In this document: positions 1-63,293 of the stretch, in pieces | Layout of the letters: each line of letters starts with the position of its first letter | How positions within the stretch are numbered: position 1 is the first letter of the stretch | DNA from: a virus | Taxonomy: Duplodnaviria > Caudoviricetes | Direction: 5' to 3' (one strand) | DNA length: 63,293 nucleotides | IMG/VR virus record: IMGVR_UViG_3300036980_000702 | Coordinates: 1-63,293 of that record | The notes under the pieces: generated by a model | What the model was told of the DNA's origin: nothing | The model's input: the letters and a program-made list of their open reading frames with translations, nothing else | Databases searched by the model: none | Position numbers and translations under genes: made by a program

Positions 1-127
1 GTTTGATTTCCTTTTCCTCAAAGTCAATACCAAGCCTGACGTTATCATCAAACTTGGTAGTGGCCGTAATTGTTTCCAAACTTAGGGAGTCGGGGTTAAA
101 ACTGAAATTGACCGTAGTCTCTCCGGT
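1..127. repeat. Terminal direct repeat (circular assembly overlap), identical to 63167-63293
   Basis: The first 127 bases match the last 127 bases exactly, and an ORF reads through the junction. Confidence 0.97.
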
Positions 128-505
128 TAACTGATGTTCCCCTTCCCCGATAGTTTTTCCAGTTTTGGAATTAATATACGTGTTTTTTTCTGTACCAGAT
201 ACCGGAATGACAACGGATTGACTTATAAGTGGTCTAATTTCCCCAGGAGTGGGTTCGGGAGTTTGCGGGTCACTACTACTTTGGCTATGCCTGATTTGTG
301 GAATCGGAGTAGGTTGCGGCTTGAATGTGACGCTTCCCGATAGGGTTCCAGTTCCGATACTGGACAGTTCAAAATCATGGTTTCCGGGAGTGGGGTTAAC
401 TGTTACTTTTTTTATTTCGGTAATGACTACCGGGCGACGTAAACCGTAACCGACAAAAAAGCCAACCAGAATTCCGAGTAGGACTAAAAAGAGTTTGTTT
501 TTCAT
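1..505 (-). CDS. N-terminal part of a 217-aa membrane-anchored protein spanning the circular junction; possible spanin-like lysis protein
   Basis: ATG at 505 after GGAGG; reads MKNKLFLVLLGILVGFFVGYGLRR (TM), then a Pro/Thr-rich stretch, and continues in frame into 63166-63018. Confidence 0.8.
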   Translation of the reverse strand, partial: MKNKLFLVLLGILVGFFVGYGLRRPVVITEIKKVTVNPTPGNHDFELSSIGTGTLSGSVTFKPQPTPIPQIRHSQSSSDPQTPEPTPGEIRPLISQSVVIPVSGTEKNTYINSKTGKTIGEGEHQLTGETTVNFSFNPDSLSLETITATTKFDDNVRLGIDFEEKEIK

Positions 506-558
506 GGGGCACCTCCAAACTAATTATACCATAAAACCAAACTATTTTAATTAATATA

Positions 559-587
559 TTGACACCGCGGTGTCACCGTGGTATTAT
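559..587 (+). promoter_or_regulatory. Sigma-A promoter with an overlapping 16-bp palindromic operator
   Basis: TTGACA-17-TATTAT with extended TG; TGACACCGCGGTGTCA at 560-575. Confidence 0.85.
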
Positions 588-619
588 AAAATATAAGAAA
601 AAACGGGGAGAAAAAGAAA

Positions 620-946
620 ATGAGAAAACTAATAACACAAGTCACGGTTAATAAAATCAATAAAATGGTTGAAAAAAATATGAAATATAGTAAAGAATTA
701 AAATATTTTCTTAATGAAATGCTTAGTCGGAAAGGTTGTTTCGGAACTACCTTAAAAGAAATGAGAAAATGGAATATACCAATGGAAAACCAAAGTCAAT
801 TTAATGTCTACGACTCAAACGTATTCCGCGGTATGGGAATCACCTTTGAAAAATACATGTCAGCAACATTTTGCTTAGATTTACATCACGTGTCTATAAA
901 GGATTTTAACGGACTTGTTGAAGCGTGTTACTTAAATCAAAAATAA
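620..946 (+). CDS. Hypothetical protein
   Basis: 108-aa ORF with GGGGAG RBS directly after the promoter. Confidence 0.75.
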   Translation: MRKLITQVTVNKINKMVEKNMKYSKELKYFLNEMLSRKGCFGTTLKEMRKWNIPMENQSQFNVYDSNVFRGMGITFEKYMSATFCLDLHHVSIKDFNGLVEACYLNQK

Positions 947-961
947 CTAAAGACAGGTAAC

Positions 962-987
962 AAAGGCCTACCGGGAGCCTCAATCCC
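962..987 (+). ncRNA. Repeated H-type pseudoknot motif, copy A (second stem partly degraded)
   Basis: AGGC-cta-CCGGGA-GCCT-caa-TCCC; matches copies at 38601, 39414 and 42239. Confidence 0.6.
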
Positions 988-1070
988 AAAATATGGAGGA
1001 GGTCCTGTACGAGTGGCGACAAAGATTAACCGGAGCCGATCCGGTTTTACAAATTGAAAGGAGACAATCG

Positions 1071-1220
1071 ATGAAAAAATGTAAAAACTGCGACGGTACT
1101 GGACTAGTACTGCGGAAACCCGGATCTATTTATATGTCCTGGGATAACTCTAGGCAACTTAAGGGAGTGGTTGAGAAAAAAGAAACTTGCCCAAAATGTT
1201 ATGGCAAGGGAATGAGGTGA
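1071..1220 (+). CDS. Small zinc-finger protein (DnaJ-type CxxCxGxG repeats)
   Basis: CKNCDGTG...CPKCYGKG; GAAAGGAG RBS favours the ATG at 1071 over 993. Confidence 0.75.
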   Translation: MKKCKNCDGTGLVLRKPGSIYMSWDNSRQLKGVVEKKETCPKCYGKGMR

Positions 1221-1224
1221 TACC

Positions 1225-1539
1225 ATGGACTTAACCGGGATGAAACCAGGGGAAGAACGATATCACAACATAACTCACCCAGTTACTCAAGAGGTTCTAA
1301 GTTGTGAATACATATATATATCCTTTGACGGGAGAATTTACAGGACAATTCATAAGGATCTTCGCACCTGCCGGACCCAGAAAACACGATGGTTGAAAGG
1401 GCAACTTAGACCGGGGGCGGTAGTTCTGTCAATTAGGCTTGAACCGAAAATTAACAAGAAACTAGAGGAAATGGCCGGAAATTTCGATGTTTCGAAATCG
1501 CAGCTTATAAATAGACTGATCGAAAACTTCTCCAGATAG
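1225..1539 (+). CDS. DUF3873-like domain fused to a C-terminal ribbon-helix-helix (RHH) domain
   Basis: N-terminal PGEERY...FDGRIY...CRTQKTRWL; C-terminal LSIRLEPKINKKLEEMA...SKSQLINRLI is RHH-like. Confidence 0.6.
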   Translation: MDLTGMKPGEERYHNITHPVTQEVLSCEYIYISFDGRIYRTIHKDLRTCRTQKTRWLKGQLRPGAVVLSIRLEPKINKKLEEMAGNFDVSKSQLINRLIENFSR

Positions 1540-1557
1540 CTGGAGAAGTTATGTAAT

Positions 1558-1587
1558 AAAAAAAGACCCGGATCACTCCGGGTCATT
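1558..1587. terminator. Intrinsic terminator-like hairpin
   Basis: GACCCGGA-tcac-TCCGGGTC preceded by an A-tract. Confidence 0.75.
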
Positions 1588-1625
1588 TGCCTAAAATAAT
1601 TGTATGACTAATTTTGAAAACGTTA

Positions 1626-1654
1626 TTTACAAAAAAATAAAAATGTGTTAACAT
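1626..1654 (+). promoter_or_regulatory. Sigma-A promoter of the 1.7-4.3 kb cassette
   Basis: TTTACA-17-TAACAT with extended TG. Confidence 0.65.
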
Positions 1655-1687
1655 AAAAACATAAACTATAAAAAGGAGGAGTAAAAA

Positions 1688-1816
1688 ACGGACCTTAAAT
1701 CAATCGGCATTGATTCAAAATTGGTTAATGACCTCAAGAGCAAAGTTGCGCAAAATGGAGAATCCATTAAGGAGGTAGTCGAAAAACTAATCCGTGATTA
1801 TCTTAAAAAAAATTAG
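1688..1816 (+). CDS. 42-aa RHH protein with an ACG start (absent from the ORF track)
   Basis: AGGAGGAG RBS then ACG-DLKSIGIDSKLVNDLKSKVAQNGESIKEVVEKLIRDYLKKN*. Confidence 0.6.
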   Translation, partial: TDLKSIGIDSKLVNDLKSKVAQNGESIKEVVEKLIRDYLKKN

Positions 1817-1835
1817 GAGAGGAGAAAAATTATTA

Positions 1836-3875
1836 ATGGAATTCAAAGATTTTAAAAAATTACTACAAGACAATTTTAGCTCGATTGCTCAAGAAACCAC
1901 CCATTTATTCGAAGTTGAGTTAGACAAGGACGAACTTTGGAACCTGTACTTAGATAGCTTTCCCACCGGAACCAATGAAATTTATCGGGAAAGACGGGAA
2001 CACGATTGTAGTTGCTGTCGGCATTTTATTAAGGCTATCGGCAATGTGGTCGTTATTAAGGACAACACAATTAAAACTATCTGGGATTTTGAAATTGACG
2101 ATCCTGTTTATGCTCCAGTAGTAAAGGCTTTATCGATGTTTGTTAGGACAAAGGTAGTTGCCGATGTTTGGTTTAGCAGAGAGGCTAATGTCGGAACGGA
2201 TAGCAACTATGAGGAGTCAACAGACAAGAGTATTATTCTTTGGCATCACTTTTCTCTAAAGCTTCCGAAGCAGTTTGTTAATAACAGAAGTGAATCTTTG
2301 GGAGAAATTAAAGGTTCCTTCAGAGACACTAGGAACGTGTTTAAGCGCTCCCTGGATGAGATTACCGAGGAAAGTATACTGACGGTACTTGAATTAATAT
2401 CCCAGAATTCCCTTTATAAAGGTGAGGAGTGGAAGGTCGTATTGCTTGAGTTTCTGAAATTCAAACGGGCTTACATGGCTTTACCGTCTGAGCATGAGAA
2501 AGAGAACTACACTTGGGAGCAGTCAGTCAAACTCGGTGGAGCCATGGGCAGAATCAGGAATCACAGTATCGGTACACTCCTGGTTAATATCAGCGAGGAT
2601 ATGGATTTAGATGAAGCAGTTAAGAAGTATGAAGTAATTGTGGCTCCAGAGAATTACAAACGGCCACAGGCCATCTTTACCAAAAAGATGTTGGAGGAAG
2701 CTAAAAAAACTATTGAAGAACTCGGATACCTGGATTCGCTTGGCCGAAGATATGCAACACTAGATGATATTACCGTAAATAATATCTTATTTTCTAATCG
2801 GGATTCAGCGAAACGAATTACCGGGGTCTTTGAAGAAATGGCTGGAGAAGTCGCGATTGACCCGAAGAAGTTTTCTAGGGTTGAAGAAATTTCAGTTGAT
2901 GATTTTTTGAATAATGTTTTGCCGACTGCGAAAGAACTTGAAATATTCCTAGAGAATCGGCACTCAAACAGTATGGTTTCTCTAATTGCACCGGAAAACG
3001 CTGGTACTCCAAGCATGTTTAAATGGAATAATCCTTTCAGTTGGGCGTATGCCGGGAATATTACCGATAGTTCGATGAAAGGGAATGTCAAGATGGCTGG
3101 CGGGAATGTCGAAGGAGTTCTTCGATTCTCGATTCAGTGGAATGACAGTGAATTCAATCCTAACGATTTCGATGCTCACTGCGTTGAGCCCAATTGGTAT
3201 GAGATTTATTACCCCAATAAGATGTCCTTAAGTCCAACAGGTGGAATGCTCGATGTTGATATTATCCGTCCAGTGAAAAGTGTTCCTGCTGTTGAAAATA
3301 TCACTTGGGCCAATACCAAGAAGATGGCAAAAGGTGTCTACCAATTCTTTGTCGAATGTTATTCGAATAATGGTGGACGGTCTGGGTTTAAAGCCGAAAT
3401 CGAATTTGGCGGCCAAATCTATGCCCTTGAATATAACAAGGAATTAAGACAAAAAGAACATGTTCAAGTGGCAGAGGTTACTTTTGACGGTACTAGCTTT
3501 AGTATTGTAGAGAAATTACCGTCTAGCATATCTTCACGAAAAGTGTGGGGATTACAAACCAACCAGTTTGTACCAGTTTCCGTGATGATGTACTCCCCGA
3601 ATTACTGGGACGAACAATGGGATATCGGTCATCGGCACTACTTCTTTATGCTGAAAGGTTGTGTTAATCCGGAAACCCCGAACGGCTTTTATAATGAATT
3701 CTTGAAAGAAGATCTATTGCAACATAAACGAGTCTTTGAGGCACTTGGTAGTAAGATGAGAGTTAAAGATGTCGAGGATCAGTTATCCGGTGTCGGATTC
3801 TCCTCGACCAAGCGAAACGAAGTCTTGGTAAAAGCAAAAGGTCAAACTGAACGAGTAGTCAAAATTAAATTTTAA
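1836..3875 (+). CDS. Large conserved phage protein with a Cys motif and a YfaP/DUF2135-like domain
   Basis: HDCSCCRHFI motif; LRFSIQWND...DFDAHCVEP...GGMLDVD...VENITW; AGGAGAGGAG RBS before the ATG at 1836. Confidence 0.7.
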   Translation: MEFKDFKKLLQDNFSSIAQETTHLFEVELDKDELWNLYLDSFPTGTNEIYRERREHDCSCCRHFIKAIGNVVVIKDNTIKTIWDFEIDDPVYAPVVKALSMFVRTKVVADVWFSREANVGTDSNYEESTDKSIILWHHFSLKLPKQFVNNRSESLGEIKGSFRDTRNVFKRSLDEITEESILTVLELISQNSLYKGEEWKVVLLEFLKFKRAYMALPSEHEKENYTWEQSVKLGGAMGRIRNHSIGTLLVNISEDMDLDEAVKKYEVIVAPENYKRPQAIFTKKMLEEAKKTIEELGYLDSLGRRYATLDDITVNNILFSNRDSAKRITGVFEEMAGEVAIDPKKFSRVEEISVDDFLNNVLPTAKELEIFLENRHSNSMVSLIAPENAGTPSMFKWNNPFSWAYAGNITDSSMKGNVKMAGGNVEGVLRFSIQWNDSEFNPNDFDAHCVEPNWYEIYYPNKMSLSPTGGMLDVDIIRPVKSVPAVENITWANTKKMAKGVYQFFVECYSNNGGRSGFKAEIEFGGQIYALEYNKELRQKEHVQVAEVTFDGTSFSIVEKLPSSISSRKVWGLQTNQFVPVSVMMYSPNYWDEQWDIGHRHYFFMLKGCVNPETPNGFYNEFLKEDLLQHKRVFEALGSKMRVKDVEDQLSGVGFSSTKRNEVLVKAKGQTERVVKIKF

Positions 3876-3890
3876 AGGATGGTGTTACAA

Positions 3891-4265
3891 ATGTTTGAAG
3901 TAGCGGCTAGGAATAAATATCGGTTTCCGTTTAAAGGTCTTATCAATGTTGAGGATTTATGGCAACTGGACGTAAATGATTTAGACATCGTTTTTAAGGC
4001 TTTAAACTCCGAGTTAAAGCAGGTTAAAGAGGAAAGCTTGCTTGAAGTAAAGTCAGAACAGGACAAAGAGCTGGATCTCAAGATTGAAATCGTGAAACAC
4101 ATCGTCAAGGTTAAACTTGATGAGGCCGCCTTACGGTCTAAGCTCAAAGAGAAGAAGGTTCAGGAGCAGAAAATATTAGCGATTATTTCGGGCAAGCAGG
4201 ATGAAAGCTTACAAGGCAAATCGTTGGAAGAATTACAAGCTATGCTGAGTGAATTAGGTAATTAA
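3891..4265 (+). CDS. Coiled-coil partner protein of the upstream gene
   Basis: MFEVAARNKYRFPFKGLINVEDLWQL start, charged helical C-terminus, co-transcribed. Confidence 0.7.
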   Translation: MFEVAARNKYRFPFKGLINVEDLWQLDVNDLDIVFKALNSELKQVKEESLLEVKSEQDKELDLKIEIVKHIVKVKLDEAALRSKLKEKKVQEQKILAIISGKQDESLQGKSLEELQAMLSELGN

Positions 4266-4278
4266 ATACAATTTCACC

Positions 4279-4311
4279 AAGTGACCCGGAGAGATCCGGG
4301 TCACTTCTTTA
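4279..4311. terminator. Terminator between convergent genes
   Basis: AAGTGACCCGGA-gaga-TCCGGGTCACTT followed by T-rich bases. Confidence 0.8.
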
Positions 4312-4488
4312 AGTACCACTTGCCGCCTGAGCGATAAAAACGGCGGTCGCCGCCCCGAGAAACATCCCGATTGCGGTAGTGTCTTTGCCGGCGAAAAAAC
4401 CGATAATCGCAACCAAAAGACAAACTAATCCATATAGACGTTTGGATGATTCAAGGGAACCGGCCATGAGAAAACCTTTTAGGTTCAT
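4309..4488 (-). CDS. Holin-like protein, 59 aa with two TM segments (absent from the ORF track)
   Basis: MNLKGFLMAGSLESSKRLYGLVCLLVAIIGFFAGKDTTAIGMFLGAATAVFIAQAASGT*; GAGGT RBS; lies after the endolysin. Confidence 0.7.
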   Translation of the reverse strand: MNLKGFLMAGSLESSKRLYGLVCLLVAIIGFFAGKDTTAIGMFLGAATAVFIAQAASGT

Positions 4489-4550
4489 GTTATACCTCTT
4501 TCAACACAAAATTCCAGTTTACTATCATTTTGTTGCTGTCAACAAAATGG

Positions 4551-5099
4551 TCAATAATCCAAAATAGCCCTCACAATAGCGTCCTTGTAACCTTCCCGGT
4601 ACTTTTTGAAATTTTCCACATCCGCCGCATTGTCGTGGAAAAACAACTCAATCAAACAGGCCGGGGCGTTGGTCCGGTCTAACTCTGCAAGATGACCGCC
4701 GTCCACCGTGGTCTCTTTGGTATCGGGATCTTCTTTGCCTCCCCTAATCAAAAGACCGTTGGCCTGGTGTAGATACTTTACCAATAGATCGGCCATCCGG
4801 TCGCCGCCGATGCTATCTTTGTGTATCCAGGCTTCCATTCCCCGGGCCTTACCCGATTCCTTCCCGCCCATCGCGTTAGAATGTAAGGCCAAGTGGAAGT
4901 CAGGTTTTGTTTTGTTCGAATCGACGATAACTTCGGTCAAAGTCATATCCGGTCGATTAATATAAATTGCAATTTGTCCTAATCTCGGATCTTTAATGAT
5001 ATCCTTAACCAATTCCTGCATCCTTGATTCTTCGGATACTCCGTCAACCCCGATGTTATTTTCTTGTGTCGATGCCGATAAATAAAGCTTTTTAATCAT
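4551..5099 (-). CDS. Endolysin, N-acetylmuramoyl-L-alanine amidase (Amidase_3)
   Basis: LYLSASTQ...E, ALHSNA, GMEAW and LIELFFHDN motifs; no cell-wall-binding domain. Confidence 0.9.
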   Translation of the reverse strand: MIKKLYLSASTQENNIGVDGVSEESRMQELVKDIIKDPRLGQIAIYINRPDMTLTEVIVDSNKTKPDFHLALHSNAMGGKESGKARGMEAWIHKDSIGGDRMADLLVKYLHQANGLLIRGGKEDPDTKETTVDGGHLAELDRTNAPACLIELFFHDNAADVENFKKYREGYKDAIVRAILDY

Positions 5100-5111
5100 G
5101 GATCCTCCTTA

Positions 5112-5140
5112 TTGCAATTTTTAAAGCAATGGGGTATAAT
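5112..5140 (+). promoter_or_regulatory. Sigma-A promoter antisense to the late operon
   Basis: TTGCAA-17-TATAAT; hairpin ATGCAGTC...GACTGCAT-TTTT about 110 bp downstream. Confidence 0.6.
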
Positions 5141-5547
5141 TATCTTAATTGAATAAAAGCCCCAAGCGAAGCAACTAACTTCGATTGAGGCGCTTCCCAC
5201 TAACCGACTACACCGGTCAATGAGTTTCTTGGCTTATTATAACACATGCAGTCACCTTTTGGGAAGACTGCATTTTTGATTTATCTGTAATCATAAGCAC
5301 ACGTGGGAAAAGACACGCCTGTCGATTGGGGATATAAGCCGGGAACGGGAACTTTATAGTGTTGGATGCTCCAATGCTGGGAAGACTTTTCTTTGCGGGT
5401 TTCTTTTCTTTCTTTTCTCTCTAAGTTCAACCGTTCTTCTCGGCTATTTCTTTCTTTTCAAACTGGTATTAAAGGTCTTAGACGTAACAAAACAACTTAA
5501 ATAGGTTTAATAGACCCAATATTGACAGCAGATCGCAACCCTAAAAA

Positions 5548-5763
5548 TTACCCCTTCATCAACAACGTTATCAAAAAAATGATGATAGTAACCATCGTTC
5601 CAAAAGACCACCTACTGCCCCATTTCAGACTACCTTTTATTTCCTTAATACTATTTTCTAAAAAATTATAACGTTGATCCTGAACCGCTGACGCTGTTTT
5701 CAAATCACTCACTTCCTTTTTTACTTCGTTAAATTCTTCGATTGATACCGTCAAAAAAATCAC
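5548..5763 (-). CDS. XhlA-like lysis membrane protein
   Basis: Coiled coil plus a single C-terminal TM segment, upstream of the amidase. Confidence 0.65.
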   Translation of the reverse strand: MIFLTVSIEEFNEVKKEVSDLKTASAVQDQRYNFLENSIKEIKGSLKWGSRWSFGTMVTIIIFLITLLMKG

Positions 5764-5874
5764 TCCCCTTAAAACGAATCCGTGGAAAAAGTATAATTAA
5801 TTACTGGATGGGTATAATATAAATACATTAAAGCCCTCTTAGCCGATCCACCTCTCGGATCGGTTCTTTTTTGT

Positions 5875-6732
5875 TTAATACCTTATAATATATTTAACCG
5901 CAACCCAGGGCTGAAGGTTATTGTGAGCCGTTCCAAGGCCAGATGAACTTGTAACTGGAGCGCTATATGCACCTGTATCACTTCCTCCGCAAGGCGGACG
6001 TGTTCCACTAGGAGTAGTTGGAGTAGAACCTCTTGGCGGGTACACATGACTATGCGTACCATTCTCGCCGGCTGTTAAAGCGTGGGTTTCTGCGCCGCCG
6101 TTGGCACCAAGGATATCTGCGTTAGGGTCGGTTACGTTATTCGCCGGAGTGCCACCTTCTCCGTAATCGTCCATGCTCAAAAAGACTCTTCCTCTTCCTT
6201 GTGGAGCTAGTAGTATTTTCTTATGCAATGCCCAGTCGGCTTCTGCGCTTGTTAGTCTAGTGCTAAGAACTCCTGCATCCGTATAAATCGGTGCAGTAGT
6301 ATTACTGTAGTCAATCCAGAGTTTCTGGAATAGGTTAAAGCAATCAGCATTGGCCCGGGCTGTTGCATTGCTCGAGGCATCACCAATTGATCTGCCATCT
6401 AACCAGAGCCATGACCCGTAAGCGGGAAGATTTTGCCATGGATGGGTCATAATATGACCAACTTCATAAATCATATTATATATAGCCATTGGTAAATTAG
6501 CATAAATAGCCCCATCGTCTTTTAATTGTATGCTTCCATTTACATTTTGTTCAAGACCATTCCCGACAACATCGGCATTAATTTTTATCTTAGTTACCGA
6601 ATCGTCATTAAGAATTTCCGTAGTCACTGACTTATCGGTTAAATTGTCAGTCCCTACTTTTTTGTTAAACATATCTTGCAGTCTTACCATTACTTCCCTA
6701 ACCGTCGATGCTGCATCATTAAATTTACTCAT
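5875..6732 (-). CDS. Tail fibre protein with a tail-collar domain
   Basis: WLWLDGRSIG...GRGRV...GGAETHALT..E...HSH...AHNNLQPWVAVKYIIRY. Confidence 0.85.
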   Translation of the reverse strand: MSKFNDAASTVREVMVRLQDMFNKKVGTDNLTDKSVTTEILNDDSVTKIKINADVVGNGLEQNVNGSIQLKDDGAIYANLPMAIYNMIYEVGHIMTHPWQNLPAYGSWLWLDGRSIGDASSNATARANADCFNLFQKLWIDYSNTTAPIYTDAGVLSTRLTSAEADWALHKKILLAPQGRGRVFLSMDDYGEGGTPANNVTDPNADILGANGGAETHALTAGENGTHSHVYPPRGSTPTTPSGTRPPCGGSDTGAYSAPVTSSSGLGTAHNNLQPWVAVKYIIRY

Positions 6733-6780
6733 AAATAAACCACCTTTCAAAAATTAAAGGGAGGTTTTTGGCCTCCCTTT

Positions 6781-9700
6781 TTACCATTTGTAAGTTGAAC
6801 CCCAGGACGATGATGATGGGGATTTTTTGGGCTTTGAAATAACCACTCCCATTTTTTGAAGTTCAAAAGTTAATTGTTGATATTTTTGAAAAGAAAGTGA
6901 TTGTTTAAGACCATCTAAGATCTCCAACCTTCTTTCAAGGCTTGGGGCTTTTAAAACCATACTCAAATTGCTATCTGAAATTGCTTTGGCCGCATAACGA
7001 TGATATCGATTTTTAAACTCATTTAATGTTTCATCTTTCCCTATGGTTTTATTCAACTTAAGTTGTGCATAAAGAGTTTTAATATTGTTCATGTCAGGAA
7101 TAGACTTGATTTTTTTAACTGAATCCACAATTATGTTTTCGACTTTAAGAGATTGTTGCGCTTTTTGTTTTGCTTCCTCATCTTGTTGCGCATATATTTT
7201 TTCCTGTTCTCCTTTGTCGGAATATCTCAGGAAGGAACCAAAAATATTTAATCCAGGCATTTTTAAAGCCTTTTCAATTTCGGTAGCGTTACGGTCCGAA
7301 TAGTCTCCAGGGTTATAAATTACGCTACCTCCGAGACTTTGCCATGAATTTTTTCCTAACGCTATTGTAGACGGACCAATTCCTGCTATGAATTGTTTTT
7401 GCGGTATTATTGGATTACCCCGGAATTCATCAATTGGGTTTTTACCTTTAATGTAATAAGTGTAAAGATTCCCCGCAACTTGAAGAACCGGGTTTAGACT
7501 ATAAGGATTATTTTGAGAAACAATATCCAGCGCCCCTTTATCTCCGGTAAATTTTCCGTGAGATAATGCCCAGGTGATTGCGCTCCAAGTTTGGCCCTCG
7601 TAGTCTTGCGGAATTCTCAAATACATTGCCTTACCGTTTTCAGCAATAGCAAGAGGAATGATATTATAGTTCTGTTTGTCGTATTCCGGGATTTTATCGA
7701 TAAGATCTTTTAACTCTTTGCTTCCGGCCACCGCTGCACCAACTAAAATCATTTTCGGAATAACATTGATCATCATGGTTTTCCAAATATAGCGAGAAGG
7801 ATTATCATTGAATGATTCGGCCATCGACCGGATTCCTTCTTTTCCAATATTGGAAAACATAAAAACATTATTGGTTATTTGATGTAATGCCCCCTGCCTT
7901 CTTGCGTCAGGAGTTCCGATTCTGGTCCTGACGATGTGCCCGATCTCTTGTTGTGAAAGATTGGTTTCGTTTTTTAGATATTTAAATCCGGTAACTTTTC
8001 CGGTCATTTCCGACACACGACCAACATCATTTAAAAATCCCCATGCTTGCTTTAGCTTGCCCTTCGCTCCTTTGTATTGTTCGGCCTGATTTGGGTTAAC
8101 TTGCCATTCGGTGGATAACCGTTCAATTTCATTGTCAAAACTAACATCCTTCCCAGAGTAAATTCTATCCGGGTTAAGCATGTAATTTTTTTTCATGGTC
8201 ATTATGTCTGCGCTAGTGTAATCTCCAAAAACATATTGGTAAACTTCTCGAACGGCTTTGTTATAGTACCCCAAAAGCTTAGGAACATCTCTTAATTGAA
8301 CCTGAGAAACGTTTTTTGTAGTGGAAGTAAAATCTTTTATTAAATTCCTTGCCATCCAGATCGGATTCCTTGATACTAAAATTTGTTTAATTGGACTTGT
8401 TAGGTTAGACAACAACTCAGCAAGTTTTGTGGCCTCTACCGGGTTTCTTTCGAATGTGGCGGCAATTTCTTTGTCGATATAGTATGACTTTGGTTTGCCG
8501 TCAACCAGAACAGTGAATACGGTTTGATTCGGATCTTTAGGATCTTTGGGACTCATTCCTTGTCCGTTAAATCCTAACTCCGCATCAGTTGCATAATTAC
8601 CTTCTTTAAGAGAGTCAATAACTGCACGTTTGGCAGTATTCAGTTTCGCGGCTCTCATCATCGAAATATCTTGCAATACGGTAGCAATAAAAGGATTTTC
8701 GATGTCTGACAAAGTACCTACCTGGTGGTAAATCTTCGCCGACATTCCACCCCCGATTTTATCTTCCAAATAGTGGGCCACGCTAAATTTAGCATAGTCT
8801 TTGTTTTCCCGCATGGTTTTAATTAACTCCGGTGAATACATCCCGGATTCTTCGGCGCGGTCAATTAATTGTTCGTGAATCGTCCGGTAATCCTTAATAA
8901 TACTTTCGAGCTTTCCAAATTTTTCTTGGCCTAACTTTGCGCTCAAATCTTTAAGCATCTGTTTTGCCGCCGCTTCGTCAAGTCCACGAGGATTGGCGAT
9001 AGTAGATCTTTCGGTTGAAGCCCGCTTCGCCAACATATATACTCCGATATCTTCAACATTCAGATCCGCATCGTTCATCGGAGATAATACCGACTTACTA
9101 ACATCGTCCATATATGCCCCGACTTCGGCGGCAATATACTTAGTTTCTTCGATGTTCCATTTGGCTTTTTGACCCAATTCCTTACTTTTACCGCCTTGCT
9201 TAATCCCCTTGTTAAGAAGTTCCAAAATAGGGTAATCTCTATCAATAAGGTATTTGGAAATAGTATCCGATATTGTCAAAGGTTCCTTCTGAGCCCGTTT
9301 TCTTGCTTCTTCACGCAACGGATTGGTTTCCTTAAGCATTTGACGAGCACCTTCGAGTCGATGTTGCCCAACAGCATCAGGATTAGTCAGCCGGTTTTGA
9401 ATATCTTCATAGGCGGCTTTAAACTCTGGCTTTTTATCAAGATGTTTGAAAAAAGCATTATGAAAAGTTGGAGCCTCTTTTTCCAACATCTTCGGATCAT
9501 TCAGTAACACTGATACCGCATCGGCATATAGTTCTTTTGACGAATTCCGGTATAAGGTGTATTTAGGATCTTTCTTCGGGTCAAACGGCTTCCATTTCAT
9601 TGAAAGATCTTTTAGTTCCTTGATAACATTGTTTTTAACTACCGGTGGTTCTTCATCCAAAGATGATTTCATGTACTTCTTCAGTGCAGCGATCCGTCCT

Positions 9701-12700
9701 AAAATGTTACCCCTGGACAATGTTTTTTCAGGAAAATAATCGTTCATATGGCCGATTTCGTGAGCCATTACCCTTGTGGCTAACTTGGAATCTTTGAAAA
9801 TGTCTGCCCGTAATAAAATATTGCTCCCCTTTTCGTTCGCTTGGAATCTCCCCAAAGCATCGCCCAGTTTTTCTTTTACATGCGGAGCCTTTCCTTCATT
9901 GATTTCTTTTGCCAATTCGACAAGTTCAGGGAGTTCTATTGGGGAACGTTCTGAAACGTTTTGATCAATTGCGTAACCGCCCATATCAGCATTAGATAAA
10001 CCCTTAGGGGTCTTGACTTGACTCTCTTTTTTAATCTCTTGCGGTAATTCTTTGTTTTGGAGAATACCTTTTTTAACGTTATTGATATCTTCATACCCCA
10101 ATGCCAACCCCAACTCCCGATGTCTCTTTGGTTCGGCATTATAGTTTTCCATAACTGCAATTAGATCCTTGTTTGTCTTGGCGATAACTGGTAGGTTATC
10201 GTTAGTCATCCCAAAAAACAAACCATTATCTTTAGATATTTTCTTGAGGTTATCAATTTCTGCCTCGGTTTTTTCTAGCCCAAGATATGCCGGTTTATCA
10301 CCGGAAACAACCTGATTAATTTCCCAAGCACGAGATTTATTTAGTAATTCAGGGGTATTCGGTTTACCACTCTGCTCAAGCTTTTTGATTTCGGACCAAT
10401 AAGGATTTTTTTGGATATATGGATTGAAAGTACCGTACTTTTTAGAATGTCCTAAAAGTACTTTTGATTCCTTCACCAACTCCGGGTAATCTTTAAGGAC
10501 TTCGGGAGGGACGGGTTTTCCTTCTTGCAACGCCAATTTAGAAACATAATCATAAGCAATAGGATATTTTTCTTTTAACCACTTTGAATCTTCTAATAAA
10601 GTCGTATAAGCTTCGGTTAAATTTTCATTTGGTCGATATTGACCGTTTATTCCGTTTTGAATTTTGCCATTCTCCTCGATTGGGCCAAACATTTTTTTGT
10701 TTTGCACAAGATCCCAAAACGTATTGTCTTTTGCTGCAACTTCTTCTAAACCGGAGTTATGGGAAATTTCATGAGAAACGATGTGCTTTTTAGAAACTTC
10801 GTTTTTAATCTCGAAAAACTTCGGTCCAATTTCTATTGTTCCATCTATTTTAGTTGTAGCCTCTTTTATAAGCGATGGGTTAAATTTAAATCCTTTAGGA
10901 GATTTGTTTTGAAACTCTTCCTTCGTCATCTGCCACGGTTCTTTACTACCACCCTCCACAACCTCACCAAACGCCCTAGGATTGGTTTTAACGGGTTGGT
11001 TTGGAGTTGGGGGAGTGTTGTTAACCACTTTAATTTGATCGGATGAAAAAGGAGAATAACTTTTGTTACCTTGTTCTATAGCTACTATTCCATCATATCC
11101 ACTATCAACAAGATAACCTCTTTTAAAAAGTTCAGAATTAAGAATTTCAAATGCTGGTTTTGGAGTTTCTTTTGAAAGTTTTTGACTTAATCCTTCTTCA
11201 ACAAAATCAGCCTGTTTTTTACCCGTAGCAACTTCTCCGTAGCTAAGACCAAGTTTATCGGCAAATTCTTTCCGGGTCATTTCGGTTTCTAAATTGCCTA
11301 ATCTTGTTACGTCAAAAGGTTTTTTAATTGATAAGTAAGATTTATATATGGTCGGATTCTTACCATTATACTCTGGTCTTGTAGCATAAGTTTTGGCATA
11401 TTCGAGAGAATCGGTAAACCATTGATGAGCAGCAAACGTATTGAATCCAGTCTTATCACCACCGGTTCCATGGTAAACAACCAACGGTTCCCCTTTTTCA
11501 TCGACTACTTTCGAATTTTCAAACCACTCTTTATCAACAGGAGGAGAAACAGAAACCGGCTCAGTTTGATTCGGTTTCGTTTGTTGTGATACAATTTTCA
11601 TTAAATTTCCTACATTACCTGTATTTTCGATCCCTTTGGTATTTGCCCCGATTCCGTTAGTTCCTTCAAGAAGGCTAGGGGGCTTTTCCCCTCGGGTACC
11701 TCTAAGACCTTGTTCGGTCCTGAGTTGTTTTGCGGCAAGAAGATTTGTGTCGGCTTCTTTGACATCTTTCCCAATTCCATAACTGAAACCTCCTCCCCTT
11801 ATTTCCATTGTCTGCCCGTCTGGAGTTGTAACTTTAATTATACTACTTTTCAAAACTTCGTCAACTTTTTTCATGGCATCATGGGTCTGTTCGGGAGTAT
11901 CGAATTGAGCAAAAAATTCATCACCCTGTTTGTGAAATACGTCTTCATGACCCAGACTTTTTAAACCGGTAGCCATATTTTTAAGTAACTGATCACCAGC
12001 CTCGTGACCGTAGTTGTCATTAACCCATTTAAGACCGTCAACATCCGCCTCAAGTTGGACCGGTTTCCGAAGTATAGGATTGTTCAATACTTCCTGGTAT
12101 ACCCGGTCATTAAGCATCCCGGTTTTGTCTTGAGTAAACAAGGCCGATTTCATTTCTTCTTGATTCATATTCTGAAGAGTTTCCCGAAGACGATCATTTA
12201 TTCTTCTCTCCGGGGTAACTTCCGACGGTCCCGTCACCGATTCCAATGCAATATTATTAACGTCAGCCGGTAGATTCTGGACTGGTTGCAGTTGTGCTTG
12301 CGGCCGTTGTTGAATGCCACGTTTTCCGCTTAAAGCCAACCCGGTTCCACCCAATAACGTTGCGGTACCAATCCCGGTTAACCCCGCTTGGACAGACTCC
12401 ACCCCGGCTTGTTTAACTTTGTTCCAATCCAATTGACCATTGGTGATAAACTGATCGGGCTTATAGATTACCTGCTTCGATAAACCGCTTACAATCTGAG
12501 ATGTGGCTTCCTGAATACCTTCCGCCGAAATGTTTTTCAGGTAACTAACCAATGATTGTTTGAACGGCTGAGTAAAAGTCTTTCCAAAGTTGCCGAGAGG
12601 TATCTTTTCTGTCAACCCTTCAACCACTCCCATGATGCTTCCATATGCCAACTGTTGGAGTACGCCTGCCCCTTCTTTCTCGGCTTCCTGTGCATACTGA

Positions 12701-13182
12701 CCAACGGCAATTACCCCAAAGGTTAACGGTGCAACTGGTCCAGTAGCCATTGCCCCGACGATTTGAGGGATGGGTTTGACGAGATTAAAAGCACCCTTTT
12801 CGATGTTACCGGATCTCTCCATTGCTACGTCTTGTTCTGCTGCTTTTTGATTCATAAAATCACGGACGTTAATATCAACATCTGCGCTCCGTTGATAGAC
12901 GTCTTTGATCGGTTTGGTTAAGAACGTATCCGGGATAACGTTTGCCATCAACTGTTTTTGAAATTTATCAGCATTGGCCAACCCAGAAATTAACCCCGCG
13001 CCGCCAGCGATTAAACCACGCCCAACCGCTCCAGGAAGATTTAATAGTTGCTGACCTAATGCCGGTTGTTTAAATTTTTGTTCGTATTGATCGATAGCGG
13101 AAAAATCAAGTTTGTTCTCAGGTTTTTTCTTCTGTAAATCTTTTTCGTATTGATCAACCATTGAAAAATCTAATTTCGCCAT
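6781..13182 (-). CDS. Large ejection/polyvalent protein (GGDEF, ART-like, two HExxH domains, LPD38-like C-terminus)
   Basis: DVDGLKWVNDNYGHEAGD...QGDEF; PLVVYHGT...GYDGI; HEISH and HEIGH...ELYAD; IPEYDKQNYNIIP...YLRIPQDYE; last gene of a podoviral ejection trio. Confidence 0.85.
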   Translation of the reverse strand: MAKLDFSMVDQYEKDLQKKKPENKLDFSAIDQYEQKFKQPALGQQLLNLPGAVGRGLIAGGAGLISGLANADKFQKQLMANVIPDTFLTKPIKDVYQRSADVDINVRDFMNQKAAEQDVAMERSGNIEKGAFNLVKPIPQIVGAMATGPVAPLTFGVIAVGQYAQEAEKEGAGVLQQLAYGSIMGVVEGLTEKIPLGNFGKTFTQPFKQSLVSYLKNISAEGIQEATSQIVSGLSKQVIYKPDQFITNGQLDWNKVKQAGVESVQAGLTGIGTATLLGGTGLALSGKRGIQQRPQAQLQPVQNLPADVNNIALESVTGPSEVTPERRINDRLRETLQNMNQEEMKSALFTQDKTGMLNDRVYQEVLNNPILRKPVQLEADVDGLKWVNDNYGHEAGDQLLKNMATGLKSLGHEDVFHKQGDEFFAQFDTPEQTHDAMKKVDEVLKSSIIKVTTPDGQTMEIRGGGFSYGIGKDVKEADTNLLAAKQLRTEQGLRGTRGEKPPSLLEGTNGIGANTKGIENTGNVGNLMKIVSQQTKPNQTEPVSVSPPVDKEWFENSKVVDEKGEPLVVYHGTGGDKTGFNTFAAHQWFTDSLEYAKTYATRPEYNGKNPTIYKSYLSIKKPFDVTRLGNLETEMTRKEFADKLGLSYGEVATGKKQADFVEEGLSQKLSKETPKPAFEILNSELFKRGYLVDSGYDGIVAIEQGNKSYSPFSSDQIKVVNNTPPTPNQPVKTNPRAFGEVVEGGSKEPWQMTKEEFQNKSPKGFKFNPSLIKEATTKIDGTIEIGPKFFEIKNEVSKKHIVSHEISHNSGLEEVAAKDNTFWDLVQNKKMFGPIEENGKIQNGINGQYRPNENLTEAYTTLLEDSKWLKEKYPIAYDYVSKLALQEGKPVPPEVLKDYPELVKESKVLLGHSKKYGTFNPYIQKNPYWSEIKKLEQSGKPNTPELLNKSRAWEINQVVSGDKPAYLGLEKTEAEIDNLKKISKDNGLFFGMTNDNLPVIAKTNKDLIAVMENYNAEPKRHRELGLALGYEDINNVKKGILQNKELPQEIKKESQVKTPKGLSNADMGGYAIDQNVSERSPIELPELVELAKEINEGKAPHVKEKLGDALGRFQANEKGSNILLRADIFKDSKLATRVMAHEIGHMNDYFPEKTLSRGNILGRIAALKKYMKSSLDEEPPVVKNNVIKELKDLSMKWKPFDPKKDPKYTLYRNSSKELYADAVSVLLNDPKMLEKEAPTFHNAFFKHLDKKPEFKAAYEDIQNRLTNPDAVGQHRLEGARQMLKETNPLREEARKRAQKEPLTISDTISKYLIDRDYPILELLNKGIKQGGKSKELGQKAKWNIEETKYIAAEVGAYMDDVSKSVLSPMNDADLNVEDIGVYMLAKRASTERSTIANPRGLDEAAAKQMLKDLSAKLGQEKFGKLESIIKDYRTIHEQLIDRAEESGMYSPELIKTMRENKDYAKFSVAHYLEDKIGGGMSAKIYHQVGTLSDIENPFIATVLQDISMMRAAKLNTAKRAVIDSLKEGNYATDAELGFNGQGMSPKDPKDPNQTVFTVLVDGKPKSYYIDKEIAATFERNPVEATKLAELLSNLTSPIKQILVSRNPIWMARNLIKDFTSTTKNVSQVQLRDVPKLLGYYNKAVREVYQYVFGDYTSADIMTMKKNYMLNPDRIYSGKDVSFDNEIERLSTEWQVNPNQAEQYKGAKGKLKQAWGFLNDVGRVSEMTGKVTGFKYLKNETNLSQQEIGHIVRTRIGTPDARRQGALHQITNNVFMFSNIGKEGIRSMAESFNDNPSRYIWKTMMINVIPKMILVGAAVAGSKELKDLIDKIPEYDKQNYNIIPLAIAENGKAMYLRIPQDYEGQTWSAITWALSHGKFTGDKGALDIVSQNNPYSLNPVLQVAGNLYTYYIKGKNPIDEFRGNPIIPQKQFIAGIGPSTIALGKNSWQSLGGSVIYNPGDYSDRNATEIEKALKMPGLNIFGSFLRYSDKGEQEKIYAQQDEEAKQKAQQSLKVENIIVDSVKKIKSIPDMNNIKTLYAQLKLNKTIGKDETLNEFKNRYHRYAAKAISDSNLSMVLKAPSLERRLEILDGLKQSLSFQKYQQLTFELQKMGVVISKPKKSPSSSSWGSTYKW

Positions 13183-13194
13183 CTTCAGTCACCT

Positions 13195-14574
13195 CTAACT
13201 ATTTAGTAATGGATATTTTTGTTTAACCAAAGAAACAAAGGTAATTTTTTTGGTCTTTGCTTCTTTTAAAAGTGCATCTATTTGAGGTTGAGTTATATTA
13301 CCTGGCAAGTTAATTCCTTGATAAGAAATTGTTTTATTCCCCGGTTTATTACTGATCAAAGACCGCGGTCCGCCGCCAAACAATATTCCCATCGGGCTTC
13401 CTTGACCAGGTTTAAATTTAACTCCCGGTTTATTCTGGGAAACTATTAGTTTTGTTCTCGGGTCCATGACTTGCTCGGTTCCCCAAACTTGGCCAACATT
13501 ATTTTCTGCATCTTGCACCAATTTATTATAAGCTGCATCGCTGCCAAGTCTTTCAATGATCCTGCTCCGATTATTTTTTAAGTCCTGAAGATAATCTTCC
13601 GGCCTCTTATACTGATCGGCCACCGCTGACAAACTATTTTTAAAGTTAATCTGATCCTGAGTGGGTTGTCCCGGTTTCGTTTCTTTGGAGGTTGGGTTGT
13701 AAGTACTCCAAATATCTGCTTCCAACTTCCTCTTTTTAAGATCAAGAAGTGGATCGGCAGTTTCGGTCTTTGGTATAAATGACTTCATAGCATCGTCAAT
13801 AACTCCATTATCACCCGTCTGATAAGCAGTAATCAAGATTCCTTTTCGTGGGTCATTGTCGGGAATTAAGTTAATAAACGATTCATATGCGGCGTTTTTC
13901 TGCCCCTGCAACGCTTGACCGGATTTATACTTCACGCCCTCACCCATCATATCAAAGTAGTCTTTTTTACTCAAATTTTGTGAAATAAGATTACCCGGTC
14001 CCTGTTCTTTGTAAGTATTCCCGGTAGGCATATCAGAAATAGTTTCATATTTAGTAACCTCTTGACCCGGAGTCCAGAAAAATCTCTCATATGGGGTTCC
14101 TTTAAACTGATCAGCAATTTCCGGAGTCATGGTAATATTATTTGCGGCTTCAAGTTTCGCCTTTTCTTTGTCACTATTCAATTTATCAAGCATCGAAAGA
14201 TAATCATTTTTAGAAATAGAACCAGGTAAGGTAACGTCCTTCATCTCCGTCGCCCCGGTGATATTAGTGGGAGTGGTTTCCTTCCCCCATAAGAACGGTT
14301 CAAACTGAGTACCTTTAAACTGATTGGCTATTTCCGGGGTAATCTGCATTTGGGAACCAGCCAGAATATCATTCTGCATTTTAGCCCGTTTTAATTCCTC
14401 ATCCTGAAGCAGTTTATTCCAATCATCCATATTTTTTTGTCTTTGCTGCGCGTCTATTTGTGCTTGTCCCTGATTATATCCATTGTACATATTAGAACCG
14501 CCGCCCGCAAGAGCGACGAACGGAAGGGCATCTTTGATTATTTTTCCCCAATCCCATTGAGCCATATTTATCAA
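13195..14574 (-). CDS. Putative ejection (internal virion) protein with an internal repeat
   Basis: Position, Q/G-rich N-terminus, duplicated TPEIAxQFKGT motif. Confidence 0.6.
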   Translation of the reverse strand: MINMAQWDWGKIIKDALPFVALAGGGSNMYNGYNQGQAQIDAQQRQKNMDDWNKLLQDEELKRAKMQNDILAGSQMQITPEIANQFKGTQFEPFLWGKETTPTNITGATEMKDVTLPGSISKNDYLSMLDKLNSDKEKAKLEAANNITMTPEIADQFKGTPYERFFWTPGQEVTKYETISDMPTGNTYKEQGPGNLISQNLSKKDYFDMMGEGVKYKSGQALQGQKNAAYESFINLIPDNDPRKGILITAYQTGDNGVIDDAMKSFIPKTETADPLLDLKKRKLEADIWSTYNPTSKETKPGQPTQDQINFKNSLSAVADQYKRPEDYLQDLKNNRSRIIERLGSDAAYNKLVQDAENNVGQVWGTEQVMDPRTKLIVSQNKPGVKFKPGQGSPMGILFGGGPRSLISNKPGNKTISYQGINLPGNITQPQIDALLKEAKTKKITFVSLVKQKYPLLNS

Positions 14575-14586
14575 TCTCCTTCATTC

Positions 14587-15348
14587 CTATTTTGGTTGTA
14601 ATTTAATATTAGAGGCCAATTGTCCTAACGCTTTTCCGGTGGCAGCATTGTTGGCCGCCCCAATTTGTTGATTTTGCATATATTGTTGATTATAAACCCC
14701 GGCATTGGCCATTTTTGCATTTTGCTGCATCTGGGCGTTCCACTGATTAAAAGCGTTTTTATCTGCGTTTTGAGATCCTAAAATACCGGAATAAGCCATT
14801 TGATTTTGAAGCGGAATCTGCCCCATTTGTGAAAGAGACGGAAGCATTCCCAACGCTTGAGATTTATTCAACTGAGTAGCATCTATATTTTTATTCCCAA
14901 CATTTGAAACAATATCCGATATTGCCTTATTTTCCCGTCCTTGCTGTCCTCCCCAGTCCATCCCAGCAACACCGGAACCAGAAAGACCTTGGCCAGCCAA
15001 ACGCGAAGAAATTCTATTTTCATCAACAGCAAACTGATTACGGGCCAGACCGGTTTGATCGGCGATCATCTTCTGTGTTTGTTCCGGAGTATAGGCGGAA
15101 TAACCTTCCCCCAAAACATTCTGGGTATAATTTTTACCCATATCAAATATAGGTTGGGATTGATTATTACTAACTAAATTACCTACTTGTCTAAGAGACT
15201 CTTCGTATTCCGGATTACTTTGATATTCAGTTGGGTTATATTTAACAATACTTTTGTTACTGGCCTTTTCAGCAGAGTGTGCTTGACTGGCCGAACTTGC
15301 TACTGATGCCGCTGCAACTATATATGGAATCGCTGGCATTTGCCACAC
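14587..15348 (-). CDS. Putative small ejection/pilot protein
   Basis: A/Q/N/G-rich, LAGQGLSGSG motif, podoviral gene order. Confidence 0.65.
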   Translation of the reverse strand: MWQMPAIPYIVAAASVASSASQAHSAEKASNKSIVKYNPTEYQSNPEYEESLRQVGNLVSNNQSQPIFDMGKNYTQNVLGEGYSAYTPEQTQKMIADQTGLARNQFAVDENRISSRLAGQGLSGSGVAGMDWGGQQGRENKAISDIVSNVGNKNIDATQLNKSQALGMLPSLSQMGQIPLQNQMAYSGILGSQNADKNAFNQWNAQMQQNAKMANAGVYNQQYMQNQQIGAANNAATGKALGQLASNIKLQPK

Positions 15349-15815
15349 TTCCTTTCAAATTCATCTTTAAACATTGACATTATAATTACATCTTCGTAAA
15401 TGTCCCCTCGCTTAACCGATTTTCTTTCTGTTCCTTCTCTTACAAAAGAACCGTCTCTGATATCATCGGGGAAGGATTTGACGTTGCTCGCCAGAGGTCT
15501 GATATAGATCCGGTTAAGATTCAACTGATAGAATCCATAACTTAAAACCGACCGGGTGATAATCCCGCCCAGTCGGTTATGTTTCTGATCGATAATCGCG
15601 ATCCCGTATTCAGCCTTTGAATTTTCATAGTCGATATTTTGCAGATTGGCCCAACCGATCAGTTTACCATCAACCCTGATTCCCCAAGAAAAAACCGATA
15701 GTTTCGGGTTAAGTGGTTCAGTATTCAAATAATAATAAATCTTCGGGTCCGTCATCCATTTTTCAATTTGTGGTCGGTCTTCTTCGGTTAGCAAGGTTAA
15801 ATTTATTGGAATCAC
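15318..15815 (-). CDS. GNAT acetyltransferase (RimL/SpeG-like)
   Basis: NIDYENSKAEYGIAI...GFYQLNLNRIY...FVREG. Confidence 0.85.
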   Translation of the reverse strand: MIPINLTLLTEEDRPQIEKWMTDPKIYYYLNTEPLNPKLSVFSWGIRVDGKLIGWANLQNIDYENSKAEYGIAIIDQKHNRLGGIITRSVLSYGFYQLNLNRIYIRPLASNVKSFPDDIRDGSFVREGTERKSVKRGDIYEDVIIMSMFKDEFERKCGKCQRFHI

Positions 15816-16257
15816 CGCTCTCGAATTCGCTTTTAAGTAAAGAATAAATCATAAGATCCTGGTATTTTCCATTAATAAAAAGGGCTTGTCTCTCCATTCC
15901 TTCATAGACAAACCCCAACTTTTCAGCGCAACTAATACAGGTTTTATTCTCCGGGTAAATCCTGCCGTATACTCGATTTAGTCCAATTTTTTCGAATGAT
16001 TCCCTGAGACATTCCTGGAAGGCCATAAGCCCTCCGGGTGATATCCCCCGTCGATCAAAAATATGAATACCGATCTCCGCTTTTCGACACGGAAGATTAA
16101 TGTTGAAAAGAAAAACGGAACCAACTAAGGTTCCATCGTCAAGCCTGATCCCGAATCGTTGCCACGGAAAAAAAGTGTAAACATCAATCGTGGTCAAAGG
16201 ATTATTAATATTGCTTACAAACTCTATTTCCTCCGGGGTTAAAAGGGTGGCTTTCAT
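15763..16257 (-). CDS. GNAT acetyltransferase (RimL/SpeG-like)
   Basis: KAEIGIHI...GLNRVYGRIYPENK...EKLGFVYEG. Confidence 0.88.
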   Translation of the reverse strand: MKATLLTPEEIEFVSNINNPLTTIDVYTFFPWQRFGIRLDDGTLVGSVFLFNINLPCRKAEIGIHIFDRRGISPGGLMAFQECLRESFEKIGLNRVYGRIYPENKTCISCAEKLGFVYEGMERQALFINGKYQDLMIYSLLKSEFESGDSNKFNLANRRRPTTN

Positions 16258-16469
16258 TTTTTATTTGCCCGTTTCCGTCCAGCGGCGGCCAATTGATTAA
16301 AACGCGCGTTACCAAGTTTTTTACGTCCGATACTAGCGGCAATCGCCTCCGCGCTTTGTTTACTCTTGCCCGTTTCCTGAATTTCATCGGTTAATTTTGC
16401 AAACTGTCCACCGCCACCTAATTTGGTTGATTTTCCCTCATAGGTTTTTGATATTTTTTTAGTTGCCAT
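16254..16469 (-). CDS. Small basic protein
   Basis: 71 aa, K/R/A-rich, stop overlaps the next start. Confidence 0.7.
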   Translation of the reverse strand: MATKKISKTYEGKSTKLGGGGQFAKLTDEIQETGKSKQSAEAIAASIGRKKLGNARFNQLAAAGRKRANKK

Positions 16470-16587
16470 AAAAGATTGCCCCTTTTATTTTTTATTTGAA
16501 ATTAAAGATTATCCGTGGTATATTATAAGTGACATTATTTTCATTTCCTTTCCCGTTTACCACCCGGTTGCCGCTGGGTGGTTTTTA

Positions 16588-16992
16588 TTATTCTTTTAAA
16601 CAATCGGGAATGGGGATTAACTTTGCAAAAACCGTAGTCTGCCAATCCGTGATATACTCCATTTCCAATCTAAAGATATCTTCAACAATGTTTTTAACTT
16701 GCAAAGAACCATCTCTAACCATATAACTAATTTGATCATCGAGTCTTTGCTGTGGCATATGGCATAACTCGTGAATTATGTTGTTTGCCTTTTCTTCGAT
16801 TGGTTCATTTGCAAAGTCATCGGCTATATTAATAACTGATACATAACGGCCTTCGATTGATTTAATAGACATGTTGTAGTCGTTATCCGCTGGAAGTTCG
16901 CTTATCCTGACTTCCCATTGTTCCAACCGAAGAGACTTCTGATAATACTTGATTGCCTCTGCAATTTTATCTTTCCATTCCTGAGATATCAT
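16588..16992 (-). CDS. HExxH putative metallopeptidase
   Basis: IIHELCH motif; GGAGGG RBS. Confidence 0.6.
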   Translation of the reverse strand: MISQEWKDKIAEAIKYYQKSLRLEQWEVRISELPADNDYNMSIKSIEGRYVSVINIADDFANEPIEEKANNIIHELCHMPQQRLDDQISYMVRDGSLQVKNIVEDIFRLEMEYITDWQTTVFAKLIPIPDCLKE

Positions 16993-17083
16993 TTTGCCCT
17001 CCGTATTTTTATGTAATATAAAAGGCCAGGAGTTACCCCGGCCTTACCATTAACACATTTTCTTTTTCATTGGCATGTCCTTT

Positions 17084-18151
17084 TTATGCATTTGGTCCGA
17101 CTAAAAATGTTTGGGAGTATATTCTCATAGTTCTACTAACGCTTGTTGTTGATAAATCATAATTAAACATCTCACTAAGACTATCGGAAGTTAAGGGTTC
17201 ATATTGAGAAGAAACTCCAAGGCTAACTCCATCAATAAAGAATTCAAAATGTATCCCATTCCAAACTATTTCATATGTATGTTCTGAATTATTTAAAGTA
17301 AACACCGGGCTAAAAGTAATGGTTTGAGTATTGGAACCATTATAACAAATTCCTTTCATTATACTGCCATCGAAATAAAAGTCGGCACCTTTTGAAGTGG
17401 TTTTACATAAACCGATATGCATGGAAGTAATGCTGGTAGCGTAATCTAATTTAATTGTAGTTCTCATTCTCATGATTCGTGCGAATGTAGGAATTGTTTC
17501 TTTGCCATTCGAATCATATACCCTACGAACCGGACGGGAAGCAACAAAGTTTGATGATCCAGAACTACCAGTAGAATATGCATCATACTCCAAATTACTA
17601 TACGAGGTCCCATTGCCAGTACCAGTAACTATCATTGCCGATTGGCGACCAATTTCGGGAGTCAATATTAAACCTTGGAATCCATATTGAAATAGATTCT
17701 TATTAAATCCGGTTACTGTTGCCGCGTTCAAGTTTGCAACTTCAGTAGTGCTTGTTACGACCAAGGGAGGGGTTCCGGTCGGAACGTCGGACGTAAAACT
17801 CTTGGCTCGAAGGTCGTAATCTCCAATATCCAGGTTTCCGGTGGCGGTTAATGAGGCGGTGCTTACTGGTCCGGTATGGGTTCCTGTTGTATTACCGGTT
17901 ACGTCTCCGGTCAGATTTCCAGTAACATCCCCGGTCACCGGCCCGATAAAGCTTGTCGCAGTGATTGCTCCGGCCGAAAACTCCCCGGACGCTCCCCGCT
18001 TAACTACCTTATTCGCGGTGTTAGTTGCAACACAGTCGGCGATTAATTGAACAACTGTGTCAAAGTAAAGTTTGATCGCCGAAGTCAAATTATTCAACAT
18101 CTGGTATGTAAGTTTTTCTCTTGTGAAATTCTTTGGTATTGTAAAGGCCAT
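17084..18151 (-). CDS. Tail fibre/spike protein
   Basis: TGDVTGNLTG repeats, GTPPLVVTSTTEVANLNA motif, C-terminal lectin-like beta domain. Confidence 0.8.
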   Translation of the reverse strand: MAFTIPKNFTREKLTYQMLNNLTSAIKLYFDTVVQLIADCVATNTANKVVKRGASGEFSAGAITATSFIGPVTGDVTGNLTGDVTGNTTGTHTGPVSTASLTATGNLDIGDYDLRAKSFTSDVPTGTPPLVVTSTTEVANLNAATVTGFNKNLFQYGFQGLILTPEIGRQSAMIVTGTGNGTSYSNLEYDAYSTGSSGSSNFVASRPVRRVYDSNGKETIPTFARIMRMRTTIKLDYATSITSMHIGLCKTTSKGADFYFDGSIMKGICYNGSNTQTITFSPVFTLNNSEHTYEIVWNGIHFEFFIDGVSLGVSSQYEPLTSDSLSEMFNYDLSTTSVSRTMRIYSQTFLVGPNA

Positions 18152-20008
18152 CTATAAAACCTCCCTGGTTATAGTAGATTTAATTTCCAGATAATCAAAA
18201 CTGTGTGGGGTTGGACCGGTCTCCTCAATTTCAAAATAAATACTTCTGAACCGGTTCGTATTATCTACCCGGTGAAGTGGACTGGTTGAAGAAGTGTCAA
18301 GTTCATCCTCACTCACTAATAGATCCCCGTCATCGGGAATATCCTCATCCCCAAGTTGAAACTCACCGAGATATGTTCCAATAAATGAAAAGGTATCCGT
18401 TACACTCCCGGAAGCGGGACTATCTTGATTGGCGTTCCACCGAATTGTAACCGATTGCCCGTCTTTCAGATTCATAATTTGAATGCTTCGGAGGCATTGT
18501 TCAAACCCCGGAATGTTGCATTCCATACGGGTTTTGAAGTAACAGGAGATATCCACATCGTTGTCGGTATTACCGGTAAACATAGTGTAAACATGACCTT
18601 CACTCGAAGACCCGGCGTGTAAGGTGTTATCCTCATATCGAATCATCCGGGACATTATTAATCCGTCCATTGGGTACCACTGACCGCGGTATGTATCAAA
18701 GACCATAGTCCTGTCATTATAAGTCCCGTTGTCAGTATTCGGATAAGTCAGCACAAAATAATGACCAAACCAACCGACGGCGCACTTGGCTTTATTGGTT
18801 TCACTAATATCCTTGAGTTCATCGTAGATGTTTGCCGAGATATTAACCGCTCCGGTTGAGTCTGAATATTGCCAAACCCCATCCGGTCCAAACCAACGGA
18901 GGAACCCATCCGGACAGTCAACCAAAGTTTTCTGATCGTACGCTCCGGACGGCGGGCCGGAAATAACCTGCAAAGTTCCACTGAACGGGAAAACGTCCGA
19001 AGGTTCGCCAATGATCCAATAGGTCTTATGTCTTTTGGTAACAAACAATCTGCCATTGTAACGTATCATCCCGGTAATGGCCTGACCATCGTCACGGTCA
19101 CAGGATACCCATGATGCAACGTCAACCCCGCCGTTAGTATGGAACCGGTCGTAATAATCACCCATAGAGAAATATACTCGGGTCGGATAATTCGGATCTC
19201 TGGTCAACCACATGCGTTCCTGGTGAACTACGGGAGTTTTACCATGCGGATGCACTCCGGAGATTGCAACACCGTTTTCATCAAGTAGTGAAAGGAGGGT
19301 GGCCCCACCGGTAGTCCCGAAATAAATATCAGTCCCATCAGTAAAGAAATATTTACCCCACCAGGAAACAAATTCGATTTCGTCCGCTGCAGTAAGCGAT
19401 GGGAAGGTTAGGGTATTGTTGGCAAGATCCGTATCGTCTCCAGTGTAAACCACAGATACCGAACCCGACAAACCCCATGTTCCAACCGCATCCAAGGTAA
19501 TAGTTCCATCTCCAGTTCGACTTCCGGTAGCCATCAAAAAAACAGGATTTACAGTTGAACCATAATAAATATCTACAGTTCGCGTTGTACTGGAGTTGGT
19601 TAACTGCCAGTGAATATCTACGTTCAGATCACTTCCACCAACCAAAATCCAATTGCTCAACTGGTTTGAAGCATCCCCGGCTTCAACGACCGAAGTCAAT
19701 AAAAACGGGCTAAAAACTGAAGAGTTCAAATCGTAGACTTTGGTCCCGCATTTCGCAAAAGTCCGGTAAGAAGCTCCGTCATAAAAACGAAAAAGCCCGG
19801 TTATTCCTACACCTGCCGAAAATAGTTCAACTTCATTATCACTGAGAAACCCTTCTCGTTTAGTTAATCCCTGGTCATTGGCGAAATAATTAAACATATT
19901 AGAAGATTCCCCAGGCTGAAGGTCGTTATTGCTAACCCCTAGTTTTACACCCTTAAATCCCCCAGTTTCAGGTTGACCGATTACCCATGTTCGATTATTA
20001 GAATTCAT
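18152..20008 (-). CDS. Podovirus tail nozzle / stabilisation protein
   Basis: 618-aa beta-propeller-like protein following the adaptor (HQERMW...RVYFS; DGQAITG). Confidence 0.75.
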   Translation of the reverse strand: MNSNNRTWVIGQPETGGFKGVKLGVSNNDLQPGESSNMFNYFANDQGLTKREGFLSDNEVELFSAGVGITGLFRFYDGASYRTFAKCGTKVYDLNSSVFSPFLLTSVVEAGDASNQLSNWILVGGSDLNVDIHWQLTNSSTTRTVDIYYGSTVNPVFLMATGSRTGDGTITLDAVGTWGLSGSVSVVYTGDDTDLANNTLTFPSLTAADEIEFVSWWGKYFFTDGTDIYFGTTGGATLLSLLDENGVAISGVHPHGKTPVVHQERMWLTRDPNYPTRVYFSMGDYYDRFHTNGGVDVASWVSCDRDDGQAITGMIRYNGRLFVTKRHKTYWIIGEPSDVFPFSGTLQVISGPPSGAYDQKTLVDCPDGFLRWFGPDGVWQYSDSTGAVNISANIYDELKDISETNKAKCAVGWFGHYFVLTYPNTDNGTYNDRTMVFDTYRGQWYPMDGLIMSRMIRYEDNTLHAGSSSEGHVYTMFTGNTDNDVDISCYFKTRMECNIPGFEQCLRSIQIMNLKDGQSVTIRWNANQDSPASGSVTDTFSFIGTYLGEFQLGDEDIPDDGDLLVSEDELDTSSTSPLHRVDNTNRFRSIYFEIEETGPTPHSFDYLEIKSTITREVL

Positions 20009-20017
20009 GTTTCACCT

Positions 20018-20647
20018 CTACAATTCTAGAGCCCGGTCGGCGTTCATCCCGGACGAAAGATAATTTTTGAACTTTGTTAACTCTGATTGATACTCGTTTC
20101 CCCAGTAGATTGCCCGTTCCGAATCCGTTCCTTTATCGATAGCAAACATCTTTGCAACCAAAAAGTAAGAGATCAAGTAATGCCAAGCGGTAGGAACCTT
20201 GGACGGAGTATCGGTTAAAGTCAGATCCGCTGTTGGTCCATCAAAATACACCCGATTTAAAGTATAAGCATCGGCGGGAATCGGGTTAATTCCCATCTTG
20301 TCAACTTCGAGGTAATATTCGATAGGAATTCCAACTGCATTTAAAAGATAACTTACTTCAATATTTTGATATGCAACCGGCGTTAATTTACCCAGGCCAT
20401 TGTAATCAATTGACCTCATAGCTACAAACCCGGTCGGGTAGGTGTATTCCCTTTGGTTCGCCGTGGTAGTCAAGACATCAGTTGTCCTGCTGCACCGCGC
20501 CTCCCGGCAAATCTCCGCATACCCCAAATTAACCTGGCGCAAAGGCCAAGTTCGAGTAGGAGAATCATATTTGGATGCCGGTGAAGACTTGTCACTCGTC
20601 TCGTCAAACAGGTTAAAACTTTCACTGATGATATCATCAGTAGTCAT
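20018..20647 (-). CDS. Head-tail adaptor (tail tubular protein A-like)
   Basis: QREYTYP...P.EYY...INPIP...PTAWHYLISY pattern and gene position. Confidence 0.75.
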   Translation of the reverse strand: MTTDDIISESFNLFDETSDKSSPASKYDSPTRTWPLRQVNLGYAEICREARCSRTTDVLTTTANQREYTYPTGFVAMRSIDYNGLGKLTPVAYQNIEVSYLLNAVGIPIEYYLEVDKMGINPIPADAYTLNRVYFDGPTADLTLTDTPSKVPTAWHYLISYFLVAKMFAIDKGTDSERAIYWGNEYQSELTKFKNYLSSGMNADRALEL

Positions 20648-20659
20648 AAAACCACTCCC

Positions 20660-21334
20660 TTATCTGCTATATATTATTTTCAATCCCCATATCCTAAAAG
20701 GCACCGTACCGGTACTTGATTTAAAATATAGGGTATTGCAACGCATTGGAAGACCTTCGGTGTGTTGCTCGGACTTTTTAACGGTCATATCGCCGGCCTG
20801 AGAGTTCGCCGTAGTAATAACGTTGGTGGTATCCGCCGCCGCGTGGGCTGATGCGTCAGCCATATGATCAGTAAGATCCGCGCTAATCTCATTCATACAA
20901 GTGATTGCCGCCGACAAAGTTGTTGGGTCAGCCGCCGTTACCTGGTGAGCCGTGCCCGCCCCAGGGTGATAAGTTCCCGTTTCGGCATCATGGGCGTTAG
21001 TGGCATCTTTCAAGGCATGGATAGCCGCGCAAATAGCCGCAACCGTTTTGGTAGTAGTGGTTGCCGGTGCATTGTTAACCACATCGGCGGTTGTGTGAGT
21101 GCCGGACCCCATAGCGCAATGGGCAACATATTGGGCGTAAACGTCCAAATAAAGCATGTAGACCGAATCCAAACCATGTATATTGGTATCCGCCCCGCTC
21201 GATTCATCAAAGTTAAAAATGACACTGTTTGTAGTGTCATCGTTGGCGGCAAAAATAATCTCATCAACCTCAAAAGATTGATGTTTTTCAGTAGCGACGG
21301 CGTTTGTTTCCAAGCAAACCAATACTTTTGCCAT
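20660..21334 (-). CDS. Putative virion protein with a His/Ala/Thr-rich insert
   Basis: Within the structural operon; repeated H...H..AD motifs. Confidence 0.55.
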   Translation of the reverse strand: MAKVLVCLETNAVATEKHQSFEVDEIIFAANDDTTNSVIFNFDESSGADTNIHGLDSVYMLYLDVYAQYVAHCAMGSGTHTTADVVNNAPATTTTKTVAAICAAIHALKDATNAHDAETGTYHPGAGTAHQVTAADPTTLSAAITCMNEISADLTDHMADASAHAAADTTNVITTANSQAGDMTVKKSEQHTEGLPMRCNTLYFKSSTGTVPFRIWGLKIIYSR

Positions 21335-21339
21335 TTATA

Positions 21340-21792
21340 TCAACTCGCTTTCACGTAAGAATGAACCCCGGGAGTAGAGTAAACTATTTTCCCTTTTTCG
21401 ATCTTTTTTAAAGTTTTTTCGCGGGTGTCATCCATGTTTTCTTGATTCCTGGTCCTAATATGATCATCTTTGGCATCCATCGCAGCGATTATTTCCTTCG
21501 CGTCCCTATACCCAGCCCTACCCCAGCGCATATCGTCATAAACATACTGGCCCCAATGTCTAAAGGTGGTCTGAACACTCCAATATTCAACCGGATACGT
21601 CAACTTGACAGTTTCTCGACTCGAACCGACTAAAAAACCAGGCACCATTATCGATTCCTGGTCAAAAGTAAGTTTTGATATTTCCCATTCTCCTGAACGT
21701 GGGTTCCATTCTACTTTTAAAAGTGGGTCGTGAAGTTCTTCTCTGATCCGTTTGGTTTCGTCCGGCTTGTAAATAGGTTCCATTGTTGTCAC
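21340..21792 (-). CDS. Hypothetical structural-operon protein
   Basis: Tightly packed 150-aa ORF. Confidence 0.6.
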   Translation of the reverse strand: MTTMEPIYKPDETKRIREELHDPLLKVEWNPRSGEWEISKLTFDQESIMVPGFLVGSSRETVKLTYPVEYWSVQTTFRHWGQYVYDDMRWGRAGYRDAKEIIAAMDAKDDHIRTRNQENMDDTREKTLKKIEKGKIVYSTPGVHSYVKAS

Positions 21793-22188
21793 CTACTCCG
21801 TTACAATTTTAAGATCAATTAAAATCTCGATCATCCCGGAAGTGGAGATATTCCCCAATTGACCAACGGTTAAGGGTTCGATATTAATATTAACATCAAC
21901 CTCATTCAGTTCTCGGAGTTCCTTGTCGAACTCGATTCTGTTTATATCTGTAATGACATACTGGTTATTGTTAACCAAAGGTTGGTCGTTTTCGTCTCTC
22001 GAACAATATTTTTTACATAAATCAATTCGGTTTTCCGTGTAGTTTTGACTCTCTGGCTCTATTACTGAAATTTGTTTCTTGATCAAAAACCTTGTAACTA
22101 CCGGGATTTTTTCACCAAGTAATTCCCGTAACGCCAAAACGATAACTTCCAAATATCCTAATTTTAAATTCATGATCAAGCCCTCCAA
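21793..22188 (-). CDS. DUF1617-like fibre-associated protein
   Basis: KKYCSRDENDQP...FDKELREL motif; follows the fibre-like gene. Confidence 0.55.
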   Translation of the reverse strand: MEGLIMNLKLGYLEVIVLALRELLGEKIPVVTRFLIKKQISVIEPESQNYTENRIDLCKKYCSRDENDQPLVNNNQYVITDINRIEFDKELRELNEVDVNINIEPLTVGQLGNISTSGMIEILIDLKIVTE

Positions 22189-22210
22189 TTATTTATTTAT
22201 TTTATAAAAC

Positions 22211-22238
22211 AGAGAAGGAGCCGTTAAGCCCCTTCTCT
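22211..22238 (-). terminator. Intrinsic terminator
   Basis: AGAGAAGG...CCTTCTCT hairpin downstream of the 852-aa gene. Confidence 0.6.
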
Positions 22239-22259
22239 TAAAACCATTTAATTTGTCGA

Positions 22260-24818
22260 TTAAGCATACGTTGATGCCTTTAAAAGGATATCGTAGTCTA
22301 CATTGTCTATGCGGCAACGTAAACCGTGAGTAGCTGATACTGAACCGGTAGTATGGAATATATTGGTCGCCGATGATGCGGCTCCTATCCCAACTATTTC
22401 AAATAGACAACCAACGTCTTGAAAAGCGGTAATCGCCGTACTATTGCCGCCTGTTCCCATAAATAAAAAGCTGGTTCTGTGATTTGGAGTACAATTTGTA
22501 GCGCAATTTATTTCCGCTTCTAATGCCGCATAAGTTCCGGCTAAACCCGACACATTAGATGCAGGTAAAACTATTTCGGCGCAAAACGCAGAAAGTAAAC
22601 CGGAAGCGCGACCGTTAGTATTACAATCGACCTGAGCTTTAAGCGCGTTGGCCCAGCCGCCGAGGACTACATTGGTAGACATATGAACGTACATACGTCC
22701 ACCGCAACCGCCTGCACCAGTTAAGGTAGTATCGAAAATGGTTGAATTAATGGAAGTACCGGTTCCGTCCGCGCAAGTCATATAAACAGCCATACCGTAG
22801 TTAGCTGCCGCTGTTAATACTAAGCCACTTGCACCTGTTCCAGCGCCAATTTTGATGCCATTTTCGGCTGAACCAACCGGCATATAGATACCATAAGGCC
22901 AGACGGGAGTCCCTGAACTTCTGATCAATAATGCCGCAGAAGTTCCGCTATTAACAATAGTACCTGTTCCGGCAATATTGATATCAATACCGGTAAAGCT
23001 GCATCCACTATTAACGGTTAAATTTCCCGTACCAATTGTAGTGGCCGCGTTAATAGTTGTTGCTTCCGCAGTTCCGCTTAACGTAAAGCTATTACCTATT
23101 TGATTGAAAATATATGCTGCCCTAAACCCCCCATTCGTCATAGACAAAGAGTCAAGTATTCTCAACTGGCTAAATGATCCACATTGAGTTTTACCGCCTG
23201 TTTGACTAAGAGAAAGTAAGTATCTACAACGCAGGGGACTTAGTACATCACCAACTGCCGCAACGCCACCATCATCACAGTAAATCTGGACGCCACCGCT
23301 ATTATCGGTATCACCCGCTAATACAAGCCCGGAACCGGAAGTATTAGCTTTCACACCGATTTGAATAGGTACCGAAACAGATCCCACTGGCATATATAAA
23401 CCAATAGGCCAAGCCAAACCCACTGTAGTCTTATGAGTCGCAAAACCGGCCATAATTCCGGCAGTGGCGGTAAAAGCTGACATGTGCTGAATCGCTGCAA
23501 ACCCAGCTAATAATCCACCTGAATCAACGGTTGTACCTGAACCACCCAAGCGGGCAGATATACCAGCTGCACAGTAACTCGTTTTGATGTGACACAAGGT
23601 ATTGGTTTCAAAAGTTCCCATAATACCAGCGTGATAATGTCCAAACGAAGCATTTTTAACTACCAGTTGACCGATCAAACCGTAGGTTTCCTGATTAAAA
23701 TCAGTATCGGCTCCTGCGGAAACTAAATGCCGGAAACGTCCGGCTTTTGCGCTGTATGCGCCAGTTAAATCGGCAATTGATTCAGCAAAAACTGACACAA
23801 CATCTAATTGACCGGTATCCACGCCATCACTCATGGTTGTCGCCAAAACAACAGCGTTCCCGGTAGCTTGACTGGCTTTCCACGCACCTACCCTAATTGC
23901 AGCAGAAGTTACTCCTCTTGCGATGCAAATTCCAGTTGCAATTGCTCCTGTAGATTCGTTCTTTAGGTAAATACCATAATCTACATTGCCCGTTGCGCTA
24001 TTGGTTAAAAGCAAAATGGAAGAATCTCCAGTACCAAGATCAACTGTGCTCTTCCAATCACCCCAAATTGCGGACATGTATTTAGCCACCGTTAAGGTTC
24101 CGCCTGTACATGCCTCTATCCCGCCATATAGACCGGTAACCAAAACCGCCGTCCCGTTTAATACTCCAGCCACATTTGCAAAAAACTGACCGCCAGTTAG
24201 AACTCCAACGGCAGGCCACGCTGAACCGGAGAGTGTTATTCCGGTAAGCAATTTGGCATAACCATAATTAGCGCACATAGCACCGGTTCCGGTTCCGGAT
24301 AGAGTATAGTCCGCCCCAATGCCTATCATCGTTCCAGACGTTGACAAAAACTCACCTTTAAACTCATTGATATAGGTAACATCATTAGGAGCTACACCGC
24401 CTGAATTATTGGTATTTGCATGAGTATGAATTTTAAGACCATAACCGCCAGCAGCAGGAGCAGCGTTTAAGGTGGCACCAGTATTGCCAGTTACCTTTAA
24501 AGCAGTAGTCCCGGCTCCAATATCAATACCAGTGGCGCTAGTGGTAATTCTAAGTCCAGTAGTAGGGGCTCCGGAAATATTGATACCGTAAGTCTTGGAA
24601 CCGGATAAAGTTAATGTCCCGGTATACGCGGCGTCATCGAATGCGCTATCGCCGGCAACAAAACTCGACCCGTTATAAATCTTGGCAACGAAGTTAGTTT
24701 TATCGATCCATTCATCTCCTCCCTGCAATGGAGTACCATCATTCCTTCTGGTCGGAGTAGTATCCAAATAAATACGACAATGTCCGTCAGTATTTGGGAA
24801 AACAAAAGATCTTTTCAA
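22260..24818 (-). CDS. G/T/A-rich beta-solenoid protein, probable head fibre or decoration protein
   Basis: 852 aa directly after the capsid gene; repeats WPIGLYMPVGS and WPYGIYMPVGS. Confidence 0.6.
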   Translation of the reverse strand: MKRSFVFPNTDGHCRIYLDTTPTRRNDGTPLQGGDEWIDKTNFVAKIYNGSSFVAGDSAFDDAAYTGTLTLSGSKTYGINISGAPTTGLRITTSATGIDIGAGTTALKVTGNTGATLNAAPAAGGYGLKIHTHANTNNSGGVAPNDVTYINEFKGEFLSTSGTMIGIGADYTLSGTGTGAMCANYGYAKLLTGITLSGSAWPAVGVLTGGQFFANVAGVLNGTAVLVTGLYGGIEACTGGTLTVAKYMSAIWGDWKSTVDLGTGDSSILLLTNSATGNVDYGIYLKNESTGAIATGICIARGVTSAAIRVGAWKASQATGNAVVLATTMSDGVDTGQLDVVSVFAESIADLTGAYSAKAGRFRHLVSAGADTDFNQETYGLIGQLVVKNASFGHYHAGIMGTFETNTLCHIKTSYCAAGISARLGGSGTTVDSGGLLAGFAAIQHMSAFTATAGIMAGFATHKTTVGLAWPIGLYMPVGSVSVPIQIGVKANTSGSGLVLAGDTDNSGGVQIYCDDGGVAAVGDVLSPLRCRYLLSLSQTGGKTQCGSFSQLRILDSLSMTNGGFRAAYIFNQIGNSFTLSGTAEATTINAATTIGTGNLTVNSGCSFTGIDINIAGTGTIVNSGTSAALLIRSSGTPVWPYGIYMPVGSAENGIKIGAGTGASGLVLTAAANYGMAVYMTCADGTGTSINSTIFDTTLTGAGGCGGRMYVHMSTNVVLGGWANALKAQVDCNTNGRASGLLSAFCAEIVLPASNVSGLAGTYAALEAEINCATNCTPNHRTSFLFMGTGGNSTAITAFQDVGCLFEIVGIGAASSATNIFHTTGSVSATHGLRCRIDNVDYDILLKASTYA

Positions 24819-24839
24819 TTTGATTCACCCTTTCGTTAG

Positions 24840-24862
24840 AAAAGGGGCGGTTTGTCCGCCCC
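24840..24862 (-). terminator. Terminator after the major capsid gene
   Basis: GGGGCGG-tttgt-CCGCCCC with a U-tract on the minus strand. Confidence 0.75.
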
Positions 24863-24875
24863 ACTTCTTTAATGA

Positions 24876-26210
24876 TTACGCCGAATAAGCGTCTTTCAGG
24901 TCATAGATGGTTCCGCCTACCTCGAAGTTCTCGCAACCGTATTCCATAGTACCGGAAAGGTAAGCCGTCGCTCCGTCATAACCATTGAGTCTCTGCCATA
25001 GTCCGCCGTTCTCGGTCACAAAGTCGATTTCCCTGGTCAAATACTTGGTCATAAGTTTGATTGGGTTAATTGAAATTGCATTTGAAAACATCAACGGAGG
25101 GCAAACCATCTTAACGCCTTCGCACATAACGGTCTGGTAGGGCCAACCTTCGATGGTTGCGTTTTCCATAACGTACATCCCGGAATTTTGTTTCATAACG
25201 ATAAACTTATTCATGATTGCTTTTTCGGCAACCATAACAAGGTCGTTCAGTTTGGCGTTTCGAACGTTTTGCAGGAAGTCTAGCACTTCGACAATATTCA
25301 GGATCGTCCACTCTTTCGGGATTCCGGTGGCTGCCCCGGTTTCAATTAATCCAGCATCACTAACCCGGCATACGTGGGGAATAAGGTATTCATTATTTGT
25401 AACAGTTCGATCCGCATCGGCGCTACCCCAAAGTTTGTTAGTGGTTTTACCAAACAAGGACTTCATACCTTCGAATTCCTTGTTATACCCACCCCTTTGG
25501 TAAATCAATTGACCGTCCGCCAGCAAAGCGGCCAGAGTATCGGCGGCGGCATTGGTTGCACATTTAAGTTTGATCACATTGCTACCGGAAATAGTCTGAA
25601 TTTGTAGTCCTTCGGTTGCAGTTCCGCTAACTGAAGCGTGACCGGAAGTTAAAATGTCAACAAATATTCCCCTTTTGAAGTACCGCACCGGCCAACGAGT
25701 TCCACATATAGCAGTTCCGCCGCCATCGTCAACCGTAACAGTTACCCAAGTGTCAGTTTCGTTTGTAACCGTCGCCGACGCAACACAGGCAATAGGAGTA
25801 ACCCCGGCATCGCCGATTCCCATTCTTTCAACGGTGCATTTTAACGCAGATTCAACGCCCCGCATTTCTGCGTCAACTAGTTTAATAGCCCCGGTTCTAA
25901 AACCATCGGACATATCAATCAGTTTTCGCCAGTACTTGATCTGCGCGTCAATGTGTTTGGGGGTTCCCCGGTACGTCTGGAACTGGCATTCTCCGGGAGT
26001 CGGTAAAGCCCCGGTAACATCTGAACTCATTCCGATACCCCACGAATAACCAGTCTGGACCTTAACATTAAAGTTGCTTCCAACCTTCTCAATTTTATTG
26101 GCCGCTTTCAAAATACTCGTCCAAAACTCTTCCTCATAAATAGTAGATTGTAATCCGGGTATATAAACTTCGTATAATACATCATTAATGCTATTAATAT
26201 CCATACTCAT
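24876..26210 (-). CDS. Major capsid protein
   Basis: 444 aa, after the scaffold gene, followed by a terminator; MGIGD and FEGM motifs. Confidence 0.75.
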   Translation of the reverse strand: MSMDINSINDVLYEVYIPGLQSTIYEEEFWTSILKAANKIEKVGSNFNVKVQTGYSWGIGMSSDVTGALPTPGECQFQTYRGTPKHIDAQIKYWRKLIDMSDGFRTGAIKLVDAEMRGVESALKCTVERMGIGDAGVTPIACVASATVTNETDTWVTVTVDDGGGTAICGTRWPVRYFKRGIFVDILTSGHASVSGTATEGLQIQTISGSNVIKLKCATNAAADTLAALLADGQLIYQRGGYNKEFEGMKSLFGKTTNKLWGSADADRTVTNNEYLIPHVCRVSDAGLIETGAATGIPKEWTILNIVEVLDFLQNVRNAKLNDLVMVAEKAIMNKFIVMKQNSGMYVMENATIEGWPYQTVMCEGVKMVCPPLMFSNAISINPIKLMTKYLTREIDFVTENGGLWQRLNGYDGATAYLSGTMEYGCENFEVGGTIYDLKDAYSA

Positions 26211-26229
26211 TTAAAAACACCTCTTTGTA

Positions 26230-27141
26230 TTAAGTTTGAACTCCTACCCTTCTCAGGGCCTCAGTTAATCTTTCATTTGGATCCGTAAAAACTTTTGGAG
26301 ACTCAACCGCTGGAGGACCGCCTCCGGGGGTCAAGGTGGCTACATTTGCGTTAGCCTTAACTTTATTGGTCAAATTTTGTGCCGTTTGAACCTGCGCCGC
26401 CGTTCTGATTGATTCTTCGTATTTGGTAAGACCTCCCGACAATTGAACAATCAACCCGTCGACCACCAAGGGATATTCTTCGATAGTCTTTATTGGAATG
26501 CCAAATTTTGCAACTTGGTCCCAAAAAGCGTTTTGCATTTCTTGAGGAATCATAGCGTTTGTTTTTGTCTTAATCCCTAACTCGTATTGTTGCTGAACCC
26601 AATTTTCAAGCTTCGAAAGTCTTGGATCGTATTTTTGATCGACTTTTTCTACCGTTCTGCTTTCAACACGGTTCCCAAATTCATCATAATCCGACACGTC
26701 ACCATAAGGAGATGTTTGCTTTTGTTGCTGTTGTTGATCTCCAAACAATTCTCCATATAACTGAAAAGCTAAGGCTCGGTCCTTTTGTAATGCGATTCGA
26801 ATTGCTCCAGGAACATCGGAATCAATTGCATCTGCATAGGCGGCACGTTCTAAAACCTGATCAATCGCCCTGCCGTTCAATGCTTTTTCATATTCGGAAG
26901 CTTTTTTTTGGGCTTCGTTCATTCCTCTGAGTGCCGCTTGGTGAGTATTCCAATCAACCATTTGCTGTTGAGTCATTCCGCCACTAGACGGCGTGTTTGC
27001 TTGGTCTTGTCTGGCAGAAGTGTCAACATTTGTATTTGCATTCCCATCGTCCATCGGAGGGGTTCCCGGTTCTCCGCCTGGTTCCGCAAAGAATTGCAGG
27101 TCGAAATCAAACCGTTTCACTTGCTCCATGTTTTGAATCAT
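26230..27141 (-). CDS. Capsid scaffolding protein
   Basis: FDLQFFAE N-terminal motif typical of Bacillota phage scaffolds; between portal and capsid. Confidence 0.8.
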   Translation of the reverse strand: MIQNMEQVKRFDFDLQFFAEPGGEPGTPPMDDGNANTNVDTSARQDQANTPSSGGMTQQQMVDWNTHQAALRGMNEAQKKASEYEKALNGRAIDQVLERAAYADAIDSDVPGAIRIALQKDRALAFQLYGELFGDQQQQQKQTSPYGDVSDYDEFGNRVESRTVEKVDQKYDPRLSKLENWVQQQYELGIKTKTNAMIPQEMQNAFWDQVAKFGIPIKTIEEYPLVVDGLIVQLSGGLTKYEESIRTAAQVQTAQNLTNKVKANANVATLTPGGGPPAVESPKVFTDPNERLTEALRRVGVQT

Positions 27142-27215
27142 TTTAATACCAACCTTTTTATTTTATTTGACGGCTTTTCAGCTTGGTCATAAACCACATA
27201 AAAAAGGAGTCCATT

Positions 27216-29393
27216 TTACTGAACTCCACCCGCTCCTGGAGGAGCAGCCCCGGCAGGAGGGTTCGAGCCGGGAATATTTTGACCTCCCATTCCAGGAGGT
27301 AACTGCATGGGTGGCGGAATCAAATAGCTTTTGTGACTTTCAAAATGAAAGTCTGTCGCAACTCTAAGTTCCGGATTTTGTAAACACATTTTTTCAAACC
27401 GAGTTGATTTTCGAAGCTGATTTAAGATTTCAACATGTAACTGGTGATCTTCGTAGTCCCGTGCCATCCGATAAATTGTTGGCTTAACCGGTTCGGGTCC
27501 AGGATCGGGAGGTGGTCCATTAAGTTTCATATTTTCAGCACTTACTTGATTAGTCATTAATGCTTGCACTGCCCCGGACCTGATCGACATTGCCTGTTGC
27601 CAAGCTTGCAAATTAGCCTGGTATTGTTGCATCAAAGGATGTTTCGATGCTACAATTTGATCGGTTTCCAATAATTGACCGGATTTAAACATTTGATTTT
27701 CGGCTTTAGCCATTTTGATATCTGCGGTATGCTCGGCATAAACATCTTCTAGCCCACCGCCGATCCCCTGTAGAAACATAAGCTTTTTTTGTGCCTGCGG
27801 GCTTTGAGGATTTCCGAAAGCCCCCATAGCGTAAAGCTGATCTGCTTTTTGCGTTCTTTGCATCGGGTCCATAAAGAACCACGGACCGTTGGCGATCACA
27901 ATGTCCTCTGATTTAATTTGGTCGGGAGTAAAGGAAAAGGCTATTGATTCGTTTTCTTCGCCGGTGATTTGGATCAATCTCCCGCTATCTTCAAAGTGAG
28001 TCACGCAAAGACGAAGCTTTTTAATGCATCTTTCTATATACCAATCAGCCAGGTTACTTAAAAGCGGACTTGATTGCATGGCATTTGCGTTTTGAAATAT
28101 CTGTGCTTGCTTTCCGCTTGTTATACTTGGATCAGGATTCCCTCTGGTGGTTTCGTACTGAGCAGATAAATCATTCATTCGTTGAATGATCATGTTATAT
28201 AAACCTATAAATTGTTGAACGTTAATCATTATCTGCTGAAACGAAGGAGGAAGCGCGCCTATTTTGTATTCAATATTTGCGAATCCTTCGCCATCAAAAC
28301 TTACTTCATTCAAATTATTAGAATTTTCTTGGCTGATCCACGCCCCCTTGAGTCGCTTTGTCGCCGCCATAATTTGAGAGTAAATCCTATTCAATTGCAT
28401 TTGATGCTCTATAAGATATTCAAAAATCGATTTATACCAATAATCACCCTGGATTTTCTTGTATCCGACATGTGAATAAGGGTGCCAAAAGTCAGGATAT
28501 TTTTCGGTTAATGCCTGATCCCATACTCCATCATAGAGAATCTTGTTGCTGCAATAGATAATCAACCGGCCATATGGATGTTCAGAATCGGGTTTAAAAT
28601 AAATTTCATATACCCGTGCGTGTCCCTTTAAAATGTTTTGTTTTTGATACTGCCCTATATTTCCGGTAGCCTTTAACTGTTCGATATCTTCAAGGTTCGA
28701 TTCTTCCTTGACTTCAACGCCCCAAATATTCTGAATGTCCTTAACCGGCTTCGCTGTCTCTTCTCCAATCCAAGGTAGATCCTCATCCCCTGGTATACCG
28801 CCCGGAACTAGCATTTTTTGAGGCGAGTTTATTTTCGAGGTAATATCACCAAGCTTTAACTGTTTTCCGTTATCGTCGGTTAACGGGGCCAATGTCGTAG
28901 GATGGAAAACAAAATTCCCCGCGTTTTTATCCCAGTAATCTTTCCCGTAAGCGTTCCCTGTAGGTTTCAGCCATCCCATAGCTTGTTTATAAAGCTTTTC
29001 TTCGCCTTTATGGTAATATATCAAAAGATGGGTACTATTAACCGCCGCGTCTTCGTCCTCATCTTCCCCGGTGGCCGCCCTAACTTGTGGGGTGAGAAAA
29101 GGAAAACTTGACTCTACTTTGGCCGTGATCCCGATATCGATAGTTGTGATATGAGGATCAATCGGCGTATTTGACGAGTTAGTTATTTCCTTTGTGGACC
29201 CGTCCGGCATTGTGATCATGGTTCCGTCTGATAGATTCATGACTCGTTTTTGCCAGTTATCTCGATAAATCAAATGTTTCTTCCGCAAAAACTCCTGAAC
29301 CACTTGCCAATCAAGTTTCAAGTCTGTTTTTTCAGCCTGAGAAATACAGTCAAGGACTAATGCTTCGGCCTCTTTTTCTTTGGTTGAGTTCAT
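27216..29393 (-). CDS. Portal protein (podovirus type)
   Basis: 725 aa, TSGKQ motif, DYEDHQLHV, P/Q-rich tail; between terminase and scaffold. Confidence 0.85.
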   Translation of the reverse strand: MNSTKEKEAEALVLDCISQAEKTDLKLDWQVVQEFLRKKHLIYRDNWQKRVMNLSDGTMITMPDGSTKEITNSSNTPIDPHITTIDIGITAKVESSFPFLTPQVRAATGEDEDEDAAVNSTHLLIYYHKGEEKLYKQAMGWLKPTGNAYGKDYWDKNAGNFVFHPTTLAPLTDDNGKQLKLGDITSKINSPQKMLVPGGIPGDEDLPWIGEETAKPVKDIQNIWGVEVKEESNLEDIEQLKATGNIGQYQKQNILKGHARVYEIYFKPDSEHPYGRLIIYCSNKILYDGVWDQALTEKYPDFWHPYSHVGYKKIQGDYWYKSIFEYLIEHQMQLNRIYSQIMAATKRLKGAWISQENSNNLNEVSFDGEGFANIEYKIGALPPSFQQIMINVQQFIGLYNMIIQRMNDLSAQYETTRGNPDPSITSGKQAQIFQNANAMQSSPLLSNLADWYIERCIKKLRLCVTHFEDSGRLIQITGEENESIAFSFTPDQIKSEDIVIANGPWFFMDPMQRTQKADQLYAMGAFGNPQSPQAQKKLMFLQGIGGGLEDVYAEHTADIKMAKAENQMFKSGQLLETDQIVASKHPLMQQYQANLQAWQQAMSIRSGAVQALMTNQVSAENMKLNGPPPDPGPEPVKPTIYRMARDYEDHQLHVEILNQLRKSTRFEKMCLQNPELRVATDFHFESHKSYLIPPPMQLPPGMGGQNIPGSNPPAGAAPPGAGGVQ

Positions 29394-29477
29394 CCAATCA
29401 CCCTCCTTCAGGCAAATAAAAAAAGCCCGATACTCCGTTGAAGGAATACCGGGCCGTAAGGCGCTTTAGTAAGTAAA

Positions 29478-29795
29478 TTATTCGATTATTTCTATATTAA
29501 AAGTGTTATTTTCTTTATAAGTTTTAGTAAGCTTCAGTTTCCGTTTACATTTGTTGTGGCAATGCAAGATTATCCAATGATCCTTCCCACCGGTTTCAAT
29601 GCCATCGGCGCGGGTTCGGATAAATATTCCGTCTATTGCTTCTCCTAAAATAGAATTACAGTCAGGACAGTGAAACACCTGTTTCCATATATGTTTATGG
29701 TCTTCATATTTTTTACAGTATTGATTTATTGTTTCAAAAGTAGTCCAAATTTCGCCACACTCGCATAAAAAAAATCGTTTAATTGGTTCTGTCAT
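29478..29795 (-). CDS. Cys-rich hypothetical protein
   Basis: CECG, CPDC and CHNKC motifs. Confidence 0.6.
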   Translation of the reverse strand: MTEPIKRFFLCECGEIWTTFETINQYCKKYEDHKHIWKQVFHCPDCNSILGEAIDGIFIRTRADGIETGGKDHWIILHCHNKCKRKLKLTKTYKENNTFNIEIIE

Positions 29796-29803
29796 TTTTT
29801 CTC

Positions 29804-29992
29804 CTATAGGTACTTATCAATAACATTAAACCAAATTACTACTAGACACCCTCCCGCCAACATGGTTAAAAGCGCAAATGAAATAGGGAAACCGTCTGTG
29901 TAATATCCGACTGAAAATCCGTATATTGCCGTAATAATTAAAGAAGCTAAACTTTGTATGGTTAATATAAAGTATCTGATTGGTTTTGTCAT
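29804..29992 (-). CDS. Small protein with two TM segments
   Basis: Two hydrophobic segments; overlaps the upstream stop. Confidence 0.55.
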   Translation of the reverse strand: MTKPIRYFILTIQSLASLIITAIYGFSVGYYTDGFPISFALLTMLAGGCLVVIWFNVIDKYL

Positions 29993-30621
29993 CCCCATAA
30001 CTCCCTACTAACTGCTTCGATTGTGTCATCGATGACATCAAAAAAGGAATGGGGTTGCTCTTGGGGATTTTCGTGATATATCCCCTGCCGTCTTTGGTAT
30101 TCGGCATAGAGGTATTTACGGTATTCGTCAGATGGACTATAAACTTCCTCCCTAACAACCTTCCATCCCTTCATTTCCTCTTCAACCCGTTCCTTCGCCC
30201 AGGATTCGATCTCTTCCGGGGTGTAGGGGTCGGGGTGATTGTATTCACGAACATAAGAAACTATGGAAATGTAGTGTAATTTATAGTCATCGGTTATCGA
30301 AATTTCAGAAGAACCTTTAAGCCGATTGTAGTATTCATTAATCTCTTCTTTGGTATTAAAAAGTTTCGCATGAGTTTTTCCGTCATTCGTTGTAAAAAAA
30401 ACTTTATGAGGTTCTGGTTTCTTGTAATTATCATGTTTTCCCTTCCAATACTCCAAGCGTTCAGCGCAGAAAGCGGGGAAGGGAACTTGGTTTGATTTCA
30501 ACTTTTCCTGAGCAAATCTTTCTGCTTGAGCTGGAATTGTTTTTTGAAGACCTTGAAGTTTAGCATCTAAAATATCGTTTTTAATCCGTAATTCGTTATA
30601 ATCTTTCTTGCTTATAAACAT
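29989..30621 (-). CDS. Hypothetical protein (MFISKK start)
   Basis: AGGAGGG RBS, 210 aa. Confidence 0.7.
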   Translation of the reverse strand: MFISKKDYNELRIKNDILDAKLQGLQKTIPAQAERFAQEKLKSNQVPFPAFCAERLEYWKGKHDNYKKPEPHKVFFTTNDGKTHAKLFNTKEEINEYYNRLKGSSEISITDDYKLHYISIVSYVREYNHPDPYTPEEIESWAKERVEEEMKGWKVVREEVYSPSDEYRKYLYAEYQRRQGIYHENPQEQPHSFFDVIDDTIEAVSRELWG

Positions 30622-30646
30622 AGACCCTCCTGATTGTTTTATTTCT

Positions 30647-30832
30647 CTACTCTTTTTTTAATTCGTCATATCGTATCCGCAAATTCAAAACATCTTGATA
30701 TGAACCACTCCATCCATAATCTCCGGGATTAGCTGTATTGATAGTACTACCTAATGCAGCAGTAGCGCAACCAGCCAATTGAACTTCTAATTGTTCGACT
30801 CTTTTTTTCAGTTCTTTCTTGCTTATAAACAT
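30647..30832 (-). CDS. Hypothetical protein (MFISKK start)
   Basis: AGGAGGG RBS; QLAGC...YGWS.SY motif. Confidence 0.7.
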   Translation of the reverse strand: MFISKKELKKRVEQLEVQLAGCATAALGSTINTANPGDYGWSGSYQDVLNLRIRYDELKKE

Positions 30833-30850
30833 TTGGCCCTCCTAAGTTTT

Positions 30851-31072
30851 CTATTTTACTCTTTTCATTTTAAAAACCGGATACACACACAAACCACAAT
30901 ACGGGTGCATTCCCCTAATTAAGGGCTGTTCGCAATGTTGACATGCAAAACCCCTAAGAACCATCATTGCAGTGGTTTTAATAGATATACTATTTTTCTC
31001 TTTACAATGCGGGCAGTTAAATTCATAATCAATCGTTGTAGTTGGTTCCTCTTGTTTTTTATCCCAAAACAT
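30851..31072 (-). CDS. Zinc-ribbon protein
   Basis: CPHC...CQHC motifs; RBS present. Confidence 0.65.
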   Translation of the reverse strand: MFWDKKQEEPTTTIDYEFNCPHCKEKNSISIKTTAMMVLRGFACQHCEQPLIRGMHPYCGLCVYPVFKMKRVK

Positions 31073-31176
31073 TTTTGCCCTCCTGAATTATTTTTATAAT
31101 AAACCAATAAATTTTGCAATTATCAGCGCCCAAGCAAAAGCTGTAATAGCAACCGGAAGTGGAATTCTATCCATAT

Positions 31177-31428
31177 TTAACATTTTAATTCCTTTATGCA
31201 CTCTAAAGTAACATCACATTGTAGGTGACTAACCAGCAGTTGCATATCACAGGGGTTGACGTTTGACCATCCGATGACAACCTTTTCTTCCACATCATTT
31301 TGCTCTGCAGCTATGCAAAGTTTGGTTATTTTGCCGGATTCAACCTTTTCCCTGACATCTTCCAGCAGCTGAAGCATCTGATCTCTCATGTGGGTGAAAT
31401 CGTTTTTAAGGTGAATGACGTTACTCAT
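31177..31428 (-). CDS. Hypothetical protein
   Basis: Coupled to the upstream stop codon. Confidence 0.6.
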   Translation of the reverse strand: MSNVIHLKNDFTHMRDQMLQLLEDVREKVESGKITKLCIAAEQNDVEEKVVIGWSNVNPCDMQLLVSHLQCDVTLECIKELKC

Positions 31429-31751
31429 TAAGATTTTACCTCTTTAACCTCAAAATCACCAGCCGGAAAACTAATAACCCCTTTTACGGGTTTGGGTTTC
31501 GATTCGGTGTTCAGGTTATGAGACAATACCGGGTCGCCTGTTTGGATTCGGTCCAGAAGGTAGTCTTCTCGCCGCTTCCAAAAGTCGTTCTGTTCTTTCA
31601 TCAGTCCTGTAATTGTACCAATATTCATCTGGGTGTCCTTTGCCCTTTCGTTGGCATATTCGAGCCATTTTGAGGTGCTGTAGGCGATTGTGGCCAGGGT
31701 TAAAATGAAGTTGGTAAGATAAGAAATAAAAGTTAGGATTTCTGGGTTCAT
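31428..31751 (-). CDS. Membrane-anchored hypothetical protein
   Basis: N-terminal TM segment; ATGA overlap with the upstream gene. Confidence 0.6.
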   Translation of the reverse strand: MNPEILTFISYLTNFILTLATIAYSTSKWLEYANERAKDTQMNIGTITGLMKEQNDFWKRREDYLLDRIQTGDPVLSHNLNTESKPKPVKGVISFPAGDFEVKEVKS

Positions 31752-32011
31752 TGGGTGCCCTCCATTTTTATGATTACTTCTCCGGTATTGGTTATGTTGG
31801 TTAATTTAACGTTAAATCCATTGCGTTCGATGATTGGGTCTTCTTTAATTGGTTCCGCTTTATGCATCAGAAAATATAGCATTTCCTTATTGGCATCTAC
31901 TTTGTAACCGATTGGCTTATGACATTGCGGACACCAAATAGGGTTCCTAACTGATATTGGTTCTCCTTCAATCTCTTCCCCACAATGTGGGCAGGTTAGT
32001 TTATATTTCAT
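31748..32011 (-). CDS. Zinc-ribbon protein
   Basis: CPHC...CPQC motifs. Confidence 0.65.
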   Translation of the reverse strand: MKYKLTCPHCGEEIEGEPISVRNPIWCPQCHKPIGYKVDANKEMLYFLMHKAEPIKEDPIIERNGFNVKLTNITNTGEVIIKMEGTQ

Positions 32012-32123
32012 TTCTTGCCCTCTTTCAGTATCCCAAAATATTCACCTGTTTTTTTATCATAGAGCCTAATGCTAGTTTGAGTGTTTTTATTTACTCCAGT
32101 CAATGGTTTTTTCATTGGTTTTT

Positions 32124-32537
32124 TCATTTCTTTGCCTTACCCGGTTTCTTCGGGGTTTTCTTCGGTCTTTTTTTATCGTCGGTTGGTTTGACTTCTAAAG
32201 GGTTCCCGGTCTTTGGTAGTTCGTTAACCGCTTCTTTGAAGGATGGATTGTCAGAGGTTCCATAAATTTTCTTATCAAGCGTCACTAGTGTAGTTAACGG
32301 TTGGCGTTCCTCCATGATTTTTTCGATTTTGGAATTAATCATTTCTTCGGTTAGTAAATCAGGGGATACTCGTCGTTTTAACTCCTCAATTTCTCCCTGC
32401 TGCTGAACCAAAACGTAAGCCAATAACCGCGTCAAGTTATGGTCGTTGATCATGTTCAGACCACCGGCCACCTTCTCAAGATCAATCTTTCCATCATTTA
32501 AATACTGATTGAGCGGGTATTCAATTTTTGGTAACAT
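32124..32537 (-). CDS. Hypothetical protein with a basic tail
   Basis: AGGAGGG RBS, 137 aa. Confidence 0.65.
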   Translation of the reverse strand: MLPKIEYPLNQYLNDGKIDLEKVAGGLNMINDHNLTRLLAYVLVQQQGEIEELKRRVSPDLLTEEMINSKIEKIMEERQPLTTLVTLDKKIYGTSDNPSFKEAVNELPKTGNPLEVKPTDDKKRPKKTPKKPGKAKK

Positions 32538-32550
32538 TGCGTTTGCCCTC

Positions 32551-32880
32551 CTACAATCTTTTATTTATCTGATATACTAAGTCTTCTATCGCTGCTGATA
32601 CCTCGGATACTTTATAAATCAAAGTTTCCAGACTGGAATCATTTTGTAGTTTCTTGGTATCATTCTCTTTTGGATCTACCGGGTAAGGTGTAAATAGTTT
32701 ACCTTGAATCTGATAAATATTCGATTCCGTCGAAGATAGGACTTCTAATAATCTTTCAATTTTTTCCCTTAGTATACCTTCTTGTGGTGATTGTATCCCT
32801 TGTGTTCCTAAAGACGTTCTATTCAAAGTTTTTTCGTTTTCGTTACTCGCTTCCACCACTTCGTTTAGGAATTGATTCAT
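32551..32880 (-). CDS. Hypothetical helical protein
   Basis: RBS supports the ATG at 32880 (MNQFLNEV). Confidence 0.6.
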   Translation of the reverse strand: MNQFLNEVVEASNENEKTLNRTSLGTQGIQSPQEGILREKIERLLEVLSSTESNIYQIQGKLFTPYPVDPKENDTKKLQNDSSLETLIYKVSEVSAAIEDLVYQINKRL

Positions 32881-32890
32881 TTTAACCCTC

Positions 32891-34507
32891 CTATAAAATA
32901 TCACTTGGACTGACCTTTTTAATCCCCGATTGTAGCCGAGTATTCCGATAGACAAATGCTTCTCCGGATTCTGCACCGTACTTCTCGACGATGAGGTCGT
33001 ATTCGGATTTAGTTGGTGCCGGGTAATCTTGTCTTAACTCATTTAGCGCCTGGCTCGTTGTGTCAGCCTGATCCTTATAACTAGATTTTGGAAATGCCGT
33101 CATTTCAGCCAAGTACTCCTCGACCCATGGAAATAAAGCGGGATGAGGTATATAAACATTTCCAGATTCAATAAGATAACTCACTGCCGCCAATCTGGCA
33201 ATTTTATCACCATCTGGCTCGCGTGGAACTATCCCGGATATTTTCCTTTGCAATGTTTTAATCGCCGCCGCTCCGTTAGCTTTCTTTTCAACTAATTTGT
33301 GCGAAGTATCAGGATGTTTGATATTTAGGTCAATGAAAGCCTCTAGCGTTTTAGGAAAGTCCATTTGTTCTCTAATCTGATCAAGCAAAAATCTATCAGC
33401 TACCCACTGGCCCCATTCCTCCCCAACTACAAAAGAAGAGTTTTCCGTATCATCAAAACTCATATCCCAAGATTGAATTTTAATATTAAACTTTTCAGGG
33501 AGATCGATTATCGGACAGCTAAAAAATGACCCATCTTCCATCTTAACGAGGATAGATGGTAATTCCCTTCCCTTTGGTTTCCAATATCTCCACCAATGAC
33601 GCTTAATCATTCCTCCACCTCTAGGAACCGGCCTTTGCTGATATTGTCCAGCATAAGCATAACTACCAAGACTTTTCTTGTAACTTTCAACTTCCTGTCG
33701 CCCGATTCTTTCGGGCCAAAGCAATTCTTTTTCTTCGGTGCGAGGATCATTAAATCCTATCGGGCTGATTACCATTGCCTTTTGCTCATATTCCATAGGC
33801 AAACATAAATGAATATATCCGGCTTGTTTTAAAGCTTCTCCAGAAACATCTCCTTCATGTATCCTTTGCATAACTACGACAATAGATCCAGTTTTAGGGT
33901 CGTTTAGTCGAGAGGGGATAACCTCTTTAAACCACAAGATAGTTGATTCCCGAATTGCTTCTGATTCCCCATCAATTACATTATGGGGATCGTCAATGAC
34001 TATGATATCTCCACCTTCTCCAGTTCCCATTCCACCTGTTGAAGTTGATTGCCGGTATCCTGTTTTATTGTTCTCAAACCGCTTCTTCTCATTTTGGTCT
34101 CCGGTTAACTGGTAAACATCTCCCCAGTTTTTCTGATACCATTCGGATTGAATAATGCGTCGACATTTTAAACTGTCTCTTGTGCTCAGAACGTCAGCGT
34201 AAGAAGCAAAAAGCCACCGACAAGATGGCTTTCCATGTGGCCCCCATACCCAGGTTGGCCAGAAAACAGCCACCGAAAGTGATTTCATACACCGGGGAGG
34301 GATATTAATTAATAATCGCTTGATTTGACCGTCTGTAACAGCTTGTAAGTGTTCGCTGATTGCGTCAAGATGCCAGTTAGATATAAATAGTGTGGCCGGT
34401 TCGACCACGTTCCAGGCTTGTTTTCCATAGTCAGCAAGACTTCTCCGGCAAAGTTCCTTCTTTAACGCCTCTTCTACTGCCGGGAGTTCGTTAGGGTTTA
34501 AGTTCAT
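32891..34507 (-). CDS. terL: Terminase large subunit
   Basis: INIPPRCMKS (Walker A), IVIDDPH (Walker B), VVMQRIH, YQQRP, SWD, EKKANG, DQADTTSQ. Confidence 0.95.
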   Translation of the reverse strand: MNLNPNELPAVEEALKKELCRRSLADYGKQAWNVVEPATLFISNWHLDAISEHLQAVTDGQIKRLLINIPPRCMKSLSVAVFWPTWVWGPHGKPSCRWLFASYADVLSTRDSLKCRRIIQSEWYQKNWGDVYQLTGDQNEKKRFENNKTGYRQSTSTGGMGTGEGGDIIVIDDPHNVIDGESEAIRESTILWFKEVIPSRLNDPKTGSIVVVMQRIHEGDVSGEALKQAGYIHLCLPMEYEQKAMVISPIGFNDPRTEEKELLWPERIGRQEVESYKKSLGSYAYAGQYQQRPVPRGGGMIKRHWWRYWKPKGRELPSILVKMEDGSFFSCPIIDLPEKFNIKIQSWDMSFDDTENSSFVVGEEWGQWVADRFLLDQIREQMDFPKTLEAFIDLNIKHPDTSHKLVEKKANGAAAIKTLQRKISGIVPREPDGDKIARLAAVSYLIESGNVYIPHPALFPWVEEYLAEMTAFPKSSYKDQADTTSQALNELRQDYPAPTKSEYDLIVEKYGAESGEAFVYRNTRLQSGIKKVSPSDIL

Positions 34508-34631
34508 TTGGTTTCCATCCAGATCCAAAATCGAAACACAAGTAACTCTAAAATAAATCCGCAGGCACATATTAAAATAACTTGGTAATCATATAGATCA
34601 AAATGAAAGTTTAACGATTCTATGATTTCTT

Positions 34632-34961
34632 TCATTCCTTCACCTCGAAATCCGAGCAATCACCGTGGTTTTTGCCTGAGCAAGAAGGGTAAATATCACT
34701 TCCGTAGACGAAATGTTTTTCTTTTATATTACAAAGATCTCCGGGAAGGCGTGGACCCATATAATGTTTACACTTCACGCAGATAGTAGGTTCATTGTGA
34801 AAAAAAGAAGCTTTCCAATGAGTGTAATCTCCAAAGCATTTAATTCCTAAATCTGAAATAAATTCTTGAACTCGTTCGTCATCCATCCAGGGTTCGTATT
34901 TGACCCATTCGCCATTGGATATTTCTTCTGCTGTTGATTCCTCTACACTAAACCTTTTCAT
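34632..34961 (-). CDS. Cys-rich hypothetical protein
   Basis: AGGAGGG RBS; CVKCKH motif. Confidence 0.6.
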   Translation of the reverse strand: MKRFSVEESTAEEISNGEWVKYEPWMDDERVQEFISDLGIKCFGDYTHWKASFFHNEPTICVKCKHYMGPRLPGDLCNIKEKHFVYGSDIYPSCSGKNHGDCSDFEVKE

Positions 34962-35103
34962 TTTCCCTCCTGGTTATCTTTATAAACGCAAGTAAAATCA
35001 AGGTCTAAAATTATTTTGAAAAAAGTATTGCACTTATTTTTGATTTGTGTTATACTTTATTTATCGAGAGGGAAACGCCCTCCGAAAGAAGGGGGATAAA
35101 AAA

Positions 35104-35529
35104 ATGAAAAAGAATTGTTACTTAGATAGCCCGTACGGACAAAAGAAAAACAGTCGTGGAATTCGAAACGCAATAGTAGCGGCATATATTTGGAGCATTC
35201 GCAAACAGTGGACAACTTACATGTATAACAAGTATTACCGTTTAACATCTGCTGAAGCCGCGCAAAAAACCATAGCGGGTGTTGGCGACATCAAAAGGGC
35301 GTGGAAAACGACTACATTAAGAGACAAAAACCGGATGTTTTACTCTAATTACTCTACACCGTGGGCATTCGCTCCTTTTCGCAGTGAACAATTTAACAAT
35401 ATGGTTGGCCTATATAAGGCAATCATTAAAGGAGAAATGACCATGTATCGCGATATGTGCAAAATGTTTGCTCCGAAAGTTTGGGAATACGCCGTTAATA
35501 AAGGGGTATATCCAGAATGTATGAGGTAA
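35104..35529 (+). CDS. Moron cargo protein inserted between terS and terL
   Basis: Own promoter (TTGCAC-17-TATACT, ~35028-35056) and GGGGG RBS before the ATG at 35104. Confidence 0.7.
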   Translation: MKKNCYLDSPYGQKKNSRGIRNAIVAAYIWSIRKQWTTYMYNKYYRLTSAEAAQKTIAGVGDIKRAWKTTTLRDKNRMFYSNYSTPWAFAPFRSEQFNNMVGLYKAIIKGEMTMYRDMCKMFAPKVWEYAVNKGVYPECMR

Positions 35530-35681
35530 AAAAACTATCCAGACAAGGCGGCCCCGGACGCGGCCAAGGCCGTCCCCCCAAACCCGGTGGCGCAATGCCA
35601 ACCCGCGCCATCAGGATGACGAATGAGGAAGTCCAAAAGGTCAAGGAATTTCTCAAAGAACTAAGAAAACCCTCTAAATAA
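35517..35681 (+). CDS. 54-aa DNA-binding protein (GRP/AT-hook-like motif plus RHH-like; absent from the ORF track)
   Basis: MYEVKKLSRQGGPGRGQGRPPKPGGAMPTRAIRMTNEEVQKVKEFLKELRKPSK*. Confidence 0.65.
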   Translation: MYEVKKLSRQGGPGRGQGRPPKPGGAMPTRAIRMTNEEVQKVKEFLKELRKPSK

Positions 35682-36186
35682 GAGGGTTTTTTTCTTTTTT
35701 CATAAGCTCAATCGTTGTTAACATAGTGACCAACTCCTCTTTTGAGAGTTTAGAGGGGTCGTATTGTGGTATCAATGGTTGTCCTTCCTTGCCAGTCAGT
35801 TCTCCCCGTGTAGTGGGATCTCCGTTAGATAGTGCTCTCTTGTCATACAGAGTGCCTATATAAATCGCCAGGTCTTTAAGCGAGATGTGCTCTTTAGTTA
35901 TTTGAGCCTCTTCTATCTGTTGTTTAGCAAGTCCCGTGGCTTTAAGTATTGATTCTTCGGCGTTTTTAAGGAACTGACGCTTCCAATCCACCGCCTCTTG
36001 GATAAGTTCTCCTTTTTTTAAGTTACGTAAACCTTCAAATTTATCTTTATTGGCATCTCTAATGCCTTGCACTGTACTAACTCCAATACCAAAAATTCCC
36101 GCTACATGAGTAAGGTTATTATTGGTTGCAAGCTCAATTAAAATTAACTCTCTCATTCTATCGCTGATTTGCTTGCCTTTACCCAT
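35674..36186 (-). CDS. terS: Terminase small subunit
   Basis: N-terminal HTH; ELTGKEGQPL and DPSKLSKEEL C-terminal motifs; upstream of terL. Confidence 0.75.
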   Translation of the reverse strand: MGKGKQISDRMRELILIELATNNNLTHVAGIFGIGVSTVQGIRDANKDKFEGLRNLKKGELIQEAVDWKRQFLKNAEESILKATGLAKQQIEEAQITKEHISLKDLAIYIGTLYDKRALSNGDPTTRGELTGKEGQPLIPQYDPSKLSKEELVTMLTTIELMKKEKNPLI

Positions 36187-36412
36187 AATATCACCCTCTT
36201 TAACTACTACTAATACACCAAAACCCTCATATTAACTCAACCCAAGATCTTAGACCCTCCATGAGTGGGTATCTACGTTTAGACCCACAAAACCACTCAC
36301 AAAAGGCTCTTAGGCCCCCTAATCCCCCACATAACAAAGCCACCTCGTCACCGGGGCGGCCTGTTTGGGTAGATCTCTCCACCACTCATTATAAACGGAT
36401 AGTATCACTTTT

Positions 36413-36919
36413 TCAAGGTGTTTTTAAAATATATTTTTCAGTTCTAATTTTTCTTCCGATGTGACTGTATATAAATTCCAGATCATCTTCGGAAACACCA
36501 TATCGTTTAAGTTTGTCCACAAAAACATACTTGATAAAGGCAATATTGCGCTTTAAAGTTGGTATACTCAGACTTATCGGCACTTTATTTTCTCTTAACG
36601 TTTCCTGAACCAACGAATACTGCATTCTTTGCCTATAATAATAGTGATAAACCTGGCATAAATCCGCCTCATTATGCTCCATCAGCCAAATTATATAATC
36701 GGTCACCATTAGCACTGTCTGGCACCGCTCTATCTGACTGATTTCTCCGTCCAACGGACTTTCAATAAAACCTTGGTCGCCGCCTCTGCCTCCCAACCCG
36801 ACAAGAAACGGTCTAACGGTAGTTCCGTGGTCCAAACAAAGATAGATCAATTTGGCCACATCCTCCAGGTTATAGAGTAGCCAGTCAATTGCCTTTGGTG
36901 TTATCTCCGACGTTTTCAA
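36413..36919 (-). CDS. Putative late-transcription regulator (ArpU/RinA-like)
   Basis: Directly upstream of terS; sigma region-4-like C-terminus. Confidence 0.5.
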   Translation of the reverse strand: MKTSEITPKAIDWLLYNLEDVAKLIYLCLDHGTTVRPFLVGLGGRGGDQGFIESPLDGEISQIERCQTVLMVTDYIIWLMEHNEADLCQVYHYYYRQRMQYSLVQETLRENKVPISLSIPTLKRNIAFIKYVFVDKLKRYGVSEDDLEFIYSHIGRKIRTEKYILKTP

Positions 36920-37401
36920 TCATCGCCTTCCCATATCATAAACTTAACCCGCTTTCTTTTTTTTAAACTCAACCCCAATACTCATTAAATGCTTTACCAG
37001 TTCCTTTTTTGTAAGGTTTTGGTAATAATCTATTGTTTTTGTTACCTGCTGTATCTCCTCCGCCCTCTCGCACATTTTTATATATTCTTGTGTAAAATTC
37101 ATTCTTTACCTCTTTTCTTGATATTTTTTTTCTTGCCTTATTGCCTCCTTAATATCTCCTCGCCCAATTTCTCCATCATCAGAATAATCTTTACTATCAT
37201 GATTTTTCATGAAATCATTACATTCATGACAAAAATATAAGGTGTAAATTGTATTATCAATATTTACAGACGCCTTAGCAATCGAACCTTTTGGTATAAT
37301 TATTTCACATCCAAAACATTCATGTTCTTTCCTAATTTTAACTATTTTTTCACTTAAACATAATGTCATTTTCTTTTTCTCCTCCTTTTTATTCAACTTT
37401 C

Positions 37402-37656
37402 TTAATCCAACGCCTCATCCGGCGGTAATATTTCTGGTTTAGCCGGACCAGTAAAAACGACCGTTGCGTTTAATTTTTTATTATTCTCTTTTTTCCTCTT
37501 TTTCCTCTTTCTTCTCCTCTCTAAACAATCCTCAAGTTCTGAGACGATCTGCGCGTTCATGGTCCGCCGATCCTCCTTGGCTGCCTGTTCGATCCCCCTT
37601 TTAACATTCGCCGGCAGGGAGATAGTTGTCCTCAAAATATCTTCACTTGTCATCAA
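37402..37656 (-). CDS. Arc-family RHH repressor
   Basis: TTISLPANVKRGIEQAAKEDRRTMNAQIV. Confidence 0.8.
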   Translation of the reverse strand: MMTSEDILRTTISLPANVKRGIEQAAKEDRRTMNAQIVSELEDCLERRRKRKKRKKENNKKLNATVVFTGPAKPEILPPDEALD

Positions 37657-37729
37657 AAATCATCACCTCGCCATTAATTATACTCCTTTCGCCCCTACAA
37701 ATCAACAAAAAATAATTTGAAAAAGGTAG

Positions 37730-37758
37730 TTGACAATACCCCGGTAGTGTGGTATCAT
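37730..37758 (+). promoter_or_regulatory. Repeated cassette promoter, copy 1
   Basis: TTGACAATACCCCGGTAGTGTGGTATCAT. Confidence 0.85.
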
Positions 37759-37791
37759 AAATTATAAATTAAATTTGAGGGGGAGAAAACA

Positions 37792-38592
37792 ATGGCAAAC
37801 CAAATAGTAGCAAAGCAAATCCATCCCAACGAGAGTGCAATCTTACACAGTATCAGTTACGACGCCGGAACGGATTGCGGACCGGCAGCGGGAATGAAAT
37901 TGACAGGCGGACGCCCAACCATTAATAATGGTCAAAAGGTTGTATTGTTTGACCAAAAGATTAAAGGCCAACGAATGGGACTCAAGTACGAAACCCGACC
38001 GGAACTAGCCGCCCTAGTGGCCGAATGGGAGGCCATCGAAGCCGAAAAACAGGCCAAAAGGGAATTTGAGTGGAAAATTAAACGCTTGGCGGAAGAAACT
38101 ATCGATATCCCTTTGGTAGCGGCCATGAATACCGAGGCCGACAGATTACGGGGACTCATTCCCCGAGAAAATATCGAAGTGACTATTACTCAAACCGGAG
38201 ATCTTGACGGTGACCCGATCCTTAAATATGAGGTAGACGGATTTGAGATTAGTTGGAGTGATGTAACTGTACATGGTTGGGCAACTGCGATTCGCCCCGG
38301 AGCAATGGGAGCATTTAAATCGGTTTGCGTAGCCTCTATTAATCTTGCAAAGCTGGCCGAACTTATGACGGCCAGGGATGAGGCTGAAAAAGCGGAGATT
38401 GAAGCCACCCAGAAAGCGGAGGAGGAGAAAATCCGGAAGTTCGAAACTGCCAAAACTACTGGTGAAAAAGTCCTCCTCCGTAAATGGACGGCTGATTGTA
38501 ACGACCACCGCGAGGAATGCAACGTGGACATAATTACCGAATGGGCAATGCCAGATGGCACAACCAAGACCGAACGGCAGCACACCTGGTAA
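37792..38592 (+). CDS. Accessory hypothetical protein
   Basis: GAGGGGGAG RBS; C-terminal KFETAKTTGEKVLL...EECNVD...AMPDGT..TERQHTW domain. Confidence 0.8.
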   Translation: MANQIVAKQIHPNESAILHSISYDAGTDCGPAAGMKLTGGRPTINNGQKVVLFDQKIKGQRMGLKYETRPELAALVAEWEAIEAEKQAKREFEWKIKRLAEETIDIPLVAAMNTEADRLRGLIPRENIEVTITQTGDLDGDPILKYEVDGFEISWSDVTVHGWATAIRPGAMGAFKSVCVASINLAKLAELMTARDEAEKAEIEATQKAEEEKIRKFETAKTTGEKVLLRKWTADCNDHREECNVDIITEWAMPDGTTKTERQHTW

Positions 38593-38600
38593 ACACTCAA

Positions 38601-38627
38601 AGGCCCACCGGGAGCCTCAATTCCGGT
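38601..38627 (+). ncRNA. Repeated H-type pseudoknot motif, copy B
   Basis: AGGC-cca-CCGGGA-GCCT-caa-TTCCGG. Confidence 0.65.
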
Positions 38628-38653
38628 AAAAAATAAAAAAACGGAGGAAAAAA

Positions 38654-38938
38654 ATGAAAAAATACGATTGGCAAACCATTCAGATTTGGAACGGTTCGGA
38701 TGATAGAACAAAACTCGTATGTTGTGATTCGCCCCATCAATACACCCAAAAGGATATTATCGAGGCTTTGGCAGAATTTAGACAGACAAACGGCATGGGT
38801 GGTTGGTTTTTCGATTTTGACGGTAGAAAACACGAAGATCCCGCCGATGCCTCTACATGGGGACCTAAATCGCCCAATGAAATTAATTGGGCTGGTTTTC
38901 CTGTTTTTAAAGATGGCGAGTGGGTTTTGTCTGAATAG
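38654..38938 (+). CDS. Accessory hypothetical protein
   Basis: GGAGG RBS, 94 aa. Confidence 0.7.
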   Translation: MKKYDWQTIQIWNGSDDRTKLVCCDSPHQYTQKDIIEALAEFRQTNGMGGWFFDFDGRKHEDPADASTWGPKSPNEINWAGFPVFKDGEWVLSE

Positions 38939-39033
38939 TCGGCGTAGGAATCGTGCGGGGGCGCAAGCCCCACCCTAAGAAGGGGATTAGGAAAGGGAGA
39001 GTTGATAAATGGATTCCGGAGGAGGGAAAGTAA

Positions 39034-39198
39034 ATGAACAAGGCGGGAAAAGTTGATTTTGAACAATATTTTTACACTTTCTTTAGTTGGTCATCTTTGG
39101 ATTTTAATAGAAATTACAGGCATATAAAAACATTATACCTCAAAGATTACTTAAATTATTGTAAATCAATCGACCAAGAACCCGTTAGAGCAAGATAA
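39034..39198 (+). CDS. 54-aa accessory protein (absent from the ORF track)
   Basis: GGAGGAGGG RBS; MNKAGKVDFEQYF... Confidence 0.55.
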   Translation: MNKAGKVDFEQYFYTFFSWSSLDFNRNYRHIKTLYLKDYLNYCKSIDQEPVRAR

Positions 39199-39233
39199 CC
39201 GACATCTAACCGGAAAAAAGGAGGGAAAACAGG

Positions 39234-39359
39234 ATGGTACATATGGTAAAATTTCTTCGATATTGGGATAACAACGGACAACACGACCGAATTTTTTCCC
39301 AAGAGTTGTTGGAAAAACTTCAGAAAATCAAATGTAGGTATATTACTTGGTCAATGTAA
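39234..39359 (+). CDS. 41-aa accessory protein (absent from the ORF track)
   Basis: AAGGAGG RBS; MVHMVKFLRYWDNNG... Confidence 0.5.
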   Translation: MVHMVKFLRYWDNNGQHDRIFSQELLEKLQKIKCRYITWSM

Positions 39360-39413
39360 AGTTGCGGAACTGGGTTGGTAAAAATCGAATGAGGCACACT
39401 TGGTAGTATTCAA

Positions 39414-39439
39414 AGGCCCACCGGGAGCCTCAATCCCGG
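39414..39439 (+). ncRNA. Repeated H-type pseudoknot motif, copy C
   Basis: AGGC-cca-CCGGGA-GCCT-caa-TCCCGG. Confidence 0.65.
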
Positions 39440-39463
39440 CTTAAGGAAAGGATAGTGCTGGGA

Positions 39464-39619
39464 ATGACACTCCGAGAAGCAGAAAAATATTTAGCCGATG
39501 TAGCTATGAATGGGATTAAATCCGCTAGTAATACTGATAAAGAAGAAATTTTACTTCGAAAAGAACTTGGCTTAGATATGGAATCAGTAAGGGCATTCGC
39601 TAAACAACATATGTTTTAA
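39464..39619 (+). CDS. 51-aa accessory protein (absent from the ORF track)
   Basis: MTLREAEKYLADVAMNG...; purine-rich RBS. Confidence 0.5.
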   Translation: MTLREAEKYLADVAMNGIKSASNTDKEEILLRKELGLDMESVRAFAKQHMF

Positions 39620-39634
39620 AATAAAAAAGTTCTC

Positions 39635-39686
39635 TTCCTTTTCCTTTTTATCTCCCCGCAGGAGGGATAAATTAGCGAAGGAGGAT
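39635..39686 (+). repeat. 52-bp cassette-head repeat (hairpin plus RBS), copy 1
   Basis: 51 of 52 bases identical to 41406-41457. Confidence 0.9.
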
Positions 39687-39691
39687 TGACG

Positions 39692-39868
39692 ATGATAAGA
39701 ATACAATACCAGACTGACGGCGATTATCCGTGCCTTGTAACACAAGGTGCTGATAGCGTAGAGGACGCCGAGAGACTGATTAAAGTTCTTAAGGCGGCCG
39801 ATGAAGCGCACGGTCATCAAACTCGACGTTATATAATTATTAAAACCAAGGAGGATCACAATGCCTAA
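39692..39868 (+). CDS. Cassette cargo protein
   Basis: AAGGAGG RBS inside the repeat. Confidence 0.65.
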   Translation: MIRIQYQTDGDYPCLVTQGADSVEDAERLIKVLKAADEAHGHQTRRYIIIKTKEDHNA

Positions 39869-40091
39869 ATCAAACGACCGCCAACAACTACAGATCTGGT
39901 TTGTCGGCGGGGAACAAATGAAAATGAAAAGAAACCTAGATTTGGAATCCTTTAATACCGGGGTTCCGCGAGGGGAAATCATCCGGGAATCAATTTCTAT
40001 CCGCAACTACATCAAAAAAATATTGGACGAAGAATCATCTCTAGCAGAAAAAACCCTGCTAGACCTGGTAAAAAAACATTTTGAAAAATAG
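39861..40091 (+). CDS. RHH-like regulator, paralog 1 (MPK...KKHFEK)
   Basis: Paralog of 41951-42181; beta strand then helices (RQQLQIWF...GEIIRESI). Confidence 0.65.
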   Translation: MPKSNDRQQLQIWFVGGEQMKMKRNLDLESFNTGVPRGEIIRESISIRNYIKKILDEESSLAEKTLLDLVKKHFEK

Positions 40092-40092
40092 A

Positions 40093-40121
40093 TTAACAAT
40101 ACCGCGGTAGTGTGGTATCAT
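40093..40121 (+). promoter_or_regulatory. Repeated cassette promoter, copy 2
   Basis: TTAACAATACCGCGGTAGTGTGGTATCAT; contains the palindrome TACCGCGGTA. Confidence 0.8.
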
Positions 40122-40172
40122 TGAAAATGTCAGACGGGGACGCCGCCTGAACAAACGAGGAGGTAAGCAAAA

Positions 40173-40634
40173 ATGACAAACGAAATTTACAAAACCATCA
40201 AAATAAAGGGAATCAAGGTGGAATGCATCGATGAAACAGACGGATTCACGCTGGATATTAATGACCAAAAATACTACTATGACAACATTTCAATGGGAAT
40301 TGATAAGATCATTAACGGAGAAAAATATTTTCACACTATCGAGGAAATTATGTCAGTAACTAACTTCGATCTCCCGGAAACCTACCACCTTACCAGCGGC
40401 GGCTGGTCAGAGAAAATCACCGCCAAAAACATCCAAGAGGCTCGGGACATAGCTGATAATAGAATCGGCTACAACCAGGAAGACATGAAAGACATGAATA
40501 TTCTTGATGAAGACGGCAATCTGATTTGTTACCGGTATTGGAGCCAAACTTTGGGAGGTTTGGAGGATCAAGAGGACGCAATCGAATATGGTACTTTTGG
40601 ATACTACACCGATTGGACGGACGCAGGGGCCTAA
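40173..40634 (+). CDS. Acidic accessory protein
   Basis: GAGGAGG RBS, 153 aa. Confidence 0.75.
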   Translation: MTNEIYKTIKIKGIKVECIDETDGFTLDINDQKYYYDNISMGIDKIINGEKYFHTIEEIMSVTNFDLPETYHLTSGGWSEKITAKNIQEARDIADNRIGYNQEDMKDMNILDEDGNLICYRYWSQTLGGLEDQEDAIEYGTFGYYTDWTDAGA

Positions 40635-40642
40635 TCGCCCCA

Positions 40643-40693
40643 CCCTCTCCCGCAAAGCGGGACTGATGAGCCGGATGATTCCCGGCGAAAGGG
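40643..40693 (+). ncRNA. Hammerhead ribozyme (type III)
   Basis: CCC-UC / stem I UCCCGC-aaa-GCGGGA / CUGAUGA / stem II GCCGG-augauuc-CCGGC / GAAA-GGG; the catalytic core is complete. Confidence 0.9.
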
Positions 40694-40714
40694 AAAAATT
40701 AGGAGGAAAGAAAA

Positions 40715-41239
40715 ATGTTAACAGAATTAATTTCCCCGACACACAAAACCCCATACGTTTTAGATTATATCCTTTCAAAAGGTTTAATCCGGTCGGGATT
40801 GACCGGAACAATCCGGATCGAACTTAAACACACTTGTTTTTACGGCAGTAAAGATTTTTACGTATATGTGGAAAACCTATCTTGTTCGGAAAGCCACTGG
40901 ACTGATTCCGTAAATTTTAGGATTGATGGAATCATTCCGATGCATGCAACCGAAGCCGGAAAACTATCATATGGGTTTGGTTGCGGATGTGATACTAGTC
41001 ACGGAGACCAATTTCCATCCGAAGCCCCTCCGGATAATCCGGGTTGGGACGATTATAAAAAATATGATGGCGAAGGATCTGTTGTAAAATGCTGGATAGA
41101 TTCCGCCCACATAGAGATAGACATTAGCCAAATCCCAAGTGGCGATCCCGCATTAGGAATAATTACAGTATTAATCGAGACTTTGTTGGCCAGGCAATGC
41201 TTCTCAGAGGAGGTAAAGAAAGATGGGAAAATGTCATGA
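40715..41239 (+). CDS. Accessory hypothetical protein
   Basis: AGGAGG RBS just downstream of the hammerhead. Confidence 0.7.
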   Translation: MLTELISPTHKTPYVLDYILSKGLIRSGLTGTIRIELKHTCFYGSKDFYVYVENLSCSESHWTDSVNFRIDGIIPMHATEAGKLSYGFGCGCDTSHGDQFPSEAPPDNPGWDDYKKYDGEGSVVKCWIDSAHIEIDISQIPSGDPALGIITVLIETLLARQCFSEEVKKDGKMS

Positions 41240-41396
41240 ATGTCTCAAAAAAGAATTAGATGAGTTGGAAACATTTAAAGAACATGAGTGCATTAATTGT
41301 GGTGAAGTTTATTATGGAAATGATTCTAATTTTTGTGATTCTTTTTGTAAAGAAGAATATAAAATTATGGAGGAAACGGCGAGAGAGTGTGTTTAA
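41223..41396 (+). CDS. 57-aa Cys-rich protein (absent from the ORF track)
   Basis: GAGGAGG RBS; MGKCHEC...CINCG...FCDSFC. Confidence 0.65.
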   Translation: MGKCHECLKKELDELETFKEHECINCGEVYYGNDSNFCDSFCKEEYKIMEETARECV

Positions 41397-41405
41397 AAAC
41401 ATTTT

Positions 41406-41457
41406 TTCCTTTTCCTTTTTATCTCCCCGCAGGAGGGATAAATTAGCAAAGGAGGAT
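41406..41457 (+). repeat. 52-bp cassette-head repeat, copy 2
   Basis: 51 of 52 bases identical to 39635-39686. Confidence 0.9.
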
Positions 41458-41461
41458 CGTC

Positions 41462-41938
41462 ATGAAAACGGGATATGTAAACCCCAAACTGCTTGCAAAA
41501 AGAGACCAATTAATTTTACAAGTAGAAACACTCAATCGGAAATTACATGGCGGAGCCACTGCGGAAGTGGCCAAATATTTCCATTTAGGGATGGTGGGTG
41601 GATCTGGAAAACCAGTACAGAAATTAAACCGGGTCAGGTCTCAGGAGATTGATCGCCGGATTGATGGTGCCGTCTTGGCTGTCAATCTCCAAAAAGAACT
41701 TAATTATGTCGAATTTCAAATCCGATATCAGGAAACTGCCCCACTGAGGGCCGCAATAAAAGATGCGGCAGTTGAAAAATTGGGGAGTCTATTTGATACT
41801 ATCGAAGTTGGAGATCAAATTGATATTGGCGGGAATTGTCCATTTACCGTGATTAAGAAAAATAGAAAAACAGTTGTTACGGAATCTGGAAGCAAATGGA
41901 CTGCGGCGGAAATTTTTAAGGTAATTAAAAAATCTTAA
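41462..41938 (+). CDS. Cassette cargo protein with an SH3-like C-terminus
   Basis: IEVGDQIDIGG...VIKKNRKTVVTESG. Confidence 0.7.
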   Translation: MKTGYVNPKLLAKRDQLILQVETLNRKLHGGATAEVAKYFHLGMVGGSGKPVQKLNRVRSQEIDRRIDGAVLAVNLQKELNYVEFQIRYQETAPLRAAIKDAAVEKLGSLFDTIEVGDQIDIGGNCPFTVIKKNRKTVVTESGSKWTAAEIFKVIKKS

Positions 41939-41950
41939 AGGAGGATCGCA

Positions 41951-42181
41951 ATGCCTAAAAAAATAGTAGACCCCAACCGCCAGCAATACAATATTTGGTT
42001 TGTGGGGGAAGATCAAATCAAACAAAAACGGGCGTTAGAGCTTGAAACATTCCAAACCGGGATCCCCATGGCTGAAAATATCCGAGAGGCAATTGCAATT
42101 CGGGCTTATCTCAAAGATTTTTTTGGGGACGAAACCGTAATTCCCCTGCTAGATCTAGTAAAAAAACATTTTGAAAAATAG
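41951..42181 (+). CDS. RHH-like regulator, paralog 2 (MPK...KKHFEK)
   Basis: Paralog of 39861-40091. Confidence 0.65.
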   Translation: MPKKIVDPNRQQYNIWFVGEDQIKQKRALELETFQTGIPMAENIREAIAIRAYLKDFFGDETVIPLLDLVKKHFEK

Positions 42182-42182
42182 A

Positions 42183-42211
42183 TTGACAATACCCCGGTAG
42201 TGTGGTATTAT
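42183..42211 (+). promoter_or_regulatory. Repeated cassette promoter, copy 3
   Basis: TTGACAATACCCCGGTAGTGTGGTATTAT. Confidence 0.85.
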
Positions 42212-42238
42212 AAGATATAAGATAAAAATGTAAACATA

Positions 42239-42262
42239 AGGCCCACCGGGAGCCTATCCCGG
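42239..42262 (+). ncRNA. Repeated H-type pseudoknot motif, copy D
   Basis: AGGC-cca-CCGGGA-GCCT-a-TCCCGG. Confidence 0.65.
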
Positions 42263-42283
42263 AATATGGAGGAGGTAAGGTAG

Positions 42284-42550
42284 ATGAAAAAAATATTTAT
42301 TAGCTCTTTTAGCGGTAAGTTTGATAAAGTAGTCACCTTGTGCTTAACAGCAGGAGGAAAAAGGCTTGGTGAAATAAACAAGTACCACAATGATCAAGGG
42401 GAGATTTGGGAAGTTAAAAGTTTACCGTTTTTCCCTCGCCGTACCCCCGTAAAATGGATGGAACATTTAAATTGTCATGTTGGCGGACAGCCGATTTGGC
42501 ACCCATTTAACTCCGCGATTTGCGATGGACGCCAAACATACTGTATTTAA
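42284..42550 (+). CDS. Accessory hypothetical protein
   Basis: GGAGGAGG RBS, 88 aa. Confidence 0.7.
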   Translation: MKKIFISSFSGKFDKVVTLCLTAGGKRLGEINKYHNDQGEIWEVKSLPFFPRRTPVKWMEHLNCHVGGQPIWHPFNSAICDGRQTYCI

Positions 42551-42570
42551 CCAGGGGCCTAACCGCCCCA

Positions 42571-42627
42571 CCTCTAACGTACCGATGCCGGGAACCAAAG
42601 CCCCGGAGGAAGAAGACGGATGGGAGG
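42571..42627 (+). ncRNA. Twister-ribozyme-like element (variant or degenerate)
   Basis: P1 CCUC/GAGG, UAA, P2 CGU/ACG, P4 CCGGG/CCCGG with loop AACCAAAGC, GA-UGG pairing with CCA; two core deviations. Confidence 0.45.
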
Positions 42628-42750
42628 AAAATAAGGAAAGGAAAAATACTATGCGGAAAAAACTTGTCTTTTATGCCGTTAAATTAATCAGAGGCTTTGG
42701 CCTCCGTCCTCCGTAGACGCCGGAATTAAAAATATTATAATTAGTAAAAC

Positions 42751-42780
42751 AAAAGCCCGGTTAATCCGGGCTGATTTTAT
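42751..42780. terminator. Bidirectional terminator closing the accessory region
   Basis: AAAAGCCCGG-ttaat-CCGGGCT between convergent transcription units. Confidence 0.75.
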
Positions 42781-42823
42781 TTAATTGACCTATTCCTCAA
42801 TTTCTTCTACTTCCACTTCTATT

Positions 42824-43234
42824 TTATATTATTATCATTTTATATTCCGGATATCGTTTTTCAAACAACTTTCGCTTTTGTTTTGCAATTTGACTCCAAA
42901 ATCCTTTTGCTTCATGAATTTCAATTAAAACATCTTCGCAAGGTGGAAGTATATCAAAATTATATTTTATTATCACGAAATCTGCTCGATAATAAATTGG
43001 TTTTATCCATTCTTCTCCTTTCCAATATCCCTCATTAATTAAAAAGTTAACTTGTGGGAAAAAATCAATTATCTCTCCTGCCAGCTTAAGCAGTTTAAGC
43101 TGGCAATAATAATCCGCCTCTTTTTTTGAATCCCAAATCCTCCCATCAACTTCGGTTTTTTGACTATGATATTTTGATCCTTTAAATTGAGTTTTATTTC
43201 GGTATTCCGCCGCCGACATTCGCTCCTGTTTCAT
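42824..43234 (-). CDS. DUF1064 family endonuclease
   Basis: SKYHSQKTEVDGRIWDSKKEA...YRADF...EAKG. Confidence 0.85.
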   Translation of the reverse strand: MKQERMSAAEYRNKTQFKGSKYHSQKTEVDGRIWDSKKEADYYCQLKLLKLAGEIIDFFPQVNFLINEGYWKGEEWIKPIYYRADFVIIKYNFDILPPCEDVLIEIHEAKGFWSQIAKQKRKLFEKRYPEYKMIII

Positions 43235-43542
43235 ATTTTACAACCCTCCCCACAACTTTTGAATAGGCTCTACAAAGTTTTATTGGGGGTTCTCCGGTAC
43301 CAGATCTAGTTATGTTGTTGTTAAAATATTCCAAATGAATAAAGGCCTCATAATCCATTTAATGTAATCTCTCCTCCTCGTCTCTCATTTTTGCCAACTT
43401 TTTAAATGCCGGAGCTATCGGGCACTCGCACCAGTGGAGATCTCCGTCACAAAAAACCACCGGAAACATCTCCTTATCGGTGACGTTCCATGAATCATGG
43501 ATGCAGATTGTCATACCGTCGCAAGTAGAATGATATTGGCAT

Positions 43543-44166
43543 TTATTCTGCATAATAACCCCGATCTGTTAACTTTTTTATGTGCCTTTCCCTGGCGGCA
43601 GTTATATCGATTCCATCCCGTTCAAGAATTCGAAAATAGGTTTCGAACGCTTGCATAACATCAAACGCTTCTTCGAGATCTTTTTCCGATCCAAGATCTC
43701 CAATATCGTCAAATTCATCAAATTCTTCCCATATTACCTCGATTTGTTCTTGTGGTGATTCCGTCTTCGCCCACTTCGTCGCTGGAAAACTATATTTCAT
43801 TTCGGGTTTTACTTCCGGATTTTTGCCAATTTCCACACGGAATATAGATTCTTCGCCACGCCACGCCGCAACTAAATGCAAAAAATCATCCCACATCCCA
43901 TCGGAAACTCCGTAATCAAGAAAAATATATGCTATATCGGCACGCTCTATAACGGCTTGATTTGCCAATATCCCCTTTTTACGATCATCGAGGTTACTGT
44001 CATTTAATACTCTCGGATATGAACCTTGCCCACCAACTGGGGCAAATCCTCTATCGAAAAGATATTGCTGACATCGATCATAATAAATTTGATATGTTTT
44101 TGTTTCTTCCTCTGTTTCCCCATGACACCGGGAAATTATTGCCGCTACTTTTAGTTCATTACTCAT
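43543..44166 (-). CDS. Nucleoside deoxyribosyltransferase-like domain fused to a MazG-like domain
   Basis: LDYGVSDGM motif; C-terminal EEFDE...EEAFDVMQAFET...RGYY. Confidence 0.55.
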   Translation of the reverse strand: MSNELKVAAIISRCHGETEEETKTYQIYYDRCQQYLFDRGFAPVGGQGSYPRVLNDSNLDDRKKGILANQAVIERADIAYIFLDYGVSDGMWDDFLHLVAAWRGEESIFRVEIGKNPEVKPEMKYSFPATKWAKTESPQEQIEVIWEEFDEFDDIGDLGSEKDLEEAFDVMQAFETYFRILERDGIDITAARERHIKKLTDRGYYAE

Positions 44167-44461
44167 TTATTTGCCTCGCTTCCAAATCCGTTTTTGATTA
44201 TTCTACCGTACATCAAAACATGTTCATTTCTGCATCCCATAAAATTACAATTGTGATCCCTTCCTTTTGGATTTCCAAGTATAATTATTTGATTATCTTT
44301 GATATAAATCCCGGTAATATTTTTCGGATCAATATTCAATTCCATCCATCCATTTGGTATACTCATTGCATAACCTCCGCAATCAAATTATTTGCACCTA
44401 TTTTGCCACCGTTTTATTCAAATTGTAGGCCTTTAAGTATCCTGACCCCAAAATATTTGGA

Positions 44462-44719
44462 TTAAATTTGAGGCGTTTTTGGGCGTTCTATGAAAAAGCA
44501 AACTGTACATTGTTTTATTTCATCACCGACTCCGGGCATTCTTACAAAAAAGTGCTCTCCCCCATTAAGACATGGGGCTTTTCTCGGATAAAAAGCAGGG
44601 TTCCACTCAACATCAAAAAGAAAAATTTTTCCGCAAAAAGGACACTCACATTCATTGTCGCTGGGGTTGAGTTCTTCCAGTTCATTAATTTCACAATTGC
44701 AATATGGGCATTCTAACAT
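44462..44719 (-). CDS. Zinc-ribbon protein
   Basis: CPYC...CPFC...APCLNGGEH motifs. Confidence 0.65.
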   Translation of the reverse strand: MLECPYCNCEINELEELNPSDNECECPFCGKIFLFDVEWNPAFYPRKAPCLNGGEHFFVRMPGVGDEIKQCTVCFFIERPKTPQI

Positions 44720-45265
44720 TTTGAATCCTCCTTATAAATTAAATATCCCGCATTTTCTAATCGCTTTTTTAATTCCGGTCGTGCGTCGACTAGCGCTTGA
44801 AAAGATTCAAACTCGCCTTTTTCGACTCCTCGTAATAAAATGATTTTGAAGGTTTCTTTTTTGATATTTTAAATATTCCACCAGAATCGGTTTTCCCATA
44901 AACAATATTTTCAACTGATATCCCAAATTCATCGTTTTAATATTTTGACATATGCTCATTGTCGTACGAAAAATGGCTGATAAACCTAAATGATAGTTCC
45001 TTTTGATCCATTTATATCCTCCTTTATCTGCCTTATAATTTCCCGGACATCCTTCGGACCATAAATTCCTTTTTGCCTTAATGAACTTTTTATTCTGCTA
45101 TCCATAATCCGTTCAGGAAATCTCAGCAAATGAAGTTGTCTTTTTAAAATAACAACTTGTATTATTTTATAAATATCTTCCGCATCCGTACCACCGGTTT
45201 CATTTATTCCCTCAACAATCAATTCGCGAGCAGACTGAGGATAATGAGGAGTAAAATCATCCATG

Positions 45266-45925
45266 TCACACCTCAACCAAATGGAATTTTCGGACGATTA
45301 TCCAGGGTTTTTCCCAATCAAGATCAGAGTAATTAAGAAAGAAACATATCCTGTAGGCTTTAGCGGGTAACGTTTTAAGTGAATCTTCACTCGGATTTAC
45401 CCCGATTTCCTTCGCCTCTTCCTCCGTTACATCCTCTATTTTGCAAATCCGAATAGAGTCGATTTCAAAAAAAATCCGAGCGGCCCATTGGGGCATGTGA
45501 ACAGGTGATTTCCACTTGCCTTCTTTTAATCCGCTTATTTTTTCAGGAAATATTTTATGATCAACCAAATAATCACCGGTATTTAAATTCAACGAATTAG
45601 CATTTCCATAACTCATCATACCCGCTTTATAACACATTCTAACTCGAGGATGGTGAAGATTATATGGAGCCCAAGTTTCTTTTCCGAAATACCATTCTCC
45701 AACATTTCCGTATTTACGTCCCGGTCCTAATTTCATCGGTAAATTTCCTTCCGTTTTACACGGATATACCATTCCGATATCTGATTTTGGTCCGGTAGAA
45801 TCAAGGCAAACCATAAAATTAGTAGTTTCCGGTGGTGGTTGCGGATTCAACGGCCTAATTAAAATAGTTTGCCGACCTTCCAAAATCGGATATACCTCAT
45901 TTTGATTGATAATTAGTGATTTCAT
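45266..45925 (-). CDS. ASCH-like domain protein
   Basis: ILEGRQT..RP...ETW...WKSPVHMPQWAARI...EEAKEIG. Confidence 0.75.
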   Translation of the reverse strand: MKSLIINQNEVYPILEGRQTILIRPLNPQPPPETTNFMVCLDSTGPKSDIGMVYPCKTEGNLPMKLGPGRKYGNVGEWYFGKETWAPYNLHHPRVRMCYKAGMMSYGNANSLNLNTGDYLVDHKIFPEKISGLKEGKWKSPVHMPQWAARIFFEIDSIRICKIEDVTEEEAKEIGVNPSEDSLKTLPAKAYRICFFLNYSDLDWEKPWIIVRKFHLVEV

Positions 45926-46551
45926 TTTTTCTCCTTTATCAATAAAAATTGCTCCCCTATATATCGGGAGTAGGCCGGGGGAATGGCTTCATCAAGTTCT
46001 GTTTTAATCATCCAGTCAATTTGCATTGCTTCTTTTATTTCGGCAGTTGTAGGTTCTTTTCTTGTTGGATCAGTTTTTCTTCTCGGAGATCCTGAAACCA
46101 AAACCGGTGTTTTTCCATGATTGCAAGGAGGTAACATGTAAGTATGTAACCACGGTATTTCAAAATAACGATGCCTAAAAAGATTAAGCCCAAACATTGT
46201 GCCACATAACATAACCGGATTATTAAGTAAATGACGCGCCCCGCCCACATTTTCAATTACATACGGTTTTCCAGACATTTGAATTAACTCCCGCGTAAAT
46301 CCAATCAAATCCGGGTGGTTTTCTTTTTTATCGGCTGGCGTCAAAACAGAATACTTTTGACAAGGCGGAGACGCAGACACAAGATCAAACTCCTTTAAAA
46401 ATTCTGGGTCTAATTTTGTAACATCGGCTTGGATAAACTCAAACGGGTAATGGGGTTGAAAATCGATATCGATTCCGGTAACTTCAAATCCCGTTTGATG
46501 ATATCCCATAGACATCCCACCGGCCCCACAATACAAATCTAATATCTTCAT
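45922..46551 (-). CDS. Short C5-cytosine DNA methyltransferase-like protein
   Basis: DLYCGAGG, SPPCQ, IENV, RHRYFE and EAIPP motifs. Confidence 0.85.
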   Translation of the reverse strand: MKILDLYCGAGGMSMGYHQTGFEVTGIDIDFQPHYPFEFIQADVTKLDPEFLKEFDLVSASPPCQKYSVLTPADKKENHPDLIGFTRELIQMSGKPYVIENVGGARHLLNNPVMLCGTMFGLNLFRHRYFEIPWLHTYMLPPCNHGKTPVLVSGSPRRKTDPTRKEPTTAEIKEAMQIDWMIKTELDEAIPPAYSRYIGEQFLLIKEKK

Positions 46552-47243
46552 TTTCTCAACCCCGCAATTCTCCCCCTGCTGCAGATTACTTTTTCGACAT
46601 AAGGCCGAGCTATATTTTTAAATCCATTACCGTTTCCGGCGTTGTAAATAGCCAGCGCGGTTTCGTATCCATATTTTTTTCTCAGGTCAACAAAACATCG
46701 AATCCCCACTCTCAAACATGCCTTCCAATTGTACAAATCCCACTGGTTGTAATGGTATCGACTGCGATAATTTTTGAATGTTTGAGGCATAACCTGGAGA
46801 TATCCAATTGCCCCTTTTTTGCTCCGGGCAGTTGAAACAAATCGGGATTCTTGATCGGCAATGGCAAATATCTCTACCGGGTCCGCCCCCTCCTGCCGGC
46901 AGACAAAATATACCTGGCGGGTAAAGTTGGCGGTATCCTCATCTGTAATATTGGGATTTATTTTTTGGATATAACCAAAAATATTGGTTGATTTATTGGC
47001 GATAATTCCGCGATAAATTTCCTCGTGGATTTCATTTATTTCCCGGATCTCCCGGACGTGTTCGTTTTTTAAATTAGCTATATCCCGATCAAAAATAACT
47101 TTTTGATCACGGATAAGAGATTGGTATTTTATATCCCTTTCTTGTTGCAGTTTATTTCCGGTATCAAACACACCCCATACATAGACACCAATCAAACCCA
47201 AAAACACCGGAAAAATTATTACCCATAAACGATCAGATTTCAT
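46548..47243 (-). CDS. Membrane-anchored lytic transglycosylase (SLT family)
   Basis: QESRF...SKKGAIGYLQVMP...YNAG; N-terminal TM segment. Confidence 0.9.
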   Translation of the reverse strand: MKSDRLWVIIFPVFLGLIGVYVWGVFDTGNKLQQERDIKYQSLIRDQKVIFDRDIANLKNEHVREIREINEIHEEIYRGIIANKSTNIFGYIQKINPNITDEDTANFTRQVYFVCRQEGADPVEIFAIADQESRFVSTARSKKGAIGYLQVMPQTFKNYRSRYHYNQWDLYNWKACLRVGIRCFVDLRKKYGYETALAIYNAGNGNGFKNIARPYVEKVICSRGRIAGLRK

Positions 47244-47511
47244 TTTAGCGCTCCTTTTTTTAATTTTTTTTCTAATTTTATTAATTTTTTTGTTGATTTA
47301 TCAAATTCCTCGCAAGTTTTTATAATATCATCACAAGTTATATTAAATTTATCAATTATGTTCATTTTCCCACCTCGTTCCTCTCTTTTTCTCCTTATCC
47401 CAACTACACGTTAGACAAGGATCTTTGTACGTTTTGTCTTTGTTTTGACATTCAATGCAGCAATAATAAAAGTTTAGATCTATGTATCCTTTGCCGATAA
47501 AAAGCGGTAGT

Positions 47512-47946
47512 TCAATTTTCATTGATAATTGTCATTAACGCCGCCTTAACTATTGCCTCCGGTAAAGTTTTGGTCATCGGACTTTGCAAAAGAGGGTCTG
47601 GATCCGCCCATTCCTCTTGATCAAATCCTACCCAATGCAAGCCATTCCCCTCAAAATCCCCCCGACAAACATACCGGTACTTTAATTCCATCATTTTTTC
47701 CACCACTAACCAGGCGTCTTTAATTTTCGTTGAATATTCAAGAATTTTTGAACTACATAATGAAAAATCTAATTTGCCTGTTGCTTTTATCCCTCCTCCG
47801 TCTTTATTTAAAGAATAAATATATGTTTTTTCTTTATCTTTTTTAGTCATACAATGAGCAATTTGATAATTAAAAATATAATAAGCAACCCATAAATCTA
47901 ATATTTTACCTGGCGGTTCATTCAAGATTTGTTCGATAGTTAACAT
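47512..47946 (-). CDS. Phage ABA-sandwich domain protein
   Basis: YSTKIKDAWLVVEKM...PEAIVKAAL. Confidence 0.7.
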   Translation of the reverse strand: MLTIEQILNEPPGKILDLWVAYYIFNYQIAHCMTKKDKEKTYIYSLNKDGGGIKATGKLDFSLCSSKILEYSTKIKDAWLVVEKMMELKYRYVCRGDFEGNGLHWVGFDQEEWADPDPLLQSPMTKTLPEAIVKAALMTIINEN

Positions 47947-48184
47947 TCCTCTTCCTCCTCCTTGTGAGGGCAATCATCGTGTTTGCAAACTTCTCCGGGG
48001 TGATTCACTATGATTTCTTCAAAATATTCATCGCATTTTATGCGTAAATCATCATTATATTCGCAATCGGCGCATTCGAGATGTGGGTATTTCATCCATC
48101 CTGACATGATTCTTCCTCCTCAAAAGATTATATTTTAACGGTTTCCCGGTAATTTTCATATTAAAGGGGGGATTCCCCCCCTTC

Positions 48185-48901
48185 TTACATCGACCCTGCT
48201 AAAATCTGATATCCAGGGAGTAACTCTTTCAACCGTGAAATTTCCCATCCCACAGCCTCACTCCAATACCGGTTAAATTTCGGACAGGTAAGCGTAAATA
48301 ATGGTTTTTGCCCTTCTTCACGCGGTTTCTGCAACTCCAGTGAAATTTCCATGTCCACAACCTCGGAAGCTCCAAAAACAAGCGGTAAGGTAATTTCAAA
48401 TTGCCGCGGTATTTTGGTGGTGGTTTCAGCGTCTTTGATCTTAATCGCCACGGTGATATTATCCCGATCTTCATAGCCGAAATCTCCGATGATTGATGTT
48501 GCGTAAGAAAGATATTGAGCCTTTCCTAAGAGATCATCCATTTCATGGACCTCTTCCGGTTGTCGAAGCTTCAGAAAATCAACAAATTGCTTCTGCGGCA
48601 AAGCTTTGTTCAAAACCGCAACCCATTCGTCCCATTCAGCAGAAGTTTTAAATACAAATTTGCCATGATCTTTTGGCCGATCCATGATGGAATCGTCAAG
48701 GATGATTCCGATCCCTTTGTTATCAAAAAAGATTAAAGTCTTATCGGAATATCCACGAAATTTTACCAATTCTGCAATCGCGTCGATGGTATCCAGACGG
48801 TAATCGGTTCCGCCAGGATAAAAAACTTTCTTTTCCCCGGTAAATATGTTTAATTCGGTGCTCCCGGTTTCGGGGCTAACCAATACTTTAATTTCATCCA
48901 A
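48185..48901 (-). CDS. DUF2303-like protein
   Basis: QKQFVDFL, IPRQFEITLPLVFG; paired with the upstream small gene. Confidence 0.55.
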   Translation of the reverse strand: MDEIKVLVSPETGSTELNIFTGEKKVFYPGGTDYRLDTIDAIAELVKFRGYSDKTLIFFDNKGIGIILDDSIMDRPKDHGKFVFKTSAEWDEWVAVLNKALPQKQFVDFLKLRQPEEVHEMDDLLGKAQYLSYATSIIGDFGYEDRDNITVAIKIKDAETTTKIPRQFEITLPLVFGASEVVDMEISLELQKPREEGQKPLFTLTCPKFNRYWSEAVGWEISRLKELLPGYQILAGSM

Positions 48902-48902
48902 A

Positions 48903-49223
48903 TTACTTACCTCCCATATCTTCGACTAATTTTAACTGCCTTACGTTGTCCGGTTTCGGGGGATCGACTTTTAAAAGCGATCCATCGGAAATCTCGGCAA
49001 TACATGACATCTTTCGTTTTGGAGCTTTTGGAGTTACGGTGTATTCGATTGCCGCGATAGTTATAGTGTTTTCGATTCGTTTAATTCTCAAGTTGATCGC
49101 AATCGTCCCAACTTCTCCCGGAAGTAGTTTACTTAGTATATTTGAATAAGATTTCTGAAACTCCTCCTCCAACGCCCCTTCGCAAATATTTCCTAGTGTT
49201 ACGTACTCTTTAACTGCTTCGAT
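48903..49223 (-). CDS. Partner of the DUF2303-like gene; start probably non-canonical
   Basis: Frame is open up to a GGGGGT RBS followed by ATT/ATC; LGNICEGALEEEF motif. Confidence 0.5.
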   Translation of the reverse strand: MEAVKEYVTLGNICEGALEEEFQKSYSNILSKLLPGEVGTIAINLRIKRIENTITIAAIEYTVTPKAPKRKMSCIAEISDGSLLKVDPPKPDNVRQLKLVEDMGGK

Positions 49224-49265
49224 AATGTTTACCCCCTTTTATTTTTTTATTGCTGGGATTATTTT

Positions 49266-49667
49266 TTAAGATAAATCACCACCTTTATATTTACACATTT
49301 CTTGATTTCTTCGAATAATAGTTTGTAATGGTGGAGCAAATAAAGAATCTGTAATCACGGTAATATTTTTATTTAATCGATAAGGTTCCCCGGCCTGGCA
49401 AATACAAGTGGCCCCGTTTTCATAATTAAATCCGTCTAATTGTGCCCAATAAGTAGCTATTCCAGTATCGCAACATATCCAACATTTAACCGCTTCTCTC
49501 GGTATAGCGCTGGTTCTTATTAAAATAGATCCGCATTGACAAATTCTTTTAAATTGACGTTCTGACCACTCAAATTGATTGCCACAATTTGCGCAGCGGT
49601 TAATTTTATATTTTTCGCTTAATTCTTTGATTACGTCCTTGAGATTAGGTAATAAATCCATCTTCAC
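49266..49667 (-). CDS. Zinc-binding replication-associated protein
   Basis: CANC, CQCG, CWICCDTG and CICQAG motifs. Confidence 0.6.
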   Translation of the reverse strand: MKMDLLPNLKDVIKELSEKYKINRCANCGNQFEWSERQFKRICQCGSILIRTSAIPREAVKCWICCDTGIATYWAQLDGFNYENGATCICQAGEPYRLNKNITVITDSLFAPPLQTIIRRNQEMCKYKGGDLS

Positions 49668-49697
49668 CCATCCTTTTTGCCGCTTCGTTAAACATTT

Positions 49698-50213
49698 TTA
49701 TATTCCGTTTAATTTAACAACATTACCAGTTAAATACCCGGCCCGTTTGTTAATAACATCATTCTTTTCTCTGTCAAAATTGGCCTCATAAATTCTCATA
49801 AATTGACTTCTAAGATATTCTTGATTTTCCGATTCAAACATTTCCCGGAGTCCTATTTGATCAACCGTTTTTTCGATAATAGGATTGCTCCAAGTTGGTC
49901 TTTCCCCAGCATATTGGAACCTTATGGAGTTTGTCCCACTTGTAATGTATTTCCTAACTTCTCCCCACGCTTCCTCAGGCGAAGCTAATTCTGACGTTGA
50001 AAAACTCATTGCCGCTTCTCGGATCTCTGCAATTGTCGGAAAAAATTTTGATGTGATGATTACTTTTGTCAATGCCTTTTCCGCCAGTTCGTAGGGAATA
50101 TCTTTTAAAAACTTTTCCCAAATAACAACCGTTGGTTCCGGGTCTTTCTCTTGCATATTTGGAAAACTAGCCAAAGCTAATGATACAAGTTTTAGAATTT
50201 CAGGTCTTTCCAT
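49698..50213 (-). CDS. Replicative helicase loader/inhibitor (G39P-like)
   Basis: W...LKDIPYE...SKFFPTIAEIR...EAWGEV. Confidence 0.85.
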   Translation of the reverse strand: MERPEILKLVSLALASFPNMQEKDPEPTVVIWEKFLKDIPYELAEKALTKVIITSKFFPTIAEIREAAMSFSTSELASPEEAWGEVRKYITSGTNSIRFQYAGERPTWSNPIIEKTVDQIGLREMFESENQEYLRSQFMRIYEANFDREKNDVINKRAGYLTGNVVKLNGI

Positions 50214-50994
50214 TTCGTGCCTCCTCCATCATTAATTCCAGTTTAGCTAAGGCTTTTGGTTTTTGGGGTAGTCCTCCGTTGCTCTTGTTTTCTCGTCTAT
50301 TCCAGTTGAGAATAGTCGCGTAATGCGATTTGTATTTGTATCCTTTAGAGGCAATCCCGAGATCGAGTTCTTCGATTTTTTCTTTTGTGGATGGTTCTCC
50401 AAACTTGTCCACCAATTTTATATACTCATCGGGAGTGAGCATAACTGTCTTGTTTTCCCCGTATACTACTTTTAGATCTTCCTTAGATCTTCTTTTAAGA
50501 TCCTTACCAAGATCTTTAAGATCCGTATTCGTAATCGAGAGCGTATTCGTATTCGTATACGGAGCCGAATTATGTTGATTTCCGTTACTATCATTTGATA
50601 TCAGTTGATTGCAGATTAATTCAGGATCTATCAAAGTACTTTCTTCATCGTCGAATGATGGATATTTAGGTTTTAAAGCCCTTGTTTGCTGGTGATCTAC
50701 CCAATTTAAAAATTGAAGATAATATTTACCTTTGTTTTCGTAAATACAAATCGTTCCTTGTTTAGTCAATCCATAAAGCCATTCGACAATTTGTGATAGT
50801 TTGATAGTAAAATTTCCTTCAGCATCAAGTTTTAGAGGGAAACACTTTGCGCGAACAATTGCTGGTTTTGCTTCCATTCTGCCATAATCTTCACAGTTGA
50901 CAATTAGCCGGAAAAATAGACGTTCTTCTTCCAAAGAAAAGCGGTCTATAGTTTCACTAGTTAAAATTGATTCTTTTAAAATTCTATTTGGCAT
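50200..50994 (-). CDS. Phage replication initiator
   Basis: MPNRILKESI...EDYGR...NWVDHQ; C-terminal KYKSHYATILNW; internal iterons. Confidence 0.8.
   Translation of the reverse strand: MPNRILKESILTSETIDRFSLEEERLFFRLIVNCEDYGRMEAKPAIVRAKCFPLKLDAEGNFTIKLSQIVEWLYGLTKQGTICIYENKGKYYLQFLNWVDHQQTRALKPKYPSFDDEESTLIDPELICNQLISNDSNGNQHNSAPYTNTNTLSITNTDLKDLGKDLKRRSKEDLKVVYGENKTVMLTPDEYIKLVDKFGEPSTKEKIEELDLGIASKGYKYKSHYATILNWNRRENKSNGGLPQKPKALAKLELMMEEARNGKT
50473..50560. repeat. Putative replication origin iterons inside the initiator gene
   Basis: Five AGATC(T/C) units within ~52 bp, followed by CGTATT repeats. Confidence 0.55.
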
Positions 50995-51011
50995 CTCCTT
51001 TTCGCCCTTCT

Positions 51012-51434
51012 TTAATGCCTTTCTTCATTGCGGTTAATATCATCTAAACCTTTTGATCCGTGGTCGTAAGCACTCACCCATATTTCTACTTCTCGCATGT
51101 GTATATCATTGGCAATTTCGACAGCTTCCCTAACACAATTTTTAGCATCCCAATAAACCTCCGTAGCAGTAAATCTCAAAATAACATAGCCTTGTTTGAT
51201 TAAAAACCTTTCTCTTTCGTAGTCGTACAGTCTTTGAGACTTTGTTTTGTGATATTCGTGACCATCAATTTCAATTGCACAATTGTTATATACGAAATCA
51301 ACCCTATATTTTCCGATGGTTACTTGAGGTGTTAATTCCGTCAAAAGATCACCTTCGCATTCTTGAAATTCATCATAAAATTTCTGTTCAATCTCGTTCA
51401 TTCGTCGAATTACCTCCTTTTTTAAACCACTCAA
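51012..51434 (-). CDS. DUF559/Vsr-like endonuclease
   Basis: YRVDF...IEIDGHEYH...GYVILRF. Confidence 0.85.
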   Translation of the reverse strand: MSGLKKEVIRRMNEIEQKFYDEFQECEGDLLTELTPQVTIGKYRVDFVYNNCAIEIDGHEYHKTKSQRLYDYERERFLIKQGYVILRFTATEVYWDAKNCVREAVEIANDIHMREVEIWVSAYDHGSKGLDDINRNEERH

Positions 51435-51579
51435 AGGTTTCTTCCCGAATAAATCTTACGGATTTCCCGACTTTATAATGAGGACAACCGTTTTTAATAG
51501 CGTTATCAATAGCGGTCATGCTCACTTGTAGTTCAGCGCAAAGATCCTTCTTTGTAAGTGCTTGATCTATTTTAATCAC
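51388..51579 (-). CDS. Excisionase-like HTH protein
   Basis: LTKKDLCAELQVS...PHYKVGKSVRF. Confidence 0.8.
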   Translation of the reverse strand: MIKIDQALTKKDLCAELQVSMTAIDNAIKNGCPHYKVGKSVRFIREETFEWFKKGGNSTNERD

Positions 51580-51653
51580 CCTCTCTCGTGTTTTATTGTA
51601 TCATTTCATTGTCACAAAATCAACCATCTTTCCCAAAAAAATAAGGTCATTTT

Positions 51654-52463
51654 TCATGACCTTATTTCCCCAGTCGGAAACTCCCTAATTAATTCCCCAG
51701 GCCAATACGGAGCCAGATTTTGTTTCATAAATAGTGGTATTCCGTATTTTCGAGAATTATTTACAATATCCTCAATCCATTTTGCAATGGGAGGAACCGC
51801 CCCTGGTCCGGTCTGCGCCCCAATAATAATCCAATCTACAAATAAAATGTATCCACGGGGAATCGGTCCAAGAAGCGGTTCAAAACTCATAAAAACTTTG
51901 TAACCACCATCCTTCGCTCGGCATAAATGAACCATACGATCACTAGCAATGATAGTCGTTTCGTCACCGCGGATGATTTTATCAACGTCATCCCCGGCTC
52001 CAGTGACGGTTGTCCCAAGGTATATCTTATTTTTATTAATCCAATCAGATGTGTTACCATACCGTAAAAATGTACGATGGATATTAAAGGGATCTTTTGA
52101 TAAAAATAAGTATGCATGCTGAGGATGGGCTTGAACACATGCTAAAATAACCTTTTTCCATTCCTCTTTTATCCACCATCCTCCCAAATCACCCATTGAC
52201 CCCATAAAAATACGAAGAGGGTCATTGAGATTTTTTTCTGGCCACCCCTTTAATTTCCGCTGTTTTATTATTTTTGGATTTAATTTTGCGGTTTTTAAAC
52301 CTTGAAGTCGTTCAAGTTCCGGGCGGGGATTAAACCTCTCATTTATCGGCCCCTCGCCAAACCATCGCGCTATTTTACGACCATAGCAATATGGGCACCC
52401 GTGTAGGCAACCTGGGACGGGATTGAGTGTAAGATCAGCCCAGTCGATATTGGTTAAGTTCAT
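51654..52463 (-). CDS. DUF5131 (gp37/gp68) radical-SAM-like protein
   Basis: IDWAD...GCLHGCPYCY, SMGD, SFEPLL, WIIIGAQTG, FMKQ. Confidence 0.9.
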   Translation of the reverse strand: MNLTNIDWADLTLNPVPGCLHGCPYCYGRKIARWFGEGPINERFNPRPELERLQGLKTAKLNPKIIKQRKLKGWPEKNLNDPLRIFMGSMGDLGGWWIKEEWKKVILACVQAHPQHAYLFLSKDPFNIHRTFLRYGNTSDWINKNKIYLGTTVTGAGDDVDKIIRGDETTIIASDRMVHLCRAKDGGYKVFMSFEPLLGPIPRGYILFVDWIIIGAQTGPGAVPPIAKWIEDIVNNSRKYGIPLFMKQNLAPYWPGELIREFPTGEIRS

Positions 52464-52930
52464 TTTTCTTTTGTAACCTCACTTTTTAATATTTCCTTAT
52501 ATTCCCAATAGTAATAAACTTCTCCAGTGTACGTACTTCGTAGTTTTAAATATTCTTCCTGATCTGCTTTTAATCCGCAAAAAACATAACATTGTTTCAA
52601 TTCCCTTTTTATATTGACTATCACCGAAATTATTTTTGAACCCAAAGCCTTGCCAAGTTCATTGCGACCATTGTCCCACCATTGGCCAGATGCCTTTATA
52701 ATAGTTCCATCCATCATTGGGATATCAAATTTGCATCCGCCAAAAGCTTCCCAACCTACAGATGGGTTTTCATATTTATAAACCTCAACAAAAATTCCAT
52801 ATTTATCTATACCAAATAAATAATTACCATATTTTTCATATTTAATTTCAGGATATTCATTTAAAACAAGAGCTTCGCCATTATTAACTTTAACAACGGC
52901 CTCGATTTTATAATTATCATTTTTAACCAT
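52460..52930 (-). CDS. Hypothetical protein
   Basis: RBS supports MVKNDNY; EAFGGCKF...GQWWD. Confidence 0.6.
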   Translation of the reverse strand: MVKNDNYKIEAVVKVNNGEALVLNEYPEIKYEKYGNYLFGIDKYGIFVEVYKYENPSVGWEAFGGCKFDIPMMDGTIIKASGQWWDNGRNELGKALGSKIISVIVNIKRELKQCYVFCGLKADQEEYLKLRSTYTGEVYYYWEYKEILKSEVTKEK

Positions 52931-53225
52931 TTTCCTTCCTTTCCTCATGCCATTCGATAATCTCAAATTCGTAAGCTTTAAGACCGATTTCTCCACTCGG
53001 AGTAATCGCCACCATAGCCCCGTGGCTATTGACCCAAACCTCATATTCGTGATCTTTTATGGCCATCACGATTGGCAGTCCCAGCAGTACGGATATTCCC
53101 GGAATATCCGATTCTGATGTAACGGTTTTTGCCATTAATATCTTTTTTGGAACTTTCCCGCGCCATGAAGCCGGGTATGAATCAGACTGTCCTTTTAATG
53201 CCAAACTTTCATAAGATGATTTCAT
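52923..53225 (-). CDS. Hypothetical protein
   Basis: GGAGG RBS; WVNSHGAM...LKAYEFEI. Confidence 0.6.
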   Translation of the reverse strand: MKSSYESLALKGQSDSYPASWRGKVPKKILMAKTVTSESDIPGISVLLGLPIVMAIKDHEYEVWVNSHGAMVAITPSGEIGLKAYEFEIIEWHEERKENG

Positions 53226-53554
53226 TTTTATTTTTCCTCCTCATTTGTTCTTCAACTTTATTTTTAAGATAGTCTGACCAATGCTCCTCTATTTTTTCAT
53301 TGATCAAACATTTTTCCTTACAATACAAAAATACCCCTTCTTGATCGTCGATTTGTTTTGCGGGACATTCAGGAGGGCAACCGCCATTTTCACCTGAACG
53401 AAGAGACGAGATAGCAGCGGCTAATAATTTTTCAAGTACTATAATTTTATTTTCTTGAAATTCGATTATTGATTGATTTTTGTTAATAATAGTGTTCAAA
53501 TCTTCAATTTTTTCACTTAAATCCCTTACAAAATCTACTCTTTCCTTATCCATT

Positions 53555-53926
53555 CTACACCTCCAAAAAGTATGCCCAACATTTTTCCGATGGATCACTT
53601 GGTGTGCAGTTTTTTTCACACCATTCTTCTGATTTTTCGCATTGATTTAGTAATTCGGCCGGACAGTCATCCTCATGCAACTCCAAAAGACAGTCACGAA
53701 ATTTTTTCAGAGTTTCAATCTGTACTTTTTGACATTCAATGTTTTGTTGGATATCAATTAGATCTTGTTGCAAAGTTTCAACAATCGGCCTGATTTTGTT
53801 TAAAATTTCAATTCTGCCCCGATGAAAAAGGACTTTTTTTGATCCAGTTTGACCACGATCCATTATGTTTAATTTTGCAACTGTAATTCGCTTGATTTCT
53901 TTATCTATCTCAACTAAATAGTCCAT
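53555..53926 (-). CDS. Coiled-coil and Cys-rich hypothetical protein
   Basis: AAGGAG RBS; the adjacent gene (53209-53553) has a similar architecture. Confidence 0.6.
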   Translation of the reverse strand: MDYLVEIDKEIKRITVAKLNIMDRGQTGSKKVLFHRGRIEILNKIRPIVETLQQDLIDIQQNIECQKVQIETLKKFRDCLLELHEDDCPAELLNQCEKSEEWCEKNCTPSDPSEKCWAYFLEV

Positions 53927-53969
53927 TTTTCTCCTTTCGTGGGCCGGTGGTTAGACCGGCCCTGGGTAG

Positions 53970-54896
53970 TTAACCTAAATTGGTAAATTTGTATTGGATA
54001 TAATCAGCAGGTTCAACGGTATACCCATTTCGATGAATCCATTTTCCAGAGATTAAAAAATTACCAATGCTTACCCGTTCCCGCTTATCAAGTTTCTTTT
54101 TAATGAATTTATCAATTTCATCAAACTCTTTTGATACCGGATAAAGTTCCGCTCGTCTCTCGACCATCTCCAAAAATTCGAGATCATCAATAAATTCCAA
54201 TCCATCCCTAACCATTGGAGGTAAACAAACATGATCAAAAGCGCAATACTCACAAACCGAATAATCATCAATTCTTTCCGGTAAAGTGTTGTTTGCTACA
54301 TGGTTTTCCACTCGTTCGGTTTTTTGGAGAAGAGATTCCATATAAACCAAATCAAGTTTTATCGGTATAATTTTCGGCTTAAATCTAGGAATGGATTTGA
54401 TGTAAAAAAATCCCTCCTCCTCGGCTTTGATGTAAAGATAGGTAATAAGCTGAGCTGGGTACTTTCTAATCCATGATTTTTTAGAGTTAAAGAAATCCTG
54501 GAGGCAGTTAAGGCGGTCGAAGTCCAAGATGTTTAACCCCTTTATTTCCCCAGTGATTACAACCCCGTCACCAAAGTCAACCCGAACGTCAAGGTGAGCG
54601 GAAATTCTCGGTCTGCTTTCCATGATCGCTTTGTCGGGTTCCGGGCGATAAACCCGGAATCCTGCTTTTTCCAAATCTTTGATTGCCAAATCTTCAACCA
54701 TGCGGCCACCCTGAAAAACAAACTCTAATTCCGGGTCATGTGGTTTCCGATCAGCCCAATTTACAATGGAATGAACCAAATAACGTTCACATGGATGACC
54801 GATTTCCGAAGCTCGGACAACATATTGAGGCATAATTTTTATGTCAGATTTTACCGAATCATAGATCCTATTTAGGATCAGTTTTGGATCCATCAT
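53970..54896 (-). CDS. Cas4-like PD-(D/E)xK exonuclease
   Basis: RASEIGHPCER, HLD...EIK, Q...Y, C-terminal CEYCAFDHVC. Confidence 0.8.
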   Translation of the reverse strand: MMDPKLILNRIYDSVKSDIKIMPQYVVRASEIGHPCERYLVHSIVNWADRKPHDPELEFVFQGGRMVEDLAIKDLEKAGFRVYRPEPDKAIMESRPRISAHLDVRVDFGDGVVITGEIKGLNILDFDRLNCLQDFFNSKKSWIRKYPAQLITYLYIKAEEEGFFYIKSIPRFKPKIIPIKLDLVYMESLLQKTERVENHVANNTLPERIDDYSVCEYCAFDHVCLPPMVRDGLEFIDDLEFLEMVERRAELYPVSKEFDEIDKFIKKKLDKRERVSIGNFLISGKWIHRNGYTVEPADYIQYKFTNLG

Positions 54897-55680
54897 TTGA
54901 TTTTGCCGCCTTCCATTTGTCATATCCTTCCAAAACCTTGTCGTAAACTTTAGGAATCTGTTTTTCAGTTAAGGATTCGATCTTGGATTTGCCGGGGACT
55001 TCCTTTCCGTCACCAGCAGTAAAAGAAGTTAATTTCACCAGCAAGGCAGCACATTTTGTCTCATCATTGTTACACATTTCTTTAATCATATCCCAAATTT
55101 TGGTTCGTTTATCTTGAAATTCGGGCGACATTTCCTTATTATCTTTGGAATCATATTCAACCCCTTTAATTTTTGTAACATCCAAACCAGATTCCCTTAA
55201 TTCATCGATAGTAATGTTTTTGAGACCAAGTAAATGACCAATTCCATTTCCGATACAATTGGTTAATGCTGATTTTTGAACATCGCCTTTATCAATTTCC
55301 GATAATGGTTTATCGATACCTCCCTTGCCTTTGCTAAAAAATGAATCCCGACTAGACCGGGAACCAATCGCTTCAACCTCAATATCTTTCATCGAAAAAT
55401 AACCTTTATACTCGAATCGAAAATGACCATCGTCTTCCAAAAAATAGGAGCACGGATCAATCCTCCATGAAATCCCATACAACCTAGCTATTTTAGCGCT
55501 GCCGGACTCTTGTAAATAAGGTTTACCATTTTGTAAAATCCAATCAGAAGGATTACTTACCTTGAAGGCGTAAATTCTTATTTTTCGAATTGCCTCAATT
55601 CTTTTTTCAGCGTCCCTAGCTATTTCAATCAATCGGTCATCATATATTGCCGGTAGTTGGTTTTGGTCAATATTTTCCAA
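54868..55680 (-). CDS. Putative single-strand annealing (recombination) protein
   Basis: KPYLQESGSAKIA motif; adjacent to the exonuclease. Confidence 0.55.
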   Translation of the reverse strand: MENIDQNQLPAIYDDRLIEIARDAEKRIEAIRKIRIYAFKVSNPSDWILQNGKPYLQESGSAKIARLYGISWRIDPCSYFLEDDGHFRFEYKGYFSMKDIEVEAIGSRSSRDSFFSKGKGGIDKPLSEIDKGDVQKSALTNCIGNGIGHLLGLKNITIDELRESGLDVTKIKGVEYDSKDNKEMSPEFQDKRTKIWDMIKEMCNNDETKCAALLVKLTSFTAGDGKEVPGKSKIESLTEKQIPKVYDKVLEGYDKWKAAKSNDGSKTDPK

Positions 55681-56136
55681 TTATTTTTCCTCCCTCTCAA
55701 ATTTAATTTCTGTGATATCAAACACCTTGTTAACTTGGCCGGTTTCGTCTTCAAGAATTGCTCCAATATCAATTGATCCTTTTTGAAATGTTTCGGAAGA
55801 ATAGGAATTTGGTTGAAAAAAACCTTCTTGAAACCACTGATGAAAATAATATAGTTGATCATGATAAAAACATTTTATAAGTTTGTTCATTTCGCTGTTC
55901 TCCTTTGTTTGTTTTACCACCGCCATTTTCAAAGCCTCTTCTTTAATCCAATTTTCCTCCTTCGGATCAAGTTGATATTTCTTTAATTCTGCTATTCCAG
56001 CTTGGTTGATTTTGCCATTTTCAACCTGTTCGGCAATAATCTGAACAATCGGTAGTATGTATGCGTAATTCATGCCCGGATCGCCCCCACAAATTTTTCT
56101 TCCCCGTTCGGAAACAAATGGTAAAATCGAATCCAA
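55681..56136 (-). CDS. Hypothetical protein
   Basis: FHQW...AILEDETGQV C-terminal domain; start uncertain. Confidence 0.45.
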   Translation of the reverse strand: MDSILPFVSERGRKICGGDPGMNYAYILPIVQIIAEQVENGKINQAGIAELKKYQLDPKEENWIKEEALKMAVVKQTKENSEMNKLIKCFYHDQLYYFHQWFQEGFFQPNSYSSETFQKGSIDIGAILEDETGQVNKVFDITEIKFEREEK

Positions 56137-56964
56137 CCATTTTGGAAAATAGATATGAGTCTAGGCATTGTTAAAAACCTCCTTTCTGACTTTGTAATAA
56201 ATCACTCCTCCCCTCTCCTCTGCGTCAAACACTTGCCAACGCGGCCATAGGAGAGGATATTTCTCTTGCATTTCAAACTGCGAGATCTCAATAATAATCC
56301 TCATTTAATCATCCTTATTTTTAGTTTAGTCGGGTGCATGTATATTCCGTAATTATTTTCACTATTCCAAGTTCTTTATCAATTAAATTTTTGATATTTC
56401 GCGGTAAATTATCATAATCGCCAAATTCATCCAATAATTTTTTTACCTTCCAATTTTTATCCGCTAACTCTTGCAGTTTTAGATCAAATTCATCTTTACT
56501 GATTTCCATTTTTACCCTCCTTATTTTTTAGTGAAGGCTTTTCACCTTCTCGGACTCCCGGAGTTTCTGCCGTGGTTGACGGGTCGTTTACCCCTACCGA
56601 CTCCCTAATATATAGTCTATACTTTTGGTGCTGGGAAAACCCAATCTTTGACCAAAAGACACACCCGCATTTCTGCGCCGTCAACCTATACTTTTTAAAC
56701 TGGCGTTCCGGTATTTCAACCGGATAGTTTTGATGCACCCTCTCGGTTTTTAGGCCAGGGATCAGAGTTCCTTTACTCCCGGATACGGATTTTTCTTTTT
56801 TCGGTCAGTTCCGCTCGACAGACCGCCGCCAGTTTCGGACCAATCAGTCCGGAGGAAGATTTGTTTGATTGACAGCTCACCAGGGCATCAACAGGGATAT
56901 GGTGATCGTGTCGGTTATATCCCCTTTCAAACAAATCTTCATCGGGAGCGATTGGCTCCCTTAA

Positions 56965-57165
56965 TTACAGATTTTTCCATTCGTCAATATCAATTCCTAG
57001 AGCATCACAAATTCCTTTTTTAACTATCGGCAAAGGATTTACTTTACCGGTTTCTATGTCCGAAATTGTGGCTCTCGAAACATGTACAATATTTGCCAAA
57101 TCCCGCTGAGTCCATCCCTTGTTGATTCTCTCTGTTTTCAACCAATTAAATTTCAATCTCATCAC
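56965..57165 (-). CDS. XRE/Cro-family HTH regulator
   Basis: WTQRDLANIVHVSRATISDIETGKVNP. Confidence 0.9.
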   Translation of the reverse strand: MMRLKFNWLKTERINKGWTQRDLANIVHVSRATISDIETGKVNPLPIVKKGICDALGIDIDEWKNL

Positions 57166-57174
57166 CCAAACTGG

Positions 57175-57214
57175 ATTATATCAAATACTTTACATTTTGT
57201 CAACTACTTTACAT
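57175..57214 (-). promoter_or_regulatory. Consensus sigma-A promoter with direct-repeat operator
   Basis: TTGACA-17-TATAAT; TACTTTACAT at 57186 and 57205. Confidence 0.85.
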
Positions 57215-57277
57215 CAATTCCCGCAAGGATTTCGCAATGGGGTTGAGCAGGATCGAAAATACATTTTGATAAATTGA

Positions 57278-57305
57278 AAGAGGCGGTCGATTAAAACCGC
57301 CTCTT
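57278..57305. terminator. Terminator hairpin
   Basis: AAGAGGCGGT...ACCGCCTCTT. Confidence 0.7.
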
Positions 57306-57307
57306 GG

Positions 57308-57616
57308 TTACTTCTGGATTATATTTCGTTTTAATACTTCCTTATCAAACCTCTGCGCTAAATGTTCAAATTCATTTTGGGTGGCGGCTAATTTCTTCCG
57401 CTCGTGATATAAATTAACCTTTTGTTCGATCAGAACATCAATTTTTTGATCAAACTCTTCTTGTTCTGCTTGAGTTAGCTTAACTTTAATCCCTTTTTCT
57501 TTATCAAAAACTCTAACATGATCGACTTTCGGATTTTTTAAAAAATCAGTCATTCTTTCAAGATTAAAATCTTCAATCGGACCAAAAGTTCCATCTCGGT
57601 TAATTGGTAACATCAT
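57308..57616 (-). CDS. Hypothetical protein
   Basis: AAGGAGG RBS, 102 aa. Confidence 0.65.
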   Translation of the reverse strand: MMLPINRDGTFGPIEDFNLERMTDFLKNPKVDHVRVFDKEKGIKVKLTQAEQEEFDQKIDVLIEQKVNLYHERKKLAATQNEFEHLAQRFDKEVLKRNIIQK

Positions 57617-58071
57617 TTGACCTCCTTTAATATTTTAATCGCCTTTTCAGCGTTTTCCCTCGTTAACGCTTCTGTGTATTTTGTTTGTACAAGATAGGGT
57701 AAAAGATCGCCCATATTATTACCATCGTCGATTATGACAAAATTTTCTGGTTCTTCATTACCCCGCCAAATCCAATCAATTAACCATCTTTTTACTTCTA
57801 TGCCTCTAATTGCTTCAGAAATACGTGGAGTTTGAGACAAACAACGACCCGGTATTACTCCATTATTATCCAAAATATCTTTTAAAAATTCGATATCCCC
57901 CCGCCACGCGCTCGAAACTACAATATAAGCACCAGTTTGTTCGAGGATATAATTAAGATTTTTAACCGCTTTTTCTCCAAATTTAGTTTTGGCAGGATTT
58001 CCGGGATTTCCCACAATGCAAGTACCTTTTGGATTCATTACTCCGTCGAAATCAAGGAAGATTATTTTCAT
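57613..58071 (-). CDS. HAD-family phosphatase (HAD_SAK_2-like)
   Basis: IFLDFDGV, VVSSAWR, RGIEV..WL, FVIIDD. Confidence 0.88.
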   Translation of the reverse strand: MKIIFLDFDGVMNPKGTCIVGNPGNPAKTKFGEKAVKNLNYILEQTGAYIVVSSAWRGDIEFLKDILDNNGVIPGRCLSQTPRISEAIRGIEVKRWLIDWIWRGNEEPENFVIIDDGNNMGDLLPYLVQTKYTEALTRENAEKAIKILKEVK

Positions 58072-58277
58072 TTTACCTCCAAATCTGGCGGGATTTCGAT
58101 AGGAGGGAGTGGAATTATAAAAAATTGCCAATGGGTTATATATCTACTTTTTAAATAATCTTCCTTATTATTTTTCCAATAACTTTTAATATATTCTTTA
58201 CATACAAATCCCCCTGCAACTACCCAAATATCTTTGTCAATTGGCGGTAACTCATCTTCTATTTTTATCCAGTTCAT
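58068..58277 (-). CDS. DUF551 protein
   Basis: WIKIEDELP...ITHWQ..P.PP. Confidence 0.8.
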   Translation of the reverse strand: MNWIKIEDELPPIDKDIWVVAGGFVCKEYIKSYWKNNKEDYLKSRYITHWQFFIIPLPPIEIPPDLEVK

Positions 58278-58278
58278 T

Positions 58279-58584
58279 TTAATCCTCCTCTATCATTTTT
58301 ACCATATCTGGGCCAAGATCTTTCATAAGCACCAGCACTGTATTTTTAAATCCATTTTCTTTTACAATTAATCCGTCTTTGTTGACTAAAAATCGAAACT
58401 CCTGAAATTTTTTTTCCTGGTCTTTTAATACCTTTTTAAGTTGTGTATCGAAATGATAACCTTGTTTATCGCAAATCATTTTAACTTCTTTAACCATATC
58501 GATGGCGATGTTGGTTAAGACTAATATTTGGTTTTTGGTCTTTGATTCCCGGATAAAGATTTCATAGTATTGGGTAGCTCTCAT
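58279..58584 (-). CDS. Hypothetical protein
   Basis: Packed ORF with RBS. Confidence 0.6.
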   Translation of the reverse strand: MRATQYYEIFIRESKTKNQILVLTNIAIDMVKEVKMICDKQGYHFDTQLKKVLKDQEKKFQEFRFLVNKDGLIVKENGFKNTVLVLMKDLGPDMVKMIEED

Positions 58585-59341
58585 TTACCATCCTTCCTTG
58601 ATTCCAATAATATCTTTTAATTTAACATAACATTGATTTCTATGTTGTCTAAGAGTAAATCCAATACAAACTTCATCAAACAACCACGGTCCAGGATCAC
58701 GAGATATCCATCCAAAACCAATAGTCGAATAGCCATTTACAAAATGTTGTAATTGCACTTTAGTTCCTGCCGGGGGTACCTGATTCACTTCCATTTTCTC
58801 CTCCTTTTTCCATTCTTAAAATAAATTGCCTTAAAGAATCACCAACAGTCATTTTTTGTTTATTGTTCATTTCTCCCAAAATATTACAATCAAAGCCGCT
58901 AACCATAAATAAACTATACCTAAATAAAATATCGCCTTGCAAATTCTAACTAAGATGGGACAGGCAATTTTATTTTTCTTCATTGTTTTCCTCCGTCAAC
59001 TCCAATATTTTTCTACCATTTAATCTATCGAGCAAACTGAGTTCAATGAATTTATCATCAGCCAAAAAAGCTCCAATCGAAGCACCTCCGGAAGAATTAA
59101 TAATATCACTATCATATTCCTCTTTAGGATTCATGTTTCCTCCTTTATTTTTCTTCATTGTTTTCCTCCTATGCCACTTTTATTTTTTAGTTTGACAATT
59201 GCAAATATAAACCCATATACAATTTTCTTTTTTTTCGTACTCCGAAGGTTTCCCGCAATAATTACATAATAAAGTTATCTCATTATGTAATCCACATCGA
59301 CATTCTATTTTAGGTTTCATTCATTCTTCCTTCCTTCCATA

Positions 59342-59878
59342 TTATTCAGCGGCGAGTGTTGCTTCCAAACTAAAATTTTCCGGTAATAATTCTGGGTTTT
59401 TGAATATATTTCCAAGGTTAGTCCAACAATCAGAATTGAACAATTCATTGTCAGGGATGATAATATTTCCGTCATGATATCCAGACAAATAATCCCAACA
59501 AATGCACTGCTTACTTTTAAAAATATTAAGCAAACAAATTATACCCAAACGGTGTTGGCCAATATCAAAACGATAAAATTCTTTTCCATTGCAATCAGTA
59601 AAATTAGCAAATGGCATAACTAAAGCGGAAAAAAGTTTTTCTATCTCCCAATTTTTGTAATAATGATCCTTAAATTTACCATCTTTATAAACCTCGATAT
59701 AATCATCGTCGGTTATTTTTTCAGTCCATTGAATACCATGATTTGTAACTAAAACCTTATAACAATTTGCTGGACAAGGATATTGACCTTTATGCCAAAT
59801 AGACTTTCCAAGAGGGAACCAATAATCTCCATCATAAATTAATTTTCCTTCTGCGAGTGCCCGATATTTATATATCAT
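59342..59878 (-). CDS. YopX-like protein
   Basis: YKYRA...DCNGKEFYRFDI...LGNIFKNPELL. Confidence 0.75.
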   Translation of the reverse strand: MIYKYRALAEGKLIYDGDYWFPLGKSIWHKGQYPCPANCYKVLVTNHGIQWTEKITDDDYIEVYKDGKFKDHYYKNWEIEKLFSALVMPFANFTDCNGKEFYRFDIGQHRLGIICLLNIFKSKQCICWDYLSGYHDGNIIIPDNELFNSDCWTNLGNIFKNPELLPENFSLEATLAAE

Positions 59879-60103
59879 TTTTTCCTCCCATTAAAAAATA
59901 CATATAATAGAAGCAATACAAATAAAATAAATAAAAATGAACCAACCAAAACAACCCATTGTTCCAAAACCGGATGCCGATCACAAAATGATAATTTCTG
60001 ACCCGTCATTATTTTTATATCAGTTAATAATTTTCGTGCGCGATATGAAGCTTGAAACATTATTCCTCCTATGCCGCTTTTATTTATTAATCCATTACCA
60101 ATT

Positions 60104-60388
60104 TTATTTCCCAAAATATCTATTTTTTAATCTGTTTGCCGTAGATTCTTGATTGTTATAAACCTTCGGTTCTTCTTTGGTTTCTACGGCAATTTCTTCC
60201 AATGGTTTTATGGGTTCAATTGTTTCCGCCAGTTGAACTTGAGAAACAATTTTTGTTTTACCTTGAGTTTTAATCAACAACCGGAGAGATTTTGAAAAAT
60301 CCCTTCCTTCCTCGTCAAGTCGCTTAAACCATAGAACGATTTCGGGATCTTCGACATCGTCGAATCGAAAAGATTTAATATGTTTCAT
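60104..60388 (-). CDS. ParR-like centromere-binding protein
   Basis: Directly after the actin-like gene; RHH-like SFRFDD...FSKSLRLLI with a flexible tail. Confidence 0.65.
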   Translation of the reverse strand: MKHIKSFRFDDVEDPEIVLWFKRLDEEGRDFSKSLRLLIKTQGKTKIVSQVQLAETIEPIKPLEEIAVETKEEPKVYNNQESTANRLKNRYFGK

Positions 60389-60396
60389 AGCCGCTC

Positions 60397-61395
60397 CTAC
60401 TTAAAACTAAGTTGATAGAGTATGTATGCGCCGTAACAGTTCAACATTTGAAATGCCTGCGGAAAAAGTATTTCCTGATTAAGTTTATAGCGCGCTTCGA
60501 AGTATGGTTTTAAAGGTTTAGCTCCACCTCCGGCCAAAAGAATATATCGATATCGGGACATATTTTTTAATCGGCTTGCAAGTTGGGTGGAAATCTCGGA
60601 TTCCAATTTGGAGTATTGTTTCGCCAATGCTGCATCGTAATTAATTTCAAACTGCCCGTTAAAAATTCTCTCGTTGTAAAATATTGTTTTAGTTAGTTCT
60701 CCGATGGAAATATCTTTTCCTTGATCTTCGAGCCACCTTTGAAGCCCATCATAAGCTTTAAACATTCCAAAATTGATCGAACCGGAACCGGTATCTAATG
60801 GTTCTCCCTCGGGATTCATTGATACATAATTAACGGTTTGATCCCCGATATCTAAAACCAAAACATTACTATTATAAACTTTTGGATAAACCAAATTAAG
60901 ATTCAGATCATAACAATATCCAAAATAGGCCGCTTCTGCCTCGGGGATAACGTGGCAATCATCAATAACAAAATCAATTACCTTCCCCTTCATATCCCCG
61001 GCACCGTGGACGATTTTATGAACCCCCAAAAAAGCCTCTTTGATCTTATCTCTTTGTTTTCCCCAGTCGCCAGCCGGGCAATTTGCCAGAAGGGTAACGT
61101 GTTCCCGGTTGCCGGTCAACATTGAGCAGGCCGTTAAGGTCTGAATTTCATTTTGCATGTTGGTTTTATCTTCGTCCCGGTTTTGCAAAATTCCATCAGG
61201 GAATTGGCGAATAGCAAGATCCCCAACTGCCCAATCGTCTCCCTTGTAATTAACCAGGATGTCGCTTGGCCGCGTGTTGGTTAAAAGATTGAACCCGTCC
61301 GACTTGGCAATAACCGATTGAAAAACCTCGGTTTTAGTCCCACGTAATCGTTTTGTAAACGCTCTTCCGCTGTCAACGATAACAATATTTTCCAT
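60397..61395 (-). CDS. parM: ParM/StbA-family actin-like ATPase
   Basis: VDSGRAFTK, PEA, LDIGDQTVN and LAGGGA actin motifs. Confidence 0.9.
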   Translation of the reverse strand: MENIVIVDSGRAFTKRLRGTKTEVFQSVIAKSDGFNLLTNTRPSDILVNYKGDDWAVGDLAIRQFPDGILQNRDEDKTNMQNEIQTLTACSMLTGNREHVTLLANCPAGDWGKQRDKIKEAFLGVHKIVHGAGDMKGKVIDFVIDDCHVIPEAEAAYFGYCYDLNLNLVYPKVYNSNVLVLDIGDQTVNYVSMNPEGEPLDTGSGSINFGMFKAYDGLQRWLEDQGKDISIGELTKTIFYNERIFNGQFEINYDAALAKQYSKLESEISTQLASRLKNMSRYRYILLAGGGAKPLKPYFEARYKLNQEILFPQAFQMLNCYGAYILYQLSFK

Positions 61396-61819
61396 ACGGT
61401 TTCCTCCTGTATTAAATTTAATAATTGTATTACAGCAGTTATATTACTTTTTACTTTTCCGCTAAATGTCTCCTTTTCGCCAAACAATGCAAACAATGTT
61501 TGCAAGTTACAAAATTTGGATCGGTTGTGATAAATTTATTGTCAATAGCCAAATTGCAAATAGACCACGATCCCCAATCAGACAGTTTTCCACCGAAAAG
61601 GTGGATTTTTAGATTAGACATTGATATTATCCTTTATCATCCAGATATTAACTTCCTCTTCGGTGATTTCCTTCCAATTAATTAATTTTGGTTTGTAATA
61701 TAATTTTTGATTCTGTTTCCAGATAAAAGGATGTTCTGATATGATTATTTCTCGATCATCCCAATAGCATATATTTGGATCATCCATATATTTAAAATAA
61801 ATCCAATAATATTTACTGG

Positions 61820-62002
61820 TCACTTCAGTTCCTCCTCAATCTTTGGCAGACTTCTTTTAATACATTCCCGGACAATCATCGACTTACTGATCTCTTTACT
61901 TCCATTTTTTTGAGCTTCCCTAACCAAATCAGTAATTTTTTTGTTAATATCTTTTTTGATATAAAAATAAACACCTTCATAGTCTGGCAATTTTCTTGAC
62001 AC
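61820..62002 (-). CDS. RHH protein
   Basis: VYFYIKKDINKKI...ISKSMIVRECI. Confidence 0.7.
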   Translation of the reverse strand: MSRKLPDYEGVYFYIKKDINKKITDLVREAQKNGSKEISKSMIVRECIKRSLPKIEEELK

Positions 62003-62066
62003 CTCCCTTGATATTATGATATGATGCTATCATAATTTAAAATGGTTGTCAAGAAAAGGGATTGAA

Positions 62067-62240
62067 ATGGAAAAAACATTAGAAACAATTGTTATGATTA
62101 ATGAAGAATTGGACCAAGTAATATTTATAGATGAGGAAGGATTTGTTTGTATTGAAGATTGTACTAATAATGTAATATGTTGGGATAGAGAAGATGTAAT
62201 GAAAGTCTTAGATTTTCTCACAGACTTCCTGGACAAATAG
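62067..62240 (+). CDS. Small acidic protein
   Basis: AAGGG RBS; MEKTLETIVMINEE...; ends before the hairpin at 62268. Confidence 0.5.
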   Translation: MEKTLETIVMINEELDQVIFIDEEGFVCIEDCTNNVICWDREDVMKVLDFLTDFLDK

Positions 62241-62267
62241 AAATTTCTAAAAAATATAAAGATATAT

Positions 62268-62455
62268 AGGAAACCCCTCTAAAGGAGGGGTTTCCTTATG
62301 TGCTGGGTCGGTGCGCATCCGATCCAGTTTCGACTCCGGACTCGTCCGGGTGTCGCTCCGCCCAAAATGGCATGTAGCCAGGGGGCGTTCCTGTCCACGC
62401 AACTTGCAACCAAACAATAATTGTTCAGCCCAACTGCTGGCGGACACTGCAATGT
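62268..62455 (-). ncRNA. Putative stand-alone structured ncRNA (~185 nt)
   Basis: Promoter TTGACA-17-TAAAAT (62490-62462), GC-rich multi-stem body, terminator AGGAAACCCCTC...GAGGGGTTTCCT. Confidence 0.65.
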
Positions 62456-62594
62456 ATCTATATTTTACCTTTTGAATTAAAGTTTGTCAATAACAAACAA
62501 AAACCACCGGGTGAAAAGTCCGATGGTTTTTGCCATAAGAAAGAATATAAAATGAAGGAGAAAAATGAACAAAGATCCCTTGCGGGCGGAAATG

Positions 62595-62750
62595 TCAGTT
62601 TGATTTTAATTTAGCTTGCAATGATGGATAAGTCTTTTTTAAAACTGTTAATACTGCTGTGTTACAACCAGAACAAACTTCCCCAAGAGTACATCCGGGG
62701 TTTTCTTTAATAAAATCATATAAGCGTTGTTCTTTTTTAGTCAGTTCCAT
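62595..62750 (-). CDS. 51-aa winged-HTH protein, probably leaderless (absent from the ORF track)
   Basis: MELTKKEQRLYDFIKENPGCTLGEV...; TTGACA-17-TAAAAT ends 6 nt before the ATG. Confidence 0.6.
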   Translation of the reverse strand: MELTKKEQRLYDFIKENPGCTLGEVCSGCNTAVLTVLKKTYPSLQAKLKSN

Positions 62751-62791
62751 GTACTTATTTTAAATCATTAGTTTGCAAATGTCAATTGTTT

Positions 62792-62875
62792 TGGTTGATA
62801 GGGATGGATTCGAACCACCGCGCCCGGAGGAGCTGGTTTACAGCCAGCCGCAATCGACCACTCTGCCACCTATCA
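62792..62875 (-). tRNA. tRNA-Tyr (GTA)
   Basis: Acceptor TGATAGG/CCTATCA, anticodon arm GCTGG-CTGTAAA-CCAGC, variable arm, GGTTCGAATCC, encoded CCA. Confidence 0.93.
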
Positions 62876-62883
62876 GTATTGTT

Positions 62884-62975
62884 TGGCGGAAGGTGAAAGA
62901 TTTGAACTCTCACACCGTATCACTACGGTTTAAACGGTTTTCAAGACCGCCTCCTTACCATTCGGACAACCTCCC
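62884..62975 (-). tRNA. tRNA-Ser (TGA)
   Basis: Acceptor GGGAGGT/ACCTTCC, G73, anticodon TGA, long variable arm, encoded CCA. Confidence 0.93.
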
Positions 62976-63017
62976 GTAACAAATATTATATATGCTATTT
63001 GTTTATATTGTCAATGG

Positions 63018-63293
63018 TTAAAACTTTTTCCCGGTTATAACTAATAATCGGTTGTCAGTCCCGATCTCCACCCGAACCCCGACCAACCATTCCCGCCAGT
63101 ATAGATTACCTTGACCGTAGATCCCGGAATCAGTCCCGGAGAAGATTCCGGCTTCCCAGGTTTTTGGTTTGATTTCCTTTTCCTCAAAGTCAATACCAAG
63201 CCTGACGTTATCATCAAACTTGGTAGTGGCCGTAATTGTTTCCAAACTTAGGGAGTCGGGGTTAAAACTGAAATTGACCGTAGTCTCTCCGGT
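63018..63293 (-). CDS. C-terminal part of the junction-spanning 217-aa protein
   Basis: Ends ...WEAGIFSGTDSGIYGQGNLYWREWLVGVRVEIGTDNRLLVITGKKF*. Confidence 0.75.
   Translation of the reverse strand, partial: TGETTVNFSFNPDSLSLETITATTKFDDNVRLGIDFEEKEIKPKTWEAGIFSGTDSGIYGQGNLYWREWLVGVRVEIGTDNRLLVITGKKF
63167..63293. repeat. Terminal direct repeat (copy of 1-127)
   Basis: Exact 127-bp match. Confidence 0.97.

What the first reader, a model, noticed from the sequence alone, without database searches (positions are those of the whole stretch)
962..42262. Four copies of a compact H-type pseudoknot just upstream of ribosome-binding sites
Seen: AGGC-c(c/t)a-CCGGGA-GCCT-(caa/a)-T(C/T)CCGG at 964, 38601, 39414 and 42239. 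Stem 1 (AGGC/GCCT) and stem 2 (CCGGGA/TCCCGG) cross. In B-D, variation is confined to a loop length or a G-U wobble; copy A has lost part of stem 2. All four are intergenic, on the sense strand, a few to ~15 nt before an SD-like sequence. I cannot assign a named family. Inference: a block to 5'->3' RNase J decay, a processing site, a translation element, or a recombination handle for cassette shuffling.
Basis: partly seen in the sequence, partly recalled or inferred. Interest (0 to 1): 0.75.

Follow-up and report, generated by a model that had tools for sequence, protein, structure and literature searches.

The report
Tiny conserved RNA pseudoknot between phage genes
The four repeats are real copies of a 24-35-base knotted RNA fold, absent from the RNA family catalogue, that many unrelated phages place between genes, in leaders and once just before a tRNA, probably to shield the RNA behind it, though its function is untested.

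Summary
The window is a complete 63.3-kb phage genome. It holds exactly four copies of the motif, all on the + strand. All lie in the two short + strand gene blocks, which are driven by four near-identical sigma-70-like promoters.

The motif is not private to this phage. The same fold recurs in dozens of unrelated viral and metagenome contigs (34-66% G+C). It also occurs in isolates: Synechococcus phage S-H1, Brevundimonas phages Delta and BabaJaga, Mycobacterium phage DyoEdafos and Microbacterium phage Zooman.

On 48 sequences, 6 of 10 base pairs change on both sides and 96.9% of cells pair. No shuffle (0 of 500) reaches these values. Both crossing stems are therefore supported, stem 1 more thinly than stem 2.

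Typical placement is about 6 nt after a stop codon and about 26 nt before the next ATG. It also follows promoters directly, and once ends 6 nt before a tRNA.

Rfam 15 has no match. It fails the defining features of coremin, preQ1-I and frameshift pseudoknots.

Best reading, inferred only: a portable, mechanically stable boundary element that shields or insulates downstream RNA. The scan's earlier notes describe similar tiny phage pseudoknots on other DNA; none matched this one by sequence.

The parts
964..989 (+). Copy A: AGGC CTA CCGGGA GCCT CAA TCCCAA. Degenerate, with only 4 of 6 stem-2 pairs left. It lies between ORF 620-946 and the gene starting at 1071.
   Evidence: (38.2 bits)
38601..38626 (+). 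Copy B: AGGC CCA CCGGGA GCCT CAA TTCCGG, with one G-U pair in stem 2. It lies 8 nt after the TAA of ORF 37792-38592 and 27 nt before ATG 38654.
   Evidence: (45.1 bits)
39414..39439 (+). Copy C: consensus AGGC CCA CCGGGA GCCT CAA TCCCGG. It lies 24 nt before ATG 39464. It is preceded by a 12-nt copy of the end of ORF 37792-38592 (39394-39405).
   Evidence: (46.3 bits)
42239..42262 (+). Copy D: AGGC CCA CCGGGA GCCT A TCCCGG, with a 1-nt loop 3. It sits in the leader, about 27 nt after the -10 box of promoter-like site 42183-42211 and 21 nt before ATG 42284.
   Evidence: (43.7 bits)
1014..1046 (+). Possible fifth, divergent copy (low confidence): TGGC - 10-13 nt - (AA)CCGGA GCCG A TCCGG(TT). Its hairpin resembles the 5-bp stem-2 variant of phage S-H1. 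It ends 24 nt before ATG 1071.
   Evidence: hairpin in centroid; 11.1 bits, E about 1.2: not significant
990..1003 (+). AATATGGAGGAGGT flank, shared 14 of 14 with copy D (42263-42276). In A no start codon follows it.
42263..42276 (+). AATATGGAGGAGGT flank of copy D. It contains the SD for ATG 42284.
38580..38591 (+). GCACACCTGGTA, the end of ORF 37792-38592. It is repeated at 39394-39405 before copy C with 11 of 12 bases identical.
559..587 (+). Promoter-like site P1 (TTGACA-17-TATTAT with TG) heading the block that holds copy A.
   Evidence: repeat family D11
37730..37758 (+). Promoter-like site P2 heading the block that holds copies B and C.
   Evidence: D3
40093..40121 (+). Promoter-like site P3. 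Its leader carries no copy of the motif.
   Evidence: D3
42183..42211 (+). Promoter-like site P4, directly upstream of copy D.
   Evidence: D3
1071..1220 (+). Gene downstream of A: a 49-aa CxxCxGxG zinc-ribbon protein.
38654..38938 (+). Gene downstream of B: 94 aa, no family.
39464..39619 (+). Gene downstream of C: 51 aa, no family.
42284..42550 (+). Gene downstream of D: 88 aa, no family.

Best explanation
SHOWN:
- The four sites are copies of a compact H-type RNA pseudoknot that acts on the sense transcript.
- Its layout is stem 1 NGGC/GCCN (3-4 bp), loop 1 of 3 nt (usually C-N-A), stem 2 CCGGGA/UCCCGG (5-7 bp) with no linker to stem 1, and loop 3 of 1-9 nt that ends in A in 46 of 48 sequences.
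- It is a family of its own, spread through unrelated tailed phages of hosts from several phyla.
- It lies in intercistronic spacers, in leaders right after promoters, and before tRNA genes.

INFERRED:
- It works in cis as a portable boundary element of RNA.
- The two stems stack into about one helical turn, clamped by the two crossing loops, giving a small and mechanically stable block.
- This block stays folded next to a terminating ribosome.
- It shields whatever RNA lies downstream (a cistron or a tRNA precursor) from attack that starts at or travels from the 5' side. That means 5'->3' exonuclease of the RNase J type, or 5'-end-dependent endonucleases.
- It also keeps the following ribosome-binding site free of pairing with upstream sequence.
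- Because it is self-contained, it travels with gene cassettes, and its copies become recombination joints.
For: Structure:
- On 48 context-picked sequences, 96.9% of cells pair, against 89.6% in shuffles.
- 6 of 10 pairs change on both sides, in 19 cells. 0 of 500 shuffles reach any of these measures.
- Sliding the partners by 1-3 columns drops pairing to 18-52%.
- The variants came from scans that freed two pairs at a time without requiring complementarity.
- Further variants came from model searches of whole records.
- S-H1 has a copy in which stem 2 is shortened by one pair on both sides.
- Mismatches at the outer pair of stem 1 cluster where loop 3 is 1 nt: 6 of 12 against 2 of 36, Fisher p = 0.0016. 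This is as expected if one nucleotide cannot span 4 bp.

RNA rather than DNA:
- G-U pairs occur in B, L015 and L134a.
- 14 of 14 copies in six long records are sense to the flanking genes.

Generic function, not specific to one gene:
- The downstream genes are unrelated ORFans.
- Three consecutive spacers of L101 each carry a copy.
- G001 has 5 copies.
- At the orthologous slot of 52 related loci, only 3 of about 35 distinct upstream regions carry it. Several of the others show a plain hairpin there by eye.

Not tied to translation:
- The DyoEdafos copy ends 6 nt before tRNA-Trp in a gap without a convincing ORF.
- L123, L126 and L128 lie 123-187 nt from the next ORF.

Not tied to an upstream ORF:
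- D, L015 and L016 follow promoter-like sites.
- RNA downstream is the one thing present in every context.

No phage-encoded partner found:
- No protein family is shared by the six motif-bearing genomes at blastp 1e-4.
Against: - Nothing here measures decay, 5' ends or stalling, and no RNA run was available.
- Published work read here says ordinary frameshifting pseudoknots do not stop Xrn1 (PMC10321173, abstract and section 3). A small H-type knot is therefore not a proven exonuclease block.
- Strong sequence conservation (GGC, GGGA, GCC, UCCC nearly fixed) is more than a mere roadblock seems to need. It could instead mean a specific partner.
- Support for stem 1 is thin. Only the outer pair covaries often (AU 34, CG 5, UA 1, unpaired 8). 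One inner-pair flip comes from a weak hit (15.7 bits), and one (L016b) needs a shifted register.
- Placement about 6 nt after stop codons (30 of 47 within 4-9 nt) would also suit a 3'-end protector or a termination-linked role.
- The alignment is built from pattern hits that fix most positions, so 'invariant' columns are partly by construction.
Confidence: 0.42

Rival explanations
1. Translation-initiation element. The knot docks on the 30S platform, or simply insulates the ribosome-binding site, and so raises or standardises initiation at the start codon about 26 nt downstream.
For: - The distance from motif end to the first ATG-ORF has a median of 26.5 nt, and 31 of 46 lie within 13-31 nt.
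- The intervening leaders are unstructured, either A-rich with an SD or C/A-rich without one.
- The motif is present in SD-using and SD-less contexts alike, as expected of a partner as universal as the ribosome.
Against: - DyoEdafos carries it 6 nt before a tRNA.
- L123, L126 and L128 lie 123-187 nt from the next ORF, and L015, L117 and Delta lie 51-67 nt away.
- The typical spacing is also what genome compaction plus a free ribosome-binding site would give.
- The strict full-consensus pattern found only 2 hits (1 convincing) in one genome each of 185,579 species. That is odd for a general ribosome enhancer.
Confidence: 0.2
2. Operator or aptamer. The knot binds a specific trans-acting factor, either a conserved host protein, a phage protein or a small ligand, and thereby regulates the downstream gene.
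For: - Sequence conservation is unusually high across phages of 34-66% G+C.
- The A's at the ends of loops 1 and 3 flanking stem 2 are conserved.
- Stem 2 holds an SD-like GGGAG paired to an anti-SD-like UCCC. In nested folds of B and C, the 3' strand of stem 2 can instead pair with the downstream SD or start region.
- Precedent: Aca1 and Aca2 proteins bind RNA motifs in leaders of phage anti-defence operons (PMC13551039, passages read).
Against: - No protein family is shared among six motif-bearing genomes (blastp only).
- The downstream genes are unrelated.
- There is no linker between the stems to form a pocket.
- There is no terminator or conserved expression platform.
- SD-less leaders offer nothing for the alternative pairing.
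- No Rfam riboswitch matches at E <= 10.
Confidence: 0.13
3. Termination-linked ribosome device or 3'-end protector. Placed at the mRNA entry channel when the stop codon is in the A site, the knot either modulates termination, read-through or re-initiation, or protects the upstream cistron from 3'->5' exonucleases after cleavage.
For: - The stop-to-motif distance has a median of 6 nt, and 30 of 47 lie within 4-9 nt.
- This is the spacer range recalled for frameshift and read-through stimulators.
- The coremin element stalls ribosomes and promotes frameshifting in vitro (PMC10321173 abstract; PMC10520033 abstract).
Against: - D, L015 and L016 follow promoters with no ORF upstream.
- DyoEdafos has only a 21-codon ORF upstream.
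- No slippery heptamer is conserved, and the reading frame through the knot varies (read by eye).
- All three stop codons are used.
Confidence: 0.1
4. DNA-level site. The repeat is a recombination or cassette-exchange handle (or a protein-binding DNA site), and the apparent RNA fold is incidental.
For: - B and C share an upstream flank, with a remnant of the preceding ORF's last codons. A and D share 14 of 14 nt downstream.
- The distribution among relatives is sporadic and module-like.
Against: - Compensatory changes keep pairing while the sequence changes.
- G-U pairs would be A-C mismatches on the other strand.
- Loop 3 varies from 1 to 9 nt.
- Orientation is always sense.
- Homologous recombination needs no such fold.
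Confidence: 0.05

Closest known systems
Coremin motif (xrRNA-C) and its Watson-Crick variant in beny-, cucumo- and other eukaryotic RNA viruses (PMC10321173: outline, sections 3 and 14 read; PMC10520033: passages read; PMC6546385: listing only)
   Same: Both are very small H-type pseudoknots with a roughly 4-bp first stem and an A-containing second loop. Both are portable, occur in UTRs and intergenic regions of viruses, and are highly conserved in sequence. Coremin is proposed or shown to block a 5'->3' exonuclease and ribosomes.
   Different: Coremin has a GUC/GAC hairpin with a YGAD or YGNNAD loop, a 1-nt loop 1, a 3-bp stem 2, a spacer with CUAC, and a required second hairpin directly downstream. 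The phage motif has none of these sequences. It has a 3-nt loop 1, a 5-7-bp stem 2, no linker and no obligatory second hairpin. Its hosts are bacteria, which lack Xrn1.
Luteovirus-type minimal frameshifting pseudoknots (BWYV, PLRV), as described in PMC10321173 section 3
   Same: Both are compact, at about 26-28 nt, with two short stacked stems. The loops probably lie in the grooves. Both sit 5-9 nt downstream of the codon in the ribosomal A site.
   Different: Here the upstream codon is a stop codon, not a slippery heptamer. There are no overlapping frames. The motif also occurs after promoters and before a tRNA.
T4/T2 gene 32 translational operator pseudoknot (recalled; mentioned in PMC10690425, passage read)
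   Same: Both are phage H-type pseudoknots at the 5' side of an unstructured leader, some tens of nt before the start codon.
   Different: The gene 32 knot is tied to one autoregulated gene (SSB) and its protein. The present motif precedes unrelated ORFans, capsid-like genes and a tRNA, and it recurs several times per genome.
5' mRNA stabilisers of bacteria and phages (5'-terminal stem-loops such as ompA; STAB-SD of cryIIIA; SP82 early-RNA stabiliser). All are recalled, and none was read here.
   Same: All are cis elements in leaders that impede attack from the 5' end, and they are portable between genes.
   Different: The known ones are simple hairpins or ribosome-binding SD-like runs, and they are not a conserved pseudoknot family. 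Copy A and D's GGAGGAGG flank is only reminiscent of STAB-SD.
Structured 'punctuation' of phage operons (T7 RNase III sites, recalled; clustered hammerhead ribozymes in phage operons, PMC3088659, listing only)
   Same: Both are repeated small structured RNAs placed in successive spacers of operons of small genes.
   Different: No ribozyme core or long duplex is present, and no Rfam ribozyme lies in the same slots of the relatives examined.

Membership tests
H-type RNA pseudoknot (structural class) | Two helices whose strands interleave, each supported by conservation of pairing | tested here: met
   Helix 2: 98.6% of cells paired and 4 of 6 pairs with changes on both sides. Helix 1: 94.3% paired and 2 of 4 pairs with changes on both sides (one from a weak hit). 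0 of 500 shuffles reach the observed values.
Any Rfam 15 family | Match to a curated covariance model | tested here: not met
   The gathering search of the window finds only 2 tRNAs. At E <= 10, the copy D region gives 0 matches, and the copy C region gives only sok (15.6 bits against a gathering score of 59) and c4-a1b1 (8.9 against 46.7).
Coremin / xrRNA-C | First hairpin closed on a YGAD (or YGNNAD) loop with a GUC/GAC top | tested here: not met
   The loop closed by stem 1 is 9 nt, CNACCGGGA. Its second base is C, T, A or G. The feature is taken from PMC10520033 passages and PMC10321173 section 3.
Coremin / xrRNA-C | Conserved 8-10 nt spacer containing CUAC | tested here: not met
   Loop 3 is 1-9 nt, ends in A (46 of 48), and contains no CUAC.
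Coremin / xrRNA-C | Second hairpin directly after the spacer | tested here: not met
   Copies B-D are followed by A-rich or SD sequence. No hairpin starts right after stem 2 in the folds.
Coremin / xrRNA-C | Stalls a 5'->3' exoribonuclease in vitro | not testable with these tools
   Needs an enzyme assay.
preQ1-I and other pseudoknot riboswitches | Match to the family model; association with genes of the ligand's pathway; an expression platform | tested here: not met
   There is no Rfam match. The downstream genes are unrelated ORFans. No terminator-like site lies on the + strand at the copies.
-1 frameshift stimulatory pseudoknot | Slippery heptamer 5-9 nt upstream and an overlapping -1 frame | tested here: not met
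   The upstream element is a stop codon (TAA, TAG or TGA) and no common heptamer is present (read by eye).
T4 gene 32-type operator | Lies in the leader of the gene for the protein that binds it (SSB) | tested here: not met
   None of the four downstream proteins has an SSB or other nucleic-acid-binding family match apart from a zinc ribbon.
Intrinsic terminator | G+C-rich hairpin followed by a U run on the transcribed strand | tested here: not met
   No + strand terminator-like site lies at any copy. The only site at 42255-42239 is on the - strand. Look-alikes L121 and perhaps L019 are terminator-like and were kept apart.
Solitary CRISPR-repeat mimic (RNA anti-CRISPR; recalled) | Same sequence occurs as tandem repeats of CRISPR arrays in host genomes | tested here: not met
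   The full motif pattern hits only 2 contigs, once each, in 185,579 species genomes.

The most novel reading that the evidence does not exclude
This is a prokaryotic-virus counterpart of exoribonuclease-resistant RNAs: a 24-35-nt knot that phages of Firmicutes-like hosts, cyanobacteria, actinobacteria and alphaproteobacteria use to stop RNase J-type 5'->3' decay (and perhaps ribosomes). It would cut long transcripts into individually protected gene- or tRNA-sized units. It would be the smallest natural RNA roadblock known, and the first in bacteria.
Probability: 0.3. Interest if true: 0.85.

Novelty: new variant of a known kind. Interest (0 to 1): 0.62.

Why it matters
A fold of only about 26 nt is kept almost letter for letter in phages whose hosts span several phyla. 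It has real covariation in both stems and is absent from Rfam. That makes it one of the smallest conserved structured RNAs seen.

If it protects or insulates RNA, three things follow:
- It explains how phages keep arrays of tiny shuffled genes expressed.
- It gives a first handle on exonuclease-resistant RNA in bacteria.
- It offers a very short portable part for stabilising or insulating synthetic operons.

It occurs in culturable systems: S-H1 with Synechococcus WH 7803, Delta with Brevundimonas, and DyoEdafos with M. smegmatis. The question is therefore directly testable.

Tried and rejected
- **Rfam.** The gathering and E <= 10 searches gave nothing relevant.
- **Phage genome similarity.** Megablast of both + strand blocks against 50,697 phage records found no match.
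- **Nested folding.** Folds of the four sites gave z-scores of -0.2 to -1.4. This is uninformative, because the program cannot form pseudoknots.
- **Expression data.** No RNA holder was listed, only one DNA run that may be the source.
- **Orthologous-site covariation.** I took the 65-aa gene downstream of the motif in the L006 and L009 contigs. Only 3 of about 35 distinct upstream regions have the motif, so this gave distribution rather than covariation.
- **Shared phage protein.** None was found at blastp 1e-4 among six genomes. Remote homology was not tried.
- **RNase J distribution.** The control genomes of a family search do not say which genomes pass the cut-off, so the result is unusable.
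- **Hits rejected as chance or another element.** L010, L014 and L017 (doubtful). L018 (antisense inside a 666-aa ORF). L119/L120 and L137 (inside long ORFs). L020-L027, L153, L158 and L159. L121 (13-bp terminator-like hairpin). The Klebsiella phage F4M1D hit (5' half only, antisense). Seventeen of the 38 metagenome hits, in G+C-rich open frames. L113 (perfect motif, but inside a 477-codon open frame) was left undecided.
- **Literature.** A search for the core sequence found one unrelated paper. Word searches for phage pseudoknot motifs or stabilisers found nothing on this motif. The 10,006 candidate viral RNAs of PMC10690425 are listed only in supplements I could not open, so the motif may be among them.
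- **The scan's earlier notes.** Sequence look-ups gave nothing, and there were no notes for this genome.


Full report
**1. The observation**

The window is a complete viral record of 63,293 bp with 127-bp direct terminal repeats.

The 17-nt core AGGCCNACCGGGAGCCT occurs four times, at 964, 38601, 39414 and 42239. All four are on the + strand. Allowing 3 mismatches adds none. Chance expectation is 0.16, and 0 of 100 shuffles reach four.

Covariance models built later from the wider family find the same four sites at 37-46 bits and nothing else above 11 bits on either strand.

- stem 1: AGGC/GCCT
- loop 1: C-N-A
- stem 2: CCGGGA/TCCCGG, directly abutting stem 1
- loop 3: CAA (A, B, C) or A (D)
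- B has one G-U pair, and A has lost the two outer pairs of stem 2.

**2. Setting in the phage**

Genes on the + strand form only two short blocks, about 620-4265 and 37792-42716. The rest of the genome reads on the - strand, including terminase, a major-head-like protein, and tail and replication genes.

The + blocks are headed by four near-identical promoter-like sites of the form TTGACA/TTAACA-17-TG-TATYAT. They lie at 559-587, 37730-37758, 40093-40121 and 42183-42211.

Position of each copy:
- D lies in the leader right after the fourth promoter.
- A and B follow the first gene of their blocks.
- C lies three small genes after B.

The proteins encoded downstream are small and have no shared family. 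They are a 49-aa zinc ribbon and ORFans of 94, 51 and 88 aa.

Copy A's GGAGGAGG has no start codon behind it. The gene there most likely starts at ATG 1071, with its own SD.

A hairpin at 1028-1046 looks like the stem-2 half of the motif and ends 24 nt before that ATG. It does not score significantly (11.1 bits).

**3. The motif is a widespread family**

Exact core in viral contigs: it occurs in 11 contigs. In 9 of the 11, the complement of stem 2 (TCCCGG, once TCTCGG) follows 1-6 nt after the core, although the search did not ask for it. These 9 represent 5 distinct contexts.

Full pattern with loop 1 partly freed, in metagenomes: it gave 38 loci.
- 20 lie between same-strand ORFs, in contigs of 34-66% G+C.
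- 1 is perfect but sits inside a long open frame.
- 17 sit in G+C-rich open frames and were set aside.

One genome each of 185,579 prokaryote species: the strict pattern hits only 2 contigs. One is convincing, a 4-kb, 34% G+C contig filed under an archaeal MAG.

Isolates carrying the motif:
- Synechococcus phage S-H1 has three copies.
- Brevundimonas phages Delta and BabaJaga carry it.
- Mycobacterium phage DyoEdafos carries it.
- Microbacterium phage Zooman carries it.

Copy number:
- G001, a 77-kb record, has five copies, all on one strand and in one region of small genes.
- L101 has one in each of three successive spacers.
- L134, L105, L016 and G004 have two each.

**4. Is it an RNA structure?**

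I freed two base pairs at a time, on both sides, in exact-pattern scans of viral contigs, without asking for complementarity.

Stem 2 results:
- Outer pairs: ACGGGA/TCCCGT, TGGGGA/TCCCCA and CGGGGA/TCCCCG, plus one variant with an end mismatch. All are intergenic.
- Pairs 3 and 4: one complementary intergenic variant, CCGCGA/TCGCGG (L019, which may also serve as a terminator). The other new hits were non-complementary (one complementary) and lay in or antisense to coding sequence.
- Pairs 5 and 6: only two chance-like hits appeared.

Stem 1 results:
- Outer pair: a large CGGC/GCCG group with at least 10 contexts, one TGGC/GCCA, and two mismatched members.
- Inner pairs: no clean compensatory member. 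L118 has one broken pair.

Model searches of whole records added more divergent copies:
- CCCGGA/TCCGGG four times in G001.
- GCGGGA/TCCCGC in the Brevundimonas phages and in DyoEdafos.
- A 5-bp CCGGA/TCCGG in S-H1.
- A weak S-H1 copy with stem 1 CGC/GCG.
- L016b, which fits stem 1 only as AGCC/GGCT with a 2-nt loop 1.

Counts on the 48-sequence alignment:
- 96.9% of cells pair, against 89.6% in shuffles.
- 6 of 10 pairs change on both sides.
- 0 of 500 shuffles reach any measure.
- Shifted partners pair in only 18-52% of cells.

Support differs between the stems:
- Stem 2 is strongly supported, with 4 of 6 pairs covarying.
- Stem 1 rests mainly on its outer pair (AU 34, CG 5, UA 1, unpaired 8).
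- The unpaired cases are concentrated where loop 3 is a single nucleotide: 6 of 12 against 2 of 36, p = 0.0016. This is what the geometry of a pseudoknot predicts.

Caveat: most columns were fixed by the search patterns, so their invariance is partly by construction.

The following point to RNA rather than DNA:
- G-U pairs are present.
- Loop 3 varies in length.
- Orientation is strictly sense, in 14 of 14 copies across six long records.

**5. Where it sits**

Over the 48 sequences:
- The nearest upstream stop codon of an ORF of at least 40 codons lies a median of 6 nt before the motif. 30 of 47 lie within 4-9 nt.
- The first ATG-ORF lies a median of 26.5 nt after it. 31 of 46 lie within 13-31 nt.

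Neither neighbour is obligatory:
- D, L015 and L016 follow promoter-like sites.
- L123, L126 and L128 lie 123-187 nt before capsid-like genes.
- The DyoEdafos copy sits in a tRNA cluster, 6 nt before tRNA-Trp, with only a 21-codon ORF upstream.
- G003 has a tRNA 225 nt downstream.

Downstream genes are unrelated.

At the orthologous slot in 52 relatives of one contig group, only 3 of about 35 distinct upstream regions have the motif. Several of the others show an ordinary hairpin there by eye.

Six motif-bearing genomes share no protein family at blastp 1e-4.

**6. What it most likely does**

Every context shares only two things: a sense transcript, and RNA downstream.

The element is self-contained, very stable on paper (10 stacked pairs, 8 of them G-C), and interchangeable with hairpins. 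It is placed about as close to the stop codon and the ribosome-binding site as a structure can be without being unwound or getting in the way.

I therefore read it as a portable RNA boundary element. It would shield downstream RNA from attack that starts at the 5' side, and it would insulate the next ribosome-binding site.

This is inference, and no decay or end-mapping data exist here.

Rivals are a translation-initiation aid, a specific operator or aptamer (favoured by the strong sequence conservation), a termination-linked device or 3' protector, and a DNA-level recombination handle.

The last has real support only as a by-product. B and C share GCACAC(C/T)TGGTA upstream, with a remnant of the preceding ORF's last codons. 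A and D share AATATGGAGGAGGT downstream.

**7. Comparison with known things**

Rfam 15 has no match.

Earlier notes of this scan pointed me to the coremin Xrn1-resistant motif of plant viruses. I read its description (PMC10321173, sections 3 and 14; PMC10520033, passages). The defining features are absent here: the YGAD loop on a GUC/GAC hairpin, the CUAC spacer and the second hairpin. The motif may work like coremin, but it is not a member.

It also fails the features of preQ1-I, frameshift knots, the gene 32 operator, intrinsic terminators and CRISPR-repeat mimics.

Those earlier notes describe other tiny pseudoknots in phage spacers. None matched this sequence, so I treat this as a separate family of the same general kind.

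Whether it is among the 10,006 unnamed candidates of PMC10690425 could not be checked, because the supplements were closed.

**8. Verdict**

This is a real, conserved and uncatalogued phage RNA pseudoknot. The structure is well supported, with stem 1 less so than stem 2. The function is unknown, and a protective or insulating boundary role is the best guess (0.42).

Noticed in passing
window 39624-39686 and 41395-41457: A second intergenic repeat of 63 nt, 92% identical between copies. It has a pyrimidine run, then a bulged hairpin (TTATCTCCC-CGCA-GGAGGGATAA), then an SD, and sits just before genes 39686-39868 and 41462-41938. Other spacers of the same blocks thus carry a different stable structure.
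   Followed up: partly
window 39861-40091 and 41951-42181, with 40054-40121 and 42144-42211: Two paralogous 76-aa genes, both ending LLDLVKKHFEK. Each is followed by a copy of the promoter repeat (93% identical over 68 nt). This suggests a segmental duplication inside the early block.
   Followed up: no
window 1028-1046: The hairpin AACCGGA-GCCGA-TCCGGTT resembles the stem-2 half of the motif and lies 24 nt before ATG 1071. With TGGC at 1014-1017 it could form a long-loop variant of the knot.
   Followed up: partly
window 993-1073 and 42265-42286: In A and D an ATG sits inside the shared flank (AATATGGAGGAGG). In D it opens a 5-codon mini-ORF (MEEVR) whose stop overlaps the real start (TAGATG). 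In A it is in frame with the gene that probably starts at 1071.
   Followed up: no
window 38950-38975: A GC-rich hairpin with a GCAA tetraloop (GTGCGGGGGC GCAA GCCCCAC) lies in the spacer after gene 38654-38938.
   Followed up: no
window 42754-42772: A two-way terminator-like hairpin (AGCCCGGTTAATCCGGGCT) lies between the convergent + block and the - strand genes.
   Followed up: no
window 62795-62975 (-): Two adjacent tRNA genes lie near the right end, and the record ends in a 127-bp direct terminal repeat (1-127 = 63167-63293).
   Followed up: no
window 1794-3875: A 693-aa protein matches phrog_1735 over its full length (E 1.5e-269), a widespread phage family of unknown function. It lies in the same + block as copy A.
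   Followed up: no
L185 1460-1707 (record G002): A HEARO RNA (RF02033, 97.3 bits) lies in another motif-bearing viral record.
   Followed up: no
L118 about 141-170 (-) and record G001 75234-75263: Two independent motif copies precede genes whose products look like pentapeptide-repeat proteins, judged by eye only (for example ADLREADLSGA in L118).
   Followed up: no
L197 530-1029 (Microbacterium phage Zooman): About 500 nt after the motif carry no annotated gene, no tRNA call and no Rfam match, yet they contain a T-loop-like GGTTTCGAATAC.
   Followed up: partly

What the first reader, a model, noticed from the sequence alone, without database searches (positions are those of the whole stretch)
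11710..12210. Diguanylate-cyclase (GGDEF) domain inside a virion ejection protein
Seen: DKTGMLNDR, DVDGLKWVNDNYGHEAGDQLL, HKQGDEF (QGDEF at 11914-11928) and FSYGIG within the 2133-aa protein. Known: DxDxxKxxNDxxGHxxGD and GGDEF form the catalytic signature. The guanine-selecting Asp of ND is retained, and the RxxD inhibitory site is absent (GHED). Inference: the phage may inject a feedback-free c-di-GMP synthase along with its DNA, altering motility, receptor state or nucleotide signalling before any gene expression. The G->Q change means activity must be tested.
Basis: partly seen in the sequence, partly recalled or inferred. Interest (0 to 1): 0.85.

Follow-up and report, generated by a model that had tools for sequence, protein, structure and literature searches.

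The report
GGDEF cyclase module in phage polyvalent protein
A giant multi-enzyme protein of an uncultured phage, probably carried in the virion and injected with the DNA, contains a real and intact-looking copy of the bacterial enzyme domain that makes the signal c-di-GMP; this design was predicted from sequences in 2017 and still seems untested.

Summary
ORF 6781-13182 (-) encodes 2133 aa. Residues about 320-505 are a genuine GGDEF domain: Pfam 37.7 bits against a cut-off of 23.8, a clade profile against solved cyclases at E 4.6e-18, and an AF2 model with pLDDT 90 whose best fold matches are all diguanylate cyclases. The motif is QGDEF at 11914-11928.

The domain belongs to a large clade found mostly in giant proteins, with signature H-x-S-G-D-E-F. 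Its metal, base, phosphate and general-base residues are nearly invariant, and P0001 keeps all of them. The first motif position varies (S119, G34, Q4 of 175). RxxD occurs in only 6 of 175 copies. A clade-specific N-terminal extension is predicted to make a homodimer (0.59 against a best control of 0.36).

The host protein is a polyvalent protein. A variable cargo region (GGDEF, ART-PolyVal, an HExxH motif) sits on a conserved C-terminal scaffold of about 1060 aa (HExxH plus a divergent LPD38), which 69 other giant proteins share with different cargo. The gene lies in the structural block. Its nearest cultured counterpart lies between tail tubular protein B and a tail fibre gene.

GGDEF domains in polyvalent proteins were described by Iyer et al. 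2017, so this is a new member of a known kind. Activity, product and virion delivery remain untested.

The parts
6781..13182 (-). Gene for the 2133-aa polyvalent protein P0001
   Evidence: Single open frame. Pfam finds GGDEF and ART-PolyVal.
11668..12225 (-). GGDEF domain of the H-x-S-G-D-E-F clade with its clade-specific N- and C-terminal extensions (aa 320-505)
   Evidence: Pfam core aa 377-488; clade alignment; AF2 model with pLDDT 90.1; Foldseek top hits are all diguanylate cyclases; clade profile against PDB E 4.6e-18.
11914..11928 (-). QGDEF active-site hairpin (aa 419-423)
   Evidence: Coordinates. Register Q419 = first G. In the clade, G420 is kept in 174, D421 in 173 and E422 in 172 of 175 copies.
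12139..12210 (-). Clade-specific N-terminal extension (aa 325-348: E-R-R motif, R333, M339), predicted dimer element
   Evidence: Conservation: R326 148/175, R327 159/175, R333 151/175, M339 154/175. Residues 6-30 of the model form the predicted homodimer interface.
11014..11502 (-). ART-PolyVal ADP-ribosyltransferase domain (aa 561-723)
   Evidence: Pfam PF18760, E 1.7e-17, 64.9 bits against a cut-off of 31.2.
10759..10773 (-). HEISH (HExxH) motif in the variable cargo region (aa 804-808), possible zincin peptidase
   Evidence: Motif found. Only weak, sub-threshold metallopeptidase hits. Not shared with scaffold homologues.
6853..10035 (-). Conserved C-terminal scaffold (aa about 1050-2110) shared with 69 other giant proteins that carry different cargo
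   Evidence: the search for homologous proteins, 69 hits with E from 0 to 4.5e-19; coverage map.
9748..9762 (-). HEIGH zincin motif at the start of the scaffold (aa 1141-1145)
   Evidence: An HExxH motif is present at this place in 65 of 69 scaffold homologues.
7285..7704 (-). Divergent LPD38-like region (aa about 1827-1966), preceded by a hydrophobic segment at aa 1801-1821
   Evidence: No direct Pfam hit in P0001. The homologue P0183, 42% identical across this stretch, has LPD38 at 28.1 bits against a cut-off of 27, at residues that align here. P0012 is sub-threshold and P0146 scores 118.6 bits. Hydrophobic segment.
12700..12762 (-). N-terminal hydrophobic, Gly-rich segment (aa 141-161), possible membrane-inserting helix
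   Evidence: Kyte-Doolittle window maximum of 1.66. Inference only.

Best explanation
P0001 is a phage polyvalent protein. A conserved C-terminal scaffold of about 1060 aa (zincin-like HExxH motif, hydrophobic segment, divergent LPD38) carries an exchangeable N-terminal cargo region. I infer that the scaffold places the protein in the virion and takes it out with the DNA. In this phage one cargo module is a GGDEF nucleotide cyclase of a clade found mostly in giant polyvalent-type proteins (consensus H-x-S-G-D-E-F; here H-K-Q-G-D-E-F). The most likely mechanism is as follows. Two copies pair through the clade-specific N-terminal extension (E-R-R motif and helices, aa 325-349). Each binds Mg-GTP through D380, D382, D421, N388, D397, K485 and R488. 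E422 acts as the general base across the dimer to make c-di-GMP. Because there is no RxxD I-site and no sensory domain, synthesis would be unregulated and not product-inhibited, raising host c-di-GMP at or soon after entry. Shown: domain identity, fold, residue conservation, architecture and gene context. Predicted by a model: dimerisation. Inferred: activity, product, packaging, injection and physiological effect.
For: Domain identity. Pfam GGDEF scores 37.7 bits against a cut-off of 23.8. A profile of 32 clade sequences hits 46 solved GGDEF chains at E<=1e-8, best 4.6e-18, and aligns 'yhisGDEf' to 'grYGGEEF'. The AF2 model has pLDDT 90.1 and pTM 0.81. All listed Foldseek matches are diguanylate cyclases, best SiaD 7e6g at E 3.7e-9.

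Selection on the active site. Among 175 domain copies from 167 proteins, D380 is kept in 175, N388 in 175, G396 in 175, D382 in 168, K385 in 166, D397 in 154, G420 in 174, D421 in 173, E422 in 172, K485 in 174 and R488 in 165. 145 of 175 copies keep all eight key residues, and P0001 is one of them.

The first motif position varies in the clade: S119, G34, H6, K6, Q4, T2 and four others. It covaries with position 417 (H-x-S-G against R-x-G-G). Active SGDEF and AGDEF cyclases are known (PMC3974145, passages).

RxxD occurs in only 6 of 175 copies.

Homodimer model with GTP and Mg: 0.59 against a best control of 0.36. The mark was reached by 20 of 30 solved pairs and 1 of 23 single chains. The runs agree in at least 90% of contacts and the partner's pLDDT is at least 83. 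The interface uses the conserved N-extension, R360 and Q419. 8 of 167 proteins carry two tandem copies.

Delivery. 134 of 167 clade proteins have at least 1000 aa. 69 giant proteins share the scaffold with other cargo, including lytic transglycosylase PF01464 in 3. The gene lies in the structural block next to a tail protein. The Pelagibacter podophage Baldr counterpart (2329 aa) lies between tail tubular protein B plus a 606-aa protein and the tail fibre gene. Iyer et al. 2017 predicted packaging and injection for this class.
Against: No experiment of any kind bears on this protein. Q at the first motif position is rare in the clade (4 of 175). In the only systematic test I read, on VCA0965, only A, G, M and H were active at that position, and Q and S were not, so Q419 could cripple catalysis. 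The arginine two residues before the motif in canonical cyclases is His here (H417), as in 138 of 175 clade copies, and its effect is unknown. TM-scores to solved cyclases are moderate (0.50-0.60, rmsd 3.8-8.6 A). The dimer pass may reflect memory of solved GGDEF dimers. I could not inspect whether the two active sites face each other. The job also differed from its calibration (own alignment, ligands riding along). P0001 itself has no direct LPD38 hit and no lytic transglycosylase domain. The scaffold has no sequence match in the PDB at E<=1. The closest scaffold relatives (54-57% identity) mostly lack GGDEF (1 of 6), so the module is dispensable for the scaffold's role. The host is unknown (best TerL match 43%), so whether it uses c-di-GMP is unknown.
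Confidence: 0.55

Rival explanations
1. The domain is an active cyclase but its relevant product is not c-di-GMP. It could be another cyclic or linear (oligo)nucleotide, or the point could be GTP consumption. It would then act as an anti-defence device that jams, decoys or pre-empts nucleotide-based immune signalling rather than ordinary c-di-GMP physiology.
For: Iyer et al. proposed interference with host nucleotide signals as one role. Clade members vary at the base-selecting position (N16, T3, S1, H1 of 175). P0024 has Thr in both tandem copies together with SGDEF, the Hypr-like combination that gives cGAMP in GacA (PMC6456294). The standalone homologue in Pseudomonas phage MP1412 sits beside a gene annotated as KlcA antirestriction protein. 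GGDEF-related polymerases that make decoy nucleotides exist on the host side (Panoptes, PMC12657218, abstract start in a search listing only).
Against: P0001 itself keeps N388 and D397, the pair that gives GTP specificity in canonical enzymes, and the NxR arginine R360. Nothing in the sequence points to another substrate.
Confidence: 0.17
2. The domain is catalytically dead or nearly so because of the G-to-Q change. It would serve as a nucleotide or c-di-GMP binding module, or as a structural or dimerising module of the giant protein.
For: Q is rare at this position (4 of 175). Q was not among the active substitutions in VCA0965. Degenerate GGDEF domains often act as receptors (background passage of PMC3974145). 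The predicted dimer is held by the N-extension and would exist without catalysis.
Against: Every other catalytic residue is retained in P0001, which is unexpected for a decayed site. The clade tolerates S, G, H, K, Q and T at this position while G420, D421 and E422 stay nearly invariant. There is no RxxD site for c-di-GMP binding.
Confidence: 0.18
3. The protein is not delivered by the virion. It is a late-expressed cytoplasmic or assembly protein, and the cyclase acts late in infection or in a lysogen or carrier state, for example changing biofilm or motility of the infected cell, as suggested for standalone phage GGDEF genes.
For: Virion presence is untested. Standalone homologues exist as ordinary genes outside the structural block in Yuavirus and Vojvodinavirus phages. 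LK3 lysogens were reported to form more biofilm (PMC8471281, passages; no causal test). This phage has a partition-protein gene, which hints at a plasmid-like carrier state.
Against: The gene lies inside the structural block between a 459-aa ORF and a tail protein. The scaffold is shared with proteins that carry lytic transglycosylase and DNA-modifying cargo, which makes sense at entry. In a cultured podophage the gene lies between tail tubular protein B and the tail fibre gene. From recall, that is where T7-like phages encode their ejected internal virion proteins.
Confidence: 0.1

Closest known systems
GGDEF-bearing polyvalent proteins of phages and prophages (Iyer, Burroughs, Anand, de Souza, Aravind 2017, PMC5512222; example Acetonema longum WP_004096050.1)
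   Same: A GGDEF domain embedded with unrelated enzymatic domains (here ART-PolyVal and HExxH motifs) in one giant polypeptide encoded among phage structural genes. The same proposal applies: packaging, injection and use of cyclic nucleotide signals.
   Different: That paper called the GGDEF association 'not very widespread'. Here 1015 cluster representatives match at E<=1e-10, and 134 of the 167 proteins examined have at least 1000 aa. This member has QGDEF, a different set of partner domains and a scaffold with only a divergent LPD38. The paper's supplementary architecture lists could not be read.
Canonical diguanylate cyclases (PleD, WspR, DgcR, SiaD)
   Same: Same fold and the same metal, base, phosphate and general-base residues. 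The enzyme is expected to work as a dimer.
   Different: No receiver or sensor domain. No RxxD I-site. His instead of Arg two residues before the motif. Gln instead of the first Gly. A shortened stretch between the TG-x-N-x-R motif and strand 1 (gaps). Clade-specific N- and C-terminal extensions.
Active cyclases with a non-Gly first motif residue: ECA3270 (SGDEF) and VCA0965 (AGDEF)
   Same: They show that the first position can vary without loss of c-di-GMP synthesis (PMC3974145).
   Different: QGDEF has not been tested. In VCA0965, Gln at this position was not among the active variants.
Standalone phage GGDEF proteins of Pseudomonas Yuavirus (MP1412 gp43) and Bordetella Vojvodinavirus (LK3, CN1, CN2)
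   Same: Same clade, 34-37% identity. MP1412 has R-V-S-G-D-E-F and the same C-terminal K..RE..G.R..RG..PP tail.
   Different: About 156 aa, a separate gene outside the structural block, lacking the E-R-R N-extension, and next to a KlcA antirestriction gene. They must be expressed after entry rather than delivered.
T4 Alt and other virion-injected enzymes; T7 gp16-type internal core proteins
   Same: The concept of an enzyme packed in the particle and ejected with the DNA (Alt: passages of PMC5512222). The Baldr counterpart lies between tail tubular protein B and the tail fibre gene, which from recall is the gp16 position of T7-like phages. Three scaffold homologues carry a PF01464 domain (from recall a lytic transglycosylase domain, as in T7 gp16).
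   Different: No detectable sequence similarity to these proteins. No PDB match to the scaffold at E<=1. Fold similarity was not tested.
YIP peptides of Pseudomonas phages that activate the host cyclase YfiN
   Same: Phage factors that raise host c-di-GMP (passages of PMC11461919; abstract start of PMC8085984 in a search listing), so raising c-di-GMP is a known phage strategy.
   Different: YIP is a small peptide that acts on a host enzyme. Here the phage would bring its own enzyme.

Membership tests
GGDEF domain (Pfam PF00990) | Score above the curated gathering threshold of the family model | tested here: met
   37.7 bits against 23.8, aa 377-488. 43 bits in the six-frame search of the record.
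GGDEF domain (Pfam PF00990) | Palm-like GGDEF fold | tested here: met
   AF2 model with pLDDT 90.1 and pTM 0.81. 94 PDB matches at E<=0.001, and all listed matches are GGDEF cyclases, with TMq 0.50-0.60.
Catalytically competent diguanylate cyclase | Canonical GG(D/E)EF motif | tested here: not met
   The motif is QGDEF: first Gly replaced, G420-D421-E422-F423 kept. The clade as a whole has S at this position in 119 of 175 copies.
Catalytically competent diguanylate cyclase | Metal-binding acidic residues, base-binding Asn and Asp, phosphate-binding Lys/Arg, general-base Glu | tested here: met
   D380, D382, D421, N388, D397, K485, R488 and E422 are all present in P0001 by alignment. Residue roles are taken from PMC6456294 passages and from recall of PleD.
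Catalytically competent diguanylate cyclase | Homodimer with two half active sites | tested here: inconclusive
   The complex model passes (0.59 against a best control of 0.36; 20 of 30 solved pairs and 1 of 23 single chains reached the mark). It is a prediction, and the active-site geometry was not inspected.
Catalytically competent diguanylate cyclase | Synthesis of c-di-GMP from GTP | not testable with these tools
   Needs an enzyme assay.
Product-inhibited cyclases (I-site) | RxxD five residues upstream of the motif | tested here: not met
   No RxxD in aa 405-419 of P0001. It is present in 6 of 175 clade copies.
Polyvalent proteins (Iyer et al. 2017) | Several unrelated enzymatic domains in one polypeptide | tested here: met
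   GGDEF and ART-PolyVal, plus two HExxH motifs.
Polyvalent proteins (Iyer et al. 2017) | Class-specific domains (ART-PolyVal, LPD domains) | tested here: met
   ART-PolyVal scores 64.9 bits against 31.2. LPD38 is supported only through homologues: P0183 scores 28.1 against 27 and is 42% identical to P0001 over the region.
Polyvalent proteins (Iyer et al. 2017) | Encoded among virion or packaging genes of a phage | tested here: met
   TerL, major head, tail fibre and tail protein genes lie on the same strand around it. The record is a complete virus genome with terminal repeats.
Polyvalent proteins (Iyer et al. 2017) | Packaged in the virion and delivered into the host | not testable with these tools
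   Needs virion proteomics or infection assays. Only positional and architectural support is available.
T7 gp16-like internal virion (ejection) proteins | Sequence or structural homology to known core proteins | tested here: not met
   No PDB sequence match at E<=1 for aa 1174-2133 or aa 521-1194. The fold was not compared. Only the gene position resembles them.

The most novel reading that the evidence does not exclude
The clade found here, mostly in giant polyvalent-type phage proteins, is a self-dimerising, sensor-less, feedback-free cyclase that is pre-loaded in virions. It floods the cell with c-di-GMP (or, in members with Thr, Ser or Asn at the base-selecting site, another dinucleotide) within seconds of DNA entry and before any phage gene is expressed. 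This would shut down pili, flagella or receptors against competing phages, or pre-empt nucleotide-based immunity. The conserved E-R-R N-extension would be a new dimerisation device that replaces the regulatory domains of bacterial cyclases.
Probability: 0.3. Interest if true: 0.7.

Novelty: new member of a known kind. Interest (0 to 1): 0.4.

Why it matters
If it is active and injected, this would be a second-messenger synthase delivered as protein by a virus, able to reprogramme bacterial behaviour before transcription of the phage genome. The clade is large: 1015 representatives at E<=1e-10. It is compact and lacks regulatory parts, so it is a convenient experimental entry point and a possible source of constitutive cyclases. 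In the papers searched I found no test of the 2017 prediction. For this window alone, the finding adds one more example with an unusual QGDEF motif.

Tried and rejected
1. Megablast of the gene against 50,697 phage records found no match, so there is no near-identical cultured phage.

2. Direct LPD38 detection in P0001 failed at E<=1 for the whole protein and at E<=5 for the C-terminal piece. It is supported only through homologues.

3. PDB sequence searches of aa 1174-2133 and aa 521-1194 found nothing at E<=1.

4. The GDEFF register suggested by a single-sequence alignment was rejected in favour of QGDEF.

5. Host inference failed. The best TerL match is 43% (Aeromonas phage 56). A scan of 185,579 species genomes with the clade pattern gave 523 confirmed matches, of which the 80 kept come from several distant bacterial groups and one archaeal MAG. 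The best was 36% identity in a Methylococcaceae MAG, and many may be ordinary bacterial cyclases. This gave no host call.

6. Earlier notes of this scan near this place or with similar sequence: none.

7. Weak metallopeptidase Pfam hits around HEISH and HEIGH are all below their cut-offs, so I call them HExxH motifs and not confirmed peptidases.

8. Literature searches for an experimental test: 'polyvalent proteins'+GGDEF gave 3 papers. phage-encoded+'diguanylate cyclase'+virion gave 19 papers, 15 listed, none on a virion-borne cyclase by title or abstract start. Yuavirus+GGDEF gave 1. 'phage-encoded diguanylate cyclase' gave 1, about the YIP peptide. GGDEF+'ejection protein' gave 0.
Full report
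**The object**

The window is a complete 63,293-bp virus record with direct terminal repeats. ORF 6781-13182 on the minus strand is a single open frame of 2133 aa, P0001. QGDEF lies at 11914-11928. The stated span 11710-12210 corresponds to aa 325-491.

**Is it a GGDEF domain?**

Yes.
- Pfam PF00990 matches aa 377-488 at E 2.3e-9, 37.7 bits against a cut-off of 23.8.
- NCBIfam diguanylate-cyclase models match down to E 1.5e-12, all below their equivalog cut-offs, as expected for a distant domain.
- phmmer against the PDB finds 42 GGDEF chains at E<=0.01.
- A profile of 32 clade sequences finds 46 chains at E<=1e-8, best 4.6e-18.
- An AF2 model of aa 320-520 built on that alignment has mean pLDDT 90.1 and pTM 0.81.
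- Foldseek against the PDB returns 94 matches at E<=0.001. All listed ones are diguanylate cyclases, best SiaD 7e6g at E 3.7e-9. TM-scores are moderate, 0.50-0.60.

**Register of the motif**

A single-sequence ungapped alignment pairs GDEFF with GGEEF. The clade alignment contains members with R-x-G-G-D-E-F in the same columns. The profile alignment to solved cyclases pairs 'yhisGDEf' with 'grYGGEEF'.

**The clade**

A full HMMER scan of 1.84 billion representatives gave 13,425 hits at E<=0.001, 1015 at E<=1e-10 and 62 at E<=1e-30. I pooled the best 150 of these with the 23 large proteins, which gave 167 proteins and 175 domain copies.
- 134 of the 167 proteins have at least 1000 aa, and the median length is 2133 aa.
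- Conservation of key residues: D380 175/175, D382 168, K385 166, N388 175, G396 175, D397 154, G420 174, D421 173, E422 172, F423 159, K485 174, R488 165.
- 145 of 175 copies keep all eight key residues, and P0001 is among them.
- The first motif position is the variable one: S119, G34, H6, K6, Q4, T2 and four others. It covaries with position 417, H (138) with S and R (36) with G. The clade signature is therefore H-x-S-G-D-E-F, and QGDEF is a rare variant of it.
- RxxD within the 15 residues before the motif occurs in 6 of 175 copies and not in P0001.
- The clade also has an N-terminal extension ([ED]-R-R, R333, M339) and a C-terminal tail (R494, R497, G498, P501) that the solved cyclases do not align to.

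Residue roles come from passages of PMC6456294. The Asn of 'ND' and the Asp of 'GD' read the base. The third motif residue holds Mg. The fourth is the general base acting across the dimer.

**Dimer**

A two-copy model with GTP and Mg scored 0.59, against a best control of 0.36. The mark was reached by 20 of 30 solved pairs and by 1 of 23 single chains. The runs agree in at least 90% of contacts, and the partner's pLDDT is at least 83. My own alignment and the riding ligands make the calibration only rough, and solved GGDEF dimers may be remembered by the model.

The interface is made of model residues 6-30 (aa 325-349, the conserved extension) packed against 38-52 (aa 357-371, including R360), 94-95 and 100 (Q419). 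This suggests that the extension replaces the dimerising regulatory domains of bacterial cyclases. I could not check whether the half-sites face each other. Eight of 167 proteins carry two tandem copies, mostly with both sites intact, which fits a need for two domains.

**The carrier protein**

Pfam also finds ART-PolyVal at aa 561-723 (64.9 bits against 31.2). Two HExxH motifs lie at aa 804 and 1141.

The C-terminal part, aa about 1050-2110, is shared with 69 other proteins of 1488-3593 aa, with E from 0 to 4.5e-19. The HExxH at aa 1141 is present in 65 of the 69. Their N-terminal regions differ. Precomputed Pfam labels include:
- GGDEF in 3 of 69;
- PF01464 in 3;
- PF18763 in 4;
- PF18823 in 3;
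- PF04002 in 3;
- PF00176 in 2;
- PF04607 in 1.

From recall, and not named by any search, these are lytic transglycosylase, DdrB-like ParB, InPase, RadC, SNF2 and RelA/SpoT. Five of the six closest scaffold relatives (54-57% identity) have no GGDEF label. The pattern is a conserved scaffold with an exchangeable cargo slot.

P0001 has no direct LPD38 hit. The homologue P0183, 42% identical over 914 aa, has LPD38 at 28.1 bits against 27, at residues that align to P0001 aa about 1827-1966. P0146 scores 118.6 bits.

Among the 22 other large proteins that share the GGDEF clade domain, 8 carry LPD38, 4 carry ART-PolyVal and 3 carry PF01464.

**Context**

On the same strand lie TerL (32891-34570), a major head protein (24876-26210), a tail-fibre-like protein (17084-18151), a 459-aa ORF directly upstream of P0001, and a tail protein directly downstream at 5875-6750.

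The best cultured match to the scaffold is a 2329-aa protein of Pelagibacter podophage Baldr (aa 1181-1869, 25% identity, E 9e-37). It lies after tail tubular protein B and a 606-aa protein and before the tail fibre gene. From recall, that is the position of the ejected internal core proteins in T7-like phages. This is positional support only. There is no detectable similarity to solved core proteins.

**Cultured relatives of the domain**

tblastn found 52 phage records. Most are Pseudomonas records (39; MP1412 is a Yuavirus) and Bordetella records (9; placed in Vojvodinavirus by PMC8471281). In MP1412 the homologue is a standalone gene of about 156 aa with R-V-S-G-D-E-F and the same C-terminal tail, but without the E-R-R extension. 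It sits next to a KlcA antirestriction gene. For the Bordetella phages, a paper links the gene loosely to the higher biofilm of lysogens, without a causal test (PMC8471281, passages).

**What is known**

Iyer et al. 2017 (PMC5512222, passages read) described GGDEF domains in polyvalent proteins. They called them 'not very widespread' and proposed interference with host nucleotide signalling or action against rival elements. They predicted that phage polyvalent proteins are packaged and injected. Their supplementary architecture lists were not available to me.

Active SGDEF (ECA3270) and AGDEF (VCA0965) cyclases are known. In VCA0965 only A, G, M and H worked at the first position (PMC3974145). 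That leaves QGDEF uncertain.

Phages are known to raise host c-di-GMP by other means, through the YIP peptide acting on YfiN.

I found no experimental test of a polyvalent-protein GGDEF in five searches. Earlier AI notes of this scan report the same architecture: 19 findings in at least 17 other genomes, 8 of them shown. They reach the same verdict. I treat them as leads, not as support.

**Verdict**

This is a new member of a known kind.

- the size of the clade;
- its H-x-S-G-D-E-F signature, with H/R and S/G covariation;
- the near-absence of RxxD across the clade;
- the conserved N-extension predicted to dimerise;
- the scaffold-plus-cargo anatomy of this particular family.

Noticed in passing
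window 11014-11502 (-), aa 561-723 of P0001: An ART-PolyVal ADP-ribosyltransferase domain lies about 60 residues after the GGDEF domain in the same cargo region (Pfam, 64.9 bits). Its catalytic residues were not examined.
   Followed up: no
window 9748-9762 and 10759-10773 (-): There are two HExxH motifs. The one at aa 1141 is kept in 65 of 69 scaffold homologues and may be an autoprocessing peptidase of the kind Iyer et al. proposed. The one at aa 804 is specific to the cargo region.
   Followed up: partly
P0024 (1628 aa, unnamed representative), both tandem GGDEF copies: Both copies have Thr at the base-selecting position (D397 equivalent) together with SGDEF. This resembles the Ser/Thr plus GGDEF combination of cGAMP-making Hypr enzymes. 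In the clade this position is N in 16, T in 3 and S in 1 of 175 copies.
   Followed up: partly
L002 6022-6492 (Pseudomonas phage MP1412 gp43): A standalone member of the same GGDEF clade, about 156 aa, sits directly upstream of a gene annotated as KlcA antirestriction protein. This suggests an early or anti-defence gene neighbourhood.
   Followed up: partly
window 60397-61395 (-) and 50200-50994 (-): A partition-protein homologue (phrog_691, E 3.4e-42) and a replication-initiator homologue are present. They hint that this phage may persist as a plasmid-like prophage.
   Followed up: no
window 62792-62975 (-): Two adjacent tRNA genes, tRNA-Tyr (GTA) and tRNA-Ser (TGA), lie near the right end of the genome.
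   Followed up: no
window 1794-3875 (+): A 693-aa protein on the opposite strand matches phrog_1735 (unknown function) almost end to end, at E 1.5e-269. It is a highly conserved phage protein with no assigned role.
   Followed up: no
window 46548-47243 (-) and 4551-5099 (-): There are two separate muralytic candidates: a transglycosylase or endolysin-like protein of 231 aa in the early region, and an endolysin-like protein of 182 aa downstream of the tail protein. P0001 itself has no lytic domain.
   Followed up: no
window 53970-54923 (-): A homologue of a Cas4-domain exonuclease (phrog_1990, E 8.5e-20).
   Followed up: no

Follow-up and report, generated by a model that had tools for sequence, protein, structure and literature searches.

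Layout of the plus-strand island

The window (the whole stretch of DNA that was analysed) is a complete phage genome of 63,293 bp, its record bearing direct terminal repeats and self-blastn placing a 127-bp terminal repeat at both genome ends. ORFs of at least 100 aa between about 4.5 and 62 kb lie nearly all on the minus strand, the exception being an island of around 5 kb (37,707-42,772), where 14 ORFs run on the plus strand, grouped in three tandem units (Table 1). The preliminary description had listed about 13 plus-strand genes in two rounds and a partial third; these 13 ORFs are present together with a further one of 21 codons, and units 1 and 2 are organised as proposed, each closing with a 63-nt leader repeat, one gene and a 76-aa paralog. 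The third round has neither the 63-nt repeat nor the paralog, and holds no regulator gene.

Every unit opens with the same near-consensus sigma-70 promoter, in which the palindromic spacer is identical, and a promoter-like site on the minus strand (37705-37677) abuts P1 and points the other way. No plus-strand terminator-like site was found adjoining P2 or P3, and for this reason the transcripts from P1, P2 and P3 should all end at the closing hairpin.

Genome-wide, self-blastn returned 10 repeat pairs at E <= 1e-3, one being the terminal repeat, and seven of the other nine touch the island. The 52-nt core of the leader repeat is identical at 51/52 positions when read from the sequence, as had been described. 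In the single sequencing run found to hold this stretch, which may be the window's own source, the Logan contigs break at both copies of the 63-nt repeat, and a shared 42-nt repeat piece forms a separate Logan record with a word depth of 45 against 18-22 in its neighbours, although such depths are not copy numbers.

Table 1. Features of the island, its flanks and the second plus-strand cassette (repeat identities are from self-blastn of the window).
Feature	Position	Strand	Description
Second small cassette	559-1560	plus	same operator-like type: TTGACA, CACCGCGGTG in spacer, then TATTAT
Pseudoknot copy 4	964-987		in 559-1560 cassette; stem 2 weakened
CopG-like gene	1225-1539	plus	in 559-1560 cassette
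Arc-like gene	37402-37656	minus	downstream of promoter-like site 37705-37677
Promoter P1	37707-37758	plus	A/T-rich UP-like tract, TTGACA, 17-nt spacer ATACCCCGGTAGTGTGG, TATCAT
g1	37792-38592	plus	266 aa; 41 metagenome homologs
Pseudoknot copy 1	38601-38626	plus	stem 1 AGGC/GCCU, stem 2 CCGGGA/UUCCGG
g2	38654-38938	plus	94 aa, acidic, ORFan
Slot 1	38958-39033	plus	hairpin GGGGC-GCAA-GCCCC and ACC, then ~60 nt up to g3 ribosome-binding site
g3, g4	39034-39359	plus	54 aa and 41 aa, both ORFans
Pseudoknot copy 2	39414-39439	plus	within 39394-39439 block
g5	39455-39619	plus	54 aa, ORFan
Leader repeat copy a	39624-39686	plus	polypyrimidine tract, inner hairpin, Shine-Dalgarno
g6	39686-39868	plus	about 58-60 aa, ORFan; 8-nt overlap with paralog a
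Paralog a	39861-40091	plus	76 aa, MPK...KKHFEK; orphan
Promoter P2	40093-40121	plus	TTAACA-17-TATCAT; spacer with perfect palindrome ACCGCGGT
g8	40173-40634	plus	153 aa, net charge -18 (strongly acidic), ORFan
Slot 2	40626-40693	plus	hairpin 40626-40641, ACC, type III hammerhead 40643-40693
g9, g10	40715-41396	plus	174 aa and 57 aa; 17-nt mutual overlap
Leader repeat copy b	41395-41457	plus	
g11	41462-41938	plus	158 aa, basic, ORFan; 12 nt upstream of paralog b
Paralog b	41951-42181	plus	76 aa, putatively RHH-like
Promoter P3	42183-42211	plus	TTGACA-17-TATTAT
Pseudoknot copy 3	42239-42262	plus	within g13 5' leader
g13	42284-42550	plus	88 aa, ORFan
Slot 3	42554-42627	plus	hairpin 42554-42569 and ACC, then twister-like RNA 42571-42627
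g14	42651-42716	plus	21-codon ORF
Two-way terminator-like hairpin	42754-42772		closes island, faces DUF1064 gene
DUF1064 gene	42824-43234	minus	faces island-closing hairpin
Repeat pair	40054-40118 / 42144-42208		93.8% over 65 nt
Repeat pair	39622-39686 / 41394-41457		92.3% over 65 nt
Repeat pair	P1 / P3		85.5% over 69 nt
Repeat pair	P1 / P2		86.8% over 53 nt
Repeat pair	38580-38626 / 39394-39439		87% over 47 nt
Repeat pair	40624-40648 / 42552-42575		92% over 25 nt

Promoters, palindrome and 76-aa paralogs

The three promoter-like sites with TG-extended -10 boxes lie at 37730-37758 (11/12), 40093-40121 (10/12) and 42183-42211 (11/12), and with the copy in the 559-1560 cassette they bring the promoters of this type to three in the island and one outside it. 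Their 21-nt spacer is matched three times in the window, where shuffles give an expectation of 0.00, and for the octamer ACCSCGGT there are 12 strand-matches, spread over eight sites, four of which are promoter spacers, compared with 2.32 +/- 1.87 in shuffles (0/100 shuffles reach 12). The ACC(G/C)CGGT palindrome inside ATACC...GGTAT is taken here to be a putative operator for a small dimeric repressor. A scan of genome contigs gave no match to the spacer, and metagenome contigs gave one to the 21-mer, again a spacer (TTGGCA...TATTAT), followed after 22 nt by a gene for an RHH_1 antitoxin (Pfam 1.4e-5) and then by a PIN gene (2.8e-12); a single match is about the chance expectation for 20 fixed bases, and its meaning is argued by context only.

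The two 76-aa proteins are clear paralogs (blastp 5e-26, identity 54-59%), with an interior that is 58% identical (103/177) and saturated at synonymous sites (pS 0.76), and the final 11 codons of paralog a fall within the UP-like tract of P2. Relatives of the pair were absent from 5.8 billion clusters and 1.84 billion representatives, Pfam returned no family at E <= 0.1, a PDB sequence search no RHH entry at E <= 10, and hhalign against the RHH protein of locus L034 a probability of 13%. Modelled as a single chain, the protein comes out all-helical in AlphaFold, in a poor prediction (pLDDT 59.6). The homodimer model passes, with a score of 0.59 against 0.00 for the best control; in calibration, 20 of 30 proteins whose solved structures are one-chain pairs reached that mark, as did 1 of 23 with single-chain structures, counts which hold only roughly since the input alignment was our own and had two rows. 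Contact agreement between its runs is at least 87%, with pLDDT of at least 73, and the predicted contacts (residues 8-14 against 14-8, helix 40-49 against helix 40-49) follow the RHH pattern. The modelled dimer leads us to read the paralogs as probable ribbon-helix-helix-like (RHH-like) dimeric regulators.

RNA elements and cargo genes

The claim that many intergenic gaps hold a pseudoknot, ribozyme or hairpin was confirmed, with three pseudoknots and a canonical hammerhead core borne out in the island; the supposed twister is rejected by the twister models. Pseudoknot copy 1 begins 8 nt past the g1 stop and finishes 27 nt before the g2 start, whilst upstream of copy 2 lie 13 nt resembling the 3' end of g1 (...HTW stop). 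The pseudoknot 18-mer has four matches in the window at up to three mismatches against 0.01 expected; its core has nine matches in viral contigs, with the complementary downstream strand in 9/9, and 55 in cellular genomes, with only one clear and two doubtful cases. Both leader copies are predicted to fold with the Shine-Dalgarno paired (z -1.73 for copy a, -2.01 for copy b), and of the five positions at which they differ two lie in the Shine-Dalgarno helix, with pairing kept at both.

The slot 2 hammerhead, with predicted cleavage after C40647, has all core positions and three stems, stem III being of four pairs only. At 25.7 bits it falls short of the Rfam gathering score, 48.5 bits, and its E value was 0.034 in one search and 9.1e-5 per genome. 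The stop codon of g8 sits in the loop of the preceding hairpin, and similar GC hairpins precede both the hammerhead and the twister-like RNA. The latter has the helix order P1-P2-P4; as a twister it was not accepted, the twister-P1 model giving no match at E <= 10 and the twister models being silent. No ribozyme was recognised in slot 1, and an 18-nt pattern from it had no match in viral contigs. RNA-level processing of the transcripts, as previously suggested, is reasonable, since the hammerhead has a full core, lies between genes 6 nt past a GC hairpin and has a published parallel in prophage operons, where, in the cited part of that work, hammerheads flank genes including ardA (PMC3088659).

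That the cargoes are unrelated was confirmed by all-vs-all blastp of 17 proteins (14 from the island and three from the 559-1560 cassette, g6 and gL2 being compared in the wrong frame), in which the 76-aa proteins were the sole paralogous pair. Cargo scans found 0/10 proteins above the Pfam cut-off and a PHROG match for 1/10, and g12 had no family in a Pfam scan. The Cys-rich g10 gave a weak treble-clef match. No cargo protein matched a known anti-defence or other family, the metagenome homologs of g1 apart; among the cargo genes g1 alone belongs to a family, many members of which end ...HTW. The absence of a recombinase, also noted before, holds for the 11 scanned proteins g1-g11 (g13 and g14 lay outside the scan). 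In a comparison of seven loci g1 was the only island ORF to match, in five of the seven, and in the locus examined closely (L090) the g1 cassette (5' leader and gene) adjoins a ParB-like gene, has a different promoter and is accompanied by none of g2-g14.

Proposed regulation, possible recombination and related systems

The reading favoured here, with a confidence somewhat above even, is that of three tandem co-directional accessory operons of early or establishment type, autoregulated in the manner of Aca14 or Reg576 and with a suspected counter-defence role, the repeated framework being in our reading mainly shared regulatory sequence. All three units would be transcribed from copies of a very strong host-type promoter (UP-like tract, -35 box, 17-nt spacer, TG-extended -10). 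The RHH-like proteins encoded at the ends of units 1 and 2, a position typical of Aca-type autorepressors, would on accumulating shut down every promoter copy, including the one at 559, and so give a pulse of expression following DNA entry. Since the phage carries a ParB-like gene and no integrase was found among the scanned ORFs, expression in a prophage state may also be considered, and what is said here of cargo function and timing amounts to guesses. The long messages would be cut by the hammerhead after 40647, and by the divergent twister-like RNA maybe near 42575, each cut site being 6 nt beyond a GC hairpin that would then close off the upstream fragment at its 3' end. The compact pseudoknot, upstream of three ribosome-binding sites, may tune translation of individual genes, and the conserved leader would pair with the Shine-Dalgarno ahead of the last cargo gene and regulator.

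In the cited sections, Aca14 is an RHH protein that represses the anti-defence operon it belongs to and neighbouring ones (PMC13551039), and the p576 plasmid protein Reg576, likewise RHH, represses four promoters of establishment genes (PMC6294495). The island resembles these systems, as there presented, in its small dimeric RHH-type regulator encoded in the operon (here predicted), in a repeat element over a strong promoter (an inverted repeat for Aca14, a dual heptamer motif for Reg576), in one operator before several neighbouring operons (four promoters in p576, four here) and in small, diverse cargo mostly of no known role. It differs in that no family is detectably related in sequence to the 76-aa proteins and their operator binding is a prediction, that no known anti-defence gene is in the island, that the regulator's last codons double as the upstream tract of the next promoter, and that RNA elements punctuate the operons. 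Conserved sequences preceding early anti-defence genes within one archaeal-virus genome, to which a repressor is presumed to bind in the excerpt cited (PMC11065993), are comparable, although the promoter here is bacterial sigma-70 rather than archaeal BRE/TATA and the genes are in operons rather than single. As in the prophage ribozyme clusters (PMC3088659; review PMC6765202, in the parts cited), a polycistronic accessory operon has a hammerhead between its genes and a second ribozyme-like RNA nearby, and cutting of long messages into pieces differing in stability or translation has been proposed there; the island, however, has one clear hammerhead only, a minimal type III that scores under the gathering threshold, and every slot has a similar GC hairpin and ACC ahead of it.

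The preliminary description saw instead a gene-shuffling platform. That the island is chiefly such a platform, like T4-type PeSL regions, with repeat exchange inserting, deleting and swapping cargo, is a possible but rather unlikely account, and the release of small circles of 1,771 bp (between leader repeats) or 2,090 bp (P2 to P3) is similarly doubtful. Identity in the framework blocks is 61/65 and 60/65, compared with the 103/177 of the saturated paralog interior (Fisher p = 2e-8 and 1.5e-7), and P1, presumably functional, is only about 86% like P2 and P3, so function alone does not demand 94% identity. The g1-type scrap at pseudoknot copy 2 and the g1 cassette found elsewhere likewise hint at exchange. 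PeSLs, in the cited portions of PMC2839356 and PMC4122927, are also repeated promoters of sigma-70 consensus type, in which an AT-rich tract on the upstream side holds the upstream stop codon, located before ORFans in a variable region, and recombination between copies is proposed to drive gene turnover; yet they number about 50 per genome, against three (plus one) promoter copies and two leader copies here, their stem-loop terminator is absent from the island, and this phage is unrelated to T4-type phages. No phage with the framework was found in any of the collections searched, no repeat-bounded indel or related genome pair with exchanges was seen, and neither variant joints at the repeats nor circles appeared. 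For every repeated element an individual regulatory role is also plausible, and the evident roles of promoter and palindrome, Shine-Dalgarno-sequestering leader and pseudoknot explain part of the conservation. Of the suggested phage SSAP and exonuclease, the latter has a counterpart in a Cas4-domain exonuclease (53970-54923), whereas the neighbouring 270-aa ORF had no PHROG match and gave no confirmation of an SSAP.

It is considerably less probable that the units serve the prophage state or plasmid maintenance as modules of toxin-antitoxin or exclusion type, with the RHH protein an antitoxin-like autorepressor that pairs with the product of g6 or g11, immediately upstream; that the tightly controlled leader repeat restrains a harmful partner is just as improbable. 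The only outside spacer match drives an RHH-PIN pair, g6 and g11 lie against the paralogs, the shared leader is predicted to sequester the Shine-Dalgarno before exactly these two genes, and the ParB-like partition gene without an integrase among the scanned ORFs would fit. However, g6 and g11 are unrelated to one another and to toxin families, the antitoxin gene precedes the toxin in usual RHH toxin-antitoxin modules, and the reading would account for neither the ribozymes nor the majority of the 14 genes. An old tandem duplication with no current coupling, its copies kept alike only by ordinary purifying selection and its 76-aa proteins having a task other than control of these promoters, is very unlikely too, for although the paralogs are divergent with saturated dS and the repeated blocks all look like functional regulatory sequence, the near-identity covers spacer and UP-like positions not normally fixed in sigma-70 promoters, and the palindrome is found again at 559, in a fourth promoter that is otherwise different.

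Under the autoregulated-operon reading, recombination at the repeats is plausible, as the framework is repeated in direct orientation and can serve as a homologous recombination substrate; it probably homogenised the copies and aided cargo turnover, as a by-product rather than a dedicated device. The island is a good example of already described counter-defence-style phage operons, and not a new kind of system.

Genome setting and layout of the island

The window is the whole IMG/VR virus record and carries direct terminal repeats, with 127 bp shared by both ends in self-blastn. ORFs of at least 100 aa lie on the minus strand nearly throughout from about 4.5 to 62 kb, and the island (37.7-42.8 kb) is opposite in orientation to the rest, diverging from the packaging operon at 37660-37730 and converging on a two-way terminator-like hairpin, with the sign of the GC skew reversing across it. 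Fourteen ORFs (g1-g14) were counted in the island, one more than the 13 or so of the preliminary description, and every one possesses a GGAGG-type ribosome-binding site. That description, of promoters, unrelated cargo genes, a repeat and MPK...KKHFEK paralogs recurring in rounds, proved correct in nearly all of its details, including the 51/52 identity of the 52-nt repeat core, and the layout is even more regular than it had stated. The third unit has no regulator gene.

Features of the island and its surroundings, with coordinates in the window
Feature	Position	Content or setting
Unit A		P1 - g1 - pseudoknot - g2 - hairpin slot - g3 - g4 - pseudoknot - g5 - leader repeat - g6 - paralog a
Unit B		P2 - g8 - hairpin slot (hammerhead) - g9 - g10 - leader repeat - g11 - paralog b
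Unit C		P3 - pseudoknot - g13 - hairpin slot (twister-like) - g14 - terminator
P1, promoter-like site	37730	11 of 12 consensus positions
P2, promoter-like site	40093	10 of 12 consensus positions
P3, promoter-like site	42183	11 of 12 consensus positions
g1	37792-38592	first ORF of unit A
Slot 1	38958-39033	hairpin and following RNA
Hammerhead	40643-40693	in slot 2
Twister-like RNA	42571-42627	in slot 3
Pseudoknot copies	964-987, 38601-38626, 39414-39439, 42239-42262	outside the window: contigs L005-L013 and L042
Terminator-like hairpin	42754-42772	two-way
Arc-like gene	37402-37656	downstream of the island in the sense of the phage's main transcription
HTH protein gene		downstream, same sense
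Large terminase (TerL)	32891-34570	downstream, same sense
DUF1064/resolvase-like gene	42824-43234	upstream of the island; beyond it replication genes, a Cas4-domain exonuclease and a ParB-like gene

A repeated promoter and its candidate regulator

Each of the three promoters combines a 17-nt spacer with a TG-extended -10 box, and the 21-nt spacer sequence differs among them by one base at most, with three occurrences against 0.00 expected. It holds a palindrome, ACC(G/C)CGGT within ATACC...GGTAT, and this octamer has eight sites, four of them promoter spacers (12 strand-matches against 2.3 expected, a number reached by 0 of 100 shuffles). The fourth octamer-bearing promoter, at 559, is otherwise unlike P1-P3 and heads a second small plus-strand cassette with its own pseudoknot copy and a CopG-like gene. 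This cassette (559-1560), whose putative operator is of the P1-P3 type, also has a small Cys-rich ORF, and beyond the terminator that follows it lies a small gene (1640-1815) with a product that looks RHH-like (ribbon-helix-helix) by eye. Further perfect ACCGCGGT palindromes are found at 13362-13369 and 18683-18690, within minus-strand structural genes.

Upstream of the -35 box the three promoters have in common an A/T tract (AAAAAA.A.TTTGAAAAA), which we take to resemble an UP element. At P2 and P3 this tract doubles as codons for the last residues of the 76-aa paralogs (...VKKHFEK), but at P1 it is non-coding, so the conserved tail of the paralogs is probably, at least in part, a by-product of constraint at the DNA level. 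Over the first 62 aligned codons of the pair 76% of the synonymous sites differ, which amounts to saturation, with a dN of 0.38 and an interior nucleotide identity of 58% (103/177), whereas the last 11 codons show two synonymous changes and no replacement. In the 3' part of paralog a, 40040-40063 forms an 8-bp inverted repeat (TCTAGCAG...CTGCTAGA), and paralog b has CTAGATCTAG at the matching place.

The promoter spacer had one match in metagenomes and none in genome contigs. In the matching GC-rich metagenome contig (L034, 140-500), the exact 21-mer is flanked by a -35-like TTGGCA and by TATTAT; an RHH_1 antitoxin gene follows at a distance of 22 nt, with a PIN toxin gene behind it. A single outside match is about what chance would give for 20 fixed bases; because 7 of 8 further positions in the flanks agree with the window's promoters, and an RHH gene stands behind the spacer, the match offers a lead, rather than proof, that spacers of the P1-P3 kind may be RHH operators.

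The two 76-aa paralogs, which are the candidate regulators, are the only island proteins related to each other in an all-against-all comparison, made without g6 in its correct frame or the small ORF at 1073. A profile search with them returned the window's own two proteins only, and an exhaustive version returned one window protein and P0003, a protein of 1,798 aa, at E 4.7e-4; the resemblance of P0003 consists of six stretches against the helix region of the profile. The paralogs match nothing in Pfam, PHROG or, by sequence, the PDB, where no RHH entry appeared at E <= 10. The RHH protein of L034 likewise found nothing significant in the window by tblastn (best E 1.1), and hhalign gave 13% probability for its comparison with the paralog. 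The single-chain model is poor (pLDDT 59.6); the two-copy model passes its controls, with a score of 0.59 against 0.00 for the best control. In calibration, 20 of the 30 proteins whose solved structure is a pair of one chain came up to that mark, as did 1 of 23 solved as single chains, counts that apply only roughly to a model built from a two-row alignment made here. Contacts are shared between its runs to 87% or more, pLDDT is 73 or higher, and the contacts pair residues 8-14 with 14-8 in an unbroken series and helix 40-49 with the same helix of the second copy, which is the RHH pattern. Formation of a dimer by the paralog is supported by this model, though not demonstrated. [quoted passage not shown]

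Ribozyme-like RNAs, hairpin slots and the phage pseudoknot

Aligned to RF00008, the hammerhead is of type III, with the full CUGAUGA...GAAA core, three stems (I of 6 bp, II of 5 bp, III of 4 bp), stem III open and the cleavage triplet CUC; it scores 25.7 bits, below the Rfam gathering score of 48.5, with an E of 9.1e-5 for the genome. In the minimum-energy fold, CCUC (40644-40647), 5' of the cut, pairs with the Shine-Dalgarno sequence of g9 (40684-40695) and displaces stem III, so that the predicted cleavage could free the ribosome-binding site of g9. The twister-like RNA has three nested helices in P1-P2-P4 order in its minimum-energy fold, with a z of -0.92 that is not special, and its pseudoknots can be drawn by eye only, T1 possibly as CCA/UGG and T2 with an A-C mismatch. 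The twister-P1 model (RF03160) found no match at E <= 10 in 141 nt or in the whole genome, where three candidates were scored; membership of that family was consequently rejected, and a variant or relic is possible.

Both RNAs, and the unassigned RNA of slot 1, start directly after a GGGGC-loop-GCCCC-ACC hairpin, and if a cut took place 6 nt downstream of the hairpin, the upstream message would end in a hairpin at its 3' side. The slot-1 pattern had no match in viral contigs. The slot-hairpin pattern had one, a plain 8-bp hairpin in an unrelated GC-rich phage (L004), which is uninformative; the single match of the P4-like hairpin pattern (L095) is an ordinary hairpin, and a BTnc005 match is at chance level. 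In the predicted folds of the two leader-repeat copies (z -1.7 and -2.0) the Shine-Dalgarno sequence is paired to a polypyrimidine tract, and two of the five differences between them sit in this helix, both preserving the pairing. A 60-kb viral contig that carries a g1 homolog (L091) has two candidates resembling HDV-F-prausnitzii (RF02682), at 6764-6829 and 11695-11753, with 34.8 and 34 bits against a gathering score of 44; the second is preceded by a hairpin and followed by a Shine-Dalgarno sequence and start codon, the same order of hairpin, ribozyme and ribosome-binding site as in the island.

The pseudoknot is compact and of the H-type, AGGCCYACCGGGAGCCU followed by a linker of 1-7 nt and UCCCGG. 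Nine viral-contig matches were obtained for its 17-nt core, spread over three unrelated groups or more with a GC content of 45-63%, and in all nine UCCCGG or a G-U variant lies within 10 nt downstream. All nine are positioned between same-strand genes, a few nt past a stop codon, with the next start mostly about 25 nt beyond (67 nt in L013); phage contigs bearing the pseudoknot also show pyrimidine-rich leaders of a non-Shine-Dalgarno kind. Cellular genomes gave 55 core matches, about the chance number, of which one, in a viral-looking sediment contig, has the same context and two are doubtful, the downstream strand being otherwise absent. That the downstream strand accompanies every viral match while cellular matches are near chance argues that the pseudoknot is real and specific to phages, occurring almost only in phage DNA. 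Rfam has no family for it, and the nine pseudoknot-bearing viral loci gave no match at the gathering threshold. A role in translation, or in halting an exonuclease, is conceivable. Coremin is described with two hairpins (3 and 4 bp), a loop of the YGAD type and a 10-nt spacer that is conserved (PMC6546385); on inspection these features are absent here, so that a coremin or xrRNA is an analogy only.

A more ambitious reading joins these RNAs into one device, in which the GC hairpin and ACC form a modular ribozyme socket within a self-contained expression chassis for fast-evolving cargo that is reused among phages. The RNAs plugged into it would be the hammerhead, a variant of twister that the current model misses and, in slot 1, an unrecognised class; the pseudoknot would be a new phage-wide element that shields or activates the downstream message after the cuts, perhaps by blocking a 5'-3' exonuclease, and an orphan RHH repressor family would be part of the chassis. 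Taken jointly, these propositions are improbable.

Cargo genes, recombination and relation to known systems

None of 10 cargo proteins exceeded the Pfam cut-off and one of 10 proteins exceeded that of PHROG, namely g1 through its C-terminal 57 residues. No known anti-defence gene was recognised, g1-g11 matching no named family above cut-off in Pfam or PHROG and g12 none in Pfam. Searches by tblastn with g1, g8, g9 and g11 against phages gave two partial matches only, both in Clostridium phages, g8 having only a partial match and g9 and g11 none. For g8 there is no homolog in a large protein collection, and the Atlas held nothing usable for g9 and g8; the acidity of g8 is a hint only.

The g1 family has 41 other members with 30-61% identity, and its alignment (A2) shows a conserved core with two alternative C-terminal modules, one Cys-rich and ending ...QHTW, the other ending ...YGINE; in Clostridium phage CWou-2020a the Cys-rich module is also found by itself, on a protein of 210 aa. 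Homologs of g1 occur in five viral loci. In L090 the homolog adjoins a homolog of the window's ParB-like gene, behind a different consensus promoter and with a 5' leader resembling that of g1, and in L093 its promoter carries a different palindrome. Since homologs stand behind other promoters, and no island ORF except g1 was matched in the seven loci compared (L014, L042, L090-L094), the comparison indicates that g1 and its leader are a travelling unit, put by each phage under a promoter and operator of its own. The 13 nt before pseudoknot copy 2 match the end of g1, and look like what the duplication or deletion of a g1-type gene would leave behind.

The preliminary description proposed searching viral metagenomes for the framework repeats and tabulating the cargo; the leader-repeat core had no viral match. 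The island found no match by blastn in 50,697 phage records. The terminase recovered 18 loci in IMG/VR, the best 56% identical and ending at a contig edge and the others at most 43%, and an inverted island is absent from the roughly 10 kb of sequence present upstream of TerL in L017, L019, L020 and L031 (four of the seven loci that were ORF-mapped, out of 18). In all, the blastn, terminase, 76-aa profile, leader-core and spacer searches yielded no close relative.

Within the genome, self-blastn places the island in seven of the nine non-terminal repeat pairs. The block made up of the paralog's last 11 codons, the stop and P2 or P3 is 93.8% identical over 65 nt, the leader repeats are 92.3% identical over 65 nt, and P1 is about 86% identical to P2 or P3; shorter families comprise the pseudoknots, the paralog start region and the slot hairpins. 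Direct repeat pairs outside the island lie at 30602-30656 and 30813-30865 (82% over 56 nt) and, as 26 identical nt, at 58969-58994 and 59144-59169. The one read-level source, with no RNA run beside it, was a sediment metagenome run (X1), possibly the window's own source, in the form of Logan contigs. These break at both leader-repeat copies, and the shared 42 nt form a separate record with a word depth of 45 against 18-22 for its neighbours, depths that are not copy numbers and come from a run that may be the window's own. The breaks and the depth fit a true two-copy repeat, and speak against an assembly artefact as far as a perhaps identical source can. The contig between the repeats has a word depth of 22.2 against 19.7 and 18.4 for its neighbours, and there are no joints, variants or molecule ends in the contigs, a form of data that cannot show rare forms such as circles or deletions.

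The framework blocks (61/65 and 60/65) are far more alike than the paralog interior (103/177; Fisher p = 2e-8 and 1.5e-7), which may reflect either selection on nearly every base of the 52-65-nt blocks, or homogenisation or exchange by recombination. With P1 sharing no more than about 86% with P2 or P3, function alone does not appear to demand 94%; for both reasons we think, from this one genome, that recombination has acted on the island repeats. Of the proteins scanned, g1-g11 and those of the flanking genes, none belongs to a recombinase family, in line with the preliminary description; an integron-like cassette array would call for an adjacent site-specific recombinase and attC-type sites.

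The proposal of that description, a gene-shuffling platform working by homologous recombination with processing of its transcripts, stands in part; its shuffling idea corresponds to the PeSL cassettes of T4-type phages (PMC2839356). The island shares with them sigma-70 consensus promoters, an AT-rich upstream tract and ORFans behind; its P1-P3, however, have no plus-strand terminator-like site, and the spacer offers only an 8-bp palindrome with 5-bp arms. The promoter thus fits the PeSL pattern, but neither the terminator stem-loop nor the copy number does, and the comparative evidence does not fit either.

Parallels also come from published repressors: Aca14 shuts off both its own operon and an adjacent anti-defence operon by way of an inverted repeat that covers the -10 box (PMC13551039), and Reg576 represses four promoters of establishment genes and itself, producing a pulse after DNA entry (PMC6294495). 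In sequence pattern the island likewise has an inverted repeat that overlaps its core promoters and recurs from one operon to the next. For a small DNA-binding regulator inside the operon the signs are divided: the dimer model of the paralog has RHH-like contacts, but there is no family match, the monomer model is poor and the third unit has no such gene. The island differs in that the PDB sequence search, with no RHH entry at E <= 10, gives no sign of homology of the regulator to Aca14 or Reg576, and in that no known anti-defence gene is among g1-g11 as scanned with Pfam and PHROG. By analogy, the regulatory logic of the island matches that of published RHH repressors of early operons. One conserved regulatory sequence before unrelated early anti-defence genes is also described for archaeal viruses (PMC11065993). 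Prophages in which hammerheads border a single gene or a short run of genes have been on record since 2011, and the anti-restriction gene ardA is flanked by one such set (PMC3088659). The most likely account of the island is an autoregulated array of accessory genes with messages processed at the RNA level, whose repeated regulatory parts would also invite recombination.

No new principle is revealed by the island, the same building plan having been published already. What it offers is the union, within 5 kb of a complete genome, of a repressor-type promoter family, an orphan candidate regulator, a compact pseudoknot shared with unrelated phages, and a clean hammerhead and a borderline twister-like RNA that each directly follow a look-alike hairpin. 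The three hairpin slots and the phage-specific pseudoknot are most worth following. The role of self-cleaving ribozymes in phages and bacteria is still an open question (PMC6765202), and a second one that the island touches is how the fast-evolving counter-defence genes of phages are organised and timed. It is a convenient test bed for cleavage, for the binding of repressor to promoter and for screening 12 unknown small proteins.
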